From NCBI RefSeq assembly GCF_037042905.1, contig NC_087261.1:25172001-25236000 (forward strand): 64,000 nucleotides of DNA, given 5' to 3'. The position numbers and the translations under genes are program-made. This stretch comes from Lytechinus pictus. Taxonomy: Eukaryota. This document shows, one piece after another, positions 1 through 64,000 of this stretch (positions are counted from its first letter, which is position 1; each line of letters begins with the position of its first letter). The notes under the pieces are model-generated. The model did no database searches. It had not been told where the DNA came from and worked only from the letters and a program-made list of their open reading frames with translations.

Positions 1-1163
1 GAAATACCACATAAATTGTACATGTAAGGTTATTTCACAAAATATTGGCATTATCAATAAATTGAAATATCATTTTTCGTCGTCATCACTTCTAATGCTA
101 TATTCTTCTTTGATCTTACCCTACTTGAATTATGGGATACTTGCCTGGGGCAGCACCCATCAAACCATTTTAGATAGACTGTTATTACCGCAAAAGAAGT
201 CCCTTTGTATTATTTATAATTTAGCTTTTCGTTCAGGCAATCTAGGCAATCTAACGAATTTCATTTACCACGTTTTAGAACTTTATTGGCAACGAGTATA
301 TTTATTTTCGATGGACCTAGATTTTGGAACTCTATCGACAATAACATAAAAACACCCCTTCCCTACATTCTTTTCAAAGAAAAATGAAAAACTTCTAACT
401 TTAATCCTACCGAGGTCTTCATAACTAATTAACGCTCCTTATCATCTCCTCTCAGACATCAAGTTATTTTTTATTAACTCTTTGTGCGCTGGACCATGAA
501 CCCATCTGTACTGAATTATTTTCAGGGAGGGAAACAATGCATTGTATGTTGAGTGTGAAATTGCGAAGTTCGCACGGCACCGAGTGTGCATTGGTGCGAA
601 GTACGCGTGGAAAGGGTTTATAATAAATTAATAATAATAAATTGGTACTTACATAGCGCATAATCAATTGAAATTGCTCTATTAGACTTTACCATTTTAT
701 TTTCTCTCTTTTCGATCGCTATTCGTCCTGTTTCTATTTATCTTTATTTCGTCTTTTGTCGTCTTGTTTTTTATCGCTTATTTAGTTTTGTCTTGTTCTG
801 TTTGCTATCTTGTTCTTTTTAATCCGTTCAGTAAGTCTATGTAGGCAAATAGCAACCATTGCGTCTCTCTCTCTCTCTCTTCTTTTCCCGTCCCTTGGGA
901 AAGTTCACATTATACAAGCTATGCTTTTGAGTGAATTTCCTATTCCCACAGATACCTTTTTCTATTTAAATTATTTATTTTAATGTGTCTACAAAATGTT
1001 CCATATTTTGTATACATCTTTATATGTTAATTATCATTGATGTTGTTGAATATAAGTATAATGACAATGATTTGTATCGTAAATATTTGTTATAAATGTA
1101 TGAAAATGGTTTGTATCAATATTTATGTCATTTCTGTTGGAAATAAATCTGAATCTGAATCTG
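1..1163 (+). mobile_element. Degenerate CR1/L2-group LINE 3' fragment
   Basis: LMLYSSLILPYLNYGILAWG post-RT motif; ends AATAAA-(TCTGAA)n. Confidence 0.75.
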
Positions 1164-1519
1164 TTATTGAAATTTAAACTTCATACACCCTAAAAAAAGT
1201 TTTATCAAATATTGGGTAAAATGGGAGCATGCATGTTGGTTGAGTAAACAGAAAAAAATTACGCAATGTTGCGTTGAAATAGCCCAATATGGGGTAAAAA
1301 AAAATACCCAGCAAATATGCTTGTCCCCTTTCAACCCAATAATGGGTAAAATGTTACTCATTGTTTTTAGAGTGTAATGTACACGTATAATATCATATTT
1401 TGATATGAATGCAGGGGAAATAAAACTAAGTCATTATTCACGAGTGCGTCATTTCATGGCAGCTAGGACTAGATGCTTCATTGTCTAAAGGAAATGATGA
1501 TTTTAATATTGGAACTCAC

Positions 1520-1813
1520 TTCTAAAGACAGCTATGTATCCAATACCGCCACAGCTCTCAGTTGGGTCTCCTTGGCATGGAACGGAACAGTCTGAATCTA
1601 CTCCCACTCCATGTCTCGCATAGTTATCACTGGCTACCCCACAATAACATTCATTCCCATTTCCAACACCAGCGTATGTATAGTAAGATGTGATGGACAG
1701 TCGACAAAACCAGATGCAATATGAAATATTTATCGATGCACTAGAAAGTTTGAAGTTGCTAGATAACACTCTGTCAGTTTTGTTATCCTTGAAACATCCA
1801 AGATATCCCTCAC
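1520..1813 (-). CDS. Gene A WSC-domain exon (98 codons)
   Basis: GEGYLGCFKD..RVL..ISYC..FC..YAGV.NG.ECYCG..C..PCQGD..ESCGG..AVF; 8-Cys WSC pattern; ATAG|GT acceptor, A|GTGAG donor. Confidence 0.92.
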
Positions 1814-4800
1814 CTATTATAAAGATGCACGATAAAGTAATGAATTTCAGGATTGAACTTCGAAACGTTAATAATATTTAAAAAAAATATCTTACAATCA
1901 GAACGATATGAACGTCAATTATGTTCAATGTTGCCGAAATATGAAATTAGATGTGAATCCCCTCAAAGCAATGTAAATTACCTAAATTATGAATCTCATT
2001 TTTTTTAGGGGGGTCGAGCTATATTCTTAATACTAGCCAGATCTAGTGAATTAATGATTAATTTCACCAGGGGGCCGTTCTATAAAGCTGTTCGTTAAGT
2101 TAAGAGCGAGTTTAAGAACGACTGGTGAACCTTTCCTACGAGCTTAAACCATCACCAATGAATATACAATTTACCACAAGAAAGGATCACCAGTCGTTCT
2201 TAAACTCGCTCTTAACTTACTTGCTTTATGAAACACCCAACTGGCTTACCACCCAGCAGTAACCTTATATGTTTCTAAAAGCTACTCTGCCTTCATGTCC
2301 CAGGGTGCAAAAATAAAACATTAAAGGACAAGTCCATTCCAACAAAATGTTGATTTGAATAAAAAGAGAAACGTCCAACAAGCATAGCAGTGAAAATATC
2401 ATCAAAATCGGATTTAAAACAAGAAAGTCATGACAACTTCAACTTTCGCTTAATTTCACAAAACAGTTTTATGCACATCCTGGTCGGTATGCAAATGAGG
2501 AAACTGATGACGTCATCCACTCACTATTTCTTTTGCATTTCATTATATTAAATATGACATATTCTAATGTTCTCCTCATTGTCAAGTAAAACAAACATTT
2601 ATTCCTCCCTGAACATGTGGATTTGTTTAGTTAGGTTGTTCCTTATTTTCAAATCTTTAAAAAATGAAATATTGTATAATTCAAACAAAAAAAGGATTTA
2701 AAAAAATAGTGAGTGAGTGAGGGACATCATCAACTGTCTCTTTTGCATGGCACTGACTTGTACATATAACTGCTTTTGTGAAAAATAAGTGAAACTTTAA
2801 CATTCTTATTTTACACCCGATATTGACGAAATTTTCAGCGTTATGCTAGTTTGATTTTTCTCCATTTACTTAAATCAAGATTTTTCTAGAATGGACTTTA
2901 CCTTTAACGGCGGTTCATAGCTTAATGGATAGTAAAGCTATACACCATTTTTTAATAATTTGGCATGCTTAGATCAACAATTATTGTGTACGCAAAGATA
3001 TATTTTTTTTCTATTATTGCATACTTAAATTAATCCGTTAATACATGTATAGGTATTTTGTTTAAGTATTTGTATTGTATTAATTGAACATCATTGACAT
3101 TGTATAGCAAAAAATTGTTCGTATATATTTATTCTCTAGAAAAATGCGAATTATAATGATAAAAGAGAAAAAAAGTCAGACTAATTGGAGAATTTCCGGA
3201 CACGTGCATTTGCTTTCTGGGTTTATTTCGCCTTCTTCCATGAACATAAATAATATATTGCATTTACATTCATTTTGTTTTATTGATTTATAAATCTTAC
3301 ACGAATTTTGAAGAAAAGAATGTTTAATTGAACTGAATTAAGAGAATCAAGCCACTGTACGCCCACAAATGCCAAATGAAAAGTAAAGGACTGGAAATTC
3401 ACTTTCGTTCAAGTAATACCTGCGGCACATCAGTGCCGAAATTCAGTTTATAAAGCAAAAAGGGTTTCTTTTTCACATTTTTATTTTCATTCCCCTTGTC
3501 CCTTACTTTCTGTATTATTTTCCTTGAACGAGCCTGTAGGCTTTAATTTGTATATTGAAAAATATGAAACAAATTGTAAACGTTGGAAATGGAAATAAAC
3601 GAAATTAAGTGAAATGACATAACCAATTTCATTGCTATTAAACATTATTGGCCATCAAGCCTGTGGTATCAACAATCGTTGTTAGAATGACTAAGAAGAG
3701 TCAATATGGCATGTGTTAAACTTTTTGTAACGGAAGTTGTATTTGCCTATCAAATTGACCTGGGTGAATTAATACTTGATCATGTGCACCCTACTGGACT
3801 CCATATTCAATTCACAGAATTGATTCGGATTCAATGTAGTCTGCCTCTAGATATTATTATTGTCGTTTTTGTAATTACCATGACAAGATGCTGCTCCTGC
3901 TGGGGAACACCCCGATGCATGTGATAATGTAGAACATGCTGCGACGTTTCCTTCACCTAGAAATTCAACATAAACATGATAAACAACAATTTATTGATTT
4001 AAGTAAAAAAAAAAAAATTATCCTAACTATTGGAACCAGGCCAATCATACATTGACTTCAGTGGGGCTAATTATGTATTCATGAGGTCATATCTCAGGCC
4101 CCCATTGACCAATTCGCCCCAATTTTGGTAGTGGAGGTATTTCATCATGCTCTACGAAAATATGGTAGCAGATATTCTAAAATGAAAAAAAAAGTTGTTT
4201 GTAACGTCATCAATTCGGTGCTCTACAGTGCGTAGCAAAAAAAAACGGGACAGTTTTGAAAAGTCTATTAAAAAATTGTTTCAAATTATGATATCTATAT
4301 TTTTATGTTAATAGATGCTCTGAAATCTTATCTTTGAAGTGCCATTTAAAAATAAATTTTGTTCATGCTTAAGTAGACACGGAACGTTTTTGTCGGGGGT
4401 TCAAAAAGAGGCTTTTGTCAAAATGGCAGAAATTAGATGATCAGACTTCTTTCTAATCAGCAAACTTCCTTTTAACCTTTTCATTATCTTTGCAATGATT
4501 TTCACATTTGAAGCCCGACCAGATAGGCCTCGCTAGCTTCTTGAAGGGCCATCACGGCGGAACTCTGGAAGCGGAGCTCGATCGACCTTCAATGCAGCCT
4601 GGTTTTTATAGACTTTTCAAATATGTCCCGTTTTTTATACACACTGTATTACAGCTCTGATCGGCGTTGGCGATGCGCTCTTCACCATGTTAACAGCGGT
4701 TTGAAATTATCCATGAACCGCGAACTCTAAGCACCGAAAACTTGTTGGTCATATGCGATATCATCTTAACCCTAATAAGATTGGGCGCTGATTCAGCCCC

Positions 4801-6862
4801 CCTCCCCGCTCGACAGTTGTCGCGAATAAATCCGCCGCGCAATTTTTTTTTTACCAAGTAGCTCGCTGACTTTTTACTTTGAAGTCTCGCGCAAATTTTG
4901 AGACCAAAACTGCGACACCCAGGTACGCAGTTCCAACATTTCATAAATGCATGCAGACCCAAAAAAGTCCCCCCCCCCCCAAAAAAAAAAAAAAAATAAT
5001 AATAATAAATAAATAAATAAAAATAAAAAAATAAATAAGAATAAAAATAAAAATAACGTGAAATCGAGTACAAATCAAACGCAAATTGTGTTTCTTATCA
5101 AAAATTCATATGTATCAGTATTTTTCCTTTACGGATTAAATCAATTAATTTCATTTTTTTTTTACAGTCAAAATAAAGTCCCTGACAGTTTATATAAAAA
5201 AAAAAGGGGGGGAGAAGAAATACATAGAAATTCAGAAAACAATAACATTCCTAGGAAACTAAATGCGATATTGATTTTTTTTATTTGATCAGAGCCCAAT
5301 AAAGAGCATTTGAGTGGCCTTATCTGAGAATTTGATCTTACAGTTTTGTAAATTATGCCATGGGTAACGTGCGTGCCGATTTTCGTCGCGATCGCGCGAT
5401 CGACGGCCAAGATCATAATGGATGCTGAATCACCATCCCCCGCATGTCTTTTTAGGGTTACGAGTTGTGAAAACAAACAAACATCTGTAGGGGTAACCCT
5501 GGTGGAGTGGTCCAACTGCACTCCCCCTAGCTACCCCCCCCCCCTATCAGTTTTATCGGGAGGAGAGACCTGCTGGTCATAAACTCTAAAGAAATTGGGT
5601 AAAAGTGCTCCATGGTGGTATTTATGTGTCCAACCAACATTGGGCATTTCTTTTGGGCATTTTTATTTATCCAGTGTGATGAAAAATTTACCCATTCTAA
5701 AGTAATTGCTGCTTATTTTTTCACTTTACTGGTCAATATGCTACACGCATTTGGTTAAAATTCTGCCCCAAATTGGTTGGACACATTCATTCATTCATTT
5801 ATTCATTTTTCCAACAAAATTTATAATGCAATAATTACAATAAGTAAAACATAACATCAGAAAATATAAATGACATAAATATTTAAATAAACCAAATATA
5901 AAGAATATACACCTGATACAGAAGATAATATTTCCAATTTGATACTAACAATATGCAAGACATAATTACTCTCGTGCTGGTAAAAAATTTTGAAAATCTG
6001 TGTGTGAAAATGGCAATAAATGAAATAAATACATAGAAATAGAATAAAATAAAATTAAAAATTAAAAAAAAAAGATAAGATTTAAGAAAATGGTCCCCGG
6101 ATTTTTTTTTTGGGGGGGTTGCAACCCCCAACCCCCCCCCCCCCCCTCTAGATCCGCTTCTGTGTATTACCTCCGTTACAATCTAATCCAATGTCAGGAG
6201 TTGAGTTCTGTCTAAAAGGTGTGGTCTGCATTGCTAGACTAGCTCCCGTGAATCCTAACTGTCTGCAAATGACCATGACATCATTAATGTCAAGATTTAT
6301 TCCACATGTCGTCTCCCAATTGCCGCCATCTTGCCTGATCTCTACTGTACCTTTATTAGACGATGGACCTCCAACCAGTTGTACATCTACGAAGAAGAGG
6401 GAAATGGGATAGAGTCTGCTGTTAGGTTCTTTATGACATACGGAACCATGAGTTCCAACTATACACTTTACATCATAATTGACATTCATATACACAGAAA
6501 ATATCTGCATATTGCATTCTTGCATATGAAAGTTCGACTAAGTGGCATCTATATTATTTTGGGTTATAATTTGCCTTCTTTTCATTGTCTGTAATCCTTT
6601 TCTTTCAGTAGTTTTAAAGTACTTTCCAAGACCCCTCCTTAGTAGAGCCGACGGGCATCAACTCATCAAGCAAAGGCGTTCTATATCCTTTAAGTACATG
6701 GTGCCATTGCAATTAACGTAGCCTTAAGTCCTTTGATACAAATAAACTCATGATACTGGGCATTCTTGGTTTGTTACCTGTAATGACACACCTGACCATG
6801 TAATTACTGTTCTGTATCAGAAGAGTGATTAGGAACGCAAAGTTGATCCGATGCCAATCCAT
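1520..6862 (-). CDS. Gene A (partial; 3' exons lie before window start): signal peptide-SRCR-WSC receptor paralogue
   Basis: Exons 6862-6778, 6386-6171, 3956-3879, 1813-1520; all GT-AG, phase 1, open frame; homologous to exons of B-D. Confidence 0.88.
2071..2240. mobile_element. Palindromic MITE, PIF/Harbinger-like (second copy at ~23722-23903)
   Basis: Long self-complementary arms; flanked by CAG/CTG; empty site present in gene C at ~43449. Confidence 0.7.
2325..2903. mobile_element. Non-autonomous TTAA-flanked DNA transposon (Kolobok-like)
   Basis: TTAA|AGGACAAGTCCA...TGGACTTTACCT|TTAA; related copies at 43533-43960, ~26612-27211 and ~60733 (partial). Confidence 0.7.
3879..3956 (-). CDS. 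Gene A SRCR C-terminal exon (26 codons)
   Basis: GEGNVAACSTLSHASGCSPAGAASCH; TTTCTAG acceptor, G|GTAAT donor; missed by the ORF track. Confidence 0.88.
4226..4646. mobile_element. Tc1/mariner-like MITE
   Basis: TA|CAGTGCGTA..AAAACGGGACA ... TGTCCCGTTTTTTATACACACTG|TA. Confidence 0.75.
6171..6386 (-). CDS. Gene A SRCR N-terminal exon (72 codons)
   Basis: [35 protein letters not shown]; SRCR motif. Confidence 0.92.
6778..6862 (-). CDS. Gene A signal-peptide exon
   Basis: MDWHRINFAFLITLLIQNSNYMVRCVIT; ACAG|GTAAC donor; candidate upstream acceptor at 6892-6893 would imply a 5' UTR intron. Confidence 0.8.
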
Positions 6863-9187
6863 TACTGGTTCACATACGATCACCCGTGAATCTGCAGATC
6901 AATTAGAATTTGGGGCTAATATCAGAAGTATAACTTAAATAGCGGTGTTGGGACGTTCTGAGCAGAAAAATATATAAACATATTTCAGGGGCTAACCATT
7001 GTGTGTTATCAATGGTTCCCCTCCTATCCTTTGCCTGCTTAGAACGTACAATTCATGCTCACTAAACTTATTTCATATTTCAACGATCTATTAATGTTTT
7101 ACACCAACTTATACTTACAAAAATAGTGTTAACTTCATAAGAGATGAAACTACAGTCTGCCTTCTTTGAAACCAGTGACCAATACCGACAAACAGGGACG
7201 ACTAATTCGTGATGCCTTTGGATCTTTGATAGGCGTACAAGACGTACCTTAATAGGATGGTGTACAAAACTAGAAATTCGATGGGAGACACGTCACAACC
7301 GACACAACCTTCTGCTGGCCGATCTAATATAACAGTGGATTTTGGATGAAAATTTTTTATCCAAATACGACAAGATGTGAAGTAAAGCGGACAAACCATG
7401 AACAAGTTCTGAATTTGTGAACTTTGGTAACAATGAAGGTTTTCCTGCATGACCAAATGTTATATTGTGATGTAGGGCAAGAACTCATCGATTTGTTCTA
7501 ATACATAACATGACTAATGTATCATATTTATCAAAAGCTATTTGAGCAGAATAATTTATTTTTAACACCATCTATCCCTTTTCTATTGCTTTTTGCTTGC
7601 TGTCCGAAGTGCATGACGAATGGACAATAGTCCTTATCACTTAACAATTTACTCAACGTTTTTATCATTATTATTATGAATATTATTGTTATTATAGATT
7701 CAATTATACTGATATTATTATTTGTTATTGTTATCATTATTATTATCATTATTATTGTTATTATCATTATTTTTATTTGATATTTACATAGTCATAATCG
7801 TATTCCATTGAATCTTGTACCATGGTTCTCATCACATTATTTTCCCTTTTTTTCCCTCGCACACAACTCAATTAACAACCTAGGCTAAATTACGCTTTAT
7901 AATAGAGCCCCCTCCCCCCCCCCTACACACACACACAGAAGAACTGGGGAAATTAATTTACAAGAAAAAATGATAAATCTGAAAGTTGCATGGACGCTTT
8001 TTTTTCAGTCAAAGACAAACAATAAGAAAGTCAAATACATTTATAAAATGGCACAGAAAGAATACTCAGGACAAAAATGAAATAAAAATGAAAAATAAAA
8101 GGGATGATTGTCTCTATCGCATGTCACTTACAAAAAAGTTTGTAATTTCAGAAATCAGTATTCTTACTAATTTGTTACTGTTTCAACAGTCACAAATTTC
8201 TCATTCCTTGTTTGATTCTGAGAAACTTCTACCACTTTGTTGTTATTACGCCCCCCCCCCCTTAATACACATCCTTATTAACATTATCATTCTTATCATA
8301 AGAATCTATTATATATTGCAGTTCGAGCATATATAATAATCGAAAAGAAATATATTTCCCTCGTTATACAGTATATGCATGTTCATGCATACATTCATAA
8401 TTTTGATAGTGACAATAATACATGTAAGTTGAATGATTTTGTAACGATTTACCCTAAATTGACAATCGAAATAATAAAAATATAATTACCATTATTCCTA
8501 ATTAATTATCCATGTCTTTCTTGTCTCTTTCAATCAATGCAATAATCATCTGCTAACAAGTTAAAACAGCTGTCGTGTATGATTATACTATACTGGCGCT
8601 ACTACTGTTGCTTGTCACAATACTGTACAACATTTTATCTATGAATCCTGCAAATTAACCGTTGGATCGTTGACATACAGGTGCACGGGTGTCAGAAAAC
8701 CCACAACCAAGAATCCACCTTTCGCCTCGTAAACGATATGGGATAAGACTGGGTTTCACAAAATTACCATCTTAACGAATATGCAGCAGTCCAATTACGA
8801 ATGTCAAATTGTATTTAACAAATATTCCATAGTATCACAGAAAGCACAGTTTGAGAAACATGGCCTAGAACATTGTTCATTCTGGCACTCCTTTTCATTT
8901 CATAAAGAAGCAGCCTCTTGTTTGATTTATATACAGTCTACCCTAAACTATTGAACCGATCACTAAAGAATAGGGGATCCGAGTCAATTTCAAAATCAAG
9001 TTCCTCTTTTAGGGACACGAATTCAACATAATGTTAATAATTATCTTGTTTGTAAAACGTTTGATAATCATGAATTGGCCATTTATCGTATAACTGGTTT
9101 CCCCAATAAATAAAAGTACTTCAAACCTATACTTCGCCATTCGTATATCTAAAGAGTCTTATTATTATCACCATTTGCTATCATTAC

Positions 9188-9279
9188 AGTAAGAAGCAAT
9201 AGTAATAATAACGGAAGTAGCAGTGGGAGGAGGAAGAATAGTAGTAATGTGAGAAGTAGTAGTAGTAGTAGTAGAAATA
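9188..9279. repeat. (AGT)n microsatellite running into a gap
   Basis: Degenerate AGT repeats before the gap at 9280-9633. Confidence 0.85.
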
Positions 9280-10660
9280 NNNNNNNNNNNNNNNNNNNNN
9301 NNNNNNNNNNNNNNNNNNNNNNNNNNNNNNNNNNNNNNNNNNNNNNNNNNNNNNNNNNNNNNNNNNNNNNNNNNNNNNNNNNNNNNNNNNNNNNNNNNNN
9401 NNNNNNNNNNNNNNNNNNNNNNNNNNNNNNNNNNNNNNNNNNNNNNNNNNNNNNNNNNNNNNNNNNNNNNNNNNNNNNNNNNNNNNNNNNNNNNNNNNNN
9501 NNNNNNNNNNNNNNNNNNNNNNNNNNNNNNNNNNNNNNNNNNNNNNNNNNNNNNNNNNNNNNNNNNNNNNNNNNNNNNNNNNNNNNNNNNNNNNNNNNNN
9601 NNNNNNNNNNNNNNNNNNNNNNNNNNNNNNNNNCAATCCATATGCACTTCATATTCAAACTCTCATACACAAGAAACGAATGTATACATGTATACATGAT
9701 CATTCTCTACAAAACATTATGCTCGAAATAGTCACACAAATAATAATTTTTACAATAGAATCTTTTATTACGAATATATAAAGTGATAACAGTGAAAAAT
9801 AAAAGAAAGCGTACACTATCGATGACAAGATGGAATGATAGAGATATCTTAAAGATAAATGCCAGTTGTGGTAACGATCTCAAATGACTTTTTACAGAAT
9901 CTAATATAATGACCACCCGAGTGTCTGTTTGTATGAATAAAATATATGTGCCAAAGGATTCTGGAAGAAATTGTGTAATTGCTGGGAAATAAGCAGAATA
10001 AGCGCGGATTCGGTCACTTCCGGATCCGTCGGGTCTTTATTCCAGCAATAATAATACACTGTCCCACGTGTGCCTATCTGTGTTGGCGATATTCAGTGTG
10101 ATCGTTTTTTAGCTTAGATTTTATGGTTTCACAAAGTTCAGTTTATGTTACTGTACCAGATCTAGATCCACAATGATATAGTTATACTTAACCTAGCTTG
10201 TATAGACGGGCTAATCATCCTAAAACGGATAGTAGACACAATTTCGACCTCCTTTCACTTATCAATTTAGTACAAATTACATATCTCTGTATGTTTTTCT
10301 TAATATTTTCCATTATTTTTTATGTTATGAAATATTCAGTTTTATCATTAGGCCTATAATTGTTGTTGTTGTTAATGAATAAGTATTGGAAATATCTTCA
10401 TCAATTGAAATATCAGAATAATGAAAATTATCACTCTGCTAAAGCAACCATCTCTTGATGTAATGTAACCATTCAAACAAGAATCCGTCCATCTCAAATT
10501 ATAAGACAGACCTGCACAATTAAGGTGATCACATACTACCAATGTAATGTAAACTCAATATTAATAGCTATGACGTCAAGTTAGCTACGCCTTTATCAAT
10601 CTTTTCAAAGTTATTTCTTACACAGTAACCTGGACATACAACTTTTTTTCTCTCTTTATG

Positions 10661-12004
10661 AAACAAGGCAAACGCCAAGCGTTGTCTCGCCTGCATATTG
10701 CAGTCATGAAGAGACTGCATGTCAAAACTACATGTATGCTATATGACTTAGATGGACCTCTGTTACGAGTTTGGCGATCCCACCTCGAAGCTATAGTCAT
10801 GGAAAGTTCATTGACCTTTGACCTTAATCAAATTCAACTCACATTTGAACTTGACCCGCACCTCCAAAAGATAGACCTCTTGTATGAATTTGGCAATCCT
10901 AACTCGAAGATATAGAAAGGAATTGTGTGTACAGCACAGCACAGTGCCAGTCATGGAAAGTTCATTGACATTTGACCTTATTCAAATTCGGCTCACATTT
11001 GAACTTGACCTGCACGTTCAAGAGATGGACCTCTGTTATGAATTTGGCGATCTCATCTCAAAGCTATAGAAATGTATTGTGTGTACAACACAGCACAGTG
11101 CCAGTCATGGAAAGTTCATTGACATTTGACCTTTGACCTTATTCAAATTCGACTCATATTCGAACTTGACCTGTGCCTTCAGAAGATGGACCTCTGGTAT
11201 GAATTTGGTGACCCCACCTCGAAGCTATAGAAAGGTATTGGGTGTACAAAGTTATTATGTGTACAACACAGCACAGTGCCAGTCATGGAGAGTTCATTGA
11301 CCTTTGACCTTTGACCTTATTCAAATTCGACTCATATTCGAACTTGACCTGTGCCTTCAGAAGATGGACCTCTGGTATGAATTTGGTGATCCCACCTCGA
11401 AGCTATAGAAAGTTATTGGGTGTACAAAGTTATTATGTGTACAACACAGCACAGTGCCAGTCATGGAGAGTTCATTGACCTTTGACCTTTGACCTTATTC
11501 AAATTCGACTCATATTCGAACTTGACCTGTGCCTTCAGGAGATGGACCTCTGGTATAAATTTGGTGATCCCACCTCGAAGATATAGAAAGTTATTATGTG
11601 TACAACACAGCACAGTGCCAGTCATGGAGAGTTCATTGACCTTTGACCTTTGACCTTATTCAAATTCGACTCATATTCGAACTTGACCTGTGCCTTCAGG
11701 AGATGGACCTCTGGTATGAATTTGGTGATCCCACCTCGACGATATAGAAAGTTATTGTGTGTACAACACAGCACAGTGCCAGTCATGGAAAGTTCATTGA
11801 CCTTTGACCTTATTCAAATTCGTTTCATATTCGAACTTGACCTGTGCCTTCAGGAGATGGACCTCTGGTATGAATTTGGTGATCCCACCTTGAAGCTATA
11901 GAAAGTTATTGGGTGTACAACACAATTGTTGACGACGACGACGACGCCGACACCGGAAATAGTGATACCTATGTCTCGCTCCGCTACGTAGGCGAGACAA
12001 AAAA
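10661..12004. mobile_element. Helentron-associated (HINE/pearl/Tsp-like) element with 7 tandem 154-178-bp units
   Basis: Sub-terminal inverted repeat TTGTCTCGCCT/AGGCGAGACAA, 3' stem-loop, (GAC)n; inserted in an A-run that is empty in C (~38025) and D (~55025). Confidence 0.75.
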
Positions 12005-14447
12005 TGAAAGAATGCATCGGAGAAATTCATACTTAATGTTATTTCCCACTTATATTATGATTTACATGTATGCCTAAATGGAATTAAATTGAACGCATGT
12101 CTTGGTCCCGTTTTACAAAGAGTTACGATTAATCCGATCGACCAAAACTATGAAAAGCCAACAACCCTCACATCTTAAATATGTGTTTCTTCCATTTTTG
12201 TTTAGATGATTATACATTTTTATTCCATATATTCATCGTTGTCTTAACAATTCGGTAAGATGGGACCCAGAAACAGTGATCATTCGCAGTCGGGATATAA
12301 TTTCAATGCAAATGCTATATTTCTTAATCTCAAAGGATTTAGATTCAAATATTATCAGATTGAATCTATCAAAATTCAGTATTGCCTAATTGACTGCTCC
12401 CTATTGACAGCAGGTCTGAATTCGATTTTGAGTGTACTGTAATGGTTCAAAACAAGGAATTAAACGAATCATATACGGAAAAGTCTGATTGATATATATA
12501 TTGTTGATACTGTACATAAAAACATGTCATTTTTAAAAGAATGTATTTAACAATCTTTATTATTATAAAGCTTTATGAAAATATATATCAAAAATAGAAA
12601 ACAATTCTGAATAACATGCGTAGTAAGCAATGTGATAACGATAATGTTACGTAGTACTAATAACTACCTGATTTGTATAGTCAGCTGTTCACTACGATCA
12701 AATTAAGTGTTTTAACATCAACCTATACACCATATACAGCAGGTAAGAACACAATTAAGTTCAAAGTAAATTAAAAACGTTATGTATTGCATTTGCTTTA
12801 TGTTTCTGTCATCTTTCATGTTTGAATAAATCTGCTGCACATGCACAATCAGATAACTGATCCACTACAATTAGCTATGATCACTGCACATCTTTTGTTT
12901 TTTATAGAATGGATGGGAAAATCCCTGCAATCTGATTGGTTGAGAGCTATGCAAGAATTTTTTACTGGGCTGCATGAACGATATCCCGATAATCAAAACG
13001 ATATCCACTATAAACAAGCTATCGTCCGAAAAGGTCATTGTGATGTCATCGCGCATGTACTGTTACGTTTAACCTTGTTTACGTCAAAATTTTGAATTTT
13101 CGATCAAGGCAGAATGAATCAAATAAAGGATGCAAAATGATCTGTAAGTACAAATACGTTACCGTAATTGTCATAGGGATTAAAACTGCCTGCATACTCG
13201 TTAGTTGAGAAGTCCAGACATACGATCTAACGTTTATAGATCTACTGCCCTGGGCTGGCTGTGCAAAGCCAAATCTCCACTGCGGGCCCATGCAGCCGTA
13301 GGCACTGGCCACCGGCGCGGCCCGGGCATACACACACAGCTATTGGAGGTCTGAGGCTGCCTCATAGAGTCATAGATCTAGTCAATGCAAAGCTGTATCT
13401 GGCATTTTGGGTATAATGATGCCTTTGTGCCAACATATTATCAAGTTAGGCATACATATTTATGTTTTATCAGGGTTATCAAAGGGTCTGCATTACATTT
13501 TGGAATTTTCATGCATCCGGTAACAAATCATGCGTCCGGTAAAAAAAATCATGCGTCCAGTAAATATTTTCATGCGTCCAGTAAATTGAATTTACTGGAC
13601 GCATGAAATTACCATGCATCCGGTAAATCATTAATTGTTGTGGTTTATTCAATAAAATTTTTCCATTCTATAAAACAGATGATGCATGGGTTTCTTTCGT
13701 GGGTCAGTGGAACTGTGTGCACGCGGTAACTTTGGCATTATGGTCTAAACCATGCCAAAGTTACCTTGTGCACACAGTTCCTACTGACCCACTCTAACCC
13801 ATGCATCATTTGTATACAGTGAGCTAAGATAAGATATTAAGATTTCCCATATCCTGTATAATATATGTCTGAAGTCTACAAACGCGGTTATTTTGTTAGA
13901 GTCTATTTTTTATTAGCATGATTAGGAGATGTAGACAAGGGATCCTCGTATCTTCATCATTATTCTTTGCTGCAATTTTTGTTATTATGCACCGTCAAAA
14001 TACATTAGCTGATCAATTAGTGTAACTATCATGAAGATGAAATTATATTTTTGTTAGTACAAAACGAAGATGAATTTATCTTTTATGTTGTGGCATAGCT
14101 TTTAATTTAAGATGAATTATTCTCCTTATAGTATTTGTACAATTATGTTTGTATTTATTAGTATTCATTTGACAATTCTGTAATAAGATACATGTACATT
14201 TCTACAACTTGTTTCCTTTTGTTTACATTTTATGTCTTGAAGGAACGCAGTTTTTGAATGAACAGGATAGTGTAGAGAGATTAGTTAAAAGCAAAATAAT
14301 AATTGTGTGGATGATTGTGTACAGCTTTGTAAATTCCAAATCTAATGAGCACTTTTACGACATTCTAAAACAAAACAGAACAAAGATTTTTTGATATTTT
14401 TTCATTCATTTACCATGTTTACTGTTACTTAACCAACACCTCTTTAT

Positions 14448-15201
14448 TTACACAGAATACAGTTCGTTTTCAACCATCTCCATTTCGTCGAACTGATCAC
14501 CGGGAAACGAGTCATTAGCTTTAGCGTAGAGACCCTGATCACCATCGTATCCATCCGGCTTTCCTCGGGATTTATCGGGCATCGCGTACAAACTGCCGAC
14601 ATCTTCCGAAGTATCGTCCGAAGGGTTGTTCCGGTTCCCATTCTTATCTGGCATAGCATACAGACTGTCCATATCTTCCGAGGTGCCGTTTCGTTCGTCG
14701 TTCTTATCGGGTGCAGCGTAAACGACGCTCATTCTGTCGGCCATCTTCGCCGAGGTGTTTGGCTGCTTAGGATTTTCAAAAGAAGAGAAGGGTGCAATTC
14801 CGAGATTAATTTCGTCGTAGCCGTCATGTGCTCCGTTTGCGTTCTTGTCAGGTGGGGCGTAAAGGACGCTTAATCGGTCGTTGCTGTTCTGTTTCACCGC
14901 AGTGGCGCCACGTGAAGGATTTGGCGTCGGTTCATCGTCTGGGGTCTCATCCATTGTCCCCTCATATATATTCGATGATTTCCTGGGATTCAGATTTACA
15001 AGGAGAATGTTCTTGTTTCCTCTAGAAGAATTCGCGTTACTCTGTGCTTGTGCTCCAGGTTGGAAGCCTCTGGTAGATGCATCTGTCATTGCACCGTTGG
15101 AGATACCGAAGTCATTTATTTCATCATTCGCTGGAAGCCTGCTAACTGGAGTCAAAGTTGCTCTTTGTGAAGAGACAATACCCTTCGTCCTTTGCTGTGA
15201 C
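14448..15201 (-). CDS. Gene B cytoplasmic tail exon
   Basis: TTACAG|G acceptor; repeated YAxPDK motifs; ends [11 protein letters not shown]. Confidence 0.92.
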
Positions 15202-18200
15202 CTGTAATTGAATTTGGGATACAATTAGGTAGACATATGACAAATGTTGTACCTTCCATAGCGGGTATCCCACACTTTAATTACTATCGTCGTGAATCTT
15301 AGCGACATTTTTGATGACCGCTCAGGATCTCAACTCATAAAACGAGTATGGAGATTATCTGGCTGCAAAGTTTCCCAATGATGTACATGTACCAGTGTTC
15401 AGGAAAGACAAAAACATGACAGCGATTTCGAGAGTTATTAGCTTCAACTTAAATTGTGTTTTTATAACAACATAAACATCGTCACAATTGTAGTCAACAA
15501 TTACGGTTTAAATCATTGCACGTTTTTTTTGGAATTATCTTTCCATTTCACAGTTTCGTTACAACTATTATATCTAATACGGTTGTTACAGACCTTCTCC
15601 TTGTGAAACAAACGATGACGATGATAACTATGATGATGATCACAACAGCAGCCACACCTCCACCGATCCCTGCATATAAGCCTGTGGGATAAAATTACTA
15701 ATTATTCCTCAAGATTATTAGTTGTATTCTATTAACGAGTTCCTGAGTATAGCCTATATTCATGCATTTTAATTAAGTTTGATTGACCATCGGCATGTAA
15801 TGTTTCATTCTTCTTTCAGTACCATGGTTGTATTGGAAGTTTTCTTCGTCATGACTAGGACACGTCTCTGATTTCCCGTTACCATGGTTACCAATATGCT
15901 TGTGGCCGGACACATGGTGCATTGGAATTGATGGGGCTTTCGCGATGAGCAATAACATCATTCGACAATTAACTTACTGAGAAGTGTTTTCAAGGCTATT
16001 TAAGGCATGAAAATCGGTATATTAGAATACATGATTAATGTCATACAAGAAGCGTCGAAATCTAACGAATGCCACATCAGCTACTGCATATTATACCAGA
16101 AATATCCACACGTTGTAAACTCCTGAAGAAGACGGAGGACCATCGAAAATTAATTGGCAATCAAAGCATTATCATCAGCATTATTTTGTTACAATACTTC
16201 AGCCAATACGTGAAACTTTAAGATGTTTGGACCACACATTATGGCAAATATGCACTCATCTGCGATTTCAGTAATATTTCATAATTCGTGCAATTTTTCC
16301 GGTATCACATTTAGAGCTATCCAATTATAGCTATCAATATATTTATTTTTGCTGCTTATATCACCGTGAATATAGATAAATTGACTTTATCATCATTAAT
16401 ATTGACAGTAGAATCATTATTTGGTATTATCATCAAATTTATTTATTAGTTTTATCGTTTCTTGTATATATGTTTCGTTGCTATCTTAAACAAAGCAAAA
16501 ATTGATGAAAATAGAAATGGAATGACAGAGTAGTCGAAAGGAGTAGGGTTTACAAATTCAATATTTATTACATTTTGTGCGGAGTTCGTTGGTTACATGT
16601 GCTATTTCCCGCCAAAGGAAGATTGGACTTTCCTTGGGGACCCAGAGATGATGATGATAGTGATGATGATGATGATGATGATGGTGATGATAATGATGAT
16701 GATGATGATAGCGATGATGATGACGAGGACGACGATAATGTGGAAAGAATTTCATTACTTGATGTGGCAGTCTGGCTGGTGGAAGTTAGCAAGGATGTCG
16801 TCAGTGGTGGCGAGGAACCTGTGTTTAATCAATTAATAAATGAATTGAATTCAGTTTTGCTAACATTTTCTTAGAATCATTTATACACAACACAAATCAT
16901 TAATTTGTAAAGTGAAGACTACATATATCAGGAATATATATTTTGTAATAAGAAAGAATACTTACCCATCGGCTTAGTTGGTCTAGTCATCGGTGTTGCT
17001 GATACTGCAATATCATTTGAACATGATAAAAGGAGAAGAATATCAATAAGTATCGTGAATATCAATTTCAACTAAATCTTCACAAGGAGTGTGAAACTTG
17101 ATGAACTAATCGTTTGAGTTTTAATGGATAAGATAAAGAAGGAAAGAGTCTAAAACTATACTGACGATATCATGATATTGTTCGAAATATATTTTTTTCA
17201 AACTTGACATTGGTTTATGGTTATTGTTGCATTGTTGTTTTGTCATCAAAATTATACCTGCTTGTAAAAGGAGGCGTACTTCACTATATACTTATCAGAG
17301 AGCTAGAATCAGTATTATTTTCGTTCCAAAACAAAACAGTGATTTAACATGTTTAACAAATCGACTGGCATCACTCTAAAAACAATTAGGATATGGTCTC
17401 AATTTCCAATGTTTTATCGTAAATTTATTATATATTCATATTTTAATCATTTTTTACATTTCAGTTTGCTATAAAAGTACAAGTGCATTTGATTATTCGT
17501 ATCATTATGATAAGGGAACAACTTGCCTCTCTAAATTATCGGGTCAAAATGTTAAATATTTCCCGACGTCTAAATTACGAGTGATACTATTTGGGGATTC
17601 TTTCTCATAGCAGATAGATATACCGATATGAACGTGATATAAAGTTTATAGGCAATGTTTACTTTATAAAACAAATATTTACCATAATTAAGTTTCATTA
17701 CAAGCCCGGCTAATGTGAACTGGAAGAGATCCCAACAGTCCCCTAACAATATTTCCCACCCCTGTTTACAATAAATTAACAAAACAACTAGATTGTTGAA
17801 TGCATTTTCTTAGTTCATGGACACACAGCGGTACGAGGGCTATATCATAGAAACATTACCTCTTCTAACTTTGTGTAAGTGACGTTGTGTGTATGTGTAC
17901 ATGGGTGAGTCTCGACAACCAAATACTATTACATACAGCCCCCCCCCCCCCCCCACACACACACACACGTACACACAATCGTGAACGTTTGATAATCCGT
18001 CAGAATGAAATACACCTCCTTTTTTAATCATGTTGAGATCAGGGCCCCGTCTTACAAAGAGTTACGATTGATCCAATCAATCGTACTCTATGGAAATCCA
18101 CCAGGGTCATAATTTGTTCTACAGGAAATTTGCACAATGACTTTTGCAACCAAAGAGAAACACAGTGAATTTTCAAGAAAACGATGAATGCATGAATATA

Positions 18201-21200
18201 CATCATAGCTAGCAGCGGCGTAACAGGGGTCGGTGGCCAGGGGGGGCAAGAGCCAAAAATTTCCCGGTCATATCATGGTATGAACAGGCGTAATGGTGTA
18301 ATGAGGCGACGATTTTAAGAGGGCCGGACATTGCGTATCAGGCAGAATTTATCTTTTGAAAAAAAAAAAAGAGTTTCGAGCGAGCGGAGCGAGCGAGCAA
18401 AAATTTTGACATTTTAATACAAAAATCAAATTTTGTGATAGATTTTGACATGATATCCAAAAAATACATTTCACTCTTTTCTCTTTCCATTCCTTTTTTT
18501 GTGATCTGTACGCCACTGTGAACAGGATTATTTGCGGCAGAAGCGTGCAGAGTAAACAAAACAAAAAACGAGGGGCGCAGTATGACGCATATGCTAAAAA
18601 GCTGCTTAATATAAGTCCCGAGTAAGCGAAGCGAGCGAGAAAAAAAATCACCTTTTCATGAGAATATAACTTTGAGATATTTTTTGACATTATATTCAGT
18701 AAATAAAATCATATCCTACACTTTTCCTTTGCCTTTCTTTCCTCCTTTTTTCTTGGTAGAACTTTTGGGGACCATGGCCCAACCCTTCCATACTCATATA
18801 CGGCAGTGCTATGCGGTTGGGGTCTGGGGCGGAGCCCCCGTAACTTCTTGATATCAAAGCCATTTAAACCTCGCAGAATGCAGCTATTTAATCAAATCGC
18901 GGGTATATACAGAATATAGCTTTTACACAACACATTCATTCAACCCAGTTAAACCAAATATTTTGAGGGGGCAAAACATAGCAATGTGGGAAAGTTTAAA
19001 AAAAAAAAAAAAAAAGTCGCCAGCGAGCAAAGCGAGCTGGAAAAAAATTGCCTATTGAAATTAAATTCTAATTATGTGATAGATTTCTCCATTATATTCA
19101 GCAAATAACACATTTCATTGTTTCCATTCATTTCATTATACGTTGTCTCCTATAATTTCTTTTATTTCCTCTTGGGTGTTGAACCAAGACCCCCCCCCCC
19201 CCCCCCCCCCGCCTGTACGCCAGTGATTGAACGTAAAGCTTAATGTAGGAAGGGTCCCTACAGGGGGCGTGATAGAGCCATTTGAAGGTCATAGATGAAG
19301 AGCCCCTACTGATTGGGGTCTGGGGCTAAGCCCCGGTAGCTTATTTGCATAAAATTTAGCAAGCTAATAGCACAATGTTGTATGCACTCCATCTTTATTC
19401 CTGCTCTTTATTATCTATCCTCGTCAGCCCGGTCGTGTTATTAAGTTTTTATTTCTTGTGCCTTTTCTTTGTTTTCCAATTTAGCTTTTGACTTATTCCA
19501 TTCTACCTTCATTTCCCGCTATTGTTTGTCATTTTGTGATCTTTCCCATCATGCTATTGCACTATTTCGGAATGATTTGTTCTTTCTCACATGTTCTTCT
19601 TTTGTTCTTCTTCCCGCTTTCCTTCCTTTTCCATTTCAAAAAAATATATATTTTTTGTTTTCTTTCCACTTTTCCCTTTCTCTTTCCTTTTCCTCCTTTC
19701 CTTTCCCTCTTTTCTTCCCCTTTCTTTCTCCCTCCCTTTTATTTTTTTCCCTTTTTTTTTTCCCGGTGAAATCCGCCAGGGGGGCAACTTGCCCCCCTGC
19801 CCCCCCCCCCCCGCCCCCCGCCTGTTACGCCACTGATAGCTAGAAAATATTTTCAACAAACATGGCAATAGATGTTGACGTTGCTGGCCGTCCATTGTTG
19901 TGATTGATCGGATCAATCGCAACTCTTTGTAAGACGGGGCCCAGGGCGTCTGTAGAAGGGGGCGTTGGGCGACTGCCCTCCCCCTACGTTTAAAAAAAAA
20001 AAAAATTAGCGAGTAAGGAGAAAGACTTTCACAAATATAAGTTTCCGTCATCTAATTATTTTGTATCCTTATCATTCAATTATAATTATGAATATTAGAA
20101 CTACCGAAGTTCATGATAGCTCATTTCGGGTAAATCAAGAAAGCTAGAATAATTTTTGTTTGTGTCCAATTAAGATTTTGGTCAAGTTATCGTTCAAGTT
20201 GTGTATTTTCGGATCGCATTCCTGGATACAAATAGCACACAAGATGGGTTAACGTATAAGCAACAATATAACAATATAACCCACTTTTAACTCACTTTGG
20301 TCAAGAGATGGAGGTTGTCCTTATATACATGTACTCAATTTATGTTTGAAATGACTTTACCTGGAGTTTGACTTTCCCACTACCCCTACAAAATACCTAG
20401 GCGCCGACCCTCGTCTAGGCTACTTTCAATTGGTGGTATTTTGATAGCATTCTATAGATTTGTGTTTCAAAATTCTAGTTTAGACTAGGTTTAAACCAAG
20501 GTTTAATTATCAGAAAACCACCGATAGCGTTCAAGAATGATACTCACTGCTAAATACAGCTATGTGTCCTGCCCCACCACAGCTGTCCGTGGGGTCTCCT
20601 GAACATGCAACATGACATTGATCGTCCGATCGTTTTCCATGTCTAGTATAGTTATCACTCGCTTCACCACAGTAACATTCTTTTCCATTTTCAACGCCAG
20701 CGTATGTATAGTTCGCATCAGATGATTGGTTACAGAAATTTATGCAAGACGAAATGGTCATGTTTGGAACTTGAGTCATATAATCACCGGTGAATACTCT
20801 ATCATTACCTGTCCCGCCCTCGAAGCAACCAAGATGATGTTCTCCTGTTTGAAATATAAACATAATAATTAGTTTATTAGAATAAATCGGGCAAGTCCAC
20901 CCGATCAAAAAGATGACTTGTGCCGATAGAGAAATTAAAAGAAGCATAAGACTGAAATGTCCTTATCTGCATCTAGATTAGATGTAGCTAATGTATCAAA
21001 TTTTTCATTCATTATTTATATCATTTTATTTGTAGTTTATTTATACAGGGTAGCATTGTCAGTTTAGGAACTGCTTTCATCATGGCCCTTTCCGCATGAC
21101 ATACAATTTGTTGTGATTAATATAATTTCATCAGTAATATTTATTTATTTATTTGCCGTTTTATTTCAACAGGGTAGCCCTTTCAGTTTATTAAAACTGC

Positions 21201-24200
21201 TCGAGCAAGGGGCCCTGGTCGATAATTAATTAACTTCCTTTATTTTTAATATTATTTCCTGATTTAAAAGTATTTAACGACCGACTGTTTCTTTGATTCA
21301 CATTGAGGTTGTTCCACCCAGTATATCCCATGAATTTACATAATCAACACCACGATTACATAATATATACATGTGTAAATGAATGTGAAACCCAAAAGAA
21401 TATTTAAAAAACATATCTCTTAAAATCTAAACATTGAATCAAGTTGTTTGAAAATAAACGAAACTCCAAAAACAAACCAAAAGCCCCAAAGGCCGATTTT
21501 GAATTTTGAAAAAAATATATGAAGTTCTGCCTAATCCAAAATCGAAAATAAAATTAATATCAAACTACAGATATCATACAGCTTTGTTAAACCAGGTATT
21601 AAAATGAATAGTTTCCTTGTTATATTTTAATTGTTTCATATGATATATGGAAACTCATAATTTCCTTTAATTATTTTTTTATTGATTCCTGATTTAAAAG
21701 CATTTAACGACTGGCTGTTTCTTTGATTCACATTGAGGTTGTTCCGCCCAGCATATCCCATGAATTCAAATGTCCGACTGGCTGCACAATTATTCAACTT
21801 TATGGTATTACTACTTTCATGCGGAATCTTGTTTCAATTTCATGATTTGGCCTGGCGAAGATACATTTCATATAATCGGGCAAAAGATCATTCAGACATA
21901 TATACCTTGATAATGCTATGTCGATTCCATCGGATTGGCAGTTCTTGCCGCTTTAGATCTCTAAACATATCAATTATGTGAGTTTGTGGATGTGCACCCA
22001 GAATCATTCTAGCCATTTTATTGTGTACTTTACTAATCTATCGAGATTTTTCGACGATGCATTTGACCATGCAACATCGCAATAATCTTGAAATGGTATG
22101 ATTAGGGAACAACATAACATCTTCAAAATTTCATTTGGTAAAACCGGTTTTGCAGATCGTCTTAAAAACCCTATTCTTTGAGATACTTTACTCGCTATAA
22201 GACCAATGTACTCCTTCCATACTAATTGTTAATCAAGAATGACACCAAGATATTTAAATCTCGTCAATCTCTCGATATATACTGATAGAAGGGCATTAAT
22301 TTCAGATGAGAAAATTATTTAAGGTTTTGTCGAGTTCCAAGCAACATAAATTATGTTTTCTTTAGGTTCAGTGTCAGCTTATTTTGGTAAACCATTTTTC
22401 TGCTACCTGCAGACCAACTTGCATATCATTTTGTGATTCATGAACGTTTTTTGCTTTAAAGGTAACGGGGCAAATGATGACATTTTTGTTACTTGTGCTC
22501 TCTCTTCTTAATACGATCTGAACCTCTGTATCTCACGATCTTTGACACCACCATGATATGATATTTCTAATAGTAGGCCTATATGATGGACAACGGTGTC
22601 AAATGCCTTCTTCAGATCAACAACAAAATATAAAATTGCTCCATTGATGAAACTGTCGTTCATGCCTTTAAGAATGTGATTAGTTTATCAGTGCAGTTTG
22701 GGTTGAGTGGTGAGGTCTAAAACAGATTGCTCTCGTTAAAGTATTTGTACAGTTTATTATGAACTGCTCTTTCTGATATTTTGGATACAACAGGAAGGAT
22801 GGATATAGTTTCCGATGTCTTCTTGATCACATCTCTTAAAAATTGGAGAAACTTTTGCTACTTTCCATTTATAAGGAAACATATATGTAGCTAACGAAAT
22901 ATTTGTAAGATATGTCAGTAATTTCAAAACAACAAGACATGCAGATTTTAGAAGCCTGGGAGATATTCCATCGATTCGTGTGGCTTTATCAGATTCCATA
23001 GCTTTTATTTCCTTTTGCATAAAACGCCATGGTCACTGGTTCAAAAATCAAATCATCCCCTGGATTTTCAGGATCGTCATCAAATATCGAATGATCAATT
23101 TCGTCATCCTTAAATCCGGCCGCAAGTTTCTTTCCAACATGAACAAAGTATTCACTAAACTCATCTGCCAAAAACGTATTATATTGAATCGGTAGAGTTC
23201 TGACTTCCGACATATAGTTGGCGCTTAGAATATCCAAGTTTTAGGTCACTATCATTTTTTCTTCAGCTCGCGCTTCGCGCTCGCATCAATTGTAAAACTA
23301 AAGACCCATCCTATTCATAGTTACAAAATGTGCTTAGAATGTCAGATTTTTGGTCGGAAATTCAAAAAAAATAAGCTCGTGCTTTGAGCTTGAACAGAAA
23401 GTTGAGATATATACCCATCTGTTCCAAAATTGTGGTCAGAATATAAAAAAAAAATCAGCTCGCGTTTCGCTTGCATCAATTGTTTAGGTTTAGATATACG
23501 TATACCCTTCATGTTCACGTTTATAAACAGTGCTACGAATATCCAATCAGGAAACATATACATGTAGATGAAAATATCCCCCTCCCCCTATTAGCGAAAG
23601 CTGGATCCGCCCCTGGTACAGAAATGTCAGCTCCCGCTCACATAATTTTAGTAGGGTCTACTCTGATGTGAAGTTGAACTAAATTGAAACCCGAAAGTAC
23701 TTAAAATTATATGTTTTCATTGGGTGGTTCGATAAAACTAATCGTAAGTTACGAGCGACTTTAAGAACGACTGGTGATCCTTTGTTGTGGTAAATGATAT
23801 TGACCATTACATGTTCATTAGTGATTATGTATAGCGTAAGAAATGTTCACCAGTCTTTCTTAAAGTTGCTCGTAACATACAAACAACTTAATGAAACACC
23901 CACCTGGTCGCATTTATTATTTTCAGAAAATGGTATTATAACATTATTCATGAATATATTTTTTTCATGAACATATTTTTTTTAATGGTCTTCGATTGCA
24001 TTTTTTCACGTGATTATGAAAAAAACATCAACATGCATTTAAGGCATCTTTGTTTGCGAGGGGAGCGCTATTTTCCAGAAAGTTCACAGGGACGCAAAAT
24101 TAGGTCGGGCCCCCCGGGCGCAAAATACTGCATACCTGCCTGATATGATATTCAAACATATTCAACCACTGGATATCACTGATGATTTGCTTTTTTTGTA

Positions 24201-27200
24201 ATTACCATGACAAGATGCTGCTCCTGCTGGGGAGCACCCCGATGCATGTGGTAATGTAGGACATGCTGACAGGCTACCTTCACCTAGAAATTCAACATGA
24301 ACATGATAAACAACAGTCTGTTTATTTACGTCTGCAAATCTTAAAATATGTTTTAAATTTAATGCAGGCACAATGAAGGATTTAGGGGGTGATTGAAAAG
24401 ACAGAGCCCCGTATTCTGATAGCAGGTGTAATTTAACCCTAGTCTAAAGTTAACCCTGGTTTAAATAAACATCCTCTAAACCTCACCTCTGGTCTAAGTG
24501 TAGTTTAATTTTGGTATTATGATAGCCAGGTTTAACTAAACCTGGGTTAAACCCGGGTTTAAATTTATTTTTGGAAATAATCAGCCTCTTTCGACCAAGA
24601 CTAGCAACCTTTGGGTAAATTACTGCTGCAGGGGTGACTGCAACAAAGTTGAAAAATGTCACTAAAGTTGTTTTTTTCTCAAAAATTTGGATTTTATGAA
24701 AACTGATTACAACTATTGTAGTGAAAGAAAAACATTCATCACCCATATATGATAAGGATTTTTTCATTAAGATTATCTTTATATTTCTTACTTACTAAAA
24801 CATTTCAATCTCAAACCGAGTGACTTGCACAGTTTTTTTGTGTATCAGTCCCATTTATTGCTTTTCATGTATTGTTTGTCAAAATCTAAATTGAATAGAT
24901 TCCTCTCGACATCTTTATTTTAACTTTAGTTGAAGTAGACCTAAGGGAAAACTTTTGTAACTTTTGAGACTAGTCTTGGGTCTAACATTAGGCCTAGATC
25001 TAGCCTAGGCCCAAGATCAATATCCGTCTGTTTGGAGGAGAATTGAACATTGGCATTGGCTATCGGAATACGGGCCAGAAAGTCATCCCTGCATTCGTAT
25101 CGTTGAGAGTAGATAAGTGATGGATAAGTAAATAATATTAAACCACATATAGAATGTTTAAACATCTGACAAGTAGAACTCAAAGCTTTGGACTGTACAA
25201 CAAAGACATTGATGGTATAGGCGAACTATACCCCCTCCATCTTATATCCACATTTACTTTTTTTCCGATGGGAGGCTGCTGGAACACTGACGTATAACAA
25301 TTAATTCTACTTCATAGGTAAAAATCGACGATGTAAAATTAGGTCGCGATTCTAGACAGTTTAAATTGGCAGATAAATTGTTACATCTGCCTCCAAACTG
25401 ACCGCTGGTTTTTTATTTCTAAATTTGGTTTGTTTGGATTCGTTTTGGCCAGTTTGAATGTGGCATCAGTAAACCTTTTATTTTTCTAGAGACAGTATTA
25501 CAGTATTGGTGGTTTGGGATGAAACGGGCATGGAGGCACAATCACTACATGTATATGCAGCTCCCTGGTCAAGGCAGGGAGCGACACAACGGCAATGTGT
25601 TTTATATGGAGTTATTACAGCTCTTATCCGTGTTGGCGATGCGCTCTTCACCGTGTTCATAGCAGTTTGAAATTGTCCATAAACCGCCAACTCTATGCAC
25701 CGACAACCTTTTCGGCCATATGTGATATTTACTAAAGAGTTGTGAAACTAAACACACATCTGACAGGGGAACCCCGGTGGAGTGGTCCACCTGCACACTA
25801 CAAGTCAGTTCTGGAGGAGAGACCTGCGGGTCATAGTGAGTCAGTTCGCTTTACGTTTCCCATGTATCGGTGACGCCAAAACAGTAAACTACATTTTTTT
25901 TTTTTAATAAAGAATATAAATTTACTAGTTTAGGAAGGTACGTAAGAGTATTTTGTGAAATATATATTAAATGTATGTGTTTACTTCCGTTACAATCCAA
26001 CCCAATGACAGGATTTGAATTCTGTCCATAAGGTGTGGTCTTCACTGCTAGGCTTGCTCCTGTGAATCCTAACTGTCTGCAGATGACGATGACATCATTA
26101 ATGTCAAGATTCATTCCACATGTCGTCTCCCAATCGCCGCCATCTTGCTTGACCTCTACTGTACCTTTATTAGATGCTGGACCTCCAATTAATTGTACAT
26201 CTATCAAGAAAGGGCAACGTGTGTAAATGAATATGAATCTAGGAGAGAATAAAATCTGCGATTAGGTTTAGCTTTGAAAAATGCAAAAGAGAAGAACTTC
26301 TTCCAAGTTACAACTGTCACTCGATTCTCTACAGACAATATACTTGTATCAGATTTTCAGAAACACAGAAAATATCTGATCACTATCGCGATTTTTTCCT
26401 TCATATGGATTCCGATATATCGAAGTTATTTAGGTTACAATTTGTCTTTCTTTTCATTGTTGTAGACTTTTTCTTTAATCACTTAAAAGTACTTTTTAAG
26501 ACCCCTCAAAACAATAGGGCAGACGGGCTAAAATCAATTAAGCACATTACGGCGTTTTTCATCTTTGAACAACATGATGTCATGCAATTAACGTAGCCTT
26601 AGATCATATAAAGGACATGTCCACCCCACAAAAAGTTTATGTGAATAAAAAGAGAAAAATCCAACAGTCATGACACTGAAAATTTGATCAAAATCGGATG
26701 TAAAATAAGGAATTTTGAAAGTTTTGCTTAGTTTCAGAAAAACAGTTATATGCATATCCTGATCGGTATGCAAATAAGGGGAGTGATGACATCAATCACT
26801 CACTATTTATTTTGTATTCTATAACATGAAATATGATATATTCTATTTTTTTCCTCATTCTCCTGTGAAACAAAGTTTTCATCCTCCCTGAACATATGGA
26901 AAAAACATTGTTATATCATTCAATGTTTCAATCAAGTTGGTCCTTAAGGTCAAATCTGTAAAAATTGAAATATTGCATGATTCAAACAATAAAAAGCAAA
27001 AAAAAATTTAGTGAGAGGGGAACATCATCGATTCTCTCATTTGCATATCACTGAATTGTACATATAACTTTTTTGTGAAAAAAAGGCAAACCTTTAAAAT
27101 GTCATAACTTTCTTATTTTACACAAGATTTTGATGAAACTTTCAGCTTTATCCTCGTTTGATTTTTCTCTCTTGATTCAAGTCAACATTTTTAAGGGGTG

Positions 27201-27341
27201 GACTTGACCTCTAATAACGATAAAACCCATGATATTTGGCAGTCTGGTTTGTTTACCTGTTATGACGCAGCTGACCATGTGATTACTGTACTGCATGAGA
27301 AGAGTCATTAGGAACACGAGGATGATCCGATGCCAATTCAT
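14448..27341 (-). CDS. Gene B: complete SRCR-WSC-mucin stalk-TM receptor with Tyr-rich tail, 592 aa
   Basis: Exons 27341-27257, 26200-25985, 24283-24206, 20844-20548, 17004-16966, 16818-16597, 15681-15594, 15201-14448; total 1779 nt = 593 codons including stop. Confidence 0.88.
15594..15681 (-). CDS. Gene B transmembrane exon
   Basis: [28 protein letters not shown]; phase 1 in, phase 2 out. Confidence 0.9.
16597..16818 (-). CDS. Gene B Ser/Thr-rich stalk exon (74 codons)
   Basis: GSSPPLTTSLLTSTSQTATSS..(S)n..GPQGKSNLPLAGNST; poly-Ser encoded by (TCA)n. Confidence 0.85.
16966..17004 (-). CDS. Gene B 39-nt linker micro-exon
   Basis: ISATPMTRPTKPM; TGCAG acceptor, G|GTAAGT donor; homologues in C and D. 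Confidence 0.8.
18043..19941. mobile_element. PIF/Harbinger-like MITE with CAG target duplication (related copy at ~12104-12267)
   Basis: CAG|GGCCCCGTCTTACAAAGAGTT...AACTCTTTGTAAGACGGGGCC|CAG. Confidence 0.8.
18213..19835. mobile_element. hAT-like non-autonomous element nested in the MITE
   Basis: TIRs CAGCGGCGTAACAGG/CCTGTTACGCCACTG; perfect 8-bp TSD ATAGCTAG. Confidence 0.85.
20548..20844 (-). CDS. Gene B WSC-domain exon (99 codons)
   Basis: GEHHLGCF..MTISSCINFC..YAGVENGKECYCG..CHVACSGDPTDSCGG. Confidence 0.92.
21040..23237 (-). mobile_element. Degenerate CR1/L2-group LINE reverse-transcriptase remnant
   Basis: IDGISPRLLK, WKVAKVSPIFK, DLKKAFDTV and FKYLGVILD motifs, broken by stops and frameshifts. 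Confidence 0.85.
24206..24283 (-). CDS. Gene B SRCR C-terminal exon
   Basis: SEGSLSACPTLPHASGCSPAGAASCH. Confidence 0.88.
24405..25077. mobile_element. Harbinger-like MITE
   Basis: Inverted ends GCCCCGTATTCTGATAGC / GCTATCGGAATACGGGCC; internal palindromes. Confidence 0.5.
25985..26200 (-). CDS. Gene B SRCR N-terminal exon
   Basis: [41 protein letters not shown]; 216 nt. Confidence 0.92.
27257..27341 (-). CDS. Gene B signal-peptide exon
   Basis: [28 protein letters not shown]. Confidence 0.82.
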
Positions 27342-28281
27342 TTCTAAATCATATACAATCACCCGTGAATCTGCGGATCAATTGAAATTCGGGGTGAATA
27401 CCACAGAAATAAATTGTACAAAATGCCGTTCAGAGCAGAAAAGAAAATATGTATTTCAGGGATGAACCATTTATCAATGGTTTCTCTCTTATCTGTTGCC
27501 CGATCAGAATATTACAGGCTCAGTAAACTTGTATTGCATCATATCCAAAAAACTTTTTTAGGTTTTACACCAAATTATGCTTGGCAATTCAATAAAATAA
27601 ATAAATAATAAAAATAATATGTAAATAGTAAGGAGGAATATAAGAACATTCGTGGATCAAAGACATAATCTCACTTTTAAAAATTTGGTGACTATGTCTT
27701 TGTTTTGTTTTTTCCATCAATGGCCTAAAGCCCCCTTCCCCATCTGTAATTTAAACAGTCTTGAATCTTCAGTTCCCGATCTATAAGAGTGACTTTTTGT
27801 TCAAATAAAATGATATCCAAATATACGCAAAAGTTTGAAGGAAATATATAAAAATCAAAACGTTATATTGTTTTAATTTCGGTAAAAAAGAATGATAATC
27901 ACCTCGAAAATTTCATATATTTGCAAATGTACTAACATTGTGATGAAAGGCAGGGACAACTTGCCTATTTGCTTTAATACACAAAATGATAAGAATTACA
28001 TATGTATCAAAATGTTTTCACAGATTCAGTCTTTTATTACCTTAAGACATTCCACTTTTTTGGTATATTTTCCTTTCTGTCCTAAGTACAGACAACATGA
28101 ACCATAGTCCTCTTCACTTCATTATTACAATTTTTTAGATTAACATAGTCCTTATCTAGAAAAAAATCCTTGTTTGATTCATTTAAAATTGTTACCATAA
28201 TTCACTTCCTCCTTTTTCACTCGCGCACAAATCAATTAATACTGAGCCTTGATTATCATCCAATGAACAAAATAATATGAA

Positions 28282-29500
28282 TTAGATTAGATTAGATTAG
28301 ATTAGATTTATTTATTTCCGTTCAACAATTTTTTTTCAAAATATAATCAAAGTAACAATACATATTCAATATAATACAAACAGATCAATGAAATTTCGTA
28401 ACAAATGTTGAATATAAATAAAACAAAACTACAATGTGTTGCAATAATTTTATCTATGAAAAGAATGTAGAAATGACCGGAGGAACTTGCAAAGGAAAGA
28501 AAAAGCTTGTAGAGAAGGCAAGCCCCTGAACTTAGTTTCAATACTAATTATAAACAAACTATATATACAACTAAAACAAAAATCGAGACGGACCTAGAAG
28601 ACAAGCTTAAAACAAGTAATCCACAAATATCAAAATAAAACGAATGAGCGACAACAAAACTAAGAGAAAGTAGTTCAAATATTATTAATTACAGTGATAA
28701 CAAAAACAATTAAAAAAATGCTTACAAAATTATAATAGGGAGGGAAAAGTGGCAAAGGAAAGAAAGAGGGAGATAAAGGAGGTGCAAATAAAAAGTGAAA
28801 ATGAAAAGAGAAACATGACAGGTGCACAGGTCGTAATGTATTGTATAATGTTGTAGTGTTGTTGTCTTTTTTTAATAAGTAAAGTTTGACAAATTTATTG
28901 GTGGTTAAAAGTAAAGTTATTTTGTAGTTTTAGTTTAGGTTATGTGTTAGCTTGACTTGTCGTCGGCAATTGTATTGTTTGCTTTTATTTTTGTTATATA
29001 AGTACTTTTTTCTTTTTTTTTAATGCTCCATTAATGATTTTCCATGTGTTCCTCATATCGTTTTTGAACAAATTGAGTGGGGAAGTATAATATTCTCTTT
29101 TTGCAATGCGTAATAAAGTAGTAAGTGTGTTTTTATATGAAGTATATTTAAAGCGAGATTCGTTACTTTGTTTAGTTATGTATTTATAGTACAGGTTGTT
29201 CTTTTGGTTGATTGATCTCAAAAGTGATTTAGTAATCCAAGGGTGGAGTGGAACCTTTTAATAATTTGATTTTCTGTTAGTGGTAAAAGGAACGTGAGCA
29301 TCTAGAGAAGAGGTTAATTTGGAAATGAAAAAGTTATACGCGTCATCAACGTCTGTGGATTAAAAAACAGTTGACCAGTCTGTTGTATTTAAATTATTAA
29401 TTAGATTGTTTATGTTGTCATCAGTTATCTTTCGAAATGAAGTATTGAATGTTTCTTTCATGATAATTTTATTTGTAGATAATTTAGCAAAATTGGAAAG
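28282..29500 (-). mobile_element. CR1/Crack-like LINE remnant with (CTAAT)n tail
   Basis: LLRIAKREYY..NDMRNTWKIIN inter-domain motif; (ATTAG)n at 28282-28309. Confidence 0.7.
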
Positions 29501-30798
29501 TGAAATTATAATGTAATGAAATACAATAATATCAAAAACGAATAAAATTGAATAAAAATGAATAAAATGGTCTCAAATAAAATGAAATGGTATGAAATGA
29601 AATGAAATAAAATAAATATATAATAACAAAATAAATAATATGAGGGAATTAGATTATATTAGTACCAAAACAAAAAAAAATCAGAATATCATATAGGCTA
29701 AGGTTATTTCAATATAAAACAAACAATATTAAAGTTAAATGAATAAAGGTTGTAAAGGAAACGTGCCCAAGATATCCCACGAACTCGATAATTAATTTCA
29801 CAATTTAAAGGTAAGTTGTCTTTTTCGCTTGTCACTTCGCAATTACCTATTTCAGATTACCGCAATCTTATCAATCGGGTTTTTTTTCAAACAGTCACAA
29901 ATAAAATATCGAATTCCTTGTCCGATTTCAGCCAAACTTTCACCAATCTGTTGTTCTCATCTTTCATATACTAATCGTGTTATTTACATAGTAGGACTCT
30001 CTGTTGTCTTAATTCTATACTGCAGTTAGAACATGTCTAATCTAAATAATCTAAATATATACATGCATATATTCATATACATGTGTATTTATATATATGA
30101 TTTTGATAATGACAATGATGATTTGTTTTCCATAGAGCTATTGACAGAGCTCCATGGTTTTTCCATCGTCTCACCACAAAATAACAAAGGAAACAATGAA
30201 AATACAATGTATAATTACCCTTATTCGTAATGAGTTCTCAATGAGATCTTTTTTGCCCAAATCCACGATCGAGTCTGTTGCTAGTTATAAGGAGCAGAAT
30301 GGTAATCTCCTTACAATAAAACCACTATCATGTCTGATGATACATGGTGCTATCAGTTGCCTGTCAGTATAATGTGCAGCACTGTGTTTATCAATACTTT
30401 GACATACAGGTTCACAAGTGATGACTAACCTTCAGGAATTCCCCTTATTGCCCCGTCAAGAATATTGGGCAGAACCTGGTTTCACAAACCTAAACCACAA
30501 CAGAACTTGGGAACCTGTAACCAAGAGGTTCTGCTGCACCAATCACATTCCGAGTTTCCAATAGATTCTATCGGTTATGGTATCCTTTTGCATAAAGCAC
30601 ATTTCGGGAAACGAGACTAAGAACGCTGTTCATTTTGCACTCCCACTTTTCACAAAGGAATAGTCTTTTGTTTGATTTCTATTGAGTCTGCTCTAAATTA
30701 CCGATCACGTAAATAAATAATAGGCGATCAAGAATCATTTTCAGAGTCAAGTTCCTCTTTGACGAAGGAACGTTCATAGTGTTCATAGACTTTTTGTA

Positions 30799-32992
30799 CA
30801 GTGCGTCCCAGAAAAAAACGAAACCGAGATTTATCGATTATTTATCATAATCTAATCACAAATACAATAGACAATAATGACCTACCATTGTAAAGCTTAG
30901 AATCTCCTCTTTTATCTGAAATTACTTAGATTACTTCCCATACACACATGAGTAAACAAAAACAATTTGAAGAGGGGATACCAAAAGCTCATTTGGCGGG
31001 CTGTATCTTGGTTTCAAAAAGAAAACCACATTTTTAAAAAGTTCAGTATCTGCTCTTTAATTTGATACCTCAATTACAGAAAATGGTCAAGTTCTGGTTA
31101 TTTGAAATAAGGCTTGAATTTCAATAATTTCATAAAATTAAGAGGTTCTACAGGCTAGCGTTCAGACTCACTTGACACTCCGTTTTGTTGACGATCAGCC
31201 ATGCATTAAGTCTTTTGTTTAAATTATTTTTTTGTCCTAACGACCTGGTTAAAAATATAGACAAATTAATGATGAACTTTCTTTGGGGATCCAAAATTCA
31301 CAAAGTAAAAAGAACTATGGTAATTAGTGATTTGTCAAATGGTGGATTAAATATGTTAGATCTAGGTATACAGTTAAACAGTTTTAAGTTAAGATGTCTT
31401 TTCAAATATTTCGATGACACTAAATCAAAATGGAAATGGATGTTTTATTATTGGTTTGATAAATTTTAAGAAATTGTAAGTGTGATCCACAATATATCCT
31501 GTCATTGATAACGATTCCAAAGTTTTATCGTGAAATATTATATGTCTATTTTACTTTTTAAAAAAGATAAATTGCTTAAGGAAAAGAAAAATATAATCTC
31601 AAGTGCAGAGATTTGGAAAGAATTGTTATGGTTTAACAACAATATCAGACTTAAGGGAAGGATGTTGTTATTCAGGAACTGGATACGGTCAAATATTTTG
31701 TTCATTGGTGATCTGGTATCGAATAATACCTTTCTTACTGTAAAAGAGTTAAAAGAAAAGTTAGTCAATCTTGATGGACAATGGTTGTCAGAATATGCAG
31801 TTTGTATAATGTCAATACCAAAAATGTGGAGAGAACAACTAAAAGAAAATAACATTGATTTGTTTAGAAAATTCAATTTTCAATGATGAGTCCTGTATGC
31901 CATCTGTAAATACATTTCTTAATTGTAACTCTAGAGTAAAACAAATTTATCAAGAGATGTTGCAATTAAATGTTGAAAGATCAAGGGCCGAATTATTTTG
32001 GAGAGAAATTTTAGATGAAGAAAAATAAGAATTCTTGGTTGTTTACATGGACACTGAAACTCAAAAGTATTCAAGATAATACCATAGCCCATTTTAATTT
32101 CAATTTTATGTATAATCTATTACCTACTCTCTGTAACTTTAAAAAATGGAATTTAAGAAACACAGATATTGTAGTGAGTGCAATAAGTTGAGTGATTTAT
32201 TTCATTTGTTTTGGTTGTGTACAGAGGTTGATAAGTTTTGGAAATACGTCGAAGCACTCATAAGAAAATGTCTAATTCAAAATTTTCGTTTGAAGCCTCA
32301 GCATATTGTTTACGGTCTAAGAAATGAAAAAGGAAAATAAATTAATTTAATGTTGAATTATGCATTATACTCTATTTACAAATGTTACAAGATAACATTA
32401 GTTACAATGAAAAAGATGAAGTTTTATGATTTGAAAATTATGTTCATATATGTTCTGGAAAAAAGATATGATAATGAGAGAGGTAAACGAAAGGAAAATT
32501 TGTATATGAATGTGAGCAAATGGAATTTAATACTGTATAACTTGTAAAACTTTTGTTTGTGTACATATATATGTGTATATTTTTATTCAAATAAAGAAGA
32601 CCAGTACTGGTTAAAAAAAAGGGAAATTGGTGAAAACACGTTTATTTAATGAAATTATGGAAATGCAAGCATTTTTTCGAGGGAACATAACTTTTTTTAC
32701 TTCTTGACCACTTTTTGTGATCAAGGTATCAAATAAAAGAGCAGATATTGAATTTTTAAGGCATGTGATTTTCTTTTTGAAATTCAGATACCACCCGCAA
32801 AATGAGTTTTTGGTATCCTTTCTTCAAATAGTTTTTTGCTCACTCATGCTTGGATGGGGATGGTCTAAGTAATATCAGATGAAAGGGGAGATTGTAAGCT
32901 TTACATTGGTAGGTCATTTGTCTATTGTATTTGTGATTAAGTTATGATAAATCATCGCTTAATCTCGGTTTCGTTTTTTCTTGGACGCACTG
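30799..32992. mobile_element. Tc1/mariner-like non-autonomous element with ~330-bp inverted repeats
   Basis: TA|CAGTGCGTCCCAGAAAAAAACGAAACCGAGATT ... AATCTCGGTTTCGTTTTTTCTTGGACGCACTG|TA. Confidence 0.85.
31222..32620 (+). mobile_element. 5'-truncated L1/Tx1-type LINE ORF2 C-terminus nested in the TIR element
   Basis: FLWG..KVKR..GGL.M.D, LWFNNNI, and CCHC zinc motif CSECNKLSDLFHLFWLC; AATAAA plus A-tail. Confidence 0.85.
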
Positions 32993-33281
32993 TAGAATGT
33001 CTGAAAATCCCTTTTTAACGTGATTTATTTCCTAATGGCAATCTGCCGTAAGGTTATTTTTTCCTGAATATTTTGCTCACTCACAACAATCGATATTTTT
33101 AAAAAATGGATCGTTTGAGGCAAGCGGAAACAGGTAAAAGTACTCCTAAAGTTCAAGCGCACACACAGTTCCAGTGCGTGTGTATTTGTTTATTTCAAGT
33201 TGGTATGGCGCCATATAGGCCTAATGTTGTGTCAAGAAGTACCTTTCCTGTAGCTTCAAGGTCGTATGTGCGACAACATAG

Positions 33282-33284
<3 letters not shown>

Positions 33285-33323
<39 letters not shown>
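33285..33323. repeat. (TA)n microsatellite
   Basis: Direct inspection. Confidence 0.9.
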
Positions 33324-33326
<3 letters not shown>

Positions 33327-33340
33327 GCAATGGAGATACA

Positions 33341-35825
33341 CACCTGAAAGTTGACCCTGAGTCAACCGACTTGAAGTCGATTTACTCAGAGTCATGTTCA
33401 GGACTTAGAATTTTTTGAGCTCGGAGAGTGTACTACGGGCGGCAATGGAGTGCTTTCACGATGGGAAACACAGTTGGGGGGTGTGATCGCTTATTAGAAC
33501 AGCCACTACGTACATTCATAGACCTGCTGTGTGTTCTGCGGAGCAAGAGCTGATTTTGTGAAATAGTGTAGTCTTATTCCAGGAACGAATAAATAACTAT
33601 AAAAAAAAGAGTAAAATTTGGATTTTTTTTTGTAGTTGAATAATATGGTTCCAAGATTAATCACCAAAATATTTGTTAATTCAATTCAATTTGGATTACA
33701 TTCAATTAAGTGTACTGAGGCCTAGATTAGTAGGGTTTCCAGGGCTGCAGTTGGGGGGGGCAGTTGATATTTGAATTAACAATAAAAATGGAAACAAAGG
33801 TAGATCGACTTGATTTCGATGTATACATAACATATCATAGATCCTGTCCATGTCTCAATTTTTTTTTTTGGGGGGGTGCAGTTGATATATTAATATAGCA
33901 TAATACTCAGTATTATGATTATATTTCTTGATATAATGGACTAAAAGTGATGGAATGTTTTTGTACGGTGACTGGAGGTCACTGTCTGTAGTATTCACTT
34001 AACTTGATGTTGTTATGCCTCACTTCATGGATTTTCATGTTGAGATAACATTACCTCATCCCATACCATGTCTATGACTTTTGTTTTCCAGCGGGGGGGG
34101 GGTGATTGATATGATGATTTTGCATAAAACTGTTAATTAAACAACCTCAGTCGTGTGATTAGATTCCTTCATGTAACTGACTAAAAGTGATGACATGTTT
34201 TTTAATTAGATGACTTGAGGGTTTTGTGGGTAGTATTAACTTTACTTGAAGTTTTGGGTCACTTTATGGTTTTCATCATGTGTGTACGTTGTCTAGAGAC
34301 ATTTAATTTATCCCGGCATGTCCGACATCCACGTATCATACCTACTCATACTATTTTTTCCCATTTATTCATTTATTTATTTTTTATTTGGGGGGGGTTG
34401 ATATTTAACGACGCACATTCCTCGCCAGTAGTTCTGCAGCATGGAGACTTAACGCAGCAATGCCCACGCGATTTCGTGCGAATGGGACTGTGTGTTGTTA
34501 TGACAGCAGCGCGCCCCACAAAGACACAAACCCTACCAGAAGTAGGCCTACGCCACTGTCAGTACACTTTATTGGATGTCAAAATTGACGAATCTTGGAA
34601 AATAAGCGTCGAACCATAATATCACACCACAGTTTGAACAACAAAAACAAAACCAAACAATTTTAGAGCATTGTTATAATTATTATTTTACTTATTTATT
34701 TATGCAGGAAGTTCCATATGTGCTCCCATGGAGTAAAGATTGCATTATTTCGAGCATATTGTACACCGTTGTATACTGCACATTTATGGTGCAGATATAA
34801 AAAGAGCAGTTTAAGGAAACTTATGGTAGCCTATAACGATGCTATGAGAATGCTTCTTCAGTTACCTAGGCACTCTAGTGCTAGTAGAATGTTCGCTGAC
34901 GCTCATGTACCTTCATGTCAAGCCGTTCTTAGAAACCTAACTTTTAAGTTTATTGAGAGAATTGACATTTCTGAAAATGCTATTGTAAATACATTGGTTA
35001 ACCCCTTACAGAGCTGTACGAGGTACACCTCGGAACTGTGGAAGCGTTGGTATGACAATTTGTTAGCAGAGTCATAAGTAATTAGTGGTCTACTAATATT
35101 AGTCTGTATCTTTGTCTTTTTCGAGACAAGTTACTCATTTTGCCATATGTAAATATTTCCATTGTACTGTTGTACTATTCACTTACTGCTTAACCACTTG
35201 TTTTAGGTATTCATTGTTTGTTCCTAGTTATTAGTGTGATTTGTTTTACTCCTTTTTGACTGTTTATACTTTATTTGTTCTTTGTTTATTCCAGTATTAT
35301 CTTTGTATGTTTGTCTTGATGTATATTACATGTATGTTATTTATTGATATGGACCTCTGCATATGCAGCTGTGTCTGGATTAAAGCCTTGAATTGAATTG
35401 AATTGAATTATTCCTGGAATAAGACTACACAATTACTCAAAATCGGCTCTCGCTCCGCAGAGTACGCAGTAGGTCTATGCACGTACGTATAGTGGCTGTT
35501 CTAATAAGCGACCACAACCCCACATTAATCGCTCTGCGTGGAACATTACAATGACAAATCTAGACTCATTATTTTGTTATTAAGGCATTATAATTAATAC
35601 AGGAAACGCAAATAGAGATGAATAACCAAGCAAAAACTCAAACCAGTTGAACAGTTATCAAGAAAACAGACAACATGTTAGAAACATCAACTGAAAGAAA
35701 CTGCAATCGTGATATAGCACTCCGTTGCCGCCCGCAGTATACTCTCTGAGCTTGAAAAAATTCAAGTCCTGAACATGACTCTGAGTAAATTGACTTCAAG
35801 TCGGTTGACTCAGGGTCAACTTTCA
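33341..35825. mobile_element. Non-autonomous DNA transposon with long TIRs (right end runs into a gap)
   Basis: TGAAAGTTGACCCTGAGTCAACCGACTTGAAGTC.. is mirrored at 35705-35825; inner inverted block 33490-33585 / 35411-35510. Confidence 0.8.
34705..35409 (+). mobile_element. LINE 3' fragment (RTE-X/L2-like) with (TTGAA)n tail
   Basis: CS..VK..LF..YC..LY..HLW..L.VAYND..R.LL.LPR..SAS.MF C-terminal motif; clade uncertain. Confidence 0.7.
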
Positions 35826-36189
35826 NNNNNNNNNNNNNNNNNNNNNNNNNNNNNNNNNNNNNNNNNNNNNNNNNNNNNNNNNNNNNNNNNNNNNNNNNNN
35901 NNNNNNNNNNNNNNNNNNNNNNNNNNNNNNNNNNNNNNNNNNNNNNNNNNNNNNNNNGTGAGTAAAGAAATGATAACTCGCAAATTCCCAATTTCAGGAA
36001 TATTTATGTCATAAACATATAATTATTATAGCCCTATATATGGCCCGAAAGAGTAGGTTTTTAACCTTTCCCGCAACTTATATTTGAATATTTTCTCTTC
36101 TTATGTTGCAAAATGATGGCCTTCAGATTATACAACAATTTTTGTTTATAGTTTCTGTTAAATTGGAATAAAGTAACAATGTATATTAT

Positions 36190-36702
36190 ATCGTCGCCTT
36201 CCCGCAGAAAGGCCGTTACGCTAACGTGCACGTGTGCGAGAAAACGAAAATTATGTTTTGACCTTAGTTTTGCGCTTTTAGCAGCTAGTGTATTATTTCT
36301 GTCCTATTGCTCATATTTTCTGACAAAGCAAGATGTTCTCTTTGTTTTTTTTTATTTAAAACACTTTAAATGCTTTCTAATCTTAGGAAGGAATACCTTA
36401 CGCCATTTTTCCTGGAAGAAAAATACGCAATCCGCTAATCCAGTGACCGCAGAAAGGCCGCTAGCGCGAATCAGTCTATGCGCGCGCGCATATTGAACGT
36501 GAAGCGTCTTGTTCCCAGAGGAAGGACGCGTCCTTCTGCTAAGGCTCGTGGAAATGTTTTTGCTTATTATGTCATAATGACATCACATTTAAGTTCAAGA
36601 ATGGTACCAGAAGAAAGTTCATGACATGCTTTTTCCTATTCAGTAAAAAAAAAAAATTGGGGCGAAAATACGTTAACGGCCTTTCTGCGGGAAGGTGATG
36701 AT
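36190..36702. mobile_element. MITE with ~29-bp TIRs
   Basis: ATCGTCGCCTTCCCGCAGAAAGGCCGTTA / TAACGGCCTTTCTGCGGGAAGGTGATGAT. Confidence 0.75.
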
Positions 36703-37772
36703 ATGTACATGTAGTCCAATGTATATAATTTTTTGTATGGTTCGGATTTTCCTATAAGGAAAACGGTAAGAACATTTTTTTGGCTAATAATGATCCCCCT
36801 TCTTATTTATAAACTTCCATATGAGTTTTATTAGAAAACTTTTACGTGATTTGAAATAAAGATAATATAGATTTTTGAAAAAAAATGTCAGCTTTTGCTT
36901 GGAATCGCCCTATCCATGCAGATTGTAAACAAAACATTCATGCCTTAACTACAAACTTACTGGCCAGATACAAAATGAAACATTCTTTTCCATTTATAAT
37001 TACTTATCGCTGGCTCTTATCTGATAAAATAAGCAACACATATCGCACGTTTACATGGAAGAGAAAATATAACGTGAAATATGGTTCGAAATAAGTCGCT
37101 TGGTCGCATGTAGCAACATCTGTGACACATAACACCATGTATAAACATATTCCAACTATTGATCTTCAATTCTAGTATGTTGGAAGTTTGTGATTTTTTT
37201 TCTTTTGTTTTCCTGTACACCCTCAGGAATATACCAGTCCATGTATAATCTTTTTAAAAAATTATTTCATGGCAGTTCATATTCAAACTGTACAATACAC
37301 GAATACATACATGATCATTCTTTACAACAAAAAATATGCTCAAATCGTCACACAAATAAATATATTTCAAATTGGAATCTTTTATTAAGAATACAAATAA
37401 TTATAAAAGTGAAAAATAAAATACACACTATCGATGACAAGATGAAATGATAAGGAGATATCTTAAACTAGCTTCTATAGAATATCGAGACGGGCTAATC
37501 ATCCTTAAGCCGATACTAGACACCATTTCGACCAACTTCTATGCTCCTTTCAGTTATCAATTTCGTACAAATTTGCATATCCGTTTTTCTTAATATTTCC
37601 TTTTACTTTTTATGTTGTTATATATTTATTTGAATGATTATTGTTGTTGTTGATTATGAACATCGCAAAAATAATATATCTCGTAATAATCACGATAATG
37701 AGATTTGTTTACCCCGCTAAAGCAACCATCACTTTTTGTATAAGCATCCAAGCAGCAAACCATTCCATCGCC

Positions 37773-37775
<3 letters not shown>

Positions 37776-37830
<55 letters not shown>

Positions 37831-37843
37831 ATGTATATATATA
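37776..37843. repeat. (TA)n(TG)n compound microsatellite
   Basis: Direct inspection. Confidence 0.9.
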
Positions 37844-38742
37844 AATAATACATGCACAATTAAGGAGTGCACATGCTGTAAACGTAATATAAACTCAATA
37901 TTAATAGCTATGACTTTACATTGGCTACGACTTTATCAGTCTAAATACACGTAGAATGTGATGCCGATATGAAACACGGTAACTCTGACAGAAAATCCTT
38001 GTAGCAACTTAATTTTCTCTTCATGAAAAAAATAAAGAATACATCGTGGTACATCATACTTATTGATATTTCCCCGTTGTCATACCATGAATTACATGAG
38101 TCTTAATTGAATGCAGTCAAACTCTGGATACGATTTCAATGGAAAAGTTATATTACTTAATCTCTTAAGGATTTTGATTCAAATATGTTCATATTTAATA
38201 TATTGATATTCAGTCATTGACTGCTCCTTATATTGACAGCAGGTCGGAATTCGATTTGAGTGCAATGATTCAAAACAAGAAATTACAAGAATCATTGAAT
38301 GATACAAATATGTATACTGTGCGTAAATAACATTTCATTTTCGTGAACAAAGCCTTTTTTCCCCATTTGTACGAAATTCTCTTTCCTTAGCCGTATTATC
38401 GAAGATAGTTTATCGCTATGTCAGCTTTTAAGATGAATTCCTTTCCGTTTAGCATTAAATTATCGTACGATGATGATTATATTTTCATTTGTACATAATT
38501 TCCAATAAGACAAATCCACATCTCCACATGTTACATTATTTTTATGTCTTGAAGGAACGCATTTATTGAATGGACATGATAGTGTAAAGGGCTTAAAAAT
38601 AAGATGTGTGGATGATTGTGAACGAAATTGTATATACGGAATGATTTAATAATGACAGTTTTATGACATTTCAAACAAAACTGAACAAAAAGATTTTTTC
38701 CCCATTCATTTTATGTTTACTGTTACTTCAAACCGACACCTC

Positions 38743-39490
38743 TTACATAGTATACAGTTCATTTTCAACCATCTCCATTTCATCATACTGATCACCAGAA
38801 AACGAGTCATTAGCTTTAGCGAAGAGATCCTGATCTCCATCCGGCTTTCCTCGGGATTTATCGGGCATCGCGTACAAACTGCCGACATCTTCCGAAGTAT
38901 CGTCCGAACGGTAATTCCGGTTTCCATTCTCATCTGGCATGGCAGACAGACTGTCCATATCTTCCGAGGTGACGTTTCGTTCGCTGTTCTTACCGGGCGC
39001 GGTGTAAACGGCGCTCATTCTGTTGGTCACCTTCGCCGAGGCGATTGGCTGCTTAGTATTTTCAAAAGAAGAATAGGGCGCAATTCCGAGATTAATTCTC
39101 TCGTAGCCGTTCTGTGCTCCGTTTCCGTTCTTCTCAGGCATGGTGTAAAGGACGCTTAATCGGCCGTTGCTCTTCTGCGGGATGTCAGTGGTCCCACGTG
39201 ATGTATATGGCGTCATTTCATCGTCTTGGGTTTCATCCATTGTCCCCTCATATATATTCGACGATTTCCTGGGATTAAGATTTACAAGGAGAACATTCTT
39301 GCCTCCTCTAGAAGAATTCGCGCTACTGTGTGCTTGTGCCCCAGGTTGATAGCCTCTGGCGGACGACGCATCTGCCACTGCACCGTTGGGGATACCGAAA
39401 TCATTTATCTCATCATACACTGGAGGCCTGCAGACTGGAGTCAACGTGGCACTTTGTGAAGAAGCGATACCCTTTATCCTATCTTGTGAC
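38743..39490 (-). CDS. Gene C cytoplasmic tail exon
   Basis: Homologous to the B tail; ends [11 protein letters not shown]. Confidence 0.92.
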
Positions 39491-42400
39491 CTGTAATTAT
39501 TTTTTTTATATAATTAGGAAGAAATATGAACAATTTTATACATTTCATAGCGGGTATCCGCTTGAAGTATTTTTGTCGTGAATCTTAGCGCCACATTTAT
39601 GGCCGCTCAGGATCTCAACTTTTAAAGCGAGGATGGAGATTATCTGATTGCTTAGTTTCCCATTGATGTTGAAGTGTTTAGGAAAGACAAGAACATGACA
39701 GAGCAACTTCGAAAGTCATTATCTTTAAATTTAACTGTATTTTTATAACAACATAAACACCGTCACAATTGTAGTCAGCAATCACGTTTTATATCATTGT
39801 ATTTTCGTGGAATTATCTTTCTATTTCACAGTTTCATTACTACCATTATATCTATAAAAATATACGGTTGCTACAAACCTCCTTGTGAAACAAACGATGG
39901 CGACGATGACTATGATGATGATCACAACAGCAGCCACTCCTCCACCAATCCCTGCATACAAGGCTGTGTGAATCAACATTACTAATTATTCCGCTCGATT
40001 ATACGTTTAAAATTATCGTATAAACTATTCTTAATGCAAAAGTGTCAAGAACCTCTTCAAATGATAAAAAGTTGCATGAATATATGGTAACGGGTTTCTT
40101 AATTCCTACTGTTTTCATGCGTTTTGATTGAGGTTGATGGACCTGCGACAATTTTAACTCTTATTCCCATGCAGTGGTCATGGTGGTTGCCTTGGGGGTT
40201 TTCATCATGGGAGAAGTCACTGATTTTCTGTTACCAAATTGCCTGTGTTACCGCCCGCGCGTGTTTCATTCGAATTGGCATTTAGTGGGTCTTGATGATG
40301 AAATATAACTCAGATAACTTATTACGCAATATACATGTATACCTTTATCCTGGTACTACATTAATATAAAAAATTATTGCATTTCCTCACTATTATTACT
40401 GTGACTGTTATCATTTGGTTTAAATATGATTCGTGTTGCTATCTTAAAAGAAAGGAAATATGGAAATATAAGTAGAAAAAGAAAAAAATATTGAAAGAGT
40501 AATTGTAAGCGTAAGGTTAGCTGAAAATATATACAACAGTTGTCAGGGGTTCGGTAAATTACCTGTGCTATTTCCTGCCGTAGGAAGATTGGAAGTTCTT
40601 TGAGGTTCCGTAGGTGATGATGCTGNNNNNNNNNNNNNNNNNNNNNNNNNNNNNNNNNNNNNNNNNNNNNNNNNNNNNNNNNNNNNNNNNNNNNNNNNNN
40701 NNNNNNNNNNNNNNNNNNNNNNNNNNNNNNNNNNNNNNNNNNNNNNNNNNNNNNNNNNNNNNNNNNNNNNNNNNNNNNNNNNNNNNNNNNNNNNNNNNNN
40801 NNNNNTTGTTGTAACTTCCTGGTTAGTGGATGGTATAGTGGATGTCGTCGTAAGTGGTGAAGTGGCTGTGTCAAAATGAAAGAACATTTAGATTAATTGA
40901 CTTTATTACTAAATGTCACATTTATTACTAAATGTCATACATTTTCTATCAATTTTACATAATGCATTGTAATATGGCAATTTGAGCTAACACAGCCGCG
41001 ACTCATAAATATTTTGTTTTAAGATGTCCTTGAATATTTTTCAATTATTCATTAGTTATTTCTTGCATTCCAAAGAGAATATGTTGTATTGGGCCAGCCG
41101 AGAAGATTCGCCGGCAATCCGCTCGAAGATGTCGTTGACGAAGCTGTTCATGATCGTCATGGCCCGGCTATGAATTCCATAAATAAAAAAATATCAAAAA
41201 GTCGCCATTTATGCAATGATACATTTCAGCCCTCACCCTTCAACCATATTCTTCTTAAAAAATAAAATAAATGGAAACTTAACTACATTTCCCAGATTGG
41301 GTTGATATAATATCAAACCCAGACTGTAGATGTATCTGTATTATTTAACATTATAAATGCAATGATCTTTTTGATTTATTAACTATAATGTTTGGTATTT
41401 TCATCAGCTACAGAACAGGTAGTGAAGTTCAAATCTAAGACTCTTGAATTAACTCAGTGAACATAGCTAATTCTTGTACCTTTTCCCCGCTAGAAGCCTC
41501 TATTGTCTAGCAGTCTCTATTGTCTACTTTCCATTGTAAATTACAAAAATGCCAGACATTGCAGTGCCTCATTTAATATGCGTGCCTAACAAACCCTAAC
41601 TGAGACATTCTGGAATATTCTTATTATGCAATAAACTTCCCCAAGAGAAAAATAGTTAAATGAGTGAATATACATGTAGTTTCTCTTACTATTTTTCTTA
41701 TACATAACACAGGTACGTATCATAATTACAAAAATGTGCTTATAATATCCCCTTTTAGGTTTGAATATCAAAGATTTTCAGCTCGCGCTACGCGCTCTCA
41801 TTATTTGATCAATGAGATATACATCCGTTTAATGGCACCGTCCGTAAAATGTCTCTATTAGATCAGTATACCTGGCAATTGAGCGCACTTCGCGCGCCAA
41901 AGAAGTGATTCAATTTTCTGCTGGTGCCGCCCCCCCCCCCCACCGCATACAGTGACCCCGGTACGCCAGTGTTAATAAATGAGTACTACTCGTATTAACT
42001 TGATTAGTAGCTGTTAACTTTTTAATAATATTCGATTTCAAAATCTATTTTGCTAAAATCAAGATTCGTCATATTTAGTACATATACAGTATTGTCATAA
42101 TAAGAGAGGAAACATACCCAGTACCGTAGTCGGTGTGTTCATTGTCATGGCGGCTGATACTGCAATTGCATTTTTTTTTTTTATTAAAAGGAAAGAGAAA
42201 ATTAAGATTTTTATCAATTTCACCAAATGACAATCAAATTTACAATACATGTCTAAATATCACAAATATTTTTATGATAATACATTTTTAAAAAATGAAG
42301 TAGAGAAGTACAAGAAACGGTAAACCCAGCGTACTGTTTCATCTGTTGAAACGATTTTGTTACTGCCGTATGTGTTTAGATTTCTTCTCATAAACATGTA

Positions 42401-45400
42401 TTGCATTGTGTTTGTATTTATTGATTATTCCGTTCAAATAAACAAACAACATATCATTACAAAGTCAAATATATCAAAAAGTATGTCAATCATAATTATT
42501 CATAACATAGAAGAAAAATGAATTCGAACTGTATAAAACTGACGTTGCCAAAATAGATAACAACAGAATAGAACGACAATATCATGTTTTAATTTGTTAA
42601 TAGACCAGGGTAAACGTTACAAACATGGTGAGTATGAAGTTTATAGTCGATTTTTGCAACATTAGTTTTGATATTACATAAATAAATGTACATGTTGTAC
42701 TTACTAATGGATTTGTCTATACAAATACGGTGACACGTTTCTGTTCGTATCTTCTTAGACCCCCCTACCCTCCAATTTAAAAATGTACAAATTAGAATTG
42801 TATTAAAACGAACAAAATGAGATGTATCTCCTCAAATGAACATGATGAAATATTAAAAGGTAATGATACACCATTGCCTGGAAAATCAAATTCATTTGAT
42901 TTAGAATTCATACTTCTAAAGACAGCTATGTATCCAATACCACCGCAGCTCTCAGTTAGGTCTCCATGACATGGAACGGAACAGCTTGAATCTTCTCCCA
43001 CTCCATGTCTCGCATAGTTATCACTGGCTTCTCCACAAGAACAACTCGATCCATTTTCTACTCCAGCGTACGAATAGTAAGGTGTGGTAGACACTCCACA
43101 AAACCAGAAGCAATATGAAATACTCATCGACATACTATTAATGACGGAGGTGCTAGATAACACTCTGTCATCCGAAACATCTTTAAAACATCCAAGATAT
43201 TCCTCACCTATATGGATAAAGTAATGAATTTTCGCATTGAACTTCGAAACGTTAGGAATATAAAAAAATTGTCTTACAATCATAACGATATGAAAGTCAA
43301 TTATGTTCAATGTTGCCGAAATATGAAATTACATATGCATTACCTCAAAACATTGTAAATTACCTAATTATTATGAATCTCATATTTTTCTTTTTTGAGC
43401 TATATTCTTAATACTAGTCAGTTCTAGTGAATTAATTATTTATTACACCTGGCTTACCACCCAGCAGTAACCTAATATGTTCCTAATAGCTACTCTGCCT
43501 ACATTTCCCAGGGTGCAAAAATAAAACATTAAAGGACAAGTCCATCCCAACAAAGTGTTGATTTAAATAAAAAGAGACAAATCCAACAAGCATAACAGTG
43601 AAAATATCATCAAAATCGGATGCAAAACAAGAAAGTTATGACATCTTAAACTTTCGCTTAATTTCACAAAACAGTTTTATGCACATCCTGGTCGGTATGC
43701 AAATTAGGAAACGGATGACGTCATCCACTCACTATTTCTTTTGCAATTCAAACAAAAAGTAAAAAAATTGTGAGTGAGGGACATCATCAACTGTCTCATT
43801 TGCATGTCACTGACTTGTACATATAATTGCTTTTGTGAAAAATAAGCGAAACTTTAAAATTCTTATTTTACACCCGATATTGATGAAATTTTCAGCGTTA
43901 TGCTAGTTTGATTTTTCTCCATTTATTCAAATCAAAATTTTTCTAGATTGGACTTTACCTTTAACAGCGCTTCATAGCTTATTGGATAGTACAGTTATAC
44001 TCCATTTTTTATTCCATTTTTTTAATAAATTGGCATGCTTTAATAGATCAACAATTAGTGTGTACGCAAAGATATATATTTTGTATTATTGCATACTTGA
44101 ATAAATCCGTTAAAACATGTATAGGTATTTTGTTTAAGTATTTTTATTGTATTAATTGAACATCATTGACATTGTATAGCAAAAAATTGTTCGTATATAT
44201 TTATTCTCTAGAAAAATGCGAATTATAACAAGACAGAGAAAAAAAGTTCAGACCAATTGGAGAAATTCCCGACACGGGCACTTGCTTTCTGGGTTTATTT
44301 TGCGTTCTTCCATCAACATAAATGATATATTACATTCATTGTTTTTATTGATTTATAAATCTTATGTGAAATTTTAAGAAAAAAATTTCTAATTGAACTG
44401 AATTAAGAGAATCAAGCCACAGTACGCCCACAAATGCCAAATGAAGAGTAAAGGACAGGAAATTCACTTTCGTTAAAGTAATACCGACGGGACATCAGTG
44501 CCGAAATTCAGTTTTTAAAGCAAGAAGGGTATGGTTTAACATTTTTTTATTTTCATACCCCTTTGTCCCTTACTTTTTGTTTTATTCTCCTTGAACGAGT
44601 CTGTAGGCTTTAATTTGTATATTAAAATATATGAAACAATTTGTAGATGTTGGAAATGGAAATAAACTAAATTAAATGAAATGAAAAATGAAATGGCATA
44701 ACCAATTTCATTGCTACAGAACATTATTGGCCATTAAGCCTGTGGTATCAACAATCGTTGTTAAAAATGACTATTCAATATCGCATGTGTTAAAATCTTT
44801 CACTTCTTGTGACGGAAGTTGTATTTGCCTATCAAATTGATGAGGTTGAGTTATAACTTAATCATGAGTCCCCTAGTAGACTGTCCATATCCAATTCACA
44901 TAATTGATTCGGATTCAGTATAGTAATGTTGTTTCTTTAATCACCATGGCAAGATGCTGATCCTGCTGAAGAACACTCGGATGTAGGTGGTAATATAGGA
45001 CATTCTGATAGGCTTCCTTCACCTAGAAATACAACGTAAATATGATAAAGAACAATCTGTTGATTTACGTCAACATACTTTTTTCTTAAAAATATATTCA
45101 ATATTTATAAATGTGACATAATAAAAGATATGATGAGTCCTTGAAAAGGCTTTACTTTCTTTGGGAGTAGATGTATAATGGAAAAAAGTGGAAAATATTA
45201 AGCCACATATTCATTTTTTTTTTATTTAACAAGCTAGGTTCAAAGCGCTGGACTGTATATAAACAAAAATAATGATGGATATCGGCGAACACTACACGTA
45301 ATAGAGAGTTTTCGCAATCACGACGCGGCCGCTCTCTACAACGCACCAATTCCTTTGAAAATGCAAGTCAATTCACAATGGATGGCTAAGAGGCTTTTAT

Positions 45401-48400
45401 CGAAAGTTGATGGATCATCCGAATCTTTGGACCTGACAAACAATTGCAAGTATGTCGTTTTCCAGAGTCACGAGAGGACGCACAGTCGGCCGTGGCGAAA
45501 CCAAAGTGCGCCAAAAGTCATTTTGGTCAATTTAAAAATTTCAATTTTGTTTCATGCCCAGTTGAATAACAACACATTGAAAAAAGTAATTTCACTAATT
45601 TTTTTCATGTATAGATCTGAAATTGGTACCACACAATCCTGATATATTTCCATTTCGTGTGGATGGGTTAAAAGTGGATAAAATACACCCTTCACGTGGT
45701 ATATAGCATGATTATTCCACGAAATATTAAAGCTGATTATTCATGTTTTTAACATTCATATTAGAAACGTTTAGATTTCCGCGGATTTCCGTCTAAATTT
45801 TATCACGTACATTTTATCTGTTGTCTAAGCTTAAAGTTGATGCTAGATTTAGCTGCACCCTCCTGCAACCGTTTATGTTAGATATTACTTGACACATTAC
45901 CCCGAAAAATTGTCATTTTTATACCGCGCAGTCATCCCAGCGAACCGTATGGGGAGTACATTGCCATTCAGTTTTGCATGGCGAGGTCCATTCTTCTTCA
46001 GTTCTACGAACATGACATGAAGTTCCGGACATAATGCAAACAAAATGAAGGTTGATAACGCAATGTAAGGGCTACCCACCCGTCTTCCAGAGATAAAATT
46101 TACCTGTAGAATCAGTTAAGACAAAAATCCTCATCATACTACATTCTTGGTATCACGTTGGCTTGAAATTATATTCAGTCGATTCTACGCCCACAATTAC
46201 CCGTGATCAAAATGTTATAGTAAAAATATTACACGGAATATAATTTTGGAGCACTTTCAACTCACTCTGGCCCTCTGTGCGACACTGCTGCGTGTTGCTG
46301 TCCGGTCCACCAATTTCAACATGCAATTTTCAAATTGCAAGTTATGTCTCCGTAATAAATTTCTTCCAATGGGAAGTTGTTAGAACATCGACGTACAAGA
46401 ATTTATTTTTCTTCTTTAGGAGAAAATCAATACTGCAAAATTAGATGACGGTCCTAGACAGTTCGAAACAGATTTAGCAGATGACTTGTTACACACTCTG
46501 AAACGGATTTCGACTTCATGCGCTCTGTATAATTCACCGCGATATACCCATAAGTCTATTCACATCCTATTCAGATCGTTTTTCCGCCATGACCAGCGGA
46601 GAAGCGCCTCGATAACACTACGATATTAATCAGACCATCGGAACCGAATCCAAACTGATCACTGCCATTGGTTATTTAGTTGGTCTGTAGTCGATTTTGG
46701 CAAGTATGACTGCGGTATTAATAAACATGATATTTTCTGGAGATAAGTTGAGCCACAAAAACTATGTACAAAATGTATGCGGGAAGAACCAGCATGTTAT
46801 TTTTTTAAAGTCTTTTCACTTGCTAATTCTCTATAAATACTAACATCCTCTAAAAGAAAAATAACTGCCATGTGAATTTGCTCCTTTCTGCCTGCATATT
46901 GATCGGGTTTGTTAAGGTTTTTTTTATATACACTACATTACCAATAGAATTACCATGGCTCAACTTGCCCCATGTTTGCTAGCTCAACTACCCCAGTCCG
47001 AACACATTTCTTATGGATCCATCATGTAAAAGACTATGACAAGAATGAAGATCCATACCTGGACTAACAATGTTCTTATGTCTTTACTATATTCAAAGAC
47101 TTGTGTGGGTAAAAAGCACTTAAAGGGGAATCCAACCCAAATAAAAACTTGTTTTTATGAGGAAAAGAAAAATCAGACAAGTTGATTGGTGAAAGTTTGA
47201 ACAATATTGGACAAACAACAAGAAAGTTATGAATGTTTAAAAGTTGTAAATATTGGTAATCACTATACCAATGGAGATTTCAAATTGGCCGCATATGGGA
47301 TGTCATAGTGATGTAAGGCAAGGACTACTCTTCCATGTACTCCAAAACATATTATGGCAAAAATGTCATTTTTCCCAAAAGTTTTATTTCAAATTATATT
47401 TTTCTTTCATGGGGACATAAAACAATATACTACCTGGGTTATATTTAGATTACTGCCCCAGGGGAATGGGTACTTAGGAGAAAACCACAAATCCCTGATA
47501 ATAAAGTACATGGCCTATGGGAAAGTTGTCCTTGCCCCTTGTCATAATTTACTGACCCAGTTGCCAATTTGAAATCTACATAGTATTAGTGATCTCAATT
47601 TTGAAGCAGCTATAACTTTCTTATTACTTGTCCGATTTCTTTCAAACTTTCACCATTTTGTTTAATTTATTTTTCTCCTCCCCAACACAACATTTTACGA
47701 CCAAGGCTGGATTCCCCTTTAATTTCACACCCTTTTTTTTTTACTTTTTTGGGCTGAAATGTGTCTTTTTTCCCTCTAAAAATTATAAAGTACTTTTTGT
47801 TTCAAATTTGAAAACAATGTGGTGGGGTTAGGGGTTTGCCATGGGTCATCAATACATCACACCACCGCAATGTCTGACTCATTCATTATTGGCCTGGGGC
47901 TGGTGGCTCAACTTGCCTCTATGCTCAACTTACCCCGCCTTCCCCTACTCTTTTACAGGTATTTTTTCAGGTTGCCCTTGAAGGTGGTCACTGAAGTCTG
48001 GGTTTTCAAACTCTGAGGGAGAGAATTTCACAGACTAGGCCCTGCATGAGCAAAGGCCTGTTCCCAGCATGGTTTCTTAGCGACTGGAATTTGTAAGAGA
48101 TTAGATGATGAGGATCGTAAATTTCTTGAGGGTTGGTAATTATGCATCAAAGACATATTGTAACTGGGGGAGGTTCCATTGACTATATGAAAAATCAAAA
48201 GAAGGTTTTTACTTCCATCGCAACCTAGCCCCATGGCAGGTGTTGAATTCTGTCCATAAGGTGTGGCCCTCATTGATATGCTTGCTCCTGTGAATCCTAA
48301 CTGTCTGCAAATGACGATGACATCATTGATGTCAAGATTTATTCCACATGTCGTCTCCCAATTGCCGCCATCTTGCTTGACCTCTACTGTACCTTTATTA

Positions 48401-48892
48401 GATACTGGGCCACCAACCAGTTGTACATCTATCAAGAAAGGGCAACGTGGTAAAATGAATATGAATCTAGGAGAGAACTAAATTTGAAATGAAACAACTT
48501 CTTCCAAGTTCCAACTGTCACCCATCCCCTACAGACAATATAGTTGTATTAGATTTTCATAAACACAGAAAATATCTGATCACTATAGCGAGTTTTACCT
48601 TAATAGAGATTCCGATAAAATTACATTGAGATTAATTAAGTTATAATGTGTCTTTATTTGTATTATTTTTAAATTTATTATTTAATCACTTCAATGTACC
48701 AACTCATCAAGCGCATTAGGGCGATCTAAACCTTTTACATACATGGTGCCGTGTAATTAATTCTGTATAAATAATAACATGATACTTCACACTCAGGATT
48801 CGTTTACCTGTTATGACGCATCGGACCATGTGGTTACTGTACTGCATTAGAAGAACCGTTAGGAATACGAGGGTGATCCGATACAAATCCAT
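38743..48892 (-). CDS. Gene C: SRCR-WSC-mucin stalk-TM receptor, about 616 aa (stalk exon contains an N-gap)
   Basis: Exons 48892-48808, 48428-48213, 45022-44945, 43207-42914, 42159-42118, 40865-40563, 39963-39879, 39490-38743; same phases as B. Confidence 0.85.
39879..39963 (-). CDS. Gene C transmembrane exon
   Basis: [27 protein letters not shown]. Confidence 0.9.
40563..40865 (-). CDS. Gene C Ser/Thr-rich stalk exon (gapped)
   Basis: [20 protein letters not shown]-[gap][20 protein letters not shown]. Confidence 0.78.
41083..41169 (-). pseudogene. H2B: 87-bp histone H2B coding fragment inserted in an intron of gene C
   Basis: Translates to [29 protein letters not shown]; absent from the homologous intron of gene D (~58510-58535). 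Confidence 0.93.
42118..42159 (-). CDS. Gene C 42-nt linker micro-exon
   Basis: [14 protein letters not shown]; G|GTATGT donor. Confidence 0.8.
42914..43207 (-). CDS. Gene C WSC-domain exon
   Basis: [46 protein letters not shown]. Confidence 0.92.
43533..43960. mobile_element. Kolobok-like element at the site orthologous to 2325-2903
   Basis: Same flanks and TTAA duplication; internal deletion. Confidence 0.7.
44945..45022 (-). CDS. Gene C SRCR C-terminal exon
   Basis: [26 protein letters not shown]. Confidence 0.88.
47124..47718. mobile_element. TTAA-flanked non-autonomous DNA transposon (Kolobok-like)
   Basis: TTAA|AGGGGAATCCAACC...GGCTGGATTCCCCT|TTAA. Confidence 0.75.
47960..48185 (-). 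mobile_element. L2-type LINE ORF2 C-terminal fragment
   Basis: [26 protein letters not shown]. Confidence 0.7.
48213..48428 (-). CDS. Gene C SRCR N-terminal exon
   Basis: [41 protein letters not shown]. Confidence 0.92.
48808..48892 (-). CDS. Gene C signal-peptide exon
   Basis: [28 protein letters not shown]. Confidence 0.82.
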
Positions 48893-51106
48893 TTCTAAAT
48901 CATATACAATCAGCGGCAAATCTGCAGATCAATTGAAATTTGGGGTGAATATCAGAATTACAACTTAAATAGTGGTTTCGGGACGTTCTGAGCAGAAGAA
49001 AAATATTTTAGAGACGAACCATTGTGTGTTATCAGTGATAAAACTACATTCTGTCTTGTTTGAAACTAGTGACCGATACCAACAAGCACGGGCGACGAAT
49101 TCGTGATGCTTTTGGTTCCTTGATAGGCGTACAAGACGAAACCTAATAGGAAGATGTACAAAACTCGAAATTCTATGGGAGACACGTCGAAACCAAAACC
49201 ACCTTCTGCTAACAGTGGATTTTGGATGAAAAAGTTTTATCAAAATACGAGATGTGAAGTAAAGCGGACAAACCATGAACAAGTTCTGAATTTGTGAACT
49301 TTGGTAACAATGAAGGTTTTATCATCTTTGGAAATTGCATGCATGACCAAATGCTATATTGTAACGTAGGGCAAGAACTCATTGATTTGTTCTAATACAT
49401 AACATGACTAATGTATCCTATTTATCAAAAGCTATTGGAGCATAATAATTTATTTTAACACCATCTATCCCTTTTCAATTGCTTATTGCTTGCTGTCCGA
49501 AGTGCATGACGAATGGACAATAGTGCCTATCGCATAATAATTTACTCAACGTTCTTATCATTATTATTATGAATATTATTGTTATTATTGAATTCATTAT
49601 ACTATTATTTTCATTTATTATTATCATTTAATATTATTATTATTATTATAATTATTATTATTATAATTATTATTATTATAATTATTTTTATTTGATATTT
49701 ACATAGTCATAGTCTCATTCCCTTGAATCTTGTACCATTGTTCTCTTCACATTATTTTCTCCCGTTTTCCGTCGCACACAACTCGATTTACTACCTAGGC
49801 TAAATTCCGCTTTATTATAGAGCCCCCCCCCCCCCACGCACACAGAAAAAAATGGGGAAGTTAATTTACAAGAAAAAATGATAAATCTGAAAGTTGCATG
49901 GGCGATTGTTTTTTCAGTCAAAGACAAACAATTAGAAAGTCAAATACATTTATAAAATGGTACAGAAAGGATCATCAGGACAAAAAAAACAAATCCATGG
50001 CAGTTAAATTCCCAATAAAAGGGATGATTGTCTCTATCGCTTGTCACTTAAATAAAAGTTTGCAATTTGAGAAATCAGTATTCCTACTTATTTGATACTG
50101 TTTTAAACAGTCACAATTTTTTTATTCATTGTCAGATTCTGAGAAACTTCTACCACTTTGTATTACGCCCCCCCCCCTTAATATACATCCTTAACATTAT
50201 CATTCTCATCATAAGAATTTATTCTATCTGCAGTTCGAGCATATCTAATAATCGAAAAGAAATATATTTTCCCTCCTTATACAGTATATGCATGTAAATG
50301 TATACATTCATAATTTTGATAGTGACAATGATACATGTAATTTGAATGTTTTTGTAACGAATTTATACCCTAAAATGACATTCGAAATAATGAAAAAATA
50401 TTTACCATTATTCCTAATTAATTCTCCATGTCTTTCTTGTCTCTTGCAATCAATCCAATAATCATCTGCTAACAAGTTAAAACAGCTGTCGTGTATGATA
50501 ATACTATACTTGCGCTACTACTGTTGCTTTTCGCAATACTGTTCAGCAATGTATCTATGAATCCTGCAAATTAATCGTTGGATCGTTGACATACAACAGG
50601 TGCACGAGTGTCAGAAAACCCACATCCAAGAATCCACCTTTCGCCTTGTAAACGATATGGGATAAGACTTGGTTTCACAAAATTACCATCTTAACGAATA
50701 TGCGGCAGTCCAATTACGCATTTCAAATTGTTTTTAACAAATATTCCATAGTATTACAGAAAGCACAGTTTGAGTAACATGGCCTAGAACATTGTTCATT
50801 TTGGCATTCCTTTTTTTGTGTCATAAAGGAGCAGCCTTTTGTTTGATTCATATAAGCCACCCAAAATTATTGAACCAATAACGGAACAATAGTTTACCCG
50901 ATTCATTTTCAAAATCAAGTTCCTCTTTTGGGAACACATATTCAACATAATATTTATAGCATATTTGTAAAACGTTTGACAATCATGAATTGACATTTGT
51001 TCGTATAATAACTTGTTTCCCCAAAAGATAAAAGTGCATAAAATTGTACTTCGTCATTCGTATATCTGGAGCCTCTTATTTGTTATCATCATTTTGTTAT
51101 GATTAC

Positions 51107-51596
51107 AGTAAGTAGCAGTCGTAGTAACAGAAGTAGTAGTAGTAGTAGTAGTAGTAGAAGTAATAGTAGTAGTATTAGTAGTAGTAGTAGTAGAAATAAT
51201 AGTAGTACCAGTAGTAGTATTAATAGGATTATTATTAGAAGTAGTAGTAGTAGTAGAAGTAGAAAAAGAAGTTGTAGTAATAGCAGTAGCAGTAGNNNNN
51301 NNNNNNNNNNNNNNNNNNNNNNNNNNNNNNNNNNNNNNNNNNNNNNNNNNNNNNNNNNNNNNNNNNNNNNNNNNNNNNNNNNNNNNNNNNNNNNNNNNNN
51401 NNNNNNNNNNNNNNNNNNNNNNNNNNNNNNNNNNNNNNNNNNNNNNNNNNNNNNNNNNNNNNNNNNNNNNNNNNNNNNNNNNNNNNNNNNNNNNNNNNNN
51501 NNNNNNNNNNNNNNNNNNNNNNNNNNNNNNGTAGAAGTATTAATATGATTAGTAGTTCTAGTAGTAGTAGTAGTAGAGTAGTAGTAGTAGTAGTAG
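51107..51596. repeat. (AGT)n microsatellite (resumes at 54000-54191)
   Basis: AGT/TAG repeats around the gap at 51296-51530. Confidence 0.9.
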
Positions 51597-53999
51597 GTGT
51601 GTTGCTAAACTTCGAGTCACGAGTTTCGAGTCTCGAGTTTCCCAAATTTCATTGGAATTGGTCATTAAAGACCCTTGCTTTCAATTGCTTTTAAGCCGCT
51701 ATTATCCACATATGAAGAGCTCACTTGCAAAAGGGGTTAGGTCCATTTTTTATCAAATTTGATTTTTGGTCTCAATGTATAGATTTTTAGTAGCTCTATA
51801 AGATGATACCAAAGAAAAGTTGAAATTCCTATTTAAAAGTGATCAAAAATGGCAAAGAAAACTCACTTTTTTTTCAAAATGGGTTAGGTCCATTTCAGTT
51901 TAGTTGCAAAAGGGATTAGGTCCACACCGAATTTTTTTTGGAAAAAAATATTTTAAAAAATATGAATAAAGGTAGATTTCTTTTATACCCAATTTTATGT
52001 TGTCATGGTAGGGAATCTTGAAAATTTAGTTTCGCATAAGAATGTGCAATATAGGAGAATTAAAAAAAATGATTTTCTTGGAGTGGACCTAACCCCTTTT
52101 GCAAACAAACTCTTCTGAAGAGCTCATTTGTCAAAAGGGGTTAGGTCCATTGTTCATAAATTTTATTGTTTTCTGTCTTAAAACCTCTAAATGTTTAGTC
52201 GCTATGATGAAAACAAAGAAAATTTGAAATTTACATGAAAACGTGAAAAAAGTGGCAAAGAAAAATCACTTTTTTAATCAAAATAGATTGGATTCATTTC
52301 AGTTTACTTGCAAAAGGGCTTAGGTCCACAATGATCATTTTTTTAAGAACTTATAGAAAAAAATTGAAGACAGGTAGATTTCATTTATACCCAATTTTAT
52401 GTTCACATGATAGGGTAGTACATCATGACAATTTAGTTTCTCATAAGAATATTGCAGTAAGTGAGAATAAAAAACATGTTTTTTTCTCAGAATGGTCCAA
52501 AGTAGACCTAAGCCCTTTTGCAACTAAACTCTTCATATTAGCGAAATTATGCACGTAAAACACTTTTACTCTGGTGCCGCTAAAATCTTCTAAGGACATA
52601 AAAGGAAATGAAGTTGACATGTTGCAAGCTTGTAATTCCATTTGGGCAAAATATGCTTTATCTTTTCTCAGATAATCGAAGCGAGCTACATGTATGCAGT
52701 AGAAGATGATTTAACTTCTCGATTGGACGATTATAAAAAGATATGCAGTTAAAGGCTGGAGAGTACGAGTATGTAGCCTCCCGCGATTAATATAGAAATT
52801 ATTGCTAAAAACACTATGAATAAATTTAATTTAAAAAGGGCTCTATAATGACATAAACAAAAATAGTAGGAAAAATAATTTTGATGGCTTTGTAAAAACA
52901 ATTTCAAGGTCTATCTACTACTACTCTCAACAAAGTTTAAGAAATCGAGTGAGAAAGACGAGACTCGAATTTTGTAAAAATTGTAAATAGATACAATTAT
53001 AATATTTTGTTAATAGTAGTAGATAGGCCCTGACATTCTATTTACAAATCAATCAAATTTATTGCTCCTAGTATTAGTATTAAAGAACAGCGCTTTTAAC
53101 TCGAATTTTGAAAAATTCGAGTCTCGCCTTTCTCATCCGAATTATAATATTTTGTTAATAGTAGTAGATAGGCCTTGACATTCTATCTACAGATCAATCA
53201 AATTTATTGCTCCTACTAGTAGTATTAAAGGACAGCGCTTTTAACCCGAATTTTTGAAAAAATCGAGTCTCGCCTTTCTCGTCCGAATTATAATATTTTG
53301 TTAATAGTAGTAGATAGGTCTTGACATTCTATTTACAAATCAATCAAATTTATTGCTCCTACTATTAGTATTAAAGGACAGCGCTTTTAACTCGAATTTT
53401 GTAAAAATTCGAGTCTCGTCTTTCTCATCCGATTTCTGATACTTTGTTTATAGTAGAAGATAGACCTTGACATCCCTTTTACAAAGCAATCAAAATTATT
53501 TATTCTACTATTGGCGGAAACGTGTATTTAACGATTTTTGTTTATGTCATTACAGAGCTTTGTTTTTTCCTTATTCCTTTGATTCATAATGTTTTAGCCA
53601 CAATTTCTTCATTAATCGCGGGAGGCAAACACTTCTCATGGCTATTCTCCAGCCTTTAACTGCGTAACCTTTCATAATCATTCAATCGAGAAGTTTAATC
53701 ATATTCTCTTAAAGCTCGCTACGATTAGCTGAGAAGAGGGTAAGCACGTTTGCTCCAATCAATTCTTAAAAAGAATTACAAGCTTGCAACATATCAATGT
53801 CATTTCCTTTTATGATTTTAGCGGCATCAGAGTAAAAGTGTTTTACGTGCGTGACAGAAAGATTTCGCAAATACGTGAGAAAAAGCGGCTGAAAAGTAAT
53901 AAAGTCTTTAATAACTTATCCACTGGAATGCTGGCAACTCAAGACTCGAGACTCGAATCTCGAAACTCGAAACTCGAGACTCGAAGTTTAGCAACACAC
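51597..53999. mobile_element. Foldback-like non-autonomous TIR element inserted in a (TAG)n microsatellite
   Basis: TIR GTGTGTTGCTAAACTTCGAGTC; internal inverted arms ~52550-52990 / 53390-53850; ~146-bp tandem repeats. Confidence 0.8.
51714..52534. mobile_element. Head-to-tail dimer of a ~400-bp MITE flanked by ATAT (Sola-like 4-bp TSD)
   Basis: GAAGAGCTCA.TTGCAAAAGGGGTTAGGTCCA ... TGGACCTAACCCCTTTTGCAA..AAACTCTTC, present twice. Confidence 0.65.
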
Positions 54000-56356
54000 T
54001 AGTAGTGGTAGTAGAAGTAGTAGCAAAAGTAGTAGTAGTAGAAGTAGTAGAAGTAGTAGAAGTAGTAGAAGTAGTAGTAGTAGTAGTAGTAATAGTAGTA
54101 GTAGTAGGAGGAGGAGGAGGAGCGAAGTGGCAATGAAATATAAAATACTGCATCGGTATTAAAAGATATGTAGAAAATATAGTAGTAGGAGNNNNNNNNN
54201 NNNNNNNNNNNNNNNNNNNNNNNNNNNNNNNNNNNNNNNNNNNNNNNNNNNNNNNNNNNNNNNNNNNNNNNNNNNNNNNNNNNNNNNNNNNNNNNNNNNN
54301 NNNNNNNNNNNNNNNNNNNNNNNNNNNNNNNNNNNNNNNNCAATGAAATATAAAATACTGCAGATATGTAGAAAATAAAGTTATTTATTTGCTATAAATA
54401 AAAATGAACCTGTGCACCCTAATAAATATACCAGCCCATATATAATTCATCTATTATTTCAAGGCAGTTCATATTCAAACTTTTATACACAAGAAACGGA
54501 TGCATACATTATCATTCTCCACACAAAAAAATTGTGCTAAAAATCATCACATAAATAAATTAGTTTCAAAATGGAATCTTTTATTAACAACAGAAATAGT
54601 AATAAAAGTGAGGAATTAAAATGCAAAATATCGATTACAAGATGACATGATACAGATATTTTAACCAAGCTTCTGTAGAATATCGAGACGGGCTAATCAT
54701 CCTAAAACGGATACTAGACACTATTTCGACCAATTTCTAAGCTCCCCTTAACTTATCAATTTCGTACAAATTACATATCCGTTTTCTCAATACTTTCTAT
54801 TACTGTTTATGTTATCAATTTATTTTAATATATATATTTATATACATATACATGCACAATTAAGGAGAGCACATACTGTAAACGTAATGTAAACTCAATA
54901 TAAAAGCTATGACTTTACATTGGCTACGACTTTATCAGTTCAAAATACACGTAGATTGTGATGCCGATATGAAATACAGTAACTCTGACAGAAAATCCTT
55001 GTAACAACTTTAATTCCTCTTCATGAAAAAATGAAAGAATGCATTGGGGTAATTCATACTATATATTCCCCCCATTATTATACTATGAATTACATGGACT
55101 TAAATTGAATCCAGATCAGAATGATGTAAACAGTGACCAGTCAAACACTGGCTATAATTTAAACGCAAAACCTATATTTCTTAATCTCAAAGGATTTAGA
55201 TTCAAATATTTTCAGATTTAATCTATCAAAATTCAGTAATTGACTGCTCCCTAATGACAGCAAGTCTGAATTCAAATTTAAGTGTAAAGATTCAAAAACA
55301 AGGAATTATTACAGGAATCCTTGAATGATACAAATATGTATACTGTGCGTGAATAACATGTCATTTTCGAAATCAAAGGTTTTCCCCCTTTTGTATATCC
55401 TACATTTTACAATCTTGTTTATAAAAATGTATGAAAATATATATCAAACATTAGAAAACAATTCTGAATAGAATGCGTAGTAAGCAATGCGATAACGATA
55501 ATATTACGTAGTACTGATATCTACCTGATTTGCAGAGTGACCCGTTCACCAAAATAAAAATAAGTGCTTTAACATCAACCAATACAGTAGGTAAGAACAC
55601 AACCAAGATCAGTTTAAATAGGTAATATCATTTATGCCTCGTTTACATTTGCTATGTATTTCTGTCATCTTTCATGGTTATATGAATCTACTGCATAATC
55701 AGATAATTGATCCACTACAATTAGCTTTGATCACTGCATAAACCATTCAGCACATTGCGTTTTTCAGCGAACTAACATAAGATATTAAGATTTCCCATAT
55801 TCTGCATAATATATGTCTGAAGTACACAAAAGTGGCTATTTGTCAGAGCGTATTTTTATAAGCATTATTAAAAAGAGATGTATACAATGGATCCCCATAT
55901 CTTCATCATTGTTCTTTGCTGCAATTTTGGTTGTTATGCATCGTCAAAATACATTAGCTGATCAGTTAGTGTAATCATCGTGAAGATGAAATTATCCTTA
56001 TTTTAGTACAAAAAGAAGATGAATTTATCTTTTCTGTTGTTAATATAGTATTTGTACAATTATGTTTGTATTTATTAGTATTCATTTGACAATTCTGTAA
56101 TAAGATACATGTACATTTCTACAACTTGTTTCCTTTTGTTTACATTTTATGTCTTGAAGGAACGCAGTTTTTGAATGAACAGGAAAGTGTAGAGAAATTA
56201 AGTAAAAGCAAAATAATAATTGTGTGGATGATTGTGTACAGCTTTGTAAATTCCAAATCTAACGATCGTTTTTACGACATTCTAAAACAAAAATATTTTT
56301 AGAAAATTTTTCATTCATTTACCATATTTACTGTTACTTAACCAACACCTCTTTAT

Positions 56357-57113
56357 CTACATAGAATACATTTCGTTTTCAACCATCTCCATTTCATCAA
56401 ACTGATCACCAGAAAAGGAGTCATTAGCTATAGCGTAGAGATCCTGATCACCATCGTACCCATCCGGCTTTCCTCGGGATTTATCGGGCATCGCGTACAA
56501 ACTGCCGACATCTTCCGACGTATCATCCGAAGTGTTGTTCCGGTTTCCATTCTTATCTGGCATAGCATACAGACTGTCTATATCTTCCGAGGTGCCGTTT
56601 CGTTCGCTGTTCTTATCGGGTGCAGCGTAAACGACGCTCATTCTGTCGGCCATTCTCGCCGAGGTGGTTGGCTGCTTAGAATTTTCAAAAGAAGAGTAAG
56701 GTGCAATTGCGATATTAATTTCGTCGTAGCCGTCCTGTGCTCCGTTTCCGTTCTTGTCAGGCGTGGCGTGCAGGACGCTTAATCGGTCGTTGCTGTTCTG
56801 TTTCATCGCAGTGGTGCCACAAGAAGCATATGACGTCAGTTCTGTGTCTGGGATTTCATCCATTGTCCCCTCATATATATTCGATGGTTTCCTAGGATTT
56901 AGATTAACAAGGAGAACGTTCTTGACACCTTTAGAAGAACTCGCGTTACTGTGTGTTTGTGCCCCAGGTTGGAAACCTCTGGCAGACGGTGCCTCTGCAA
57001 CTGCACCGTTGGGGATACCGAAGTCGTTTATCTCATCGTATGCTGGAGGCATGCTGACTGGAGTCAACGTCGCTCTTTGTGACGAGGCGATACCCTTTGT
57101 CCTCTGCTGTGAC
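56357..57113 (-). CDS. Gene D cytoplasmic tail exon
   Basis: Homologous to the B and C tails; ends MEMVENEMYSM*. Confidence 0.92.
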
Positions 57114-60100
57114 CTTTAATGGAATATTGGATACAATTATGGAAAATAAGAAATATTCATAGTTTTCATAACGGGGTATCCTACATTTGTTCCTTTGTTC
57201 TTGTTTGTTTTTATTATGACATTGATATGGTTTCTTTTCAATTACAAGGTTGAGCAGTATCTGGTTGCTTAATTTTCCATTAATGTACCAGTGTTTAAGA
57301 AAGGCAAAAACATGACAAAGCAAATTCGAGAGTTGTTATCAAATTTAGCTTTGTTTTGATACCGACTTAATATCGTAGCAATCGTAATCTTTGATATATT
57401 TTAGAATGATTTTACATGTGAGGAATTCTAACAGTTATTCTCAAATTTATATTTGTTGTACTACCATTTTATGTATTAAATAAAATTGCTACAGACCTTC
57501 TCTTTCTGATACATGCGATGGCGACGATGATTATGATGATGATTATAACAGCAGCAACAGCTCCGCCAATCCCTGCATATAAGCCTGATTAAATCAACAA
57601 TACCGATCATTCCACGAGATTATTCATTTAAAATGATCATATAAGTATTCTTAATAGGGAACTGTGACAAACCTGCGTGAAGTAACATGTTCCTGAGTGA
57701 AGCCTATTTTCAAGTTTTTAAATTCAGTTTGATTAGTCTGCAACATACATTCATCACACTCTAATTGCAGTACGATGGTTGTCATGGGAGTTTTCTTCAT
57801 CATGATTTGTTGTAACCGGACTTGAGTTGCATTGGAATTGGAATGGATTGGGACTTGTTGATGAACATCATTTGATCACTATTAACTCAACACAAATTAC
57901 ATCCATTATCATTATAAATTTATCATTAATATTTCTTTCATTTTTAGTATTATCATCACTATCATTATCATCTTCATTATCATTATCGCTATTAGGTTTT
58001 GGTGTAAATATGATTCCTTGCTATTATGAAAAGATAGGGAAAAATCAGAGAAATTATAAAATAACGAAAGCACAAGAAGTGTAGGAATCACGTAAATCAA
58101 ATTTGTAAGGTATTCATTAAACTAGTTGAACTACCTGTGCTATTTCCCGCTGTGGGAAGATTGGACGTCCCTTGAGTTTTCAGAGATGATGAAACTGATG
58201 ATGACGATGACAACGATGTCGAAATCACAATTTCGTTACTTGTTGTGGCGGTCTGGTTGACGGTGACGGATGTCGTCGGTGGTGGTGAGGTAACTGTGTC
58301 AGATCAATAAACATTTACATTGAATTCAGGACCAAATTTTTCTATCATTAGTCAATGGATAGAAATACATAAGTTGGCAATTTGAGCTAACAAAGTAGCG
58401 ACATGTTTATCGAGATTAGCCCAGCTCATTGTGCCATCATTGTAGATTAAGCATGATAAGGAGAGACGATTATTTCTTGTTTGAATATTACTTGGTAATT
58501 TGTTCAAGTTGCATTCGAAAGGACCATGAATTCCATTGACGGCCATTTTTTTTTACAACAGTAACAATAGAGAATATTAAAAAGCTGCCGTTTATGCAAT
58601 CATACACTTTCCCTCACCCTAAGAACCATGTCCTTTTTAAACAAATTACATGTAAAATCAACTGCATGTGCCAGATCCGGTTAAAGTTATATCACACCCA
58701 GTTTGTATTTTTTCTGAATTATTTAACATTATAAATGCTATGATTTCTTTGATTCTTAATCATAATGCAATTTTCTCTGCTATCTGTATGATAAGTGAAA
58801 TAAAGATATACAGAAATCAGGAACTGAAGTGATGGGAAATATAATTCTTGAATTGAACCTCAAGCATCATCAATTATCATGACATATGTAAATGCAAAAG
58901 CATGGTAACCATGTATTGCTCTACTATACATTGTCTTCACTTGCCTGTGTTTGGATATTAGCCATCGAAATATTTCTATGGTGTTTAGTCCATTAGTCCT
59001 ATTAATTCAAAAATTTAACTCTAATATTTCAAAACCCATATTTTTTCTAAAAATGATGATTCTGCATATTATGAAGATGCATTTCCACAATAGGTAGGGA
59101 AACATACCCATTGATTCAGTTGGCGTATTCATCGTTGTCATCGTGTCGGCTGATACTGTATTTCCATTTAAACGTTTTAAGGGAGTGAGACAATGAAATA
59201 TAGTGAAGGGATCAAATTAACACTTCTTCAGTCGAAATGAATAGCAAGCATTATAAACAAATTGTTAAATGTGAACGATTTAAAAAATAATGCACATGCG
59301 AACCAAACGATATATGGTATTGATTGAAACGATTGTGCGTGTTCGTTTAGATTTTGTCTCATAAGCAGATATTGTATTGCATTTATTGATTTTCTATTCA
59401 CACTAAAAAAAATATAACATTAAAAAGTACAATATATCACAGAGCATGTCAGTCATAATAATTCAAAGGAAAAATGAATGATAAATTGGAACTTAGCTAC
59501 ATAAAACTGGCTTTGTTTAAAATGAATAACAAAAAAACTAAAACAGAACGGATATATCCTCCTTTGATATGTTGATAGGCTGGGATAAAAAATTAAAACA
59601 TGATGTATATTAAGTTTTAAGGCGATGTTTGGTACATATTTCTGAATATTCAGTAATTCAGTGAACATGCTGTACTTACTGATGGATTTGCCTATACAAA
59701 AAGATACTTATACATAATTTTGTTTGTGTCTTGATAGACACCCCTCCCCTGAGATTAAAAAATATACAAACCTGGGCCCGTTTCCACAAAAACTATCATT
59801 ACTGTAGCTTCACTGGCGGGTCCAGGGTGGGCTCACAGCCGGCCCGTGCCCCCCCCCCCCCTCCTCTTTGAGAGGCACAATTTAACTTTGTAATGTAAAA
59901 ATGCCGTTAAAACAGAAGTGTGCCCCCCTCCCCCAATTTTTAAAGTGAAGACCTTTCTTTTTTTCTTTTTTTTTCTTTTTTTTTTTTGCTTGTCAAATAT
60001 TTTCTTGGACGAAACCCCTTATTTTGGGTTAAAAACCTTCTTCTTTTTTTTTGCTTGCTTGTCAATTTTTTCTTCGGAAAAATGTGCCCCCCCCCCCCCT

Positions 60101-62825
60101 TCGAAAAATCCTAGATCCGCTCCCGGGTAGCTTTGCCATGCAATGCTAAATGGACATATAATCCTTGACTTTGATCGGTTGTTGACCAATACCATAGTAG
60201 CTATTGGAGGGCAAAGTTACCATAATAGTAACTTTTATGCAACGGGGCCCAGAACCTTTAGGTTTCAGTTAAATCGAACAAAATTAGATGTACCTCCTTT
60301 AGTAAAAGCAAGTTGATACACCCCTTCATTGTCTTGGGAATCAAAATCATTGAATTTAAGAATGATACTCACTGATAAAGACAGCTATGTATCCAATTCC
60401 ACCACAGCTCTCGGTAGGGTCTCCTTGGCATGGATATTGACAGTTCTTATCTGACATGTCTGGTCCTACTCCATGTCGAGTATAATTATCACTGCCTTCA
60501 CCACAGTAGCATTCATTTCCATTTTCAACACCAGCATAAGTATAATTAGCTGTGGTAGACTCATTACAGAACTGGATGCAATATGAAATGGTAATCGGTG
60601 AACTATCTGTCAGACTTTCGCCAGACAACGCCCAGTCATTCCTGATATCCACAAAGCATCCAAGATATCCATCACCTATATGAGAAAGAACGATAACGTT
60701 ATAATGCTTGTTTAAGCGTGTTGGACATTTAAAGGTCAAGTCCACCCCAGAAAAATGTTGATTTGAATAAAAAGAGAAAAAATCAAAGAAGCATTATATT
60801 GAAAGGTTTTACGGTAAACACCATGTATGTAGTCCTAAAAAGGACTGTTTGTTATTCTTTCTTGAATATATGTTAGCTCTGAAAAGAACTGTTATCGACG
60901 TTTCGACCAGCGTGTTCTGGTCGTCAAGTTGGTCACGCTGGTCGAAACGTCGATAACAGTTCTTTTCAGAGCTAACATATATTCAAGATAGAATAACAAA
61001 CAGTCCTTTTCAGGACTACATACATGGTGTTTACCGTAAAACCTTTCAATATTCTCTCCACCATGGAAACCTTCAAAGATCATCAAACAAGCATTATGCT
61101 GAAAATTTCCATTTATTTTAATTTAGGATAAAAGAGCTTTTTGATTAATTGTCTTGCTCACGGGCATATAGGTGCCCTGGCCGGGGATCGAACGCTGAAC
61201 TTTTGGCCACGGCACCGTTTATTGGATAGATTCACCAATATTTCATCGAAATTTAATTCCATCTGGAGCCTTATCATAAATAAAATATCTGCGTATTTTC
61301 GTCTTCTTTAGAACTTCTCAACCATGGAATGGGCTGGAAATTTCAGGACATGATCTTTGTAGGCCGATTCCGATTACTATATAAAATCCGTGCTAAAATT
61401 GTCATTTCAAAATGAAATAATAACATTACCAAGACAGGGAGCTAGATTTGAATTTAAATCTTAAAGGACGGAAATGCGTGTTGCACAATTCAAAAGTACA
61501 AGCTAAATATTTTTGTTTGTTTCATCCCTATTAATTAGTTTAATAGATTGGTAGTGACCTTAAAATATGTTTCCAAATTTTTCTAAGTACAATATATGTA
61601 CCATCGCACAAATACCATGTTTTATTTAGTATGCTCAATAAAATGAAAAGCATAATTTAGTTTTATTTTAAGGTGTTTACACAAATTTGACGGAAACGTT
61701 ACCATGACAAGAAGCTGCTCCTGCTCGAGAACATCCCTCTGTATTTGAGAGCGAACACTCAGACAGGTATGTGTCATCTGACATATCAAATTACAGAATA
61801 TGACACCAAGTAATTAGAATTTCATCATACCTTTATCAAACGTGGCAAAAATGAATGTGAAATGTAACGAACAAGGCACAGTAAGCCGTATTCGAGAGCA
61901 CAACCCTCTTTCTTGCATGTACCTGAAAAATTATTGATTTAGATTTGCACATTGTTTACTGATAAAATGAGAGTAAAATTTGAGGTTGCGCATCACACAA
62001 AGAATACTGATAAGCGCAGAAAATACCTCTAATTAGTGGCCATACATGTAGGTCTATCATAAAATCTCATAGACCATCGGCTTCGGAAGATGAAGTTTGT
62101 TTGCCCCGATTTCAATTCAACGTAATTTAGGCTATATCCATTTCAGTAGTCACGGTAGTATGAATAATTCATATTTATCAAATAAATTTAACCGAAACGC
62201 CATTACTTTCATCACAAAATAGCCCATGGTTGGGAGTTGAATTCTGTCCATAAGGCGTCTCCCGTATTGCTCTATTTGCTCCTTTGAATCCCAAATGTTT
62301 GCAAATTACTACGACATCGGAGGTATCAGTATTGGCCCCACATGTTGTCTCCCACGTCCCGTTGTCTATCTTGATCTCAATTGTCCCTTTATTAGAATCT
62401 GGACCGCCAACAAGTTGCACATCTGTCAACAGAATGCAAAGAGATGGAAAATTACTAAATAAGTCCTTTGCAAAGTCTCGTTCACGTTCTAGTTTTATAT
62501 TTGAAATTATAAACTTTCATTTAATATGTAGAGATCTAAAAAGACAATTAAACCTGAATTTTTTTAGGCAGCGTTTGATGGCATTATATGTTTTGTTATA
62601 AGTATTTATTGATAACCTTCCAAGGAGTTTTCACGCATCATTATGGTTTCGAACCTGGGTTACCGGACTAAGAGAAAACCGCCCTACCAACTGTATATAT
62701 TATGATTCAAATTGGTGAGATTTTGAATGAGAGTACAAAGGAATATGGTTACCTGTTATGGCACAGATGCTGAACCGGATCCAAAGAATCACTAACAAGA
62801 CAATGGTTATCCAATTTCGATTCAT
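56357..62825 (-). CDS. Gene D: complete SRCR-WSC-mucin stalk-TM receptor, 572 aa
   Basis: Exons 62825-62753, 62422-62207, 61777-61703, 60675-60373, 59155-59108, 58293-58135, 57584-57497, 57113-56357; total 1719 nt = 573 codons including stop. Confidence 0.88.
57497..57584 (-). CDS. Gene D transmembrane exon
   Basis: LYAGIGGAVAAVIIIIIIIVAIACIRKR. Confidence 0.9.
58135..58293 (-). CDS. Gene D Ser/Thr-rich stalk exon (53 codons)
   Basis: [53 protein letters not shown]. Confidence 0.85.
59108..59155 (-). CDS. Gene D 48-nt linker micro-exon
   Basis: ISADTMTTMNTPTESM. Confidence 0.8.
59775..60250. mobile_element. Harbinger-like MITE carrying a hAT-like insertion (~59811-60126)
   Basis: GGGCCCGTT../..AACGGGGCCC ends; GTAGCTT duplicated around the inner element. 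Confidence 0.55.
60373..60675 (-). CDS. Gene D WSC-domain exon (101 codons)
   Basis: GDGYLGCF..ISYCIQFC..YAGVENGNECYCG..CQYPCQGDPTESCGG. Confidence 0.92.
60796..61052. repeat. Near-perfect 119-bp inverted repeat with a 19-nt loop (Penelope-like remnant)
   Basis: Arms 60796-60914 and 60934-61052; flanking direct repeat ATCAAA(G/C)AAGCATTAT. Confidence 0.85.
61703..61777 (-). CDS. Gene D SRCR C-terminal exon
   Basis: NDTYLSECSLSNTEGCSRAGAASCH. Confidence 0.88.
62207..62422 (-). CDS. Gene D SRCR N-terminal exon
   Basis: [41 protein letters not shown]. Confidence 0.92.
62753..62825 (-). CDS. Gene D signal-peptide exon
   Basis: MNRNWITIVLLVILWIRFSICAIT; ACAG|GTAAC donor. Confidence 0.8.
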
Positions 62826-64000
62826 GTCGAATAGGGTTGCAATCACTGATAAAGCTGTAAATTAATTAAAATCAGGCCAATCAACGTGTATCGGCCTCTA
62901 AGAAAAGTTGTGACATTTGGCATCACTGTGACATTACTGGTGGTTAACAAGGCCTCTGTTATAGCAAGTTTTCGCAACCACCGAGCAGACGCTTTCTGAA
63001 ATGTAGAGAATCTATTTTCAAAAGCCCTTCATGACAACGCATTCTTTATCGAGATCGGTTAATCAAAAGTGCAGTGCCGTCCGTGACTCCGGACAAACCA
63101 CATTTCCAGTTTTTCATCGTCTGCAAAACTCTGGAAGATCAGAAACAGCTGTCCCGGATCACCAATTTTCAACCAAGGACTTTAAGCTGTTCGTTGTAAT
63201 TTGACGGACATATTCAATAAATTTACTTCGTTGTATAATCCATCCCGTTGCAACTGCGAAAACTCTAATGTTATTAATGTTATTCTCTTATTGCTTAATG
63301 ATTTTAGCCCACAAAATTTGGGAAACACAAGGGTTGTGCCGGTGAGCTATAGGTCATAGAAAATCCATCTTTAAACATTCGTGTCAAAACAGAAAATAAC
63401 AGCACAGTCAATCAAAAGGTCGGTAGAAATTTTATTCAAGAGTTATTGTGATTTTTACCATAATTTTCTTCGGTATATCATAAATTATATAAGGAGTGGG
63501 CTATAAATGGGTGATTCTTGGTTTTTCTGTGGCAACAGTTTTTGTGTCCCTTTTACCTTACTCAACATGAAATGACAATTTTTTTTTTGATTGGTAAATT
63601 TAGGTAAAATCACCTTTTAACTCTACAAATAATGCTTTAAATGTACTAATTTTAGGAAAAACGAATTGCCTGCCCCCAAAAAACATATGAATAGACACCA
63701 AAACCAGAGAAAAAGACCACCAAATAAAGAAATTGTGACCAAAATTGTGGTTTTGGGGTGTTTTGCGGCCACTTTAATGGATATTGGCCCGGCACAACTT
63801 TTTCTCGGACCCGACACAAAGAAATATTGTCATTTCATGTTGAGATACATTACAATTAATTTAAAAAAAACTGTTGCCATATCAAAATGACAAAAAGGTA
63901 TTATTGACCCATGTATAGCACACTCCTAATCATATTAGTAAATTTACAACTCGTATTAAGAACAAAAAATCAAAGGAAGGCAATAAAAATACTTATAATT

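Follow-up and report, generated by a model that had tools for sequence, protein, structure and literature searches.

Sea urchins carry hundreds of SRCR genes that are assumed to serve immunity and whose signalling is largely unknown. A tandem cluster in Lytechinus pictus, in which an SRCR domain is joined to a WSC domain and, in several members, to a long tyrosine-motif tail, raises the question of what such receptors signal through and whether that role is an immune one. We analysed a 64,000-nucleotide stretch of this genome (GCF_037042905.1, contig NC_087261.1, positions 25,172,001 to 25,236,000), hereafter the window, which holds four genes (A-D) of a cluster of 10 genes spanning ~190 kb. 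All four lie on the minus strand. An earlier sequence-only reading had described them as head-to-tail paralogues, with eight exons in the same phases in B-D, and both the spliced models and repeat analysis confirm this, the latter placing SRCR exon copies at 6152, 25966, 48194 and 62188, WSC exon copies at 1518, 20546, 42912 and 60371 and tail exon copies at 14551, 38837 and 56460. The interval had been delimited as 1520 to 62825, which is exactly the end of gene A exon 4 and the ATG of gene D.

The eight coding exons of gene B (14448..27341; 592 aa) lie at 27341-27257 (exon 1), 26200-25985 (2), 24283-24206 (3), 20844-20548 (4), 17004-16966 (5), 16818-16597 (6), 15681-15594 (7) and 15201-14448 (8), and the translation of exon 8 matches a public L. 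pictus model (P0019) at 99.6%. Those of gene C (38743..48892; 616 aa, including 60 X) lie at 48892-48808, 48428-48213, 45022-44945, 43207-42914, 42159-42118, 40865-40563, 39963-39879 and 39490-38743, and those of gene D (56357..62825; 572 aa) at 62825-62753, 62422-62207, 61777-61703, 60675-60373, 59155-59108, 58293-58135, 57584-57497 and 57113-56357, the fifth being a cassette. Splice sites in B-D are GT-AG throughout, phases are identical and the spliced models contain no internal stops. Gene A has four exons in the window (1520..6862; all splice sites GT-AG, frame open), encoding the signal peptide (exon 1, 6862-6778), the SRCR domain (exons 2 and 3, 6386-6171 and 3956-3879) and the WSC domain (exon 4, 1813-1520). 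Three further exons, outside the window on its left and ~1.2 to 2.75 kb from its first base, encode a different stalk, a transmembrane (TM) segment and an 82-aa tail without YAxPDK repeats, giving a complete short-tail (type 2) product of 412 aa. Gene A and three other cluster units had been considered as truncated, tail-less copies, a candidate reading that was rejected when these units, searched with P0026 (a short-tail model), proved to have stalk, TM and tail exons of their own.

Four assembly gaps are intergenic (9280-9633, 35826-35957, 51296-51530 and 54192-54340), and the sole gap touching coding sequence lies at 40626-40805, in the exon of gene C that encodes the Ser/Thr stalk (exon 6). 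Each flank of this gap is in the frame set by its adjacent splice phase and resembles the paralogues, the length of the gap itself being an estimate. The open frames claimed earlier stand in full for A, B and D and, in C, on either side of the gap.

Genes B-D share one layout, namely a signal peptide, an SRCR domain, a WSC domain, a Ser/Thr/Pro stalk, a single TM helix and a ~250-residue tail. Their predicted products are membrane receptors of type I that cross the membrane once and form a family specific to echinoids, with SRCR and WSC as the only Pfam domains. The proposed architecture of SRCR and WSC on a mucin-like stalk, followed by a TM segment and a kinase-less tail of tyrosine motifs, is supported, with such tails found in B, C and D and a short, different one in gene A. 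Exon 2 (25985..26200 in gene B; homologues in A, C and D as above) encodes the first part of the SRCR domain, as identified by alignment and by Pfam (PF00530; E 2e-11 to 5e-10; scores of 42-53 bits, gathering cut-off 26.1). The domain has six cysteines and is spread over exons 2 and 3, split in phase 1. Group A SRCR domains have six cysteines and two exons, and group B domains eight cysteines and one exon, so that of the family is group A-like. SRCR domains bind ligands via an acidic cation-binding cluster, the canonical dual cation site being D1019, D1020, D1058, D1059, N1081 and E1086 of DMBT1 (PMC7043408). Placing these residues on our SRCR alignment by the spacing given there, we did not find the canonical site in the family: C-G-[IMAV]-N stands in place of C-D-D, and EDAG has lost its E-D by deletion or replacement, one Asp being kept only in Diadema.

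The WSC domain is encoded by exon 4 (20548..20844 in gene B, with homologues in A, C and D; PF01822, E 3e-18 to 3e-15; scores of 56-66 bits, gathering cut-off 27.8) and has eight cysteines, as read from the translated exon. Its closest solved counterpart is that of Kremen1 (E 1.5e-15), and its nearest non-echinoderm matches are fungal carbohydrate-binding proteins. The animal WSC carriers named at the outset were borne out for Kremen, by this PDB match, and for polycystin-1, by the literature, and were not confirmed for xylosyltransferases; the literature found adds the WSCD sulfotransferases. The stalk is 54-64% Ser/Thr/Pro and mucin-like, and the TM exon (15594..15681 in gene B; exon 7 in C and D) starts with an invariant LYAG and has basic residues after it. 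AF2, run on a 10-sequence alignment, gave a TM helix, a pLDDT of 65-77 for the WSC domain and values below 50 outside these two.

The tail exon (14448..15201 in gene B; exon 8 in C and D) encodes ~250 aa without a Pfam domain. In all three genes it contains three or four [LV]Y[AT]xP sites and ends in MVENE[LM]Y[ST][VM]. The long-tail repeat unit, [ED]D[FLVM]xxLYA[MK]PDK, is 12 residues long and present in 3-4 copies, two of which, together with the C-terminal MVxNELY, are invariant from Diadema to Lytechinus in the alignment. Of 71 YxxP sites, 53 have L before the tyrosine (-1) and 63 have A after it (+1), with D (+4) in 52 and K (+5) in 62. Each echinoid tail has 3-5 YxxP, and the crinoid protein P0012 has seven, all within the range of multi-YxxP scaffolds (at least three); tail tyrosine content, at 3.6-5.8%, is not extreme. 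The presence of at least three YxxP in one protein is reported to be rare (PMC2689226). Across the L. pictus genome we counted 19 occurrences of the motif against 0 in a reversed control, and almost every one of the 19 lies in the tail of a TM protein. Searching the tail sequence against 1.84 billion representatives returned echinoid matches only, and no vertebrate protein; Ig-domain TM proteins of crinoids carry the same unit at the same spacing (ADFGDLYAKP.K; BLASTP E 7e-13), followed by a C-terminus that differs from that of echinoid tails. Neighbours of the tail in the ESM Atlas were weak (0.76-0.83), among them, at 0.76, PAG/LIME1/SCIMP and poxvirus A36R tails. AF2 gave the tail a pLDDT of 20-30 and no secondary structure; as its confidence was low overall (mean pLDDT 38.6), the predicted disorder is weak evidence.

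Orthologues are present in four echinoid genera, and NCBI Gnomon has models, of varying exon content, for L. pictus, L. variegatus, S. purpuratus and Diadema, named for example 'uncharacterized', 'neurotrypsin-like' or 'CD6 isoform X3'. A 2024 survey counted 36 WSC domains among S. purpuratus SRCR genes, or 8.96% of the SRCR-SF (PMC10855680). Our literature search found no publication on the family, on any of ten of its LOC identifiers or on its motif. The family is already predicted in public annotation and has never been studied, and its description as undescribed holds for the literature and fails for annotation and for the counted combination of SRCR with WSC.

The tail motif matches both the Abl substrate consensus, I/V/L-Y-x-x-P/F, and abltide, EAIYAAPFAKKK (PMC4532999). 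The Crk SH2 consensus is pYxxP, and the Abl site within Crk itself reads YAQP (PMC2689226); recognition of pYxxP by Crk is older than animals and extends to choanoflagellate TM proteins with YxxP repeats (PMC5043372). We also found an Abl-type F-actin-binding domain in the L. pictus genome. The account that we favour, and whose chances as a whole we judge to be about even, is that ligand binding would cluster the receptor, upon which the L-Y-A-x-P tyrosines would be phosphorylated by Abl- or Src-class kinases, and the resulting pYxxP sites would recruit Crk/Nck-class SH2 adaptors that couple to the actin cytoskeleton in adhesion, engulfment or migration. The ligand would more likely be a glycan or glycoprotein bound via the WSC domain than a polyanion bound via the non-canonical SRCR domain. 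The tail would be comparable to those of transmembrane adaptors or to the substrate domain of p130Cas, and short-tail partners might send a different signal or serve as decoys. The kinase and adaptor are predicted from a short linear motif, and the strict conservation of D(+4) and K(+5), which neither Abl nor Crk specificity explains, may point to another partner.

A second possibility, which we consider unlikely, is that the cluster is a diversifying family of immune-cell (coelomocyte) receptors that uses SRCR and WSC to recognise microbial glycans and an ITAM-like tyrosine tail to signal. The great expansion of SRCR genes in sea urchins, where they are treated as immune receptors, speaks for it (PMC10855680), as do the fungal carbohydrate-binding proteins nearest to its WSC domain and the history of the cluster, which combines birth-and-death with module swapping. 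A segmental duplication, 1518..15719, is colinear with 42912-57624 at 74-93% identity in blocks, mostly 82-93%, and, together with the 10-gene tandem array, supports the earlier view of a duplicating cluster. Its left breakpoint is the exon 4 donor of A and C, and its right end lies inside exon 7 of B and D. The ectodomain half of gene A, a short-tail gene, is a copy of that of gene C, a long-tail gene, with 82-93% nucleotide identity across the 5' half, and in the SRCR tree gene D adjoins the short-tail U77163. Near-identical ectodomains are thus found in neighbours with differing tails, as in vertebrate paired receptors, and the sequences indicate that tail and ectodomain halves were swapped among neighbouring paralogues by segmental duplication. 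However, the short-tail partner has no basic TM residue of the kind typical of activating partners; the one charge in its TM segment, GLGEGVVIIILSV, is that of a Glu on the outer border.

Selection and tail motifs likewise bear on an immune role. Pairwise dN/dS (Nei-Gojobori) was 0.19-0.65, below 1 in every domain, and B, C and D are under purifying selection, and these pairwise values do not bear out the word 'diversifying' in the sequence-only reading. The only hint of diversification is the comparison of A with C, whose ectodomain exons diverged by 16.8% against 9.8% for intron 3 (p ~1e-5) and also faster than the upstream spacer, with dS raised too. The type 1' member, with one conserved copy each in Lytechinus and Strongylocentrotus, is unlike a fast-turnover gene. 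Defining ITAM and ITIM as YxxL/I-x6-12-YxxL/I and (S/I/V/L)xYxx(I/V/L) within the tail, we found no strict ITAM, ITIM or ITSM in the tails of B-D. Genes C and D have YxxI-x6-YSSF, whereas in gene B the second tyrosine of this ITAM-like element is Phe. Strict YxxL-x9-YxxI is present in the S. purpuratus paralogues P0033 and P0038, that of P0033 being a strict ITAM, and the Diadema tail carries an ITIM-like LYYSSV and the type 1' tails an ITSM-like TYYSSV. That the SRCR domain lacks its canonical site for cations and ligands also speaks against immune recognition of this kind.

It is improbable, in our judgement, that the proteins are endocytic, scavenging or purely adhesive, with their tyrosine motifs unphosphorylated and serving not for SH2 docking but for sorting or, at the C-terminus, as a ligand of PDZ type (hydrophobic last residue, Y at -2). 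The closest solved relatives include SRCR proteins such as CD163, the mucin-like stalk recalls adhesion molecules, and the invariant C-terminus, ...NELY-x-(V/M/L/I), which resembles class II PDZ ligands, would fit such a role. Yet YxxP, with Pro at +3, is no YxxPhi sorting signal, three to five repeats of a 12-residue unit in which L-Y-A-x-P-D-K never varies are characteristic of multivalent docking, and the crinoid proteins have the repeat with another C-terminus.

Transcript evidence is available for gene D, for which RNA agrees with the predicted splicing: all seven junctions are present in transcript contigs (X1, X2), three of the seven also in a few raw RNA reads (X13/X14), and skipping of exon 5 (the E6-to-E4 junction) occurs as well. 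First mates of these reads fall on the plus strand, as expected of minus-strand RNA, and expression was low in the runs examined. None of the four RNA-contig runs containing the gene D tail has the WSC exon of gene A, which is present in one run of unknown type. A very deep RNA signal at 60630-60829, within gene D, proved to be a common interspersed repeat, with sub-threshold Rfam matches only. The unread gap in gene C, the gene A exon missing from those four runs and the disagreement of public models over exons might suggest decaying duplicates or annotation artefacts without function, but the open frames, canonical splice sites, dN/dS below 1 and orthologues in four echinoid genera make this extremely improbable, and the splicing of gene D largely refutes it for that gene.

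Returning to our preferred account of a YxxP docking tail, we extend it tentatively, in a form that we consider less likely than not, to echinoderms at large: the unit (A/E)DFGxLYA(K/M)P(D/I)K may be an echinoderm-wide phosphotyrosine module that predates the crinoid-echinoid split, a functional counterpart to ITAM and ITIM whose carriers have unrelated ectodomains, of SRCR-WSC type in urchins and of Ig type in crinoids and in one urchin gene or more, and the cluster may be a paired-receptor system whose long- and short-tail genes exchange ectodomain halves and whose ectodomain exons outpace the surrounding non-coding DNA. The motif's presence in crinoid Ig-type receptors suggests such a shared signalling unit, which could help to sort orphan receptor repertoires. 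The family offers a testable link between a compact ectodomain of one SRCR and one WSC domain and a strongly conserved tail for which Abl/Src kinases and Crk/Nck-type adaptors are the specific partners predicted; natural short-tail counterparts exist within it, and gene knock-outs are feasible in L. pictus. Should the motif prove to mark an adhesion protein with ordinary docking, the result would be a useful annotation and no more.

Among known systems, CD5 and CD6, SRCR receptors of vertebrate lymphocytes, are also type I membrane proteins; they combine an SRCR ectodomain with a long cytoplasmic tail that has no enzyme domain, is unstructured and docks SH2 adaptors at its phosphotyrosines. 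CD6 was among our PDB sequence matches, and NCBI named one S. purpuratus isoform 'CD6 isoform X3'. However, CD5 and CD6 have three eight-cysteine group B SRCR domains and no WSC, whereas the family has a single six-cysteine SRCR over two exons plus WSC; with no tail similarity either, it falls outside CD5/CD6. Domain 3 of CD6, moreover, retains the acidic ligand site that the family's SRCR lacks (PMC7043408). KIR, LILR and SIRP resemble the cluster in their near-identical ectodomains with long and short tails generated by unequal recombination, and differ from it in their unrelated domains, in the canonical ITIM/ITAM that B-D lack and in the basic TM residue that its short-tail partner lacks. 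Kremen1/2 and polycystin-1 share an extracellular eight-cysteine WSC on a membrane protein, and in Kremen this domain participates in protein (Dkk) binding; the family has neither the Kringle and CUB domains of Kremen (Kringle-WSC-CUB) nor the PKD/REJ of polycystin-1, and its tail differs, which sets it apart from the Kremen proteins. The sea-urchin SRCR expansion includes these genes, and its survey, which names WSC as one of the commonest partner domains in S. purpuratus and tandem duplication as a driver in several species, gives counts and no account of architecture, tails, paired short-tail members or expression (PMC10855680). Closest to the proposed mechanism are the p130Cas/BCAR1 substrate domain and choanoflagellate TM proteins, which likewise carry tandem YxxP in a disordered cytoplasmic region (PMC2689226, PMC5043372); p130Cas is a cytosolic protein that has SH3 and FAT-like domains and whose sites are mostly YDxP, whereas the family bears its L-Y-A-[MK]-P-D-K unit on a receptor tail, in only 3-5 copies, where Crk is predicted to bind.

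The SRCR-WSC receptor cluster noticed from the window's sequence alone was confirmed and extended by our analysis. Repeat analysis of the window (~34% G+C) recovered four copies of an SRCR exon, four of a WSC exon and three of a ~750-nt tail exon; Pfam identified the SRCR and WSC exons and found no match for the three tail exons. Comparing the four regions (paralogues A to D, all on the minus strand, A only partly inside the window) by stop-to-stop pieces, we found the same order throughout. Splice sites of B, C and D were read by eye, and the models assembled from them each have eight coding exons: B at 27341-14448 (592 aa), C at 48892-38743 (616 aa, including 60 X) and D at 62825-56357 (572 aa). 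Their introns are all GT-AG, their phases are identical and their frames are open (in C, on either side of a gap), bearing out the proposal of four paralogues with matching exon structure; the proposed end points were also exact, 1520 being the end of A exon 4 and 62825 the ATG of D. Exon 1 encodes a signal peptide. A single six-cysteine SRCR domain, interrupted in phase 1, spans exons 2 and 3 and is followed in exon 4 by an eight-cysteine WSC domain. Exons 5 and 6 together supply a stalk (54-64% Ser/Thr/Pro) with an N-S-T sequon at its end, exon 7 a TM helix with LYAG at its start and basic residues after it, and exon 8 a tail of ~250 residues. AF2 predicted the TM helix and a tail without structure, in a poor model. 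Of the five assembly gaps, four are intergenic and one, 40626-40805, falls within exon 6 of C, in a region that is poly-Ser in B, and each of its flanks is paralogue-like and in the frame set by the adjacent splice phase, the gap length being an estimate only. The B stalk exon at 16597-16818 is mostly poly-Ser, and a poly-Asp ORF at 16575-16874, on its opposite strand, was rejected as an artefact of the ORF list.

Spliced transcripts at the predicted junctions, a check asked for by the sequence-only reading, were found for D. The complete D tail exon is present in four contig runs of the same species (~70-83 Mb each), and we compared two of these contig runs and two raw RNA-seq runs with 56830-62829. 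The splicing seen in the contigs establishes that the runs are RNA; 7 of 7 D junctions fall exactly where predicted in the contigs, three of them also in a few raw reads, and their plus-strand ends read CT..AC. First mates of reads over D are on the plus strand, and read depth was low in the runs examined. Exon 5 of D (59108-59155, 48 nt) is a cassette exon, as contigs and reads join exon 6 to exon 4 directly, in frame, besides via exon 5. The WSC exon of A was absent from the four contig runs containing D's tail exon. Intron 3 of D carries, at 60630-60829, the ~50-nt core of an interspersed repeat, with further copies near 2338, 26624, 43546 and 47137; its RNA word depth near 30,000 and hundreds of loose ends indicate that it occurs in many transcripts, and Rfam returned sub-threshold matches only. 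Between B and C, open frames at 31185-31886 and 34718-35077 (both plus strand) resemble, by translation, fragments of a retrotransposon reverse transcriptase. Spacers also hold tandem arrays at 10811-11927 (period 154-178 nt, six copies) and 52961-53543 (period 146 nt, four copies), and the gaps at 51296 and 54192 are bordered by repeats of 9-12 nt period.

Examining the flanks of the window (80 kb on the left, 60 kb on the right), we found that the cluster comprises ten SRCR-WSC genes across ~190 kb, all ten on the minus strand. It extends from ~72 kb before base 1 to ~54 kb beyond base 64000 (loci L007-L020). Six long-tail genes are interleaved with four short-tail genes. The former are B, C, D, two on the left and, on the right, one diverged "type 1-prime" gene, orthologous to S. 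purpuratus LOC100888657; the latter have their own stalk, a TM helix containing GLGEGVVII and an 82-residue tail with FYHDI and GYYSSQIY. The leftmost long-tail gene (locus L004, ~71.4-72.2 kb left of base 1) lacks intron 7 and encodes TM and tail in a single 302-aa open frame. Gene A belongs to the short-tail group, its last three exons lying ~1.2-2.75 kb left of the window, open and spliced in phase. Window positions 1518-15719 are colinear with 42912-57624, and the left breakpoint is the donor of exon 4, indicating that A joins a C-like ectodomain half to a short-tail half. In the SRCR tree, both well-supported Lytechinus clades mix long- and short-tail genes, for example D with a short-tail neighbour. 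Of the more distant members on the same contig, one at 14.25 Mb has so far yielded two WSC exons followed by TM and tail, and one at 31.40 Mb reads SRCR-WSC-TM-tail. This contig (32 Mb, ~4% of the assembly) bears 69 of the genome's 87 WSC-domain exons, in roughly ten clusters from 6.4 to 31.7 Mb, so the ten-gene cluster is a single branch of a large expansion along this chromosome.

Searching 1.84 billion representatives with the B tail (phmmer) gave seven matches: five named, all from sea urchins, and two unnamed ENA sequences. A word-indexed search added models from L. pictus, L. variegatus, S. purpuratus and Diadema setosum, under names including "uncharacterized", "WSC domain-containing", "neurotrypsin-like", "lysyl oxidase homolog 3A-like", "CD6 isoform X3" and "DDB_G0271670-like". 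A 2024 survey counted 36 WSC domains (8.96%) in S. purpuratus SRCR genes (PMC10855680), and our literature search found no paper mentioning the family's models; the domain pair is thus catalogued and the family itself, by that search, not described.

A family of microbial-glycan immune receptors under diversification, as originally proposed, is possible, but two of its expectations failed. Pairwise dN/dS is below 1 in SRCR (0.36-0.47), WSC (0.19-0.65) and tail (0.37-0.52), which speaks against diversifying selection overall. Divergence is a mosaic, with dS old in B's WSC (1.2-2.2) and young in its SRCR and tail (0.2-0.3). Between A (1520-6386) and C (42914-48428), exons 2-4 differ by 16.8%, compared with 9.8% for intron 3 (Fisher p about 1e-5) and 11.5% for the upstream spacer; dS is likewise high (0.29), so the exon excess could be explained by selection, by local gene conversion of intron 3 or by both. 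Canonical SRCR binding also failed. The nearest solved relatives of the SRCR domain are CD163, PIT54, CD5L and CD6. In alignment with canonical SRCR domains the family has C-G-[IMAV]-N in place of C-D-D and lacks the E-D of EDAG. These positions are the dual cation site residues, conserved among ligand-binding SRCR domains and shown by mutagenesis to be needed for ligand binding by DMBT1 (PMC7043408). The WSC domain, whose nearest solved relative is Kremen1, keeps its eight cysteines, and we therefore regard WSC as a likelier candidate than SRCR for the ligand-binding module.

We favor a receptor that would bind a glycan or glycoprotein and whose tail would serve as a multivalent pYxxP docking platform, based on strong motif conservation and established specificities. 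Among 18 tails, 71 YxxP sites give the consensus [ED]-D-[FLVM]-[GSD]-x-L-Y-A-[MK]-P-D-K-[NST], and a ten-protein echinoid alignment shows no variation in two consensus units, one further LYA or the C-terminus M-V-x-N-E-L-Y. Single sites are lost by Tyr to His in D, Tyr to Ser in C and Tyr to Phe in B, the last at the YSSF position. The L. pictus genome has 19 matches to the DNA pattern for LYA[KMI]PDK vs 0 for the reversed control; 13 are in the cluster, two in distant family members and two in tails of other TM proteins. Single-exon open frames at L022:4284-6911 (minus) and L021:3093-5195 (plus), two loci outside the window, encode TM proteins of 876 and 701 aa with one LYAKPDK per tail, one with an Ig V-set domain and the other with no Pfam match. 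The Diadema tail matches TM proteins with Ig domains from the crinoids Anneissia and Antedon (BLASTP E 7e-13), the ADFGDLYAKP.K repeats having the same spacing in both, and the reverse search returns Diadema. Strict ITAM, ITIM and ITSM motifs are absent from B-D; the tails of C and D carry YxxI-x6-YSSF. The predicted S. purpuratus proteins P0033 (LOC100889431) and P0038 (LOC105438137) combine the same SRCR-WSC ectodomain with a third kind of tail, which has strict ITAM-type spacing (YTSL-x9-YEDI, a YxxL-x9-YxxI pattern) and was not found in the L. pictus ten-gene cluster.

The LYA[MK]P tail unit matches the Abl substrate consensus I/V/L-Y-x-x-P/F, exemplified by abltide, EAIYAAPFAKKK (PMC4532999), and the L. 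pictus genome encodes an Abl-type F-actin-binding domain. If phosphorylated, the unit would match pYxxP, the consensus for the Crk SH2 domain; in Crk itself the Abl site is YAQP (PMC2689226). Recognition of pYxxP by Crk is older than animals and is used by choanoflagellate TM proteins with YxxP repeats (PMC5043372).

Follow-up and report, generated by a model that had tools for sequence, protein, structure and literature searches.

Sea urchins have hundreds of SRCR genes, and to our knowledge almost nothing is known about signalling by any of them. The window analysed here, a stretch of 64,000 nucleotides from the genome of Lytechinus pictus, contains genes whose products join an SRCR and a WSC domain to a cytoplasmic tail in which two tyrosines are spaced as in an ITAM. 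An earlier note on this DNA had proposed that the pair is an ITAM-like or hemITAM-like docking site, and that the receptor could be an analogue of Dectin-1 built from different domains. Do the two tyrosines form such a unit, or are they separate sites in a tail that is rich in tyrosines?

A tandem cluster of SRCR and WSC receptors

Self-comparison of the window revealed four tandem paralogues on the minus strand (copies A, B, C and D), the last exon of copy A lying beyond the left end. Copies B, C and D matched the Pfam families SRCR (PF00530, 38.9-42.3 bits against a cut-off of 26.1) and WSC (PF01822, 56-66 bits against a cut-off of 27.8). No C-type lectin domain was present among the Pfam matches of the receptor, no Pfam family matched the tail, and a PDB sequence search with the entire tail returned no match at E <= 10. 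The gene layout, modelled from the L. pictus protein P0010 (LOC129280033, 518 aa; 99.6% to copy B in the tail and 98% in the WSC exon), comprises a signal peptide, SRCR, WSC, a short stalk, a transmembrane segment and the tail. The hydrophobic transmembrane exon is followed by RRR/KRR, and the SRCR and WSC domains and the signal peptide lie upstream, placing the tail on the cytoplasmic side of a type I receptor. In each gene the tail is encoded by the last exon of about 250 codons (Table 1).

Table 1. Features of copies A to D in the window
Feature	Position	Strand	Remark
Copy B stop codon	14448-14450	-	
Copy B last exon, 251-aa cytoplasmic tail	14451..15203	-	No Pfam family; disorder-type composition
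Copy B C-terminus VENELYSV	14451..14471	-	Fits the invariant (M)V(E/D)NE(L/I)Yx(M/V)
Copy B YAMPDK, repeat 4	14571..14588	-	Invariant family-wide; followed by SRGKPDGYDGD
Copy B YAMPDK, repeat 3	14643..14660	-	
Copy B YAAPDK, repeat 2	14703..14720	-	Tyr in 12/12 subfamily tails
Copy B motif DGYDEINLGIAPFSSF	14778..14825	-	YDEI intact at first site; Tyr to Phe at second
Copy B YAPPDK, repeat 1 of (L/V)YAxPDK	14844..14861	-	With the following DGYD, homologous to repeat 4 + DGYD
Copy B membrane-proximal (Y)DEINDFGI unit	15102..15128	-	Asn for Tyr in B; Tyr in other Lytechinus copies
Copy B transmembrane exon	15593..15682	-	Bounds approximate
Copy B short stalk exon	16949..17011	-	Two RNA reads join ~17004 to ~20551
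Copy B WSC domain exon	20549..20845	-	PF01822, E 2e-17
Copy B SRCR exon, second part	24198..24281	-	
Copy B SRCR exon, first part	25980..26207	-	PF00530, E 1e-10
Copy B signal-peptide exon	27198..27341	-	Approximate
Copy C tail exon	38746..39492	-	
Copy C motif	39064..39111	-	Six-frame pattern scan of the window
Copy C WSC exon	42918..43208	-	
Copy D tail exon	56360..57115	-	
Copy D motif DGYDEINIAIAPYSSF	56687..56734	-	Six-frame pattern scan of the window
Copy D WSC exon	60368..60676	-	
Copy A WSC exon	1512..1814	-	Tail exon of A left of the window, locus L004

A profile made from three tails gave only six matches in the 812-Mb genome, all of them on contig C17 within 180 kb. These were copies B, C and D of the window, two copies just to its left (A, which is L004, and L005), both with a counterpart of the 16-residue stretch that holds the tyrosine pair, and the diverged L006. 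When 1.84 billion representative proteins were searched exhaustively with HMMER, six tail clusters (at about 50% identity) emerged, all echinoid and named only 'uncharacterized' or 'WSC domain-containing', from L. pictus, Strongylocentrotus purpuratus, Diadema setosum and one ENA fragment. Word-indexed searches, two in all, added L. variegatus, and these four species were the only ones that they and the profile search returned. Among the proteins, the tail of P0014 was identical in reading to that of L005, and S. purpuratus LOC100888657 (P0009) formed a sister subfamily together with L006 of the L. pictus genome. From these searches the family appears to be echinoid-only, annotated though uncharacterised, and present in L. 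pictus as tandem paralogues.

Copy B was transcribed and spliced, though barely, in the RNA-seq runs sampled. A handful of reads from three L. pictus runs, each sampled at about 6%, fell on its exons; all were oriented as for minus-strand RNA in a standard stranded library, and two spliced reads spanned the junction of the stalk and WSC exons. Coverage of introns in run X1 was even, and this run is evidently DNA.

The tyrosine pair compared with the ITAM and the hemITAM

Copy B encodes DGYDEINLGIAPFSSF within a 258-codon open frame on the minus strand. By reverse-complement translation the stretch occupies positions 14778-14825 of the window; the peptide had been placed at 14779-14826, one base off. 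The letters that had been read for copies B, C and D, including YxxI-x6-YxxF in C and D, matched the translations exactly, and the second tyrosine reported as lost in copy B is indeed gone, a single TAC to TTC change having produced FSSF. The tyrosines of the pair are ten residues apart, with exactly six residues between the half-sites in all copies and in S. purpuratus, which lies within the ITAM spacing of 6-8, and the cytoplasmic part of a membrane receptor is where an ITAM is expected. In 12 of 13 subfamily tails the first half-site conforms to YxxL/I, as YDEI, YERI, YGEI, YEGI or YEVI. The second does not: it reads YSSF in Lytechinus tails, as a caveat of the earlier note had already recognised, YVSV or YASV in S. 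purpuratus, and FSSF in copy B and in the L. pictus protein P0001. A regular-expression search of 16 tails found no canonical Yxx[LI]-x6-8-Yxx[LI], nor one with the spacing widened to x6-12. The proposed ITAM-spaced motif is therefore present as YxxI-x6-YxxF in a cytoplasmic tail, and is kept in S. purpuratus with V at the end, but no tail among the 16 carries it in canonical form.

We consider it unlikely that the pair is a true, non-canonical ITAM, that is, that both tyrosines become phosphorylated and together dock the tandem SH2 domains of an urchin Syk-type or Shark-type kinase. A second half-site that never ends in L or I, with F in Lytechinus and V in S. purpuratus, and the failure of all 16 tails to show the canonical form even at x6-12, argue against it, whereas the relaxed form YxxI-x6-Yxx[F/V], seen in 11/13 subfamily tails including those of S. 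purpuratus, argues for it. The low chance of the pair arising in a single tail, 1-3%, is also in its favour: in 20,000 shuffles of one tail, Y..[LI]x6-8Y..[LIF] arose in about 1% and the relaxed Y..[LIVF]x6-8Y..[LIVF] in 2-3%, figures that apply to one motif form each in a single tail, where many classes of tyrosine motif could be sought. The paralogues are non-independent samples of the pair, and its sole independent support appears to be the retention of both tyrosines at equal spacing in S. purpuratus.

In lectin-like receptors of type II, the hemITAM lies in the short tail at the N-terminus. It is defined by a tri-acidic DEDG before YxxL (PMC11624271). The DEDG was absent from the urchin tails, where the tyrosine is found in the contexts AQDGY, AHDGY, SQGGY and AQNGY, and PRNDY in S. 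purpuratus, with at most one acidic residue before it. Position +3 is I and not L, and the site lies about 130 residues past the transmembrane helix, in the middle of a long type I tail, whereas a hemITAM would be N-terminal in a short tail of type II. A hemITAM working as in Dectin-1 and CLEC-2, in which single DGYDEI sites would be paired by receptor dimerisation and recruit Syk, is highly improbable. The resemblance of DGYxxI to the end of DEDGYxxL, the presence of the first site in 12/13 subfamily tails, copy B without its second tyrosine included, and the existence of a Syk-type kinase gene in the genome would all agree with it, but a four-residue match carries little information, the DED is missing, and the second DGYD of the tail has no hydrophobic residue at +3. 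Judged on sequence, the pair fails the defining features of both the ITAM and the hemITAM, and the likeness to Dectin-1, which presupposes a putative glucan-binding WSC domain and putative Syk docking, is an analogy only.

Conservation and loss of the motif tyrosines

The S. purpuratus orthologues, whose tails are about 45-47% identical to those of Lytechinus, read NDYEGITNEMAPYVSV and NDYEVITNEMAHYASV at the stretch. In the form YEGI-TNEMAP-YVSV neither tyrosine has been lost, each +3 position is still hydrophobic, and six residues still separate the half-sites. Identity between Lytechinus and S. purpuratus within the stretch is 6/16, against 47% for the tail, and what survives is limited to Y, its +3 hydrophobic and the AP preceding the second Y, a pattern that is the signature of two separate short motifs. 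The retention of the tyrosine pair, its +3 hydrophobics and its spacing while the residues between them change is also what a non-canonical ITAM would predict.

Alignment of the 13 subfamily tails gave the first motif tyrosine in 12/13 and the second in 11/13. The NIYEG tyrosine was present in 13/13, the tyrosines of the second and fourth YAxPDK in 12/12, and that of the C-terminal ELY in 12/13, the exception being the truncated model P0002. That the motif tyrosines are no better conserved than most other tyrosines of the tail counts against a dedicated ITAM. The residues that are invariant family-wide are YAxPDK (twice), the NIYEG tyrosine, (G)LYA and the C-terminal MVxNELY, and the motif tyrosines are not among them. 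In an enlarged alignment the segment of about 35 residues that holds the motif was replaced by a gap or by another repeat in the sister subfamily and in Diadema, a further point against an ITAM. The expectation that orthologues would conserve the motif is thus borne out in S. purpuratus and in 11/13 subfamily tails, and fails in the sister subfamily and in Diadema; the tyrosine pair is not the feature that the family conserves.

Loss of the tyrosines within L. pictus can be read in more than one way. P0001 is without both motif tyrosines (GGNDEINLGIAPFSSF) and copy B is without one, giving one double and one single loss, too small a number of events to show coupling of the tyrosines, and a different subset of tyrosines is lost in each paralogue. 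Joint loss in P0001 can be counted for the ITAM, and decay in both sequences weighs against it. The same losses would be consistent with a pair that has no specific function and arose neutrally, as a side effect of duplications within a tail of low complexity that evolves fast. The internal repeat origin of the pair, the relaxed dN/dS of up to 0.77 and the very low RNA coverage of copy B point in that direction too. We nevertheless regard neutrality as quite unlikely, a degree less probable than the ITAM, because Y and the +3 hydrophobic residue are selectively kept across genera as their neighbours change, and because conservation favours tyrosines as a class. In the comparison of Lytechinus with S. 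purpuratus, tyrosines were kept in 18/24 cells and other residues in 233/480 (Fisher p = 0.012), an excess indicating that tyrosines are what the tail conserves. The tail dN/dS of 0.31-0.77 among the five genomic paralogues indicates a tail that is constrained but loosely, as expected for a disordered tail bearing motifs.

Composition and internal repeats of the tail

The pair represents two of the 9-15 tyrosines found in each of 16 tails. All 16 tails had a disorder-type composition, fell below the charge-hydropathy boundary and contained about 70% disorder-promoting residues. AlphaFold2, run on the full receptor with an alignment of 8 sequences, gave a mean pLDDT of 33 and a pTM of 0.19, and in this weak model no secondary structure was predicted beyond the transmembrane helix. 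The SRCR and WSC domains were poorly modelled as well, so that the low pLDDT of the tail is by itself no evidence of disorder, and tail disorder was judged by the composition test in place of AlphaFold2 confidence. A feature search of the ESM Atlas gave scores of 0.76-0.85, below the reliability level of the tool; the nearest named clusters (PAG/LIME1, SCIMP and poxvirus A36R, at 0.76-0.78) serve as a lead only.

Every member of the family shows the same layout, in which 1-4 YxxΦ sites are followed by 3-5 YxxP sites and then by ELYxM. The YxxΦ sites are of the types YDEI, YSSF, YSSV and YxxI, lie before the (L/V)YA(x)PDK repeats, and number three or four in every tail except that of copy B. 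Each tail carries 3-5 YA(x)PDK in every member from Diadema to Lytechinus, an arrangement of tandem YxxP sites, and the C-terminus (M)V(E/D)NE(L/I)Yx(M/V) is invariant family-wide. No NPxY was found in the urchin tail. pYxxP is the consensus of the Crk SH2 domain, and at least three such sites in one protein are reported to be rare (PMC2689226).

The repeats also bear on the origin of the pair. The segment LYAxPDK-x6-DGYD at repeat 1 aligned with LYAMPDK-x5-DGYD at repeat 4 (shuffle p <= 0.0002), and the first motif tyrosine is therefore part of a duplicated DGYD module. In the other copy of the module, DGYDGD, there is no hydrophobic residue at +3, which argues that the ITAM-like spacing is a by-product and counts against the non-canonical ITAM. 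YDEIN occurs again near the membrane, where it has no partner tyrosine (p about 0.02-0.04).

Tandem-SH2 kinases in the genome

Crossing SH2 (PF00017) with tyrosine-kinase (PF07714) matches in the genome gave three tandem-SH2 candidates. At C11:2.018-2.047 Mb, exons for an N-terminal SH2, a second SH2 and a kinase domain were found, with ZAP-70 and SYK as the best natural PDB matches. The locus at C16:2.409-2.450 Mb encodes SH2, ankyrin repeats, SH2 and kinase, the architecture of Shark/HTK16. The third candidate, at C17:2.144 Mb, was rejected because it proved to be a gene of Src type whose first-half SH2 exon exists in two alternative versions. A sea-star egg transcriptome has been reported to contain Syk and HTK16 (PMC11593052). 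With a Syk-type and a Shark-type gene present, nothing forbids ITAM signalling in L. pictus, and both genes add some support to the non-canonical ITAM; their presence says nothing about this tyrosine pair itself. As the two genes are intact in the same genome, the question of the ITAM is directly testable with peptides.

Proposed reading of the tail

We favour, with slightly better than even confidence, the interpretation that the tail is a scaffold with many tyrosines and that the stretch contributes two independent YxxΦ sites to it, serving SH2 docking, AP sorting or both. How the genes are built, which motifs they encode, how these are conserved and where the tail repeats itself are observations reported above; phosphorylation and the identity of the readers, in what follows, are inferred. 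The sites would be two neighbouring short linear motifs, Y[DE]xI and Y[SVA]S[FV], in a disordered receptor tail. Clustering of the receptor by ligand could lead a Src-family kinase to phosphorylate the tail tyrosines. Y-D-E-I resembles the ligands of Src-family (pYEEI) and Nck (pYDEV) SH2 domains, according to established SH2 specificity, and by these vertebrate consensus motifs the acidic YDEI sites would then be suited to SH2 domains of the Src-family or Nck type. The (L/V)YAxPDK repeats, three to five in number, may, again by vertebrate consensus, provide pYxxP sites for SH2 domains of the Crk, Abl or RasGAP type, and through such readers the receptor would be linked to uptake and to the remodelling of actin. 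When unphosphorylated, the YxxΦ sites could double as AP-complex sorting signals. The ITAM-like spacing would be a by-product of internal duplication and of a subfamily-specific insert, with no dedicated tandem-SH2 docking unit. A point against two independent sites is that the ten-residue spacing has been held across the Lytechinus-Strongylocentrotus split, which an ITAM-like unit predicts as well.

Sorting might instead be the main role of the stretch, with unphosphorylated YDEI (in a GYxxI context) and YSSF or YVSV binding adaptor mu subunits and directing the receptor to endocytosis or lysosomal delivery. F and V at +3 are fully canonical for AP-2 mu2 signals, YTRF being an example, and are not canonical for an ITAM, which makes a sorting role plausible. 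Both sites fit Y-x-x-bulky hydrophobic in a cytosolic tail of disorder-type composition, GYxx[I] is found in all Lytechinus copies, a dileucine-type signal ([DE]xxxLL) lies upstream in S. purpuratus and in some Lytechinus copies, and SRCR receptors are typically endocytic (PMC10855680). However, about 130-140 residues separate the sites from the membrane, much unlike the usual placement of a lysosomal GYxxΦ; the surrounding tail is dominated by YxxP repeats, themselves no sorting signals; and the G that precedes Y gives way to D in S. purpuratus (NDY). Sorting and SH2 docking are also not mutually exclusive. As an explanation of the stretch, sorting is rather unlikely, although less so than the non-canonical ITAM.

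Whichever reading holds, the family offers a readable tail, in which the YAxPDK repeats are fixed, the YxxI sites acidic and the C-terminus invariant. Were the pair a true ITAM, no ITAM-type immunoreceptor would have been described in an echinoderm before this one, lectin-to-Syk wiring would have been invented independently, ITAM-to-Syk wiring would extend to echinoderms on a non-lectin scaffold, and the YAxPDK repeats would form a second, Crk-type output. If it is not, which is more likely, the tail would be a compact example of a multi-phosphotyrosine receptor tail made by internal duplication, and a caution that picking two tyrosines from a dozen can mislead.

Comparison with known systems

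In S. purpuratus the combination of SRCR and WSC is common, 36 SRCR genes having a WSC domain, and duplication typically occurs in tandem; the words 'ITAM' and 'tyrosine' occur nowhere in the text of that survey, and tail tyrosine motifs go unmentioned there (PMC10855680). The receptors described here resemble the sea-urchin SRCR superfamily expansion in joining SRCR with WSC and in their tandem copies; the tail family amounts to only about six clusters at 50% identity, all echinoid.

Like Draper, CED-1 and MEGF10, the urchin protein is an invertebrate type I receptor of phagocytic or scavenger type with a long tail and about a dozen tyrosines, and as in the Drosophila system a Shark-type gene is present in the genome. 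Draper recruits Shark through one ITAM (YxxI/L-x6-12-YxxI/L), and its non-ITAM tyrosines also matter; one ITAM beside 10 other tyrosines is a precedent that favours a non-canonical ITAM in the urchin tail (PMC6219719). In contrast to Draper, whose ectodomain has EMI and EGF repeats, the urchin ectodomain is composed of SRCR and WSC, the tail is without NPxY, the pair is non-canonical, with F or V at its second +3, and the sequences are not homologous.

Dectin-1, CLEC-2 and DNGR-1 share with the urchin receptor a proposed carbohydrate-type ectodomain and G-Y-x-x-hydrophobic after an acidic residue. They are type II C-type lectin-like proteins with DEDG before YxxL in a short N-terminal tail (PMC11624271), whereas the urchin receptor is type I, and its mid-tail site, which has a single acidic residue and I at +3, shares the tail with about ten other tyrosines.

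PAG/Cbp, LIME1 and SCIMP, which are transmembrane adaptors of the non-ITAM kind, and poxvirus A36 likewise have a single transmembrane helix followed by a disordered multi-tyrosine tail. Their tails dock Csk, Src-family kinases, Grb2 or Nck via phosphotyrosines. Unlike the urchin receptor, they have almost no ectodomain, and no alignment supports kinship.

Although scaffolds of the p130Cas type are cytosolic, whereas the urchin sites lie in a receptor tail as only 3-5 repeats of a fixed YA(M/K/A/P)PDK, and although there is no homology between them, the tail resembles the p130Cas substrate domain, paxillin, Dok and Gab in its repeated YxxP within a disordered region and in a further, acidic Y-D/E-x-hydrophobic site at which a Src-family kinase could be held.

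Duplication, repeats and gene content of the receptor cluster

Comparison of the region of receptor copy A (window 1-13800) with that of copies C and D (window 42900-57600) revealed long, collinear stretches of 82-93% similarity, introns included. Because the likeness runs through introns, it represents a recent segmental duplication that goes beyond exon conservation alone. A tandem array and an inverted high-copy repeat also lie in the window (table). Depth over the inverted repeat was very high in RNA and DNA runs alike, with many opposite-strand joints; it is probably a transposon bearing terminal inverted repeats.

Among the database proteins of the family, P0010 and P0014 have counterparts in the genome searched, namely copy B and the further copy L005, respectively. 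For the RefSeq L. pictus proteins P0001, P0002 and P0013, none of the six tail exons in C17:25.10-25.28 Mb (C17 being the contig with the receptor cluster) matched at >87%. Assemblies or haplotypes seem to differ in the gene content of the SRCR-WSC receptor cluster.

Features located in the window and on contig C17
Feature	Position	Strand	Remarks
Two alternative first-half SH2 exons (WFFGSIKR… and WYFGKIKR…)	L007:4195-4671 = G000 C17:2144195-2144671	+	Src-type kinase
Tandem array, ~160-bp unit	window 10795-11924		copies 83-90% identical; A-B intergenic region
C-terminus (M)V(E/D)NE(L/I)Yx(M/V)	window 14451-14471	-	copy B; equivalent ends in C and D
LLVNLNP(R/K/T)KS(S/M)NIY(E/G)G block	window 14964-15014	-	copy B; also present in C and D
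Ser-rich, mucin-like stalk open frame containing SSSLGPQGKSNLPLAGNST	window 16568-16792	-	copy B
Inverted high-copy repeat	window 17900-18100 and 19900-20100		inside copy B intron

Possible alternative exons and isoforms

The stalk frame of copy B has a counterpart in the stalks of P0002, P0011 and P0013 but is left out of model P0010, and therefore may be an alternative exon. In the model of P0001 (L. pictus LOC129280029), which is also the copy that has lost both motif tyrosines, the stalk is joined directly to the tail without a transmembrane exon; this could be an error in the gene model, or else an isoform that is secreted or otherwise odd. At the Src-type kinase locus L007, the first-half SH2 exons are separated by ~250 bp, an arrangement that suggests mutually exclusive exons.

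Tyrosine pairs and conserved blocks of the tail

The diverged subfamily, represented by copy L006 (region of C17:25280255-25280425) and S. purpuratus P0009 (LOC100888657), has two YSS(V/M) sites, 16 residues apart, in place of the YDEI…YSSF segment. These sites stand in an ITSM-like context (TxYxxV), and are a further tyrosine pair open to over-reading as ITAM-like.

The best-conserved block between Lytechinus and S. purpuratus tails was LLVNLNP(R/K/T)KS(S/M)NIY(E/G)G, and a dileucine-type motif ([DE]xxxLL) was seen upstream of it in S. purpuratus and in some Lytechinus copies. The C-terminus was invariant from Diadema to Lytechinus, and looks similar to class II PDZ ligands such as the ends of ephrin-B and syndecan.

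Follow-up and report, generated by a model that had tools for sequence, protein, structure and literature searches.

Residue changes between two WSC exons of a tandem SRCR-WSC receptor array in Lytechinus pictus cluster in a predicted L1 loop, and the exons diverge faster than the adjoining intron

The WSC exon of gene C, a member of a tandem array of receptor genes in the sea urchin Lytechinus pictus, differs from its counterpart in gene A at 53 of 294 bases (18.0%; identity 81.8‒82.0%), whereas the adjoining intron differs at 193 of 1823 sites (10.6%; Fisher P=5e-4). This bears out an earlier note on this DNA, which claimed that the exon is more variable than the intron beside it. The exon excess falls mainly in the first 150 nt. 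We put the chances about level that this fast exon has three overlapping causes, namely diversifying selection on a loop, relaxed constraint, and clustered mutation combined with exchange between paralogues. Since synonymous sites are elevated as well, the intron-based argument for selection is weaker than it looks, and the intron comparison alone overstates the case.

The DNA analysed (hereafter the window) is a stretch of 64,000 nucleotides, positions 25172001‒25236000 of CM073242.1 in the L. pictus assembly GCA_037042905.1, which locus L001 matches at 100%. The window is AT-rich, and two runs of N were left unfilled, at 9280‒9633 (within L001) and at 40626‒40805 (within P0030). A tblastn search with exon C located four WSC exons in the window, all on the minus strand and spaced ~20 kb apart. 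They belong to four tandem SRCR-WSC receptor genes, A to D, which all lie on the minus strand, and the array extends to both sides of A‒D with gene Z (P0008) and gene E. The gene models were fixed by the annotated proteins P0005, P0014, P0030, and P0031, the last of which is a fused model with gene D as its second half. A‒D are members of a tandemly arranged family of type I membrane proteins in Lytechinus, whose layout runs from a signal peptide through single SRCR and WSC domains and a stalk rich in Ser, Thr, and Pro to a membrane span and a tyrosine-rich tail. The position that the earlier note assigned to the WSC exon of gene C, 42914‒43207, is exact to the base.

Table 1 Features of genes A to D, with positions counted from the first letter of the window
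Feature	Position	Strand	Remarks
WSC exon of gene C	42914..43207	-	294 nt, AG acceptor, GT donor, phase 1-1; exact match to P0030
Protein of gene C			P0030 / XP_063968680.1; 616 aa, full-length receptor: signal, SRCR, short Cys-rich exon 3, WSC, stalk, membrane span, tail
WSC exon of gene A	1520..1813	-	Splice borders and Pfam WSC; all four A exons match P0005 at 100%
Protein of gene A			P0005 / XP_063967904.1; 229 aa, truncated: first four exons, then intron read-through to a stop
WSC exon of gene B	20548..20844	-	Protein P0014; splice borders and Pfam WSC
WSC exon of gene D	60373..60675	-	Second half of P0031; splice borders and Pfam WSC
Predicted loop L1 of exon C, codons 10-28	43122..43178	-	Hypervariable; between strand 1 and the helix; 11/19 codons differ from A
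Predicted loop L1 of exon A, codons 10-28	1728..1784	-	Multi-base clusters seen only in A: codons 10-12 (1776-1784), codons 19-23
C-only six-base run, codons 53-54	43044..43049	-	Conserved Asn-Glu to Ser-Ser, ahead of the Cys-x-Cys motif
Intron between exon 3 and WSC exon of gene C	43208..45073	-	Exon 3 at the upstream end; homologue in A 1814-4007; neutral comparison
Exon 3 of gene C (probable end of SRCR domain)	44946..45020	-	A counterpart 3880-3954
SRCR exon of gene C	48211..48429	-	A counterpart 6169-6387; Pfam SRCR
Signal-peptide exon of gene C	48809..48892	-	A counterpart 6779-6862
Tyrosine-rich cytoplasmic tail exon of gene C	38743..39444	-	ORF; identical to the C-terminus of P0030

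Every one of the four WSC exons covers the full Pfam WSC profile (PF01822) and lies above the curated threshold of 27.8 bits (A 65.5, B 65.1, C 58.7, and D 67.1 bits), with exon C scoring lowest of the four copies. Eight Cys residues, at codons 6, 32, 36, 55, 57, 75, 79, and 87, and a Cys-Gly-Gly motif are present in A‒D, in agreement with the earlier statement that every copy keeps all 8 Cys; the eight are kept in all 11 family exons. The SRCR domain of gene C is encoded by exon 2 (40.1 bits against a curated threshold of 26.1 bits; profile positions 1‒73 of 100), and the rest of this domain is probably supplied by the short Cys-rich exon 3. A moderate-confidence AlphaFold model of exon C (pLDDT 64.7) has a strand at 3‒8, a coil at 9‒28, a helix at 29‒38, and further strands, and shows the five-stranded sheet on one helix of a PAN/apple-like fold. 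In this model, codons 10‒28 match loop L1 as described for the WSC fold.

The closest solved structure is the WSC domain of human Kremen1 (PDB 5FWS, 5FWT, and 5FWV; E=5e-11; TM 0.71‒0.74 against the exon C model), which combines eight Cys residues and four disulfides with a sheet that packs against one helix (PMC5014086); the TM value against yeast Wsc1 is 0.65. By analogy with Kremen1, the urchin WSC domains would be held together by four disulfides. Kremen itself has the order Kringle-WSC-CUB and binds Dickkopf, whereas the urchin genes have the order SRCR-WSC-stalk-tail without Kringle or CUB. Assignment to the Kremen family was rejected since the exons and the annotated products carry only SRCR and WSC domains, and the NCBI name 'kremen protein 1-like' can be traced to the shared WSC domain alone.

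Sea urchins have hundreds of SRCR genes, which are thought to act in innate immunity. According to a survey (PMC10855680), the SRCR genes of sea urchins include 36 WSC domains, and tandem clusters account for 70% of these genes. The L. pictus array shares this domain pair and its tandem organization; unlike the present analysis, that survey involved no selection testing. Genome-wide scans for positive selection had to leave out urchin SRCR families owing to paralogy, since their paralogues were indistinguishable (PMC5521101). The L. pictus array, its gene models, and the partial duplication of A and C are described here. With a dated, lineage-specific partial duplication, an outgroup orthologue, and a 19-codon loop that holds most of the protein change, the array offers a tractable case.

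The outgroup is a 590-aa gene of L. variegatus (L004), which is collinear with gene C from the intron through the WSC exon to the tail, and whose homology with gene A breaks off at the 3' end of the WSC exon. Downstream of the WSC exon of gene A, no stalk, membrane-span, or tail exon was found in the ~15 kb before the next gene. Since the L. variegatus gene is collinear with C throughout and with A only to the 3' end of the WSC exon, C is the parental copy and A a partial duplicate that arose in the L. pictus lineage. On these sequence grounds, we regard gene C as the positional orthologue of the L. variegatus gene and gene A as a partial copy specific to L. pictus that stops immediately behind its WSC exon. 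Since it ends there, gene A would encode only a secreted SRCR-WSC protein. A and C group together in the codon tree with 79% support.

The residue count and the intron estimate of the earlier note proved close to the mark. Of its '27 of 98 residues', the 27 differences stand and the denominator becomes 97 full codons. The introns that it judged to be about 90% or more identical (1830‒3830 versus 43220‒44920) agree at 90.4% of aligned bases; the same range gives 73.3% identity when 387 gap columns, most of which belong to two large indels, are counted as differences. A second, more distant noncoding tract shared by A and C also shows 10.6% divergence. Noncoding divergence is uneven, and two of 12 non-overlapping 294-site windows reach 17.7% and 18.4%; only 0.6% of sliding noncoding windows lie at or above the 18.0% of the exon. 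The first 150 nt of the exon diverge by 22.7%, a value matched by no noncoding sliding window. In the 3' part of the exon (codons 59‒97), 9 of 117 nt separate A from C. Base composition and CpG content were considered as the cause of the exon excess and rejected, with 28.3 A- plus C-specific changes expected and 49 observed (P=2.5e-4). Since exon 1 (23.8% of nucleotides), the SRCR exon (13.7%; ω 0.32), and exon 3 (21.3%) also all exceed the intron in A‒C divergence, the exon-over-intron pattern is not specific to the WSC exon. Across the four exons, dS is 0.24‒0.73 versus an intron K of 0.114.

Changes between A and C cluster in the N-terminal loop, as the earlier note had proposed: 11 of the 19 codons at 10‒28 differ, versus 16 of 78 elsewhere (P=0.003). 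The four loop strings that it quoted for A‒D are correct. It had also held that a dN/dS well below 1 in the loop would speak against selection, and the A‒C value is 1.7 (dN 0.56, dS 0.33, ω 1.73), which is not significant with ~12 synonymous sites. The loop ω is 1.5 between A and L. variegatus and 2.6 between C and L. variegatus, again with ~12 synonymous sites each and neither significant. In the exon outside the loop, dN is 0.119 and dS 0.279 between A and C, giving an ω of 0.43 (P=0.035). Between A and C, dN does not significantly exceed dS, either in the whole exon (dN 0.19‒0.21, dS 0.23‒0.28, ω 0.67‒0.89 depending on the method) or in the loop (Fisher P=0.5). Older paralogue pairs have a whole-exon ω of 0.1‒0.4.

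A three-way alignment with the L. variegatus orthologue (1386 intron sites and 294 exon sites) allowed the changes to be assigned to branches. On branch A, 5.0% of intron sites and 9.2% of exon sites changed (P=0.008), with an ω of 0.50 and a synonymous rate 3.2 times the intron rate; the corresponding values are 4.4%, 7.5% (P=0.037), 1.05, and 1.5 on branch C, and 6.6%, 7.1% (not significant), 0.34, and 2.1 on the L. variegatus branch. Both A and C were accelerated after the duplication, with dN exceeding dS in neither. On each of the three branches, synonymous sites changed faster than the intron (tree-wide 22/60 versus 222/1386, P=1.4e-4). Even at codons whose residue is unchanged, synonymous divergence is 0.224 versus 0.106 in the intron (P=0.025), and synonymous sites diverge at about twice the intron rate.

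Many of the exon changes are adjacent to one another. Among the 37 codons that differ between A and C, six differ at all three bases and four at two, and about a third of the changed exon bases fall in three multi-base clusters. Two of these are specific to A, one with 7 of 9 bases changed at codons 10‒12 and the other with several more changed bases at codons 19‒23; the third is specific to C and consists of six consecutive bases at codons 53‒54. A also carries a 10-bp insertion adjoining the acceptor. Counting each run of adjacent changes as one event lowers the exon excess over the intron to ~1.3‒1.6-fold, with neither branch significant alone and a combined P of 0.037. A search of the window and loci L001‒L005, about 120 kb of the array, for donors of micro-conversion yielded none within two mismatches for any of the three clusters.

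The comparison of paralogues further points to evident exchange of sequence among them. In exons 1‒3, B is as close to A and C as A is to C, or closer, and its WSC exon is 36‒40% different from those of A and C. Exon 3 of A is B-like, and the intron immediately downstream is C-like. P0004, a protein sequence from an older L. pictus annotation, is C-like in exons 1‒3 and in WSC codons 1‒21 (19/21) and A-like in WSC codons 22‒58 (36/37), which places a breakpoint at codons 21/22; P0004 might be allelic, derive from a further paralogue, or reflect a chimeric join in the older assembly. The 5' and 3' halves of the WSC exon yield discordant trees, and B is a mosaic. Because of these mosaics, the A‒C comparison spans no single divergence time, and the recombination within the exon that the P0004 breakpoint and the differing half trees indicate may inflate site-model tests.

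Codon models were fitted to 11 Lytechinus WSC exons (paralogues) with our own GY94 likelihood, which reproduced the IQ-TREE lnL and tree length exactly. The single ω of model M0 is 0.51. On one tree for the whole exon, M2a is preferred over M1a (2ΔlnL=16.4, P=2.7e-4), with 12.7% of sites at ω 2.9, mainly at codons 10‒26. Adding double- and triple-hit rates gives a far better fit (P=4e-15), and under this multi-hit model the whole-exon, one-tree comparison of M2a with M1a loses its signal (P=0.33). Neither branch ω, 0.67 for A and 0.90 for C, departs significantly from 1 or from the background of 0.48, and an a-priori loop partition has an ω of 1.43, which is not significantly above 1 (P=0.21). 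For the 5' half on its own tree, M2a is preferred over M1a with P=2.6e-4 under the standard model and P=0.021 under the multi-hit model; the 3' half on its own tree gives no signal of ω above 1. Without B and gap columns, the 5' half gives P=1.9e-5 (standard) and P=0.0086 (multi-hit), with an ω2 of 3.4‒3.8 for ~25% of the codons, although these tests can be inflated by recombination inside the 5' half. In this reduced 5' half, the posterior exceeds 0.9 at codons 10, 11, 12, 21, 22, 23, and 25 in the loop and at codon 37 in the helix. The diversifying selection on the loop that the earlier note proposed is upheld in part: the loop ω above 1 and the site class in the loop speak for it, but the whole-exon ω lies below 1 and the branch ω values are unremarkable.

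We consider that the three causes named at the outset may have acted together. In the L1 loop and at the start of the helix (codons 10‒12, 21‒25, and 37), replacement seems to be tolerated, and probably favored, family-wide. Such a pattern would reflect diversifying selection on an exposed surface, and variable microbial or glycan ligands would be the likely agent. We infer that this selection is adaptive and that the loop may bind a ligand. If the loop is a ligand-contact surface, the WSC domain, not the SRCR domain, would be the variable recognition module. Constraint may also have relaxed after the duplication: C, with a branch ω near 1, replaced residues in an otherwise conserved core motif, and A lost its membrane anchor. 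Unusual mutational input, in the form of 6‒7 adjacent base changes and paralogue exchange, would have raised synonymous divergence as well. Since the clusters and the exchange raise synonymous divergence, the intron understates the neutral rate of the exon. Exon-intron comparisons that overlook synonymous sites, clustered mutations, and exchange between paralogues can be misleading.

The same mutational features can also be read without any adaptive component, as drift and relaxed constraint after the duplication, with the excess made up of complex multi-base mutations and small copied WSC tracts; we find this reading somewhat improbable but a serious contender. Such tracts would strike exons more than introns, because only the exons are similar enough between paralogues to pair. 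The ω at or below 1 on both branches, the synonymous divergence of about twice the intron value, the six triple-changed codons, and the runs of 6‒7 adjacent changes are all consistent with drift, and the multi-hit model that cancels the whole-exon signal is strongly preferred. The mosaics in exon 3 of A, the WSC exon of B, and P0004 point in the same direction, as do the missing anchor and tail of A and the changed core residues of C. However, about 120 kb of the array holds no donor for the clusters, and the purifying selection outside the loop argues that neither copy is a freely drifting pseudogene. The 5'-half site test is still significant under the multi-hit model, and nonsynonymous divergence in the loop (18/45) is far above the intron level (P=5e-7), both of which speak against this reading.

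The introns, rather than the exons, may be the unusual partner in the comparison. In MHC genes, homogenized introns lie beside older exons, and conversion or unequal crossing-over between A and C may likewise have homogenized noncoding tracts while the exons retained an older divergence. We consider this explanation unlikely, and equally so the two routes by which the exons would have escaped, namely that converted exons were removed or that conversion tracts halted at exons. It would suit the very uneven noncoding divergence between A and C, which is ~10.6% in two tracts and 25‒27% or unalignable elsewhere, as well as the fact that all four exons exceed the intron in divergence; P0004, as a recombination of A-type and C-type sequence, would fit too. 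On the other hand, codons 59‒97 are no more diverged than the intron, and the patch of high divergence has low divergence on both of its flanks. The L. variegatus branch also has a dS of about twice the intron rate without any A‒C homogenization, and A and C are still grouped in the codon tree. A broader form of the selective reading is rather doubtful in our view, and slightly more so than intron homogenization: the L1 loop would be the specificity surface of an echinoid pattern-recognition receptor family, diversified by point selection and ongoing patchwise exchange. Individuals would then carry different mosaic alleles, P0004 would be a gene C allele with an A-type patch, and A would serve as a secreted opsonin or decoy.

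The reading with three overlapping causes has partial parallels in known systems. In snake-venom phospholipase A2 genes and similar families, exons evolve faster than introns. The likeness to the urchin array lies in recent duplicates whose exons exceed their introns in divergence and in the focus of change on a surface region. In the venom genes, however, dN exceeds dS across the mature protein, whereas in the urchin genes it does so in the 19-codon loop only, where it is not individually significant, and exchange between paralogues is superimposed. Multinucleotide mutations are known to cause false signals of positive selection (bioRxiv 10.1101/165969; PMC6332903). The urchin data resemble these artefacts in that much of the signal comes from codons in which two or three bases changed, and the test weakens once such changes are modeled; they differ in that some of the signal is retained in the 5' half of the exon.

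Gene A, the partial duplicate of the full-length receptor gene C, is a truncated copy. The 3' end of its WSC exon is the exact limit of homology to both C and the L. variegatus orthologue, and no stalk, membrane-span or tail exons were found between this exon and the next gene (database loci L001:15346-25360 and L003:1-10000). The NCBI model of gene A terminates after six codons of intron read-through. At the other end of the same exon, the polypyrimidine and branch-point region contains a 10-bp insertion specific to A, together with several base changes.

Features of the SRCR-WSC array (window coordinates unless a locus is named)
Feature	Position	Remarks
Truncated copy, gene A	1-1813; L001:15346-25360; L003:1-10000	Homology breakpoint and absent downstream exons
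10-bp insertion (A-specific); several base changes	1814-1832	Immediately upstream of the WSC exon acceptor AG
Exon 3	A 3880-3954; B 24207-24281; C 44946-45020	
Tandem array, period ~154 bp	10795-11924	Between genes A and B; copies 84-90% identical
~600-bp repeat	2320-2906; 26609-27215; 43530-43964; L001 about 21640-22220	

Comparison of exon 3 among the three genes places A nearer to B (8/75 nucleotide differences) than to C (16/75). The intron just downstream of this exon in A resembles that of C and is unalignable with that of B, and exon 3 of A looks like an exon-sized mosaic. The WSC exon of gene B (20548-20844) is itself a mosaic: the 3' half is nearly identical in codon terms to Lv17 of L. 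variegatus (branch length 0.014), and a very long branch (2.2) leads to the 5' half. A further composite is seen in P0004 (XP_054772068.1), a product of an older L. pictus annotation that is known from its protein sequence alone. P0004 resembles C across exons 1-3 and WSC codons 1-21, and 36 of the 37 residues at codons 22-58 are those of A. This protein may come from a recombinant allele or from another paralogue, or it may be a chimera created in the assembly.

The ~600-bp repeat has copies in introns of all three genes, A, B and C, as well as downstream of A. It aligns to itself in either orientation, which makes it a probable small mobile element of the inverted-repeat type.

The annotated protein P0031 (857 aa) joins two adjacent genes, D and its neighbor E (56357-64000 and locus L005). 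The annotated product of gene B is 204 aa long and lacks exon 3, although an intact exon-3-like sequence is present at 24207-24281, with stalk and tail exons further downstream, around 14.1-16.8 kb.

N-glycosylation sequons turn over between the WSC exons of A and C. Exon A carries Asn-Lys-Thr (codon 10) and Asn-Ile-Ser (codon 28); in exon C, the codon 28 sequon is lost and Asn-Gly-Ser (codon 51) is gained. In the L. variegatus orthologue, sequons occur at codons 28 and 74.
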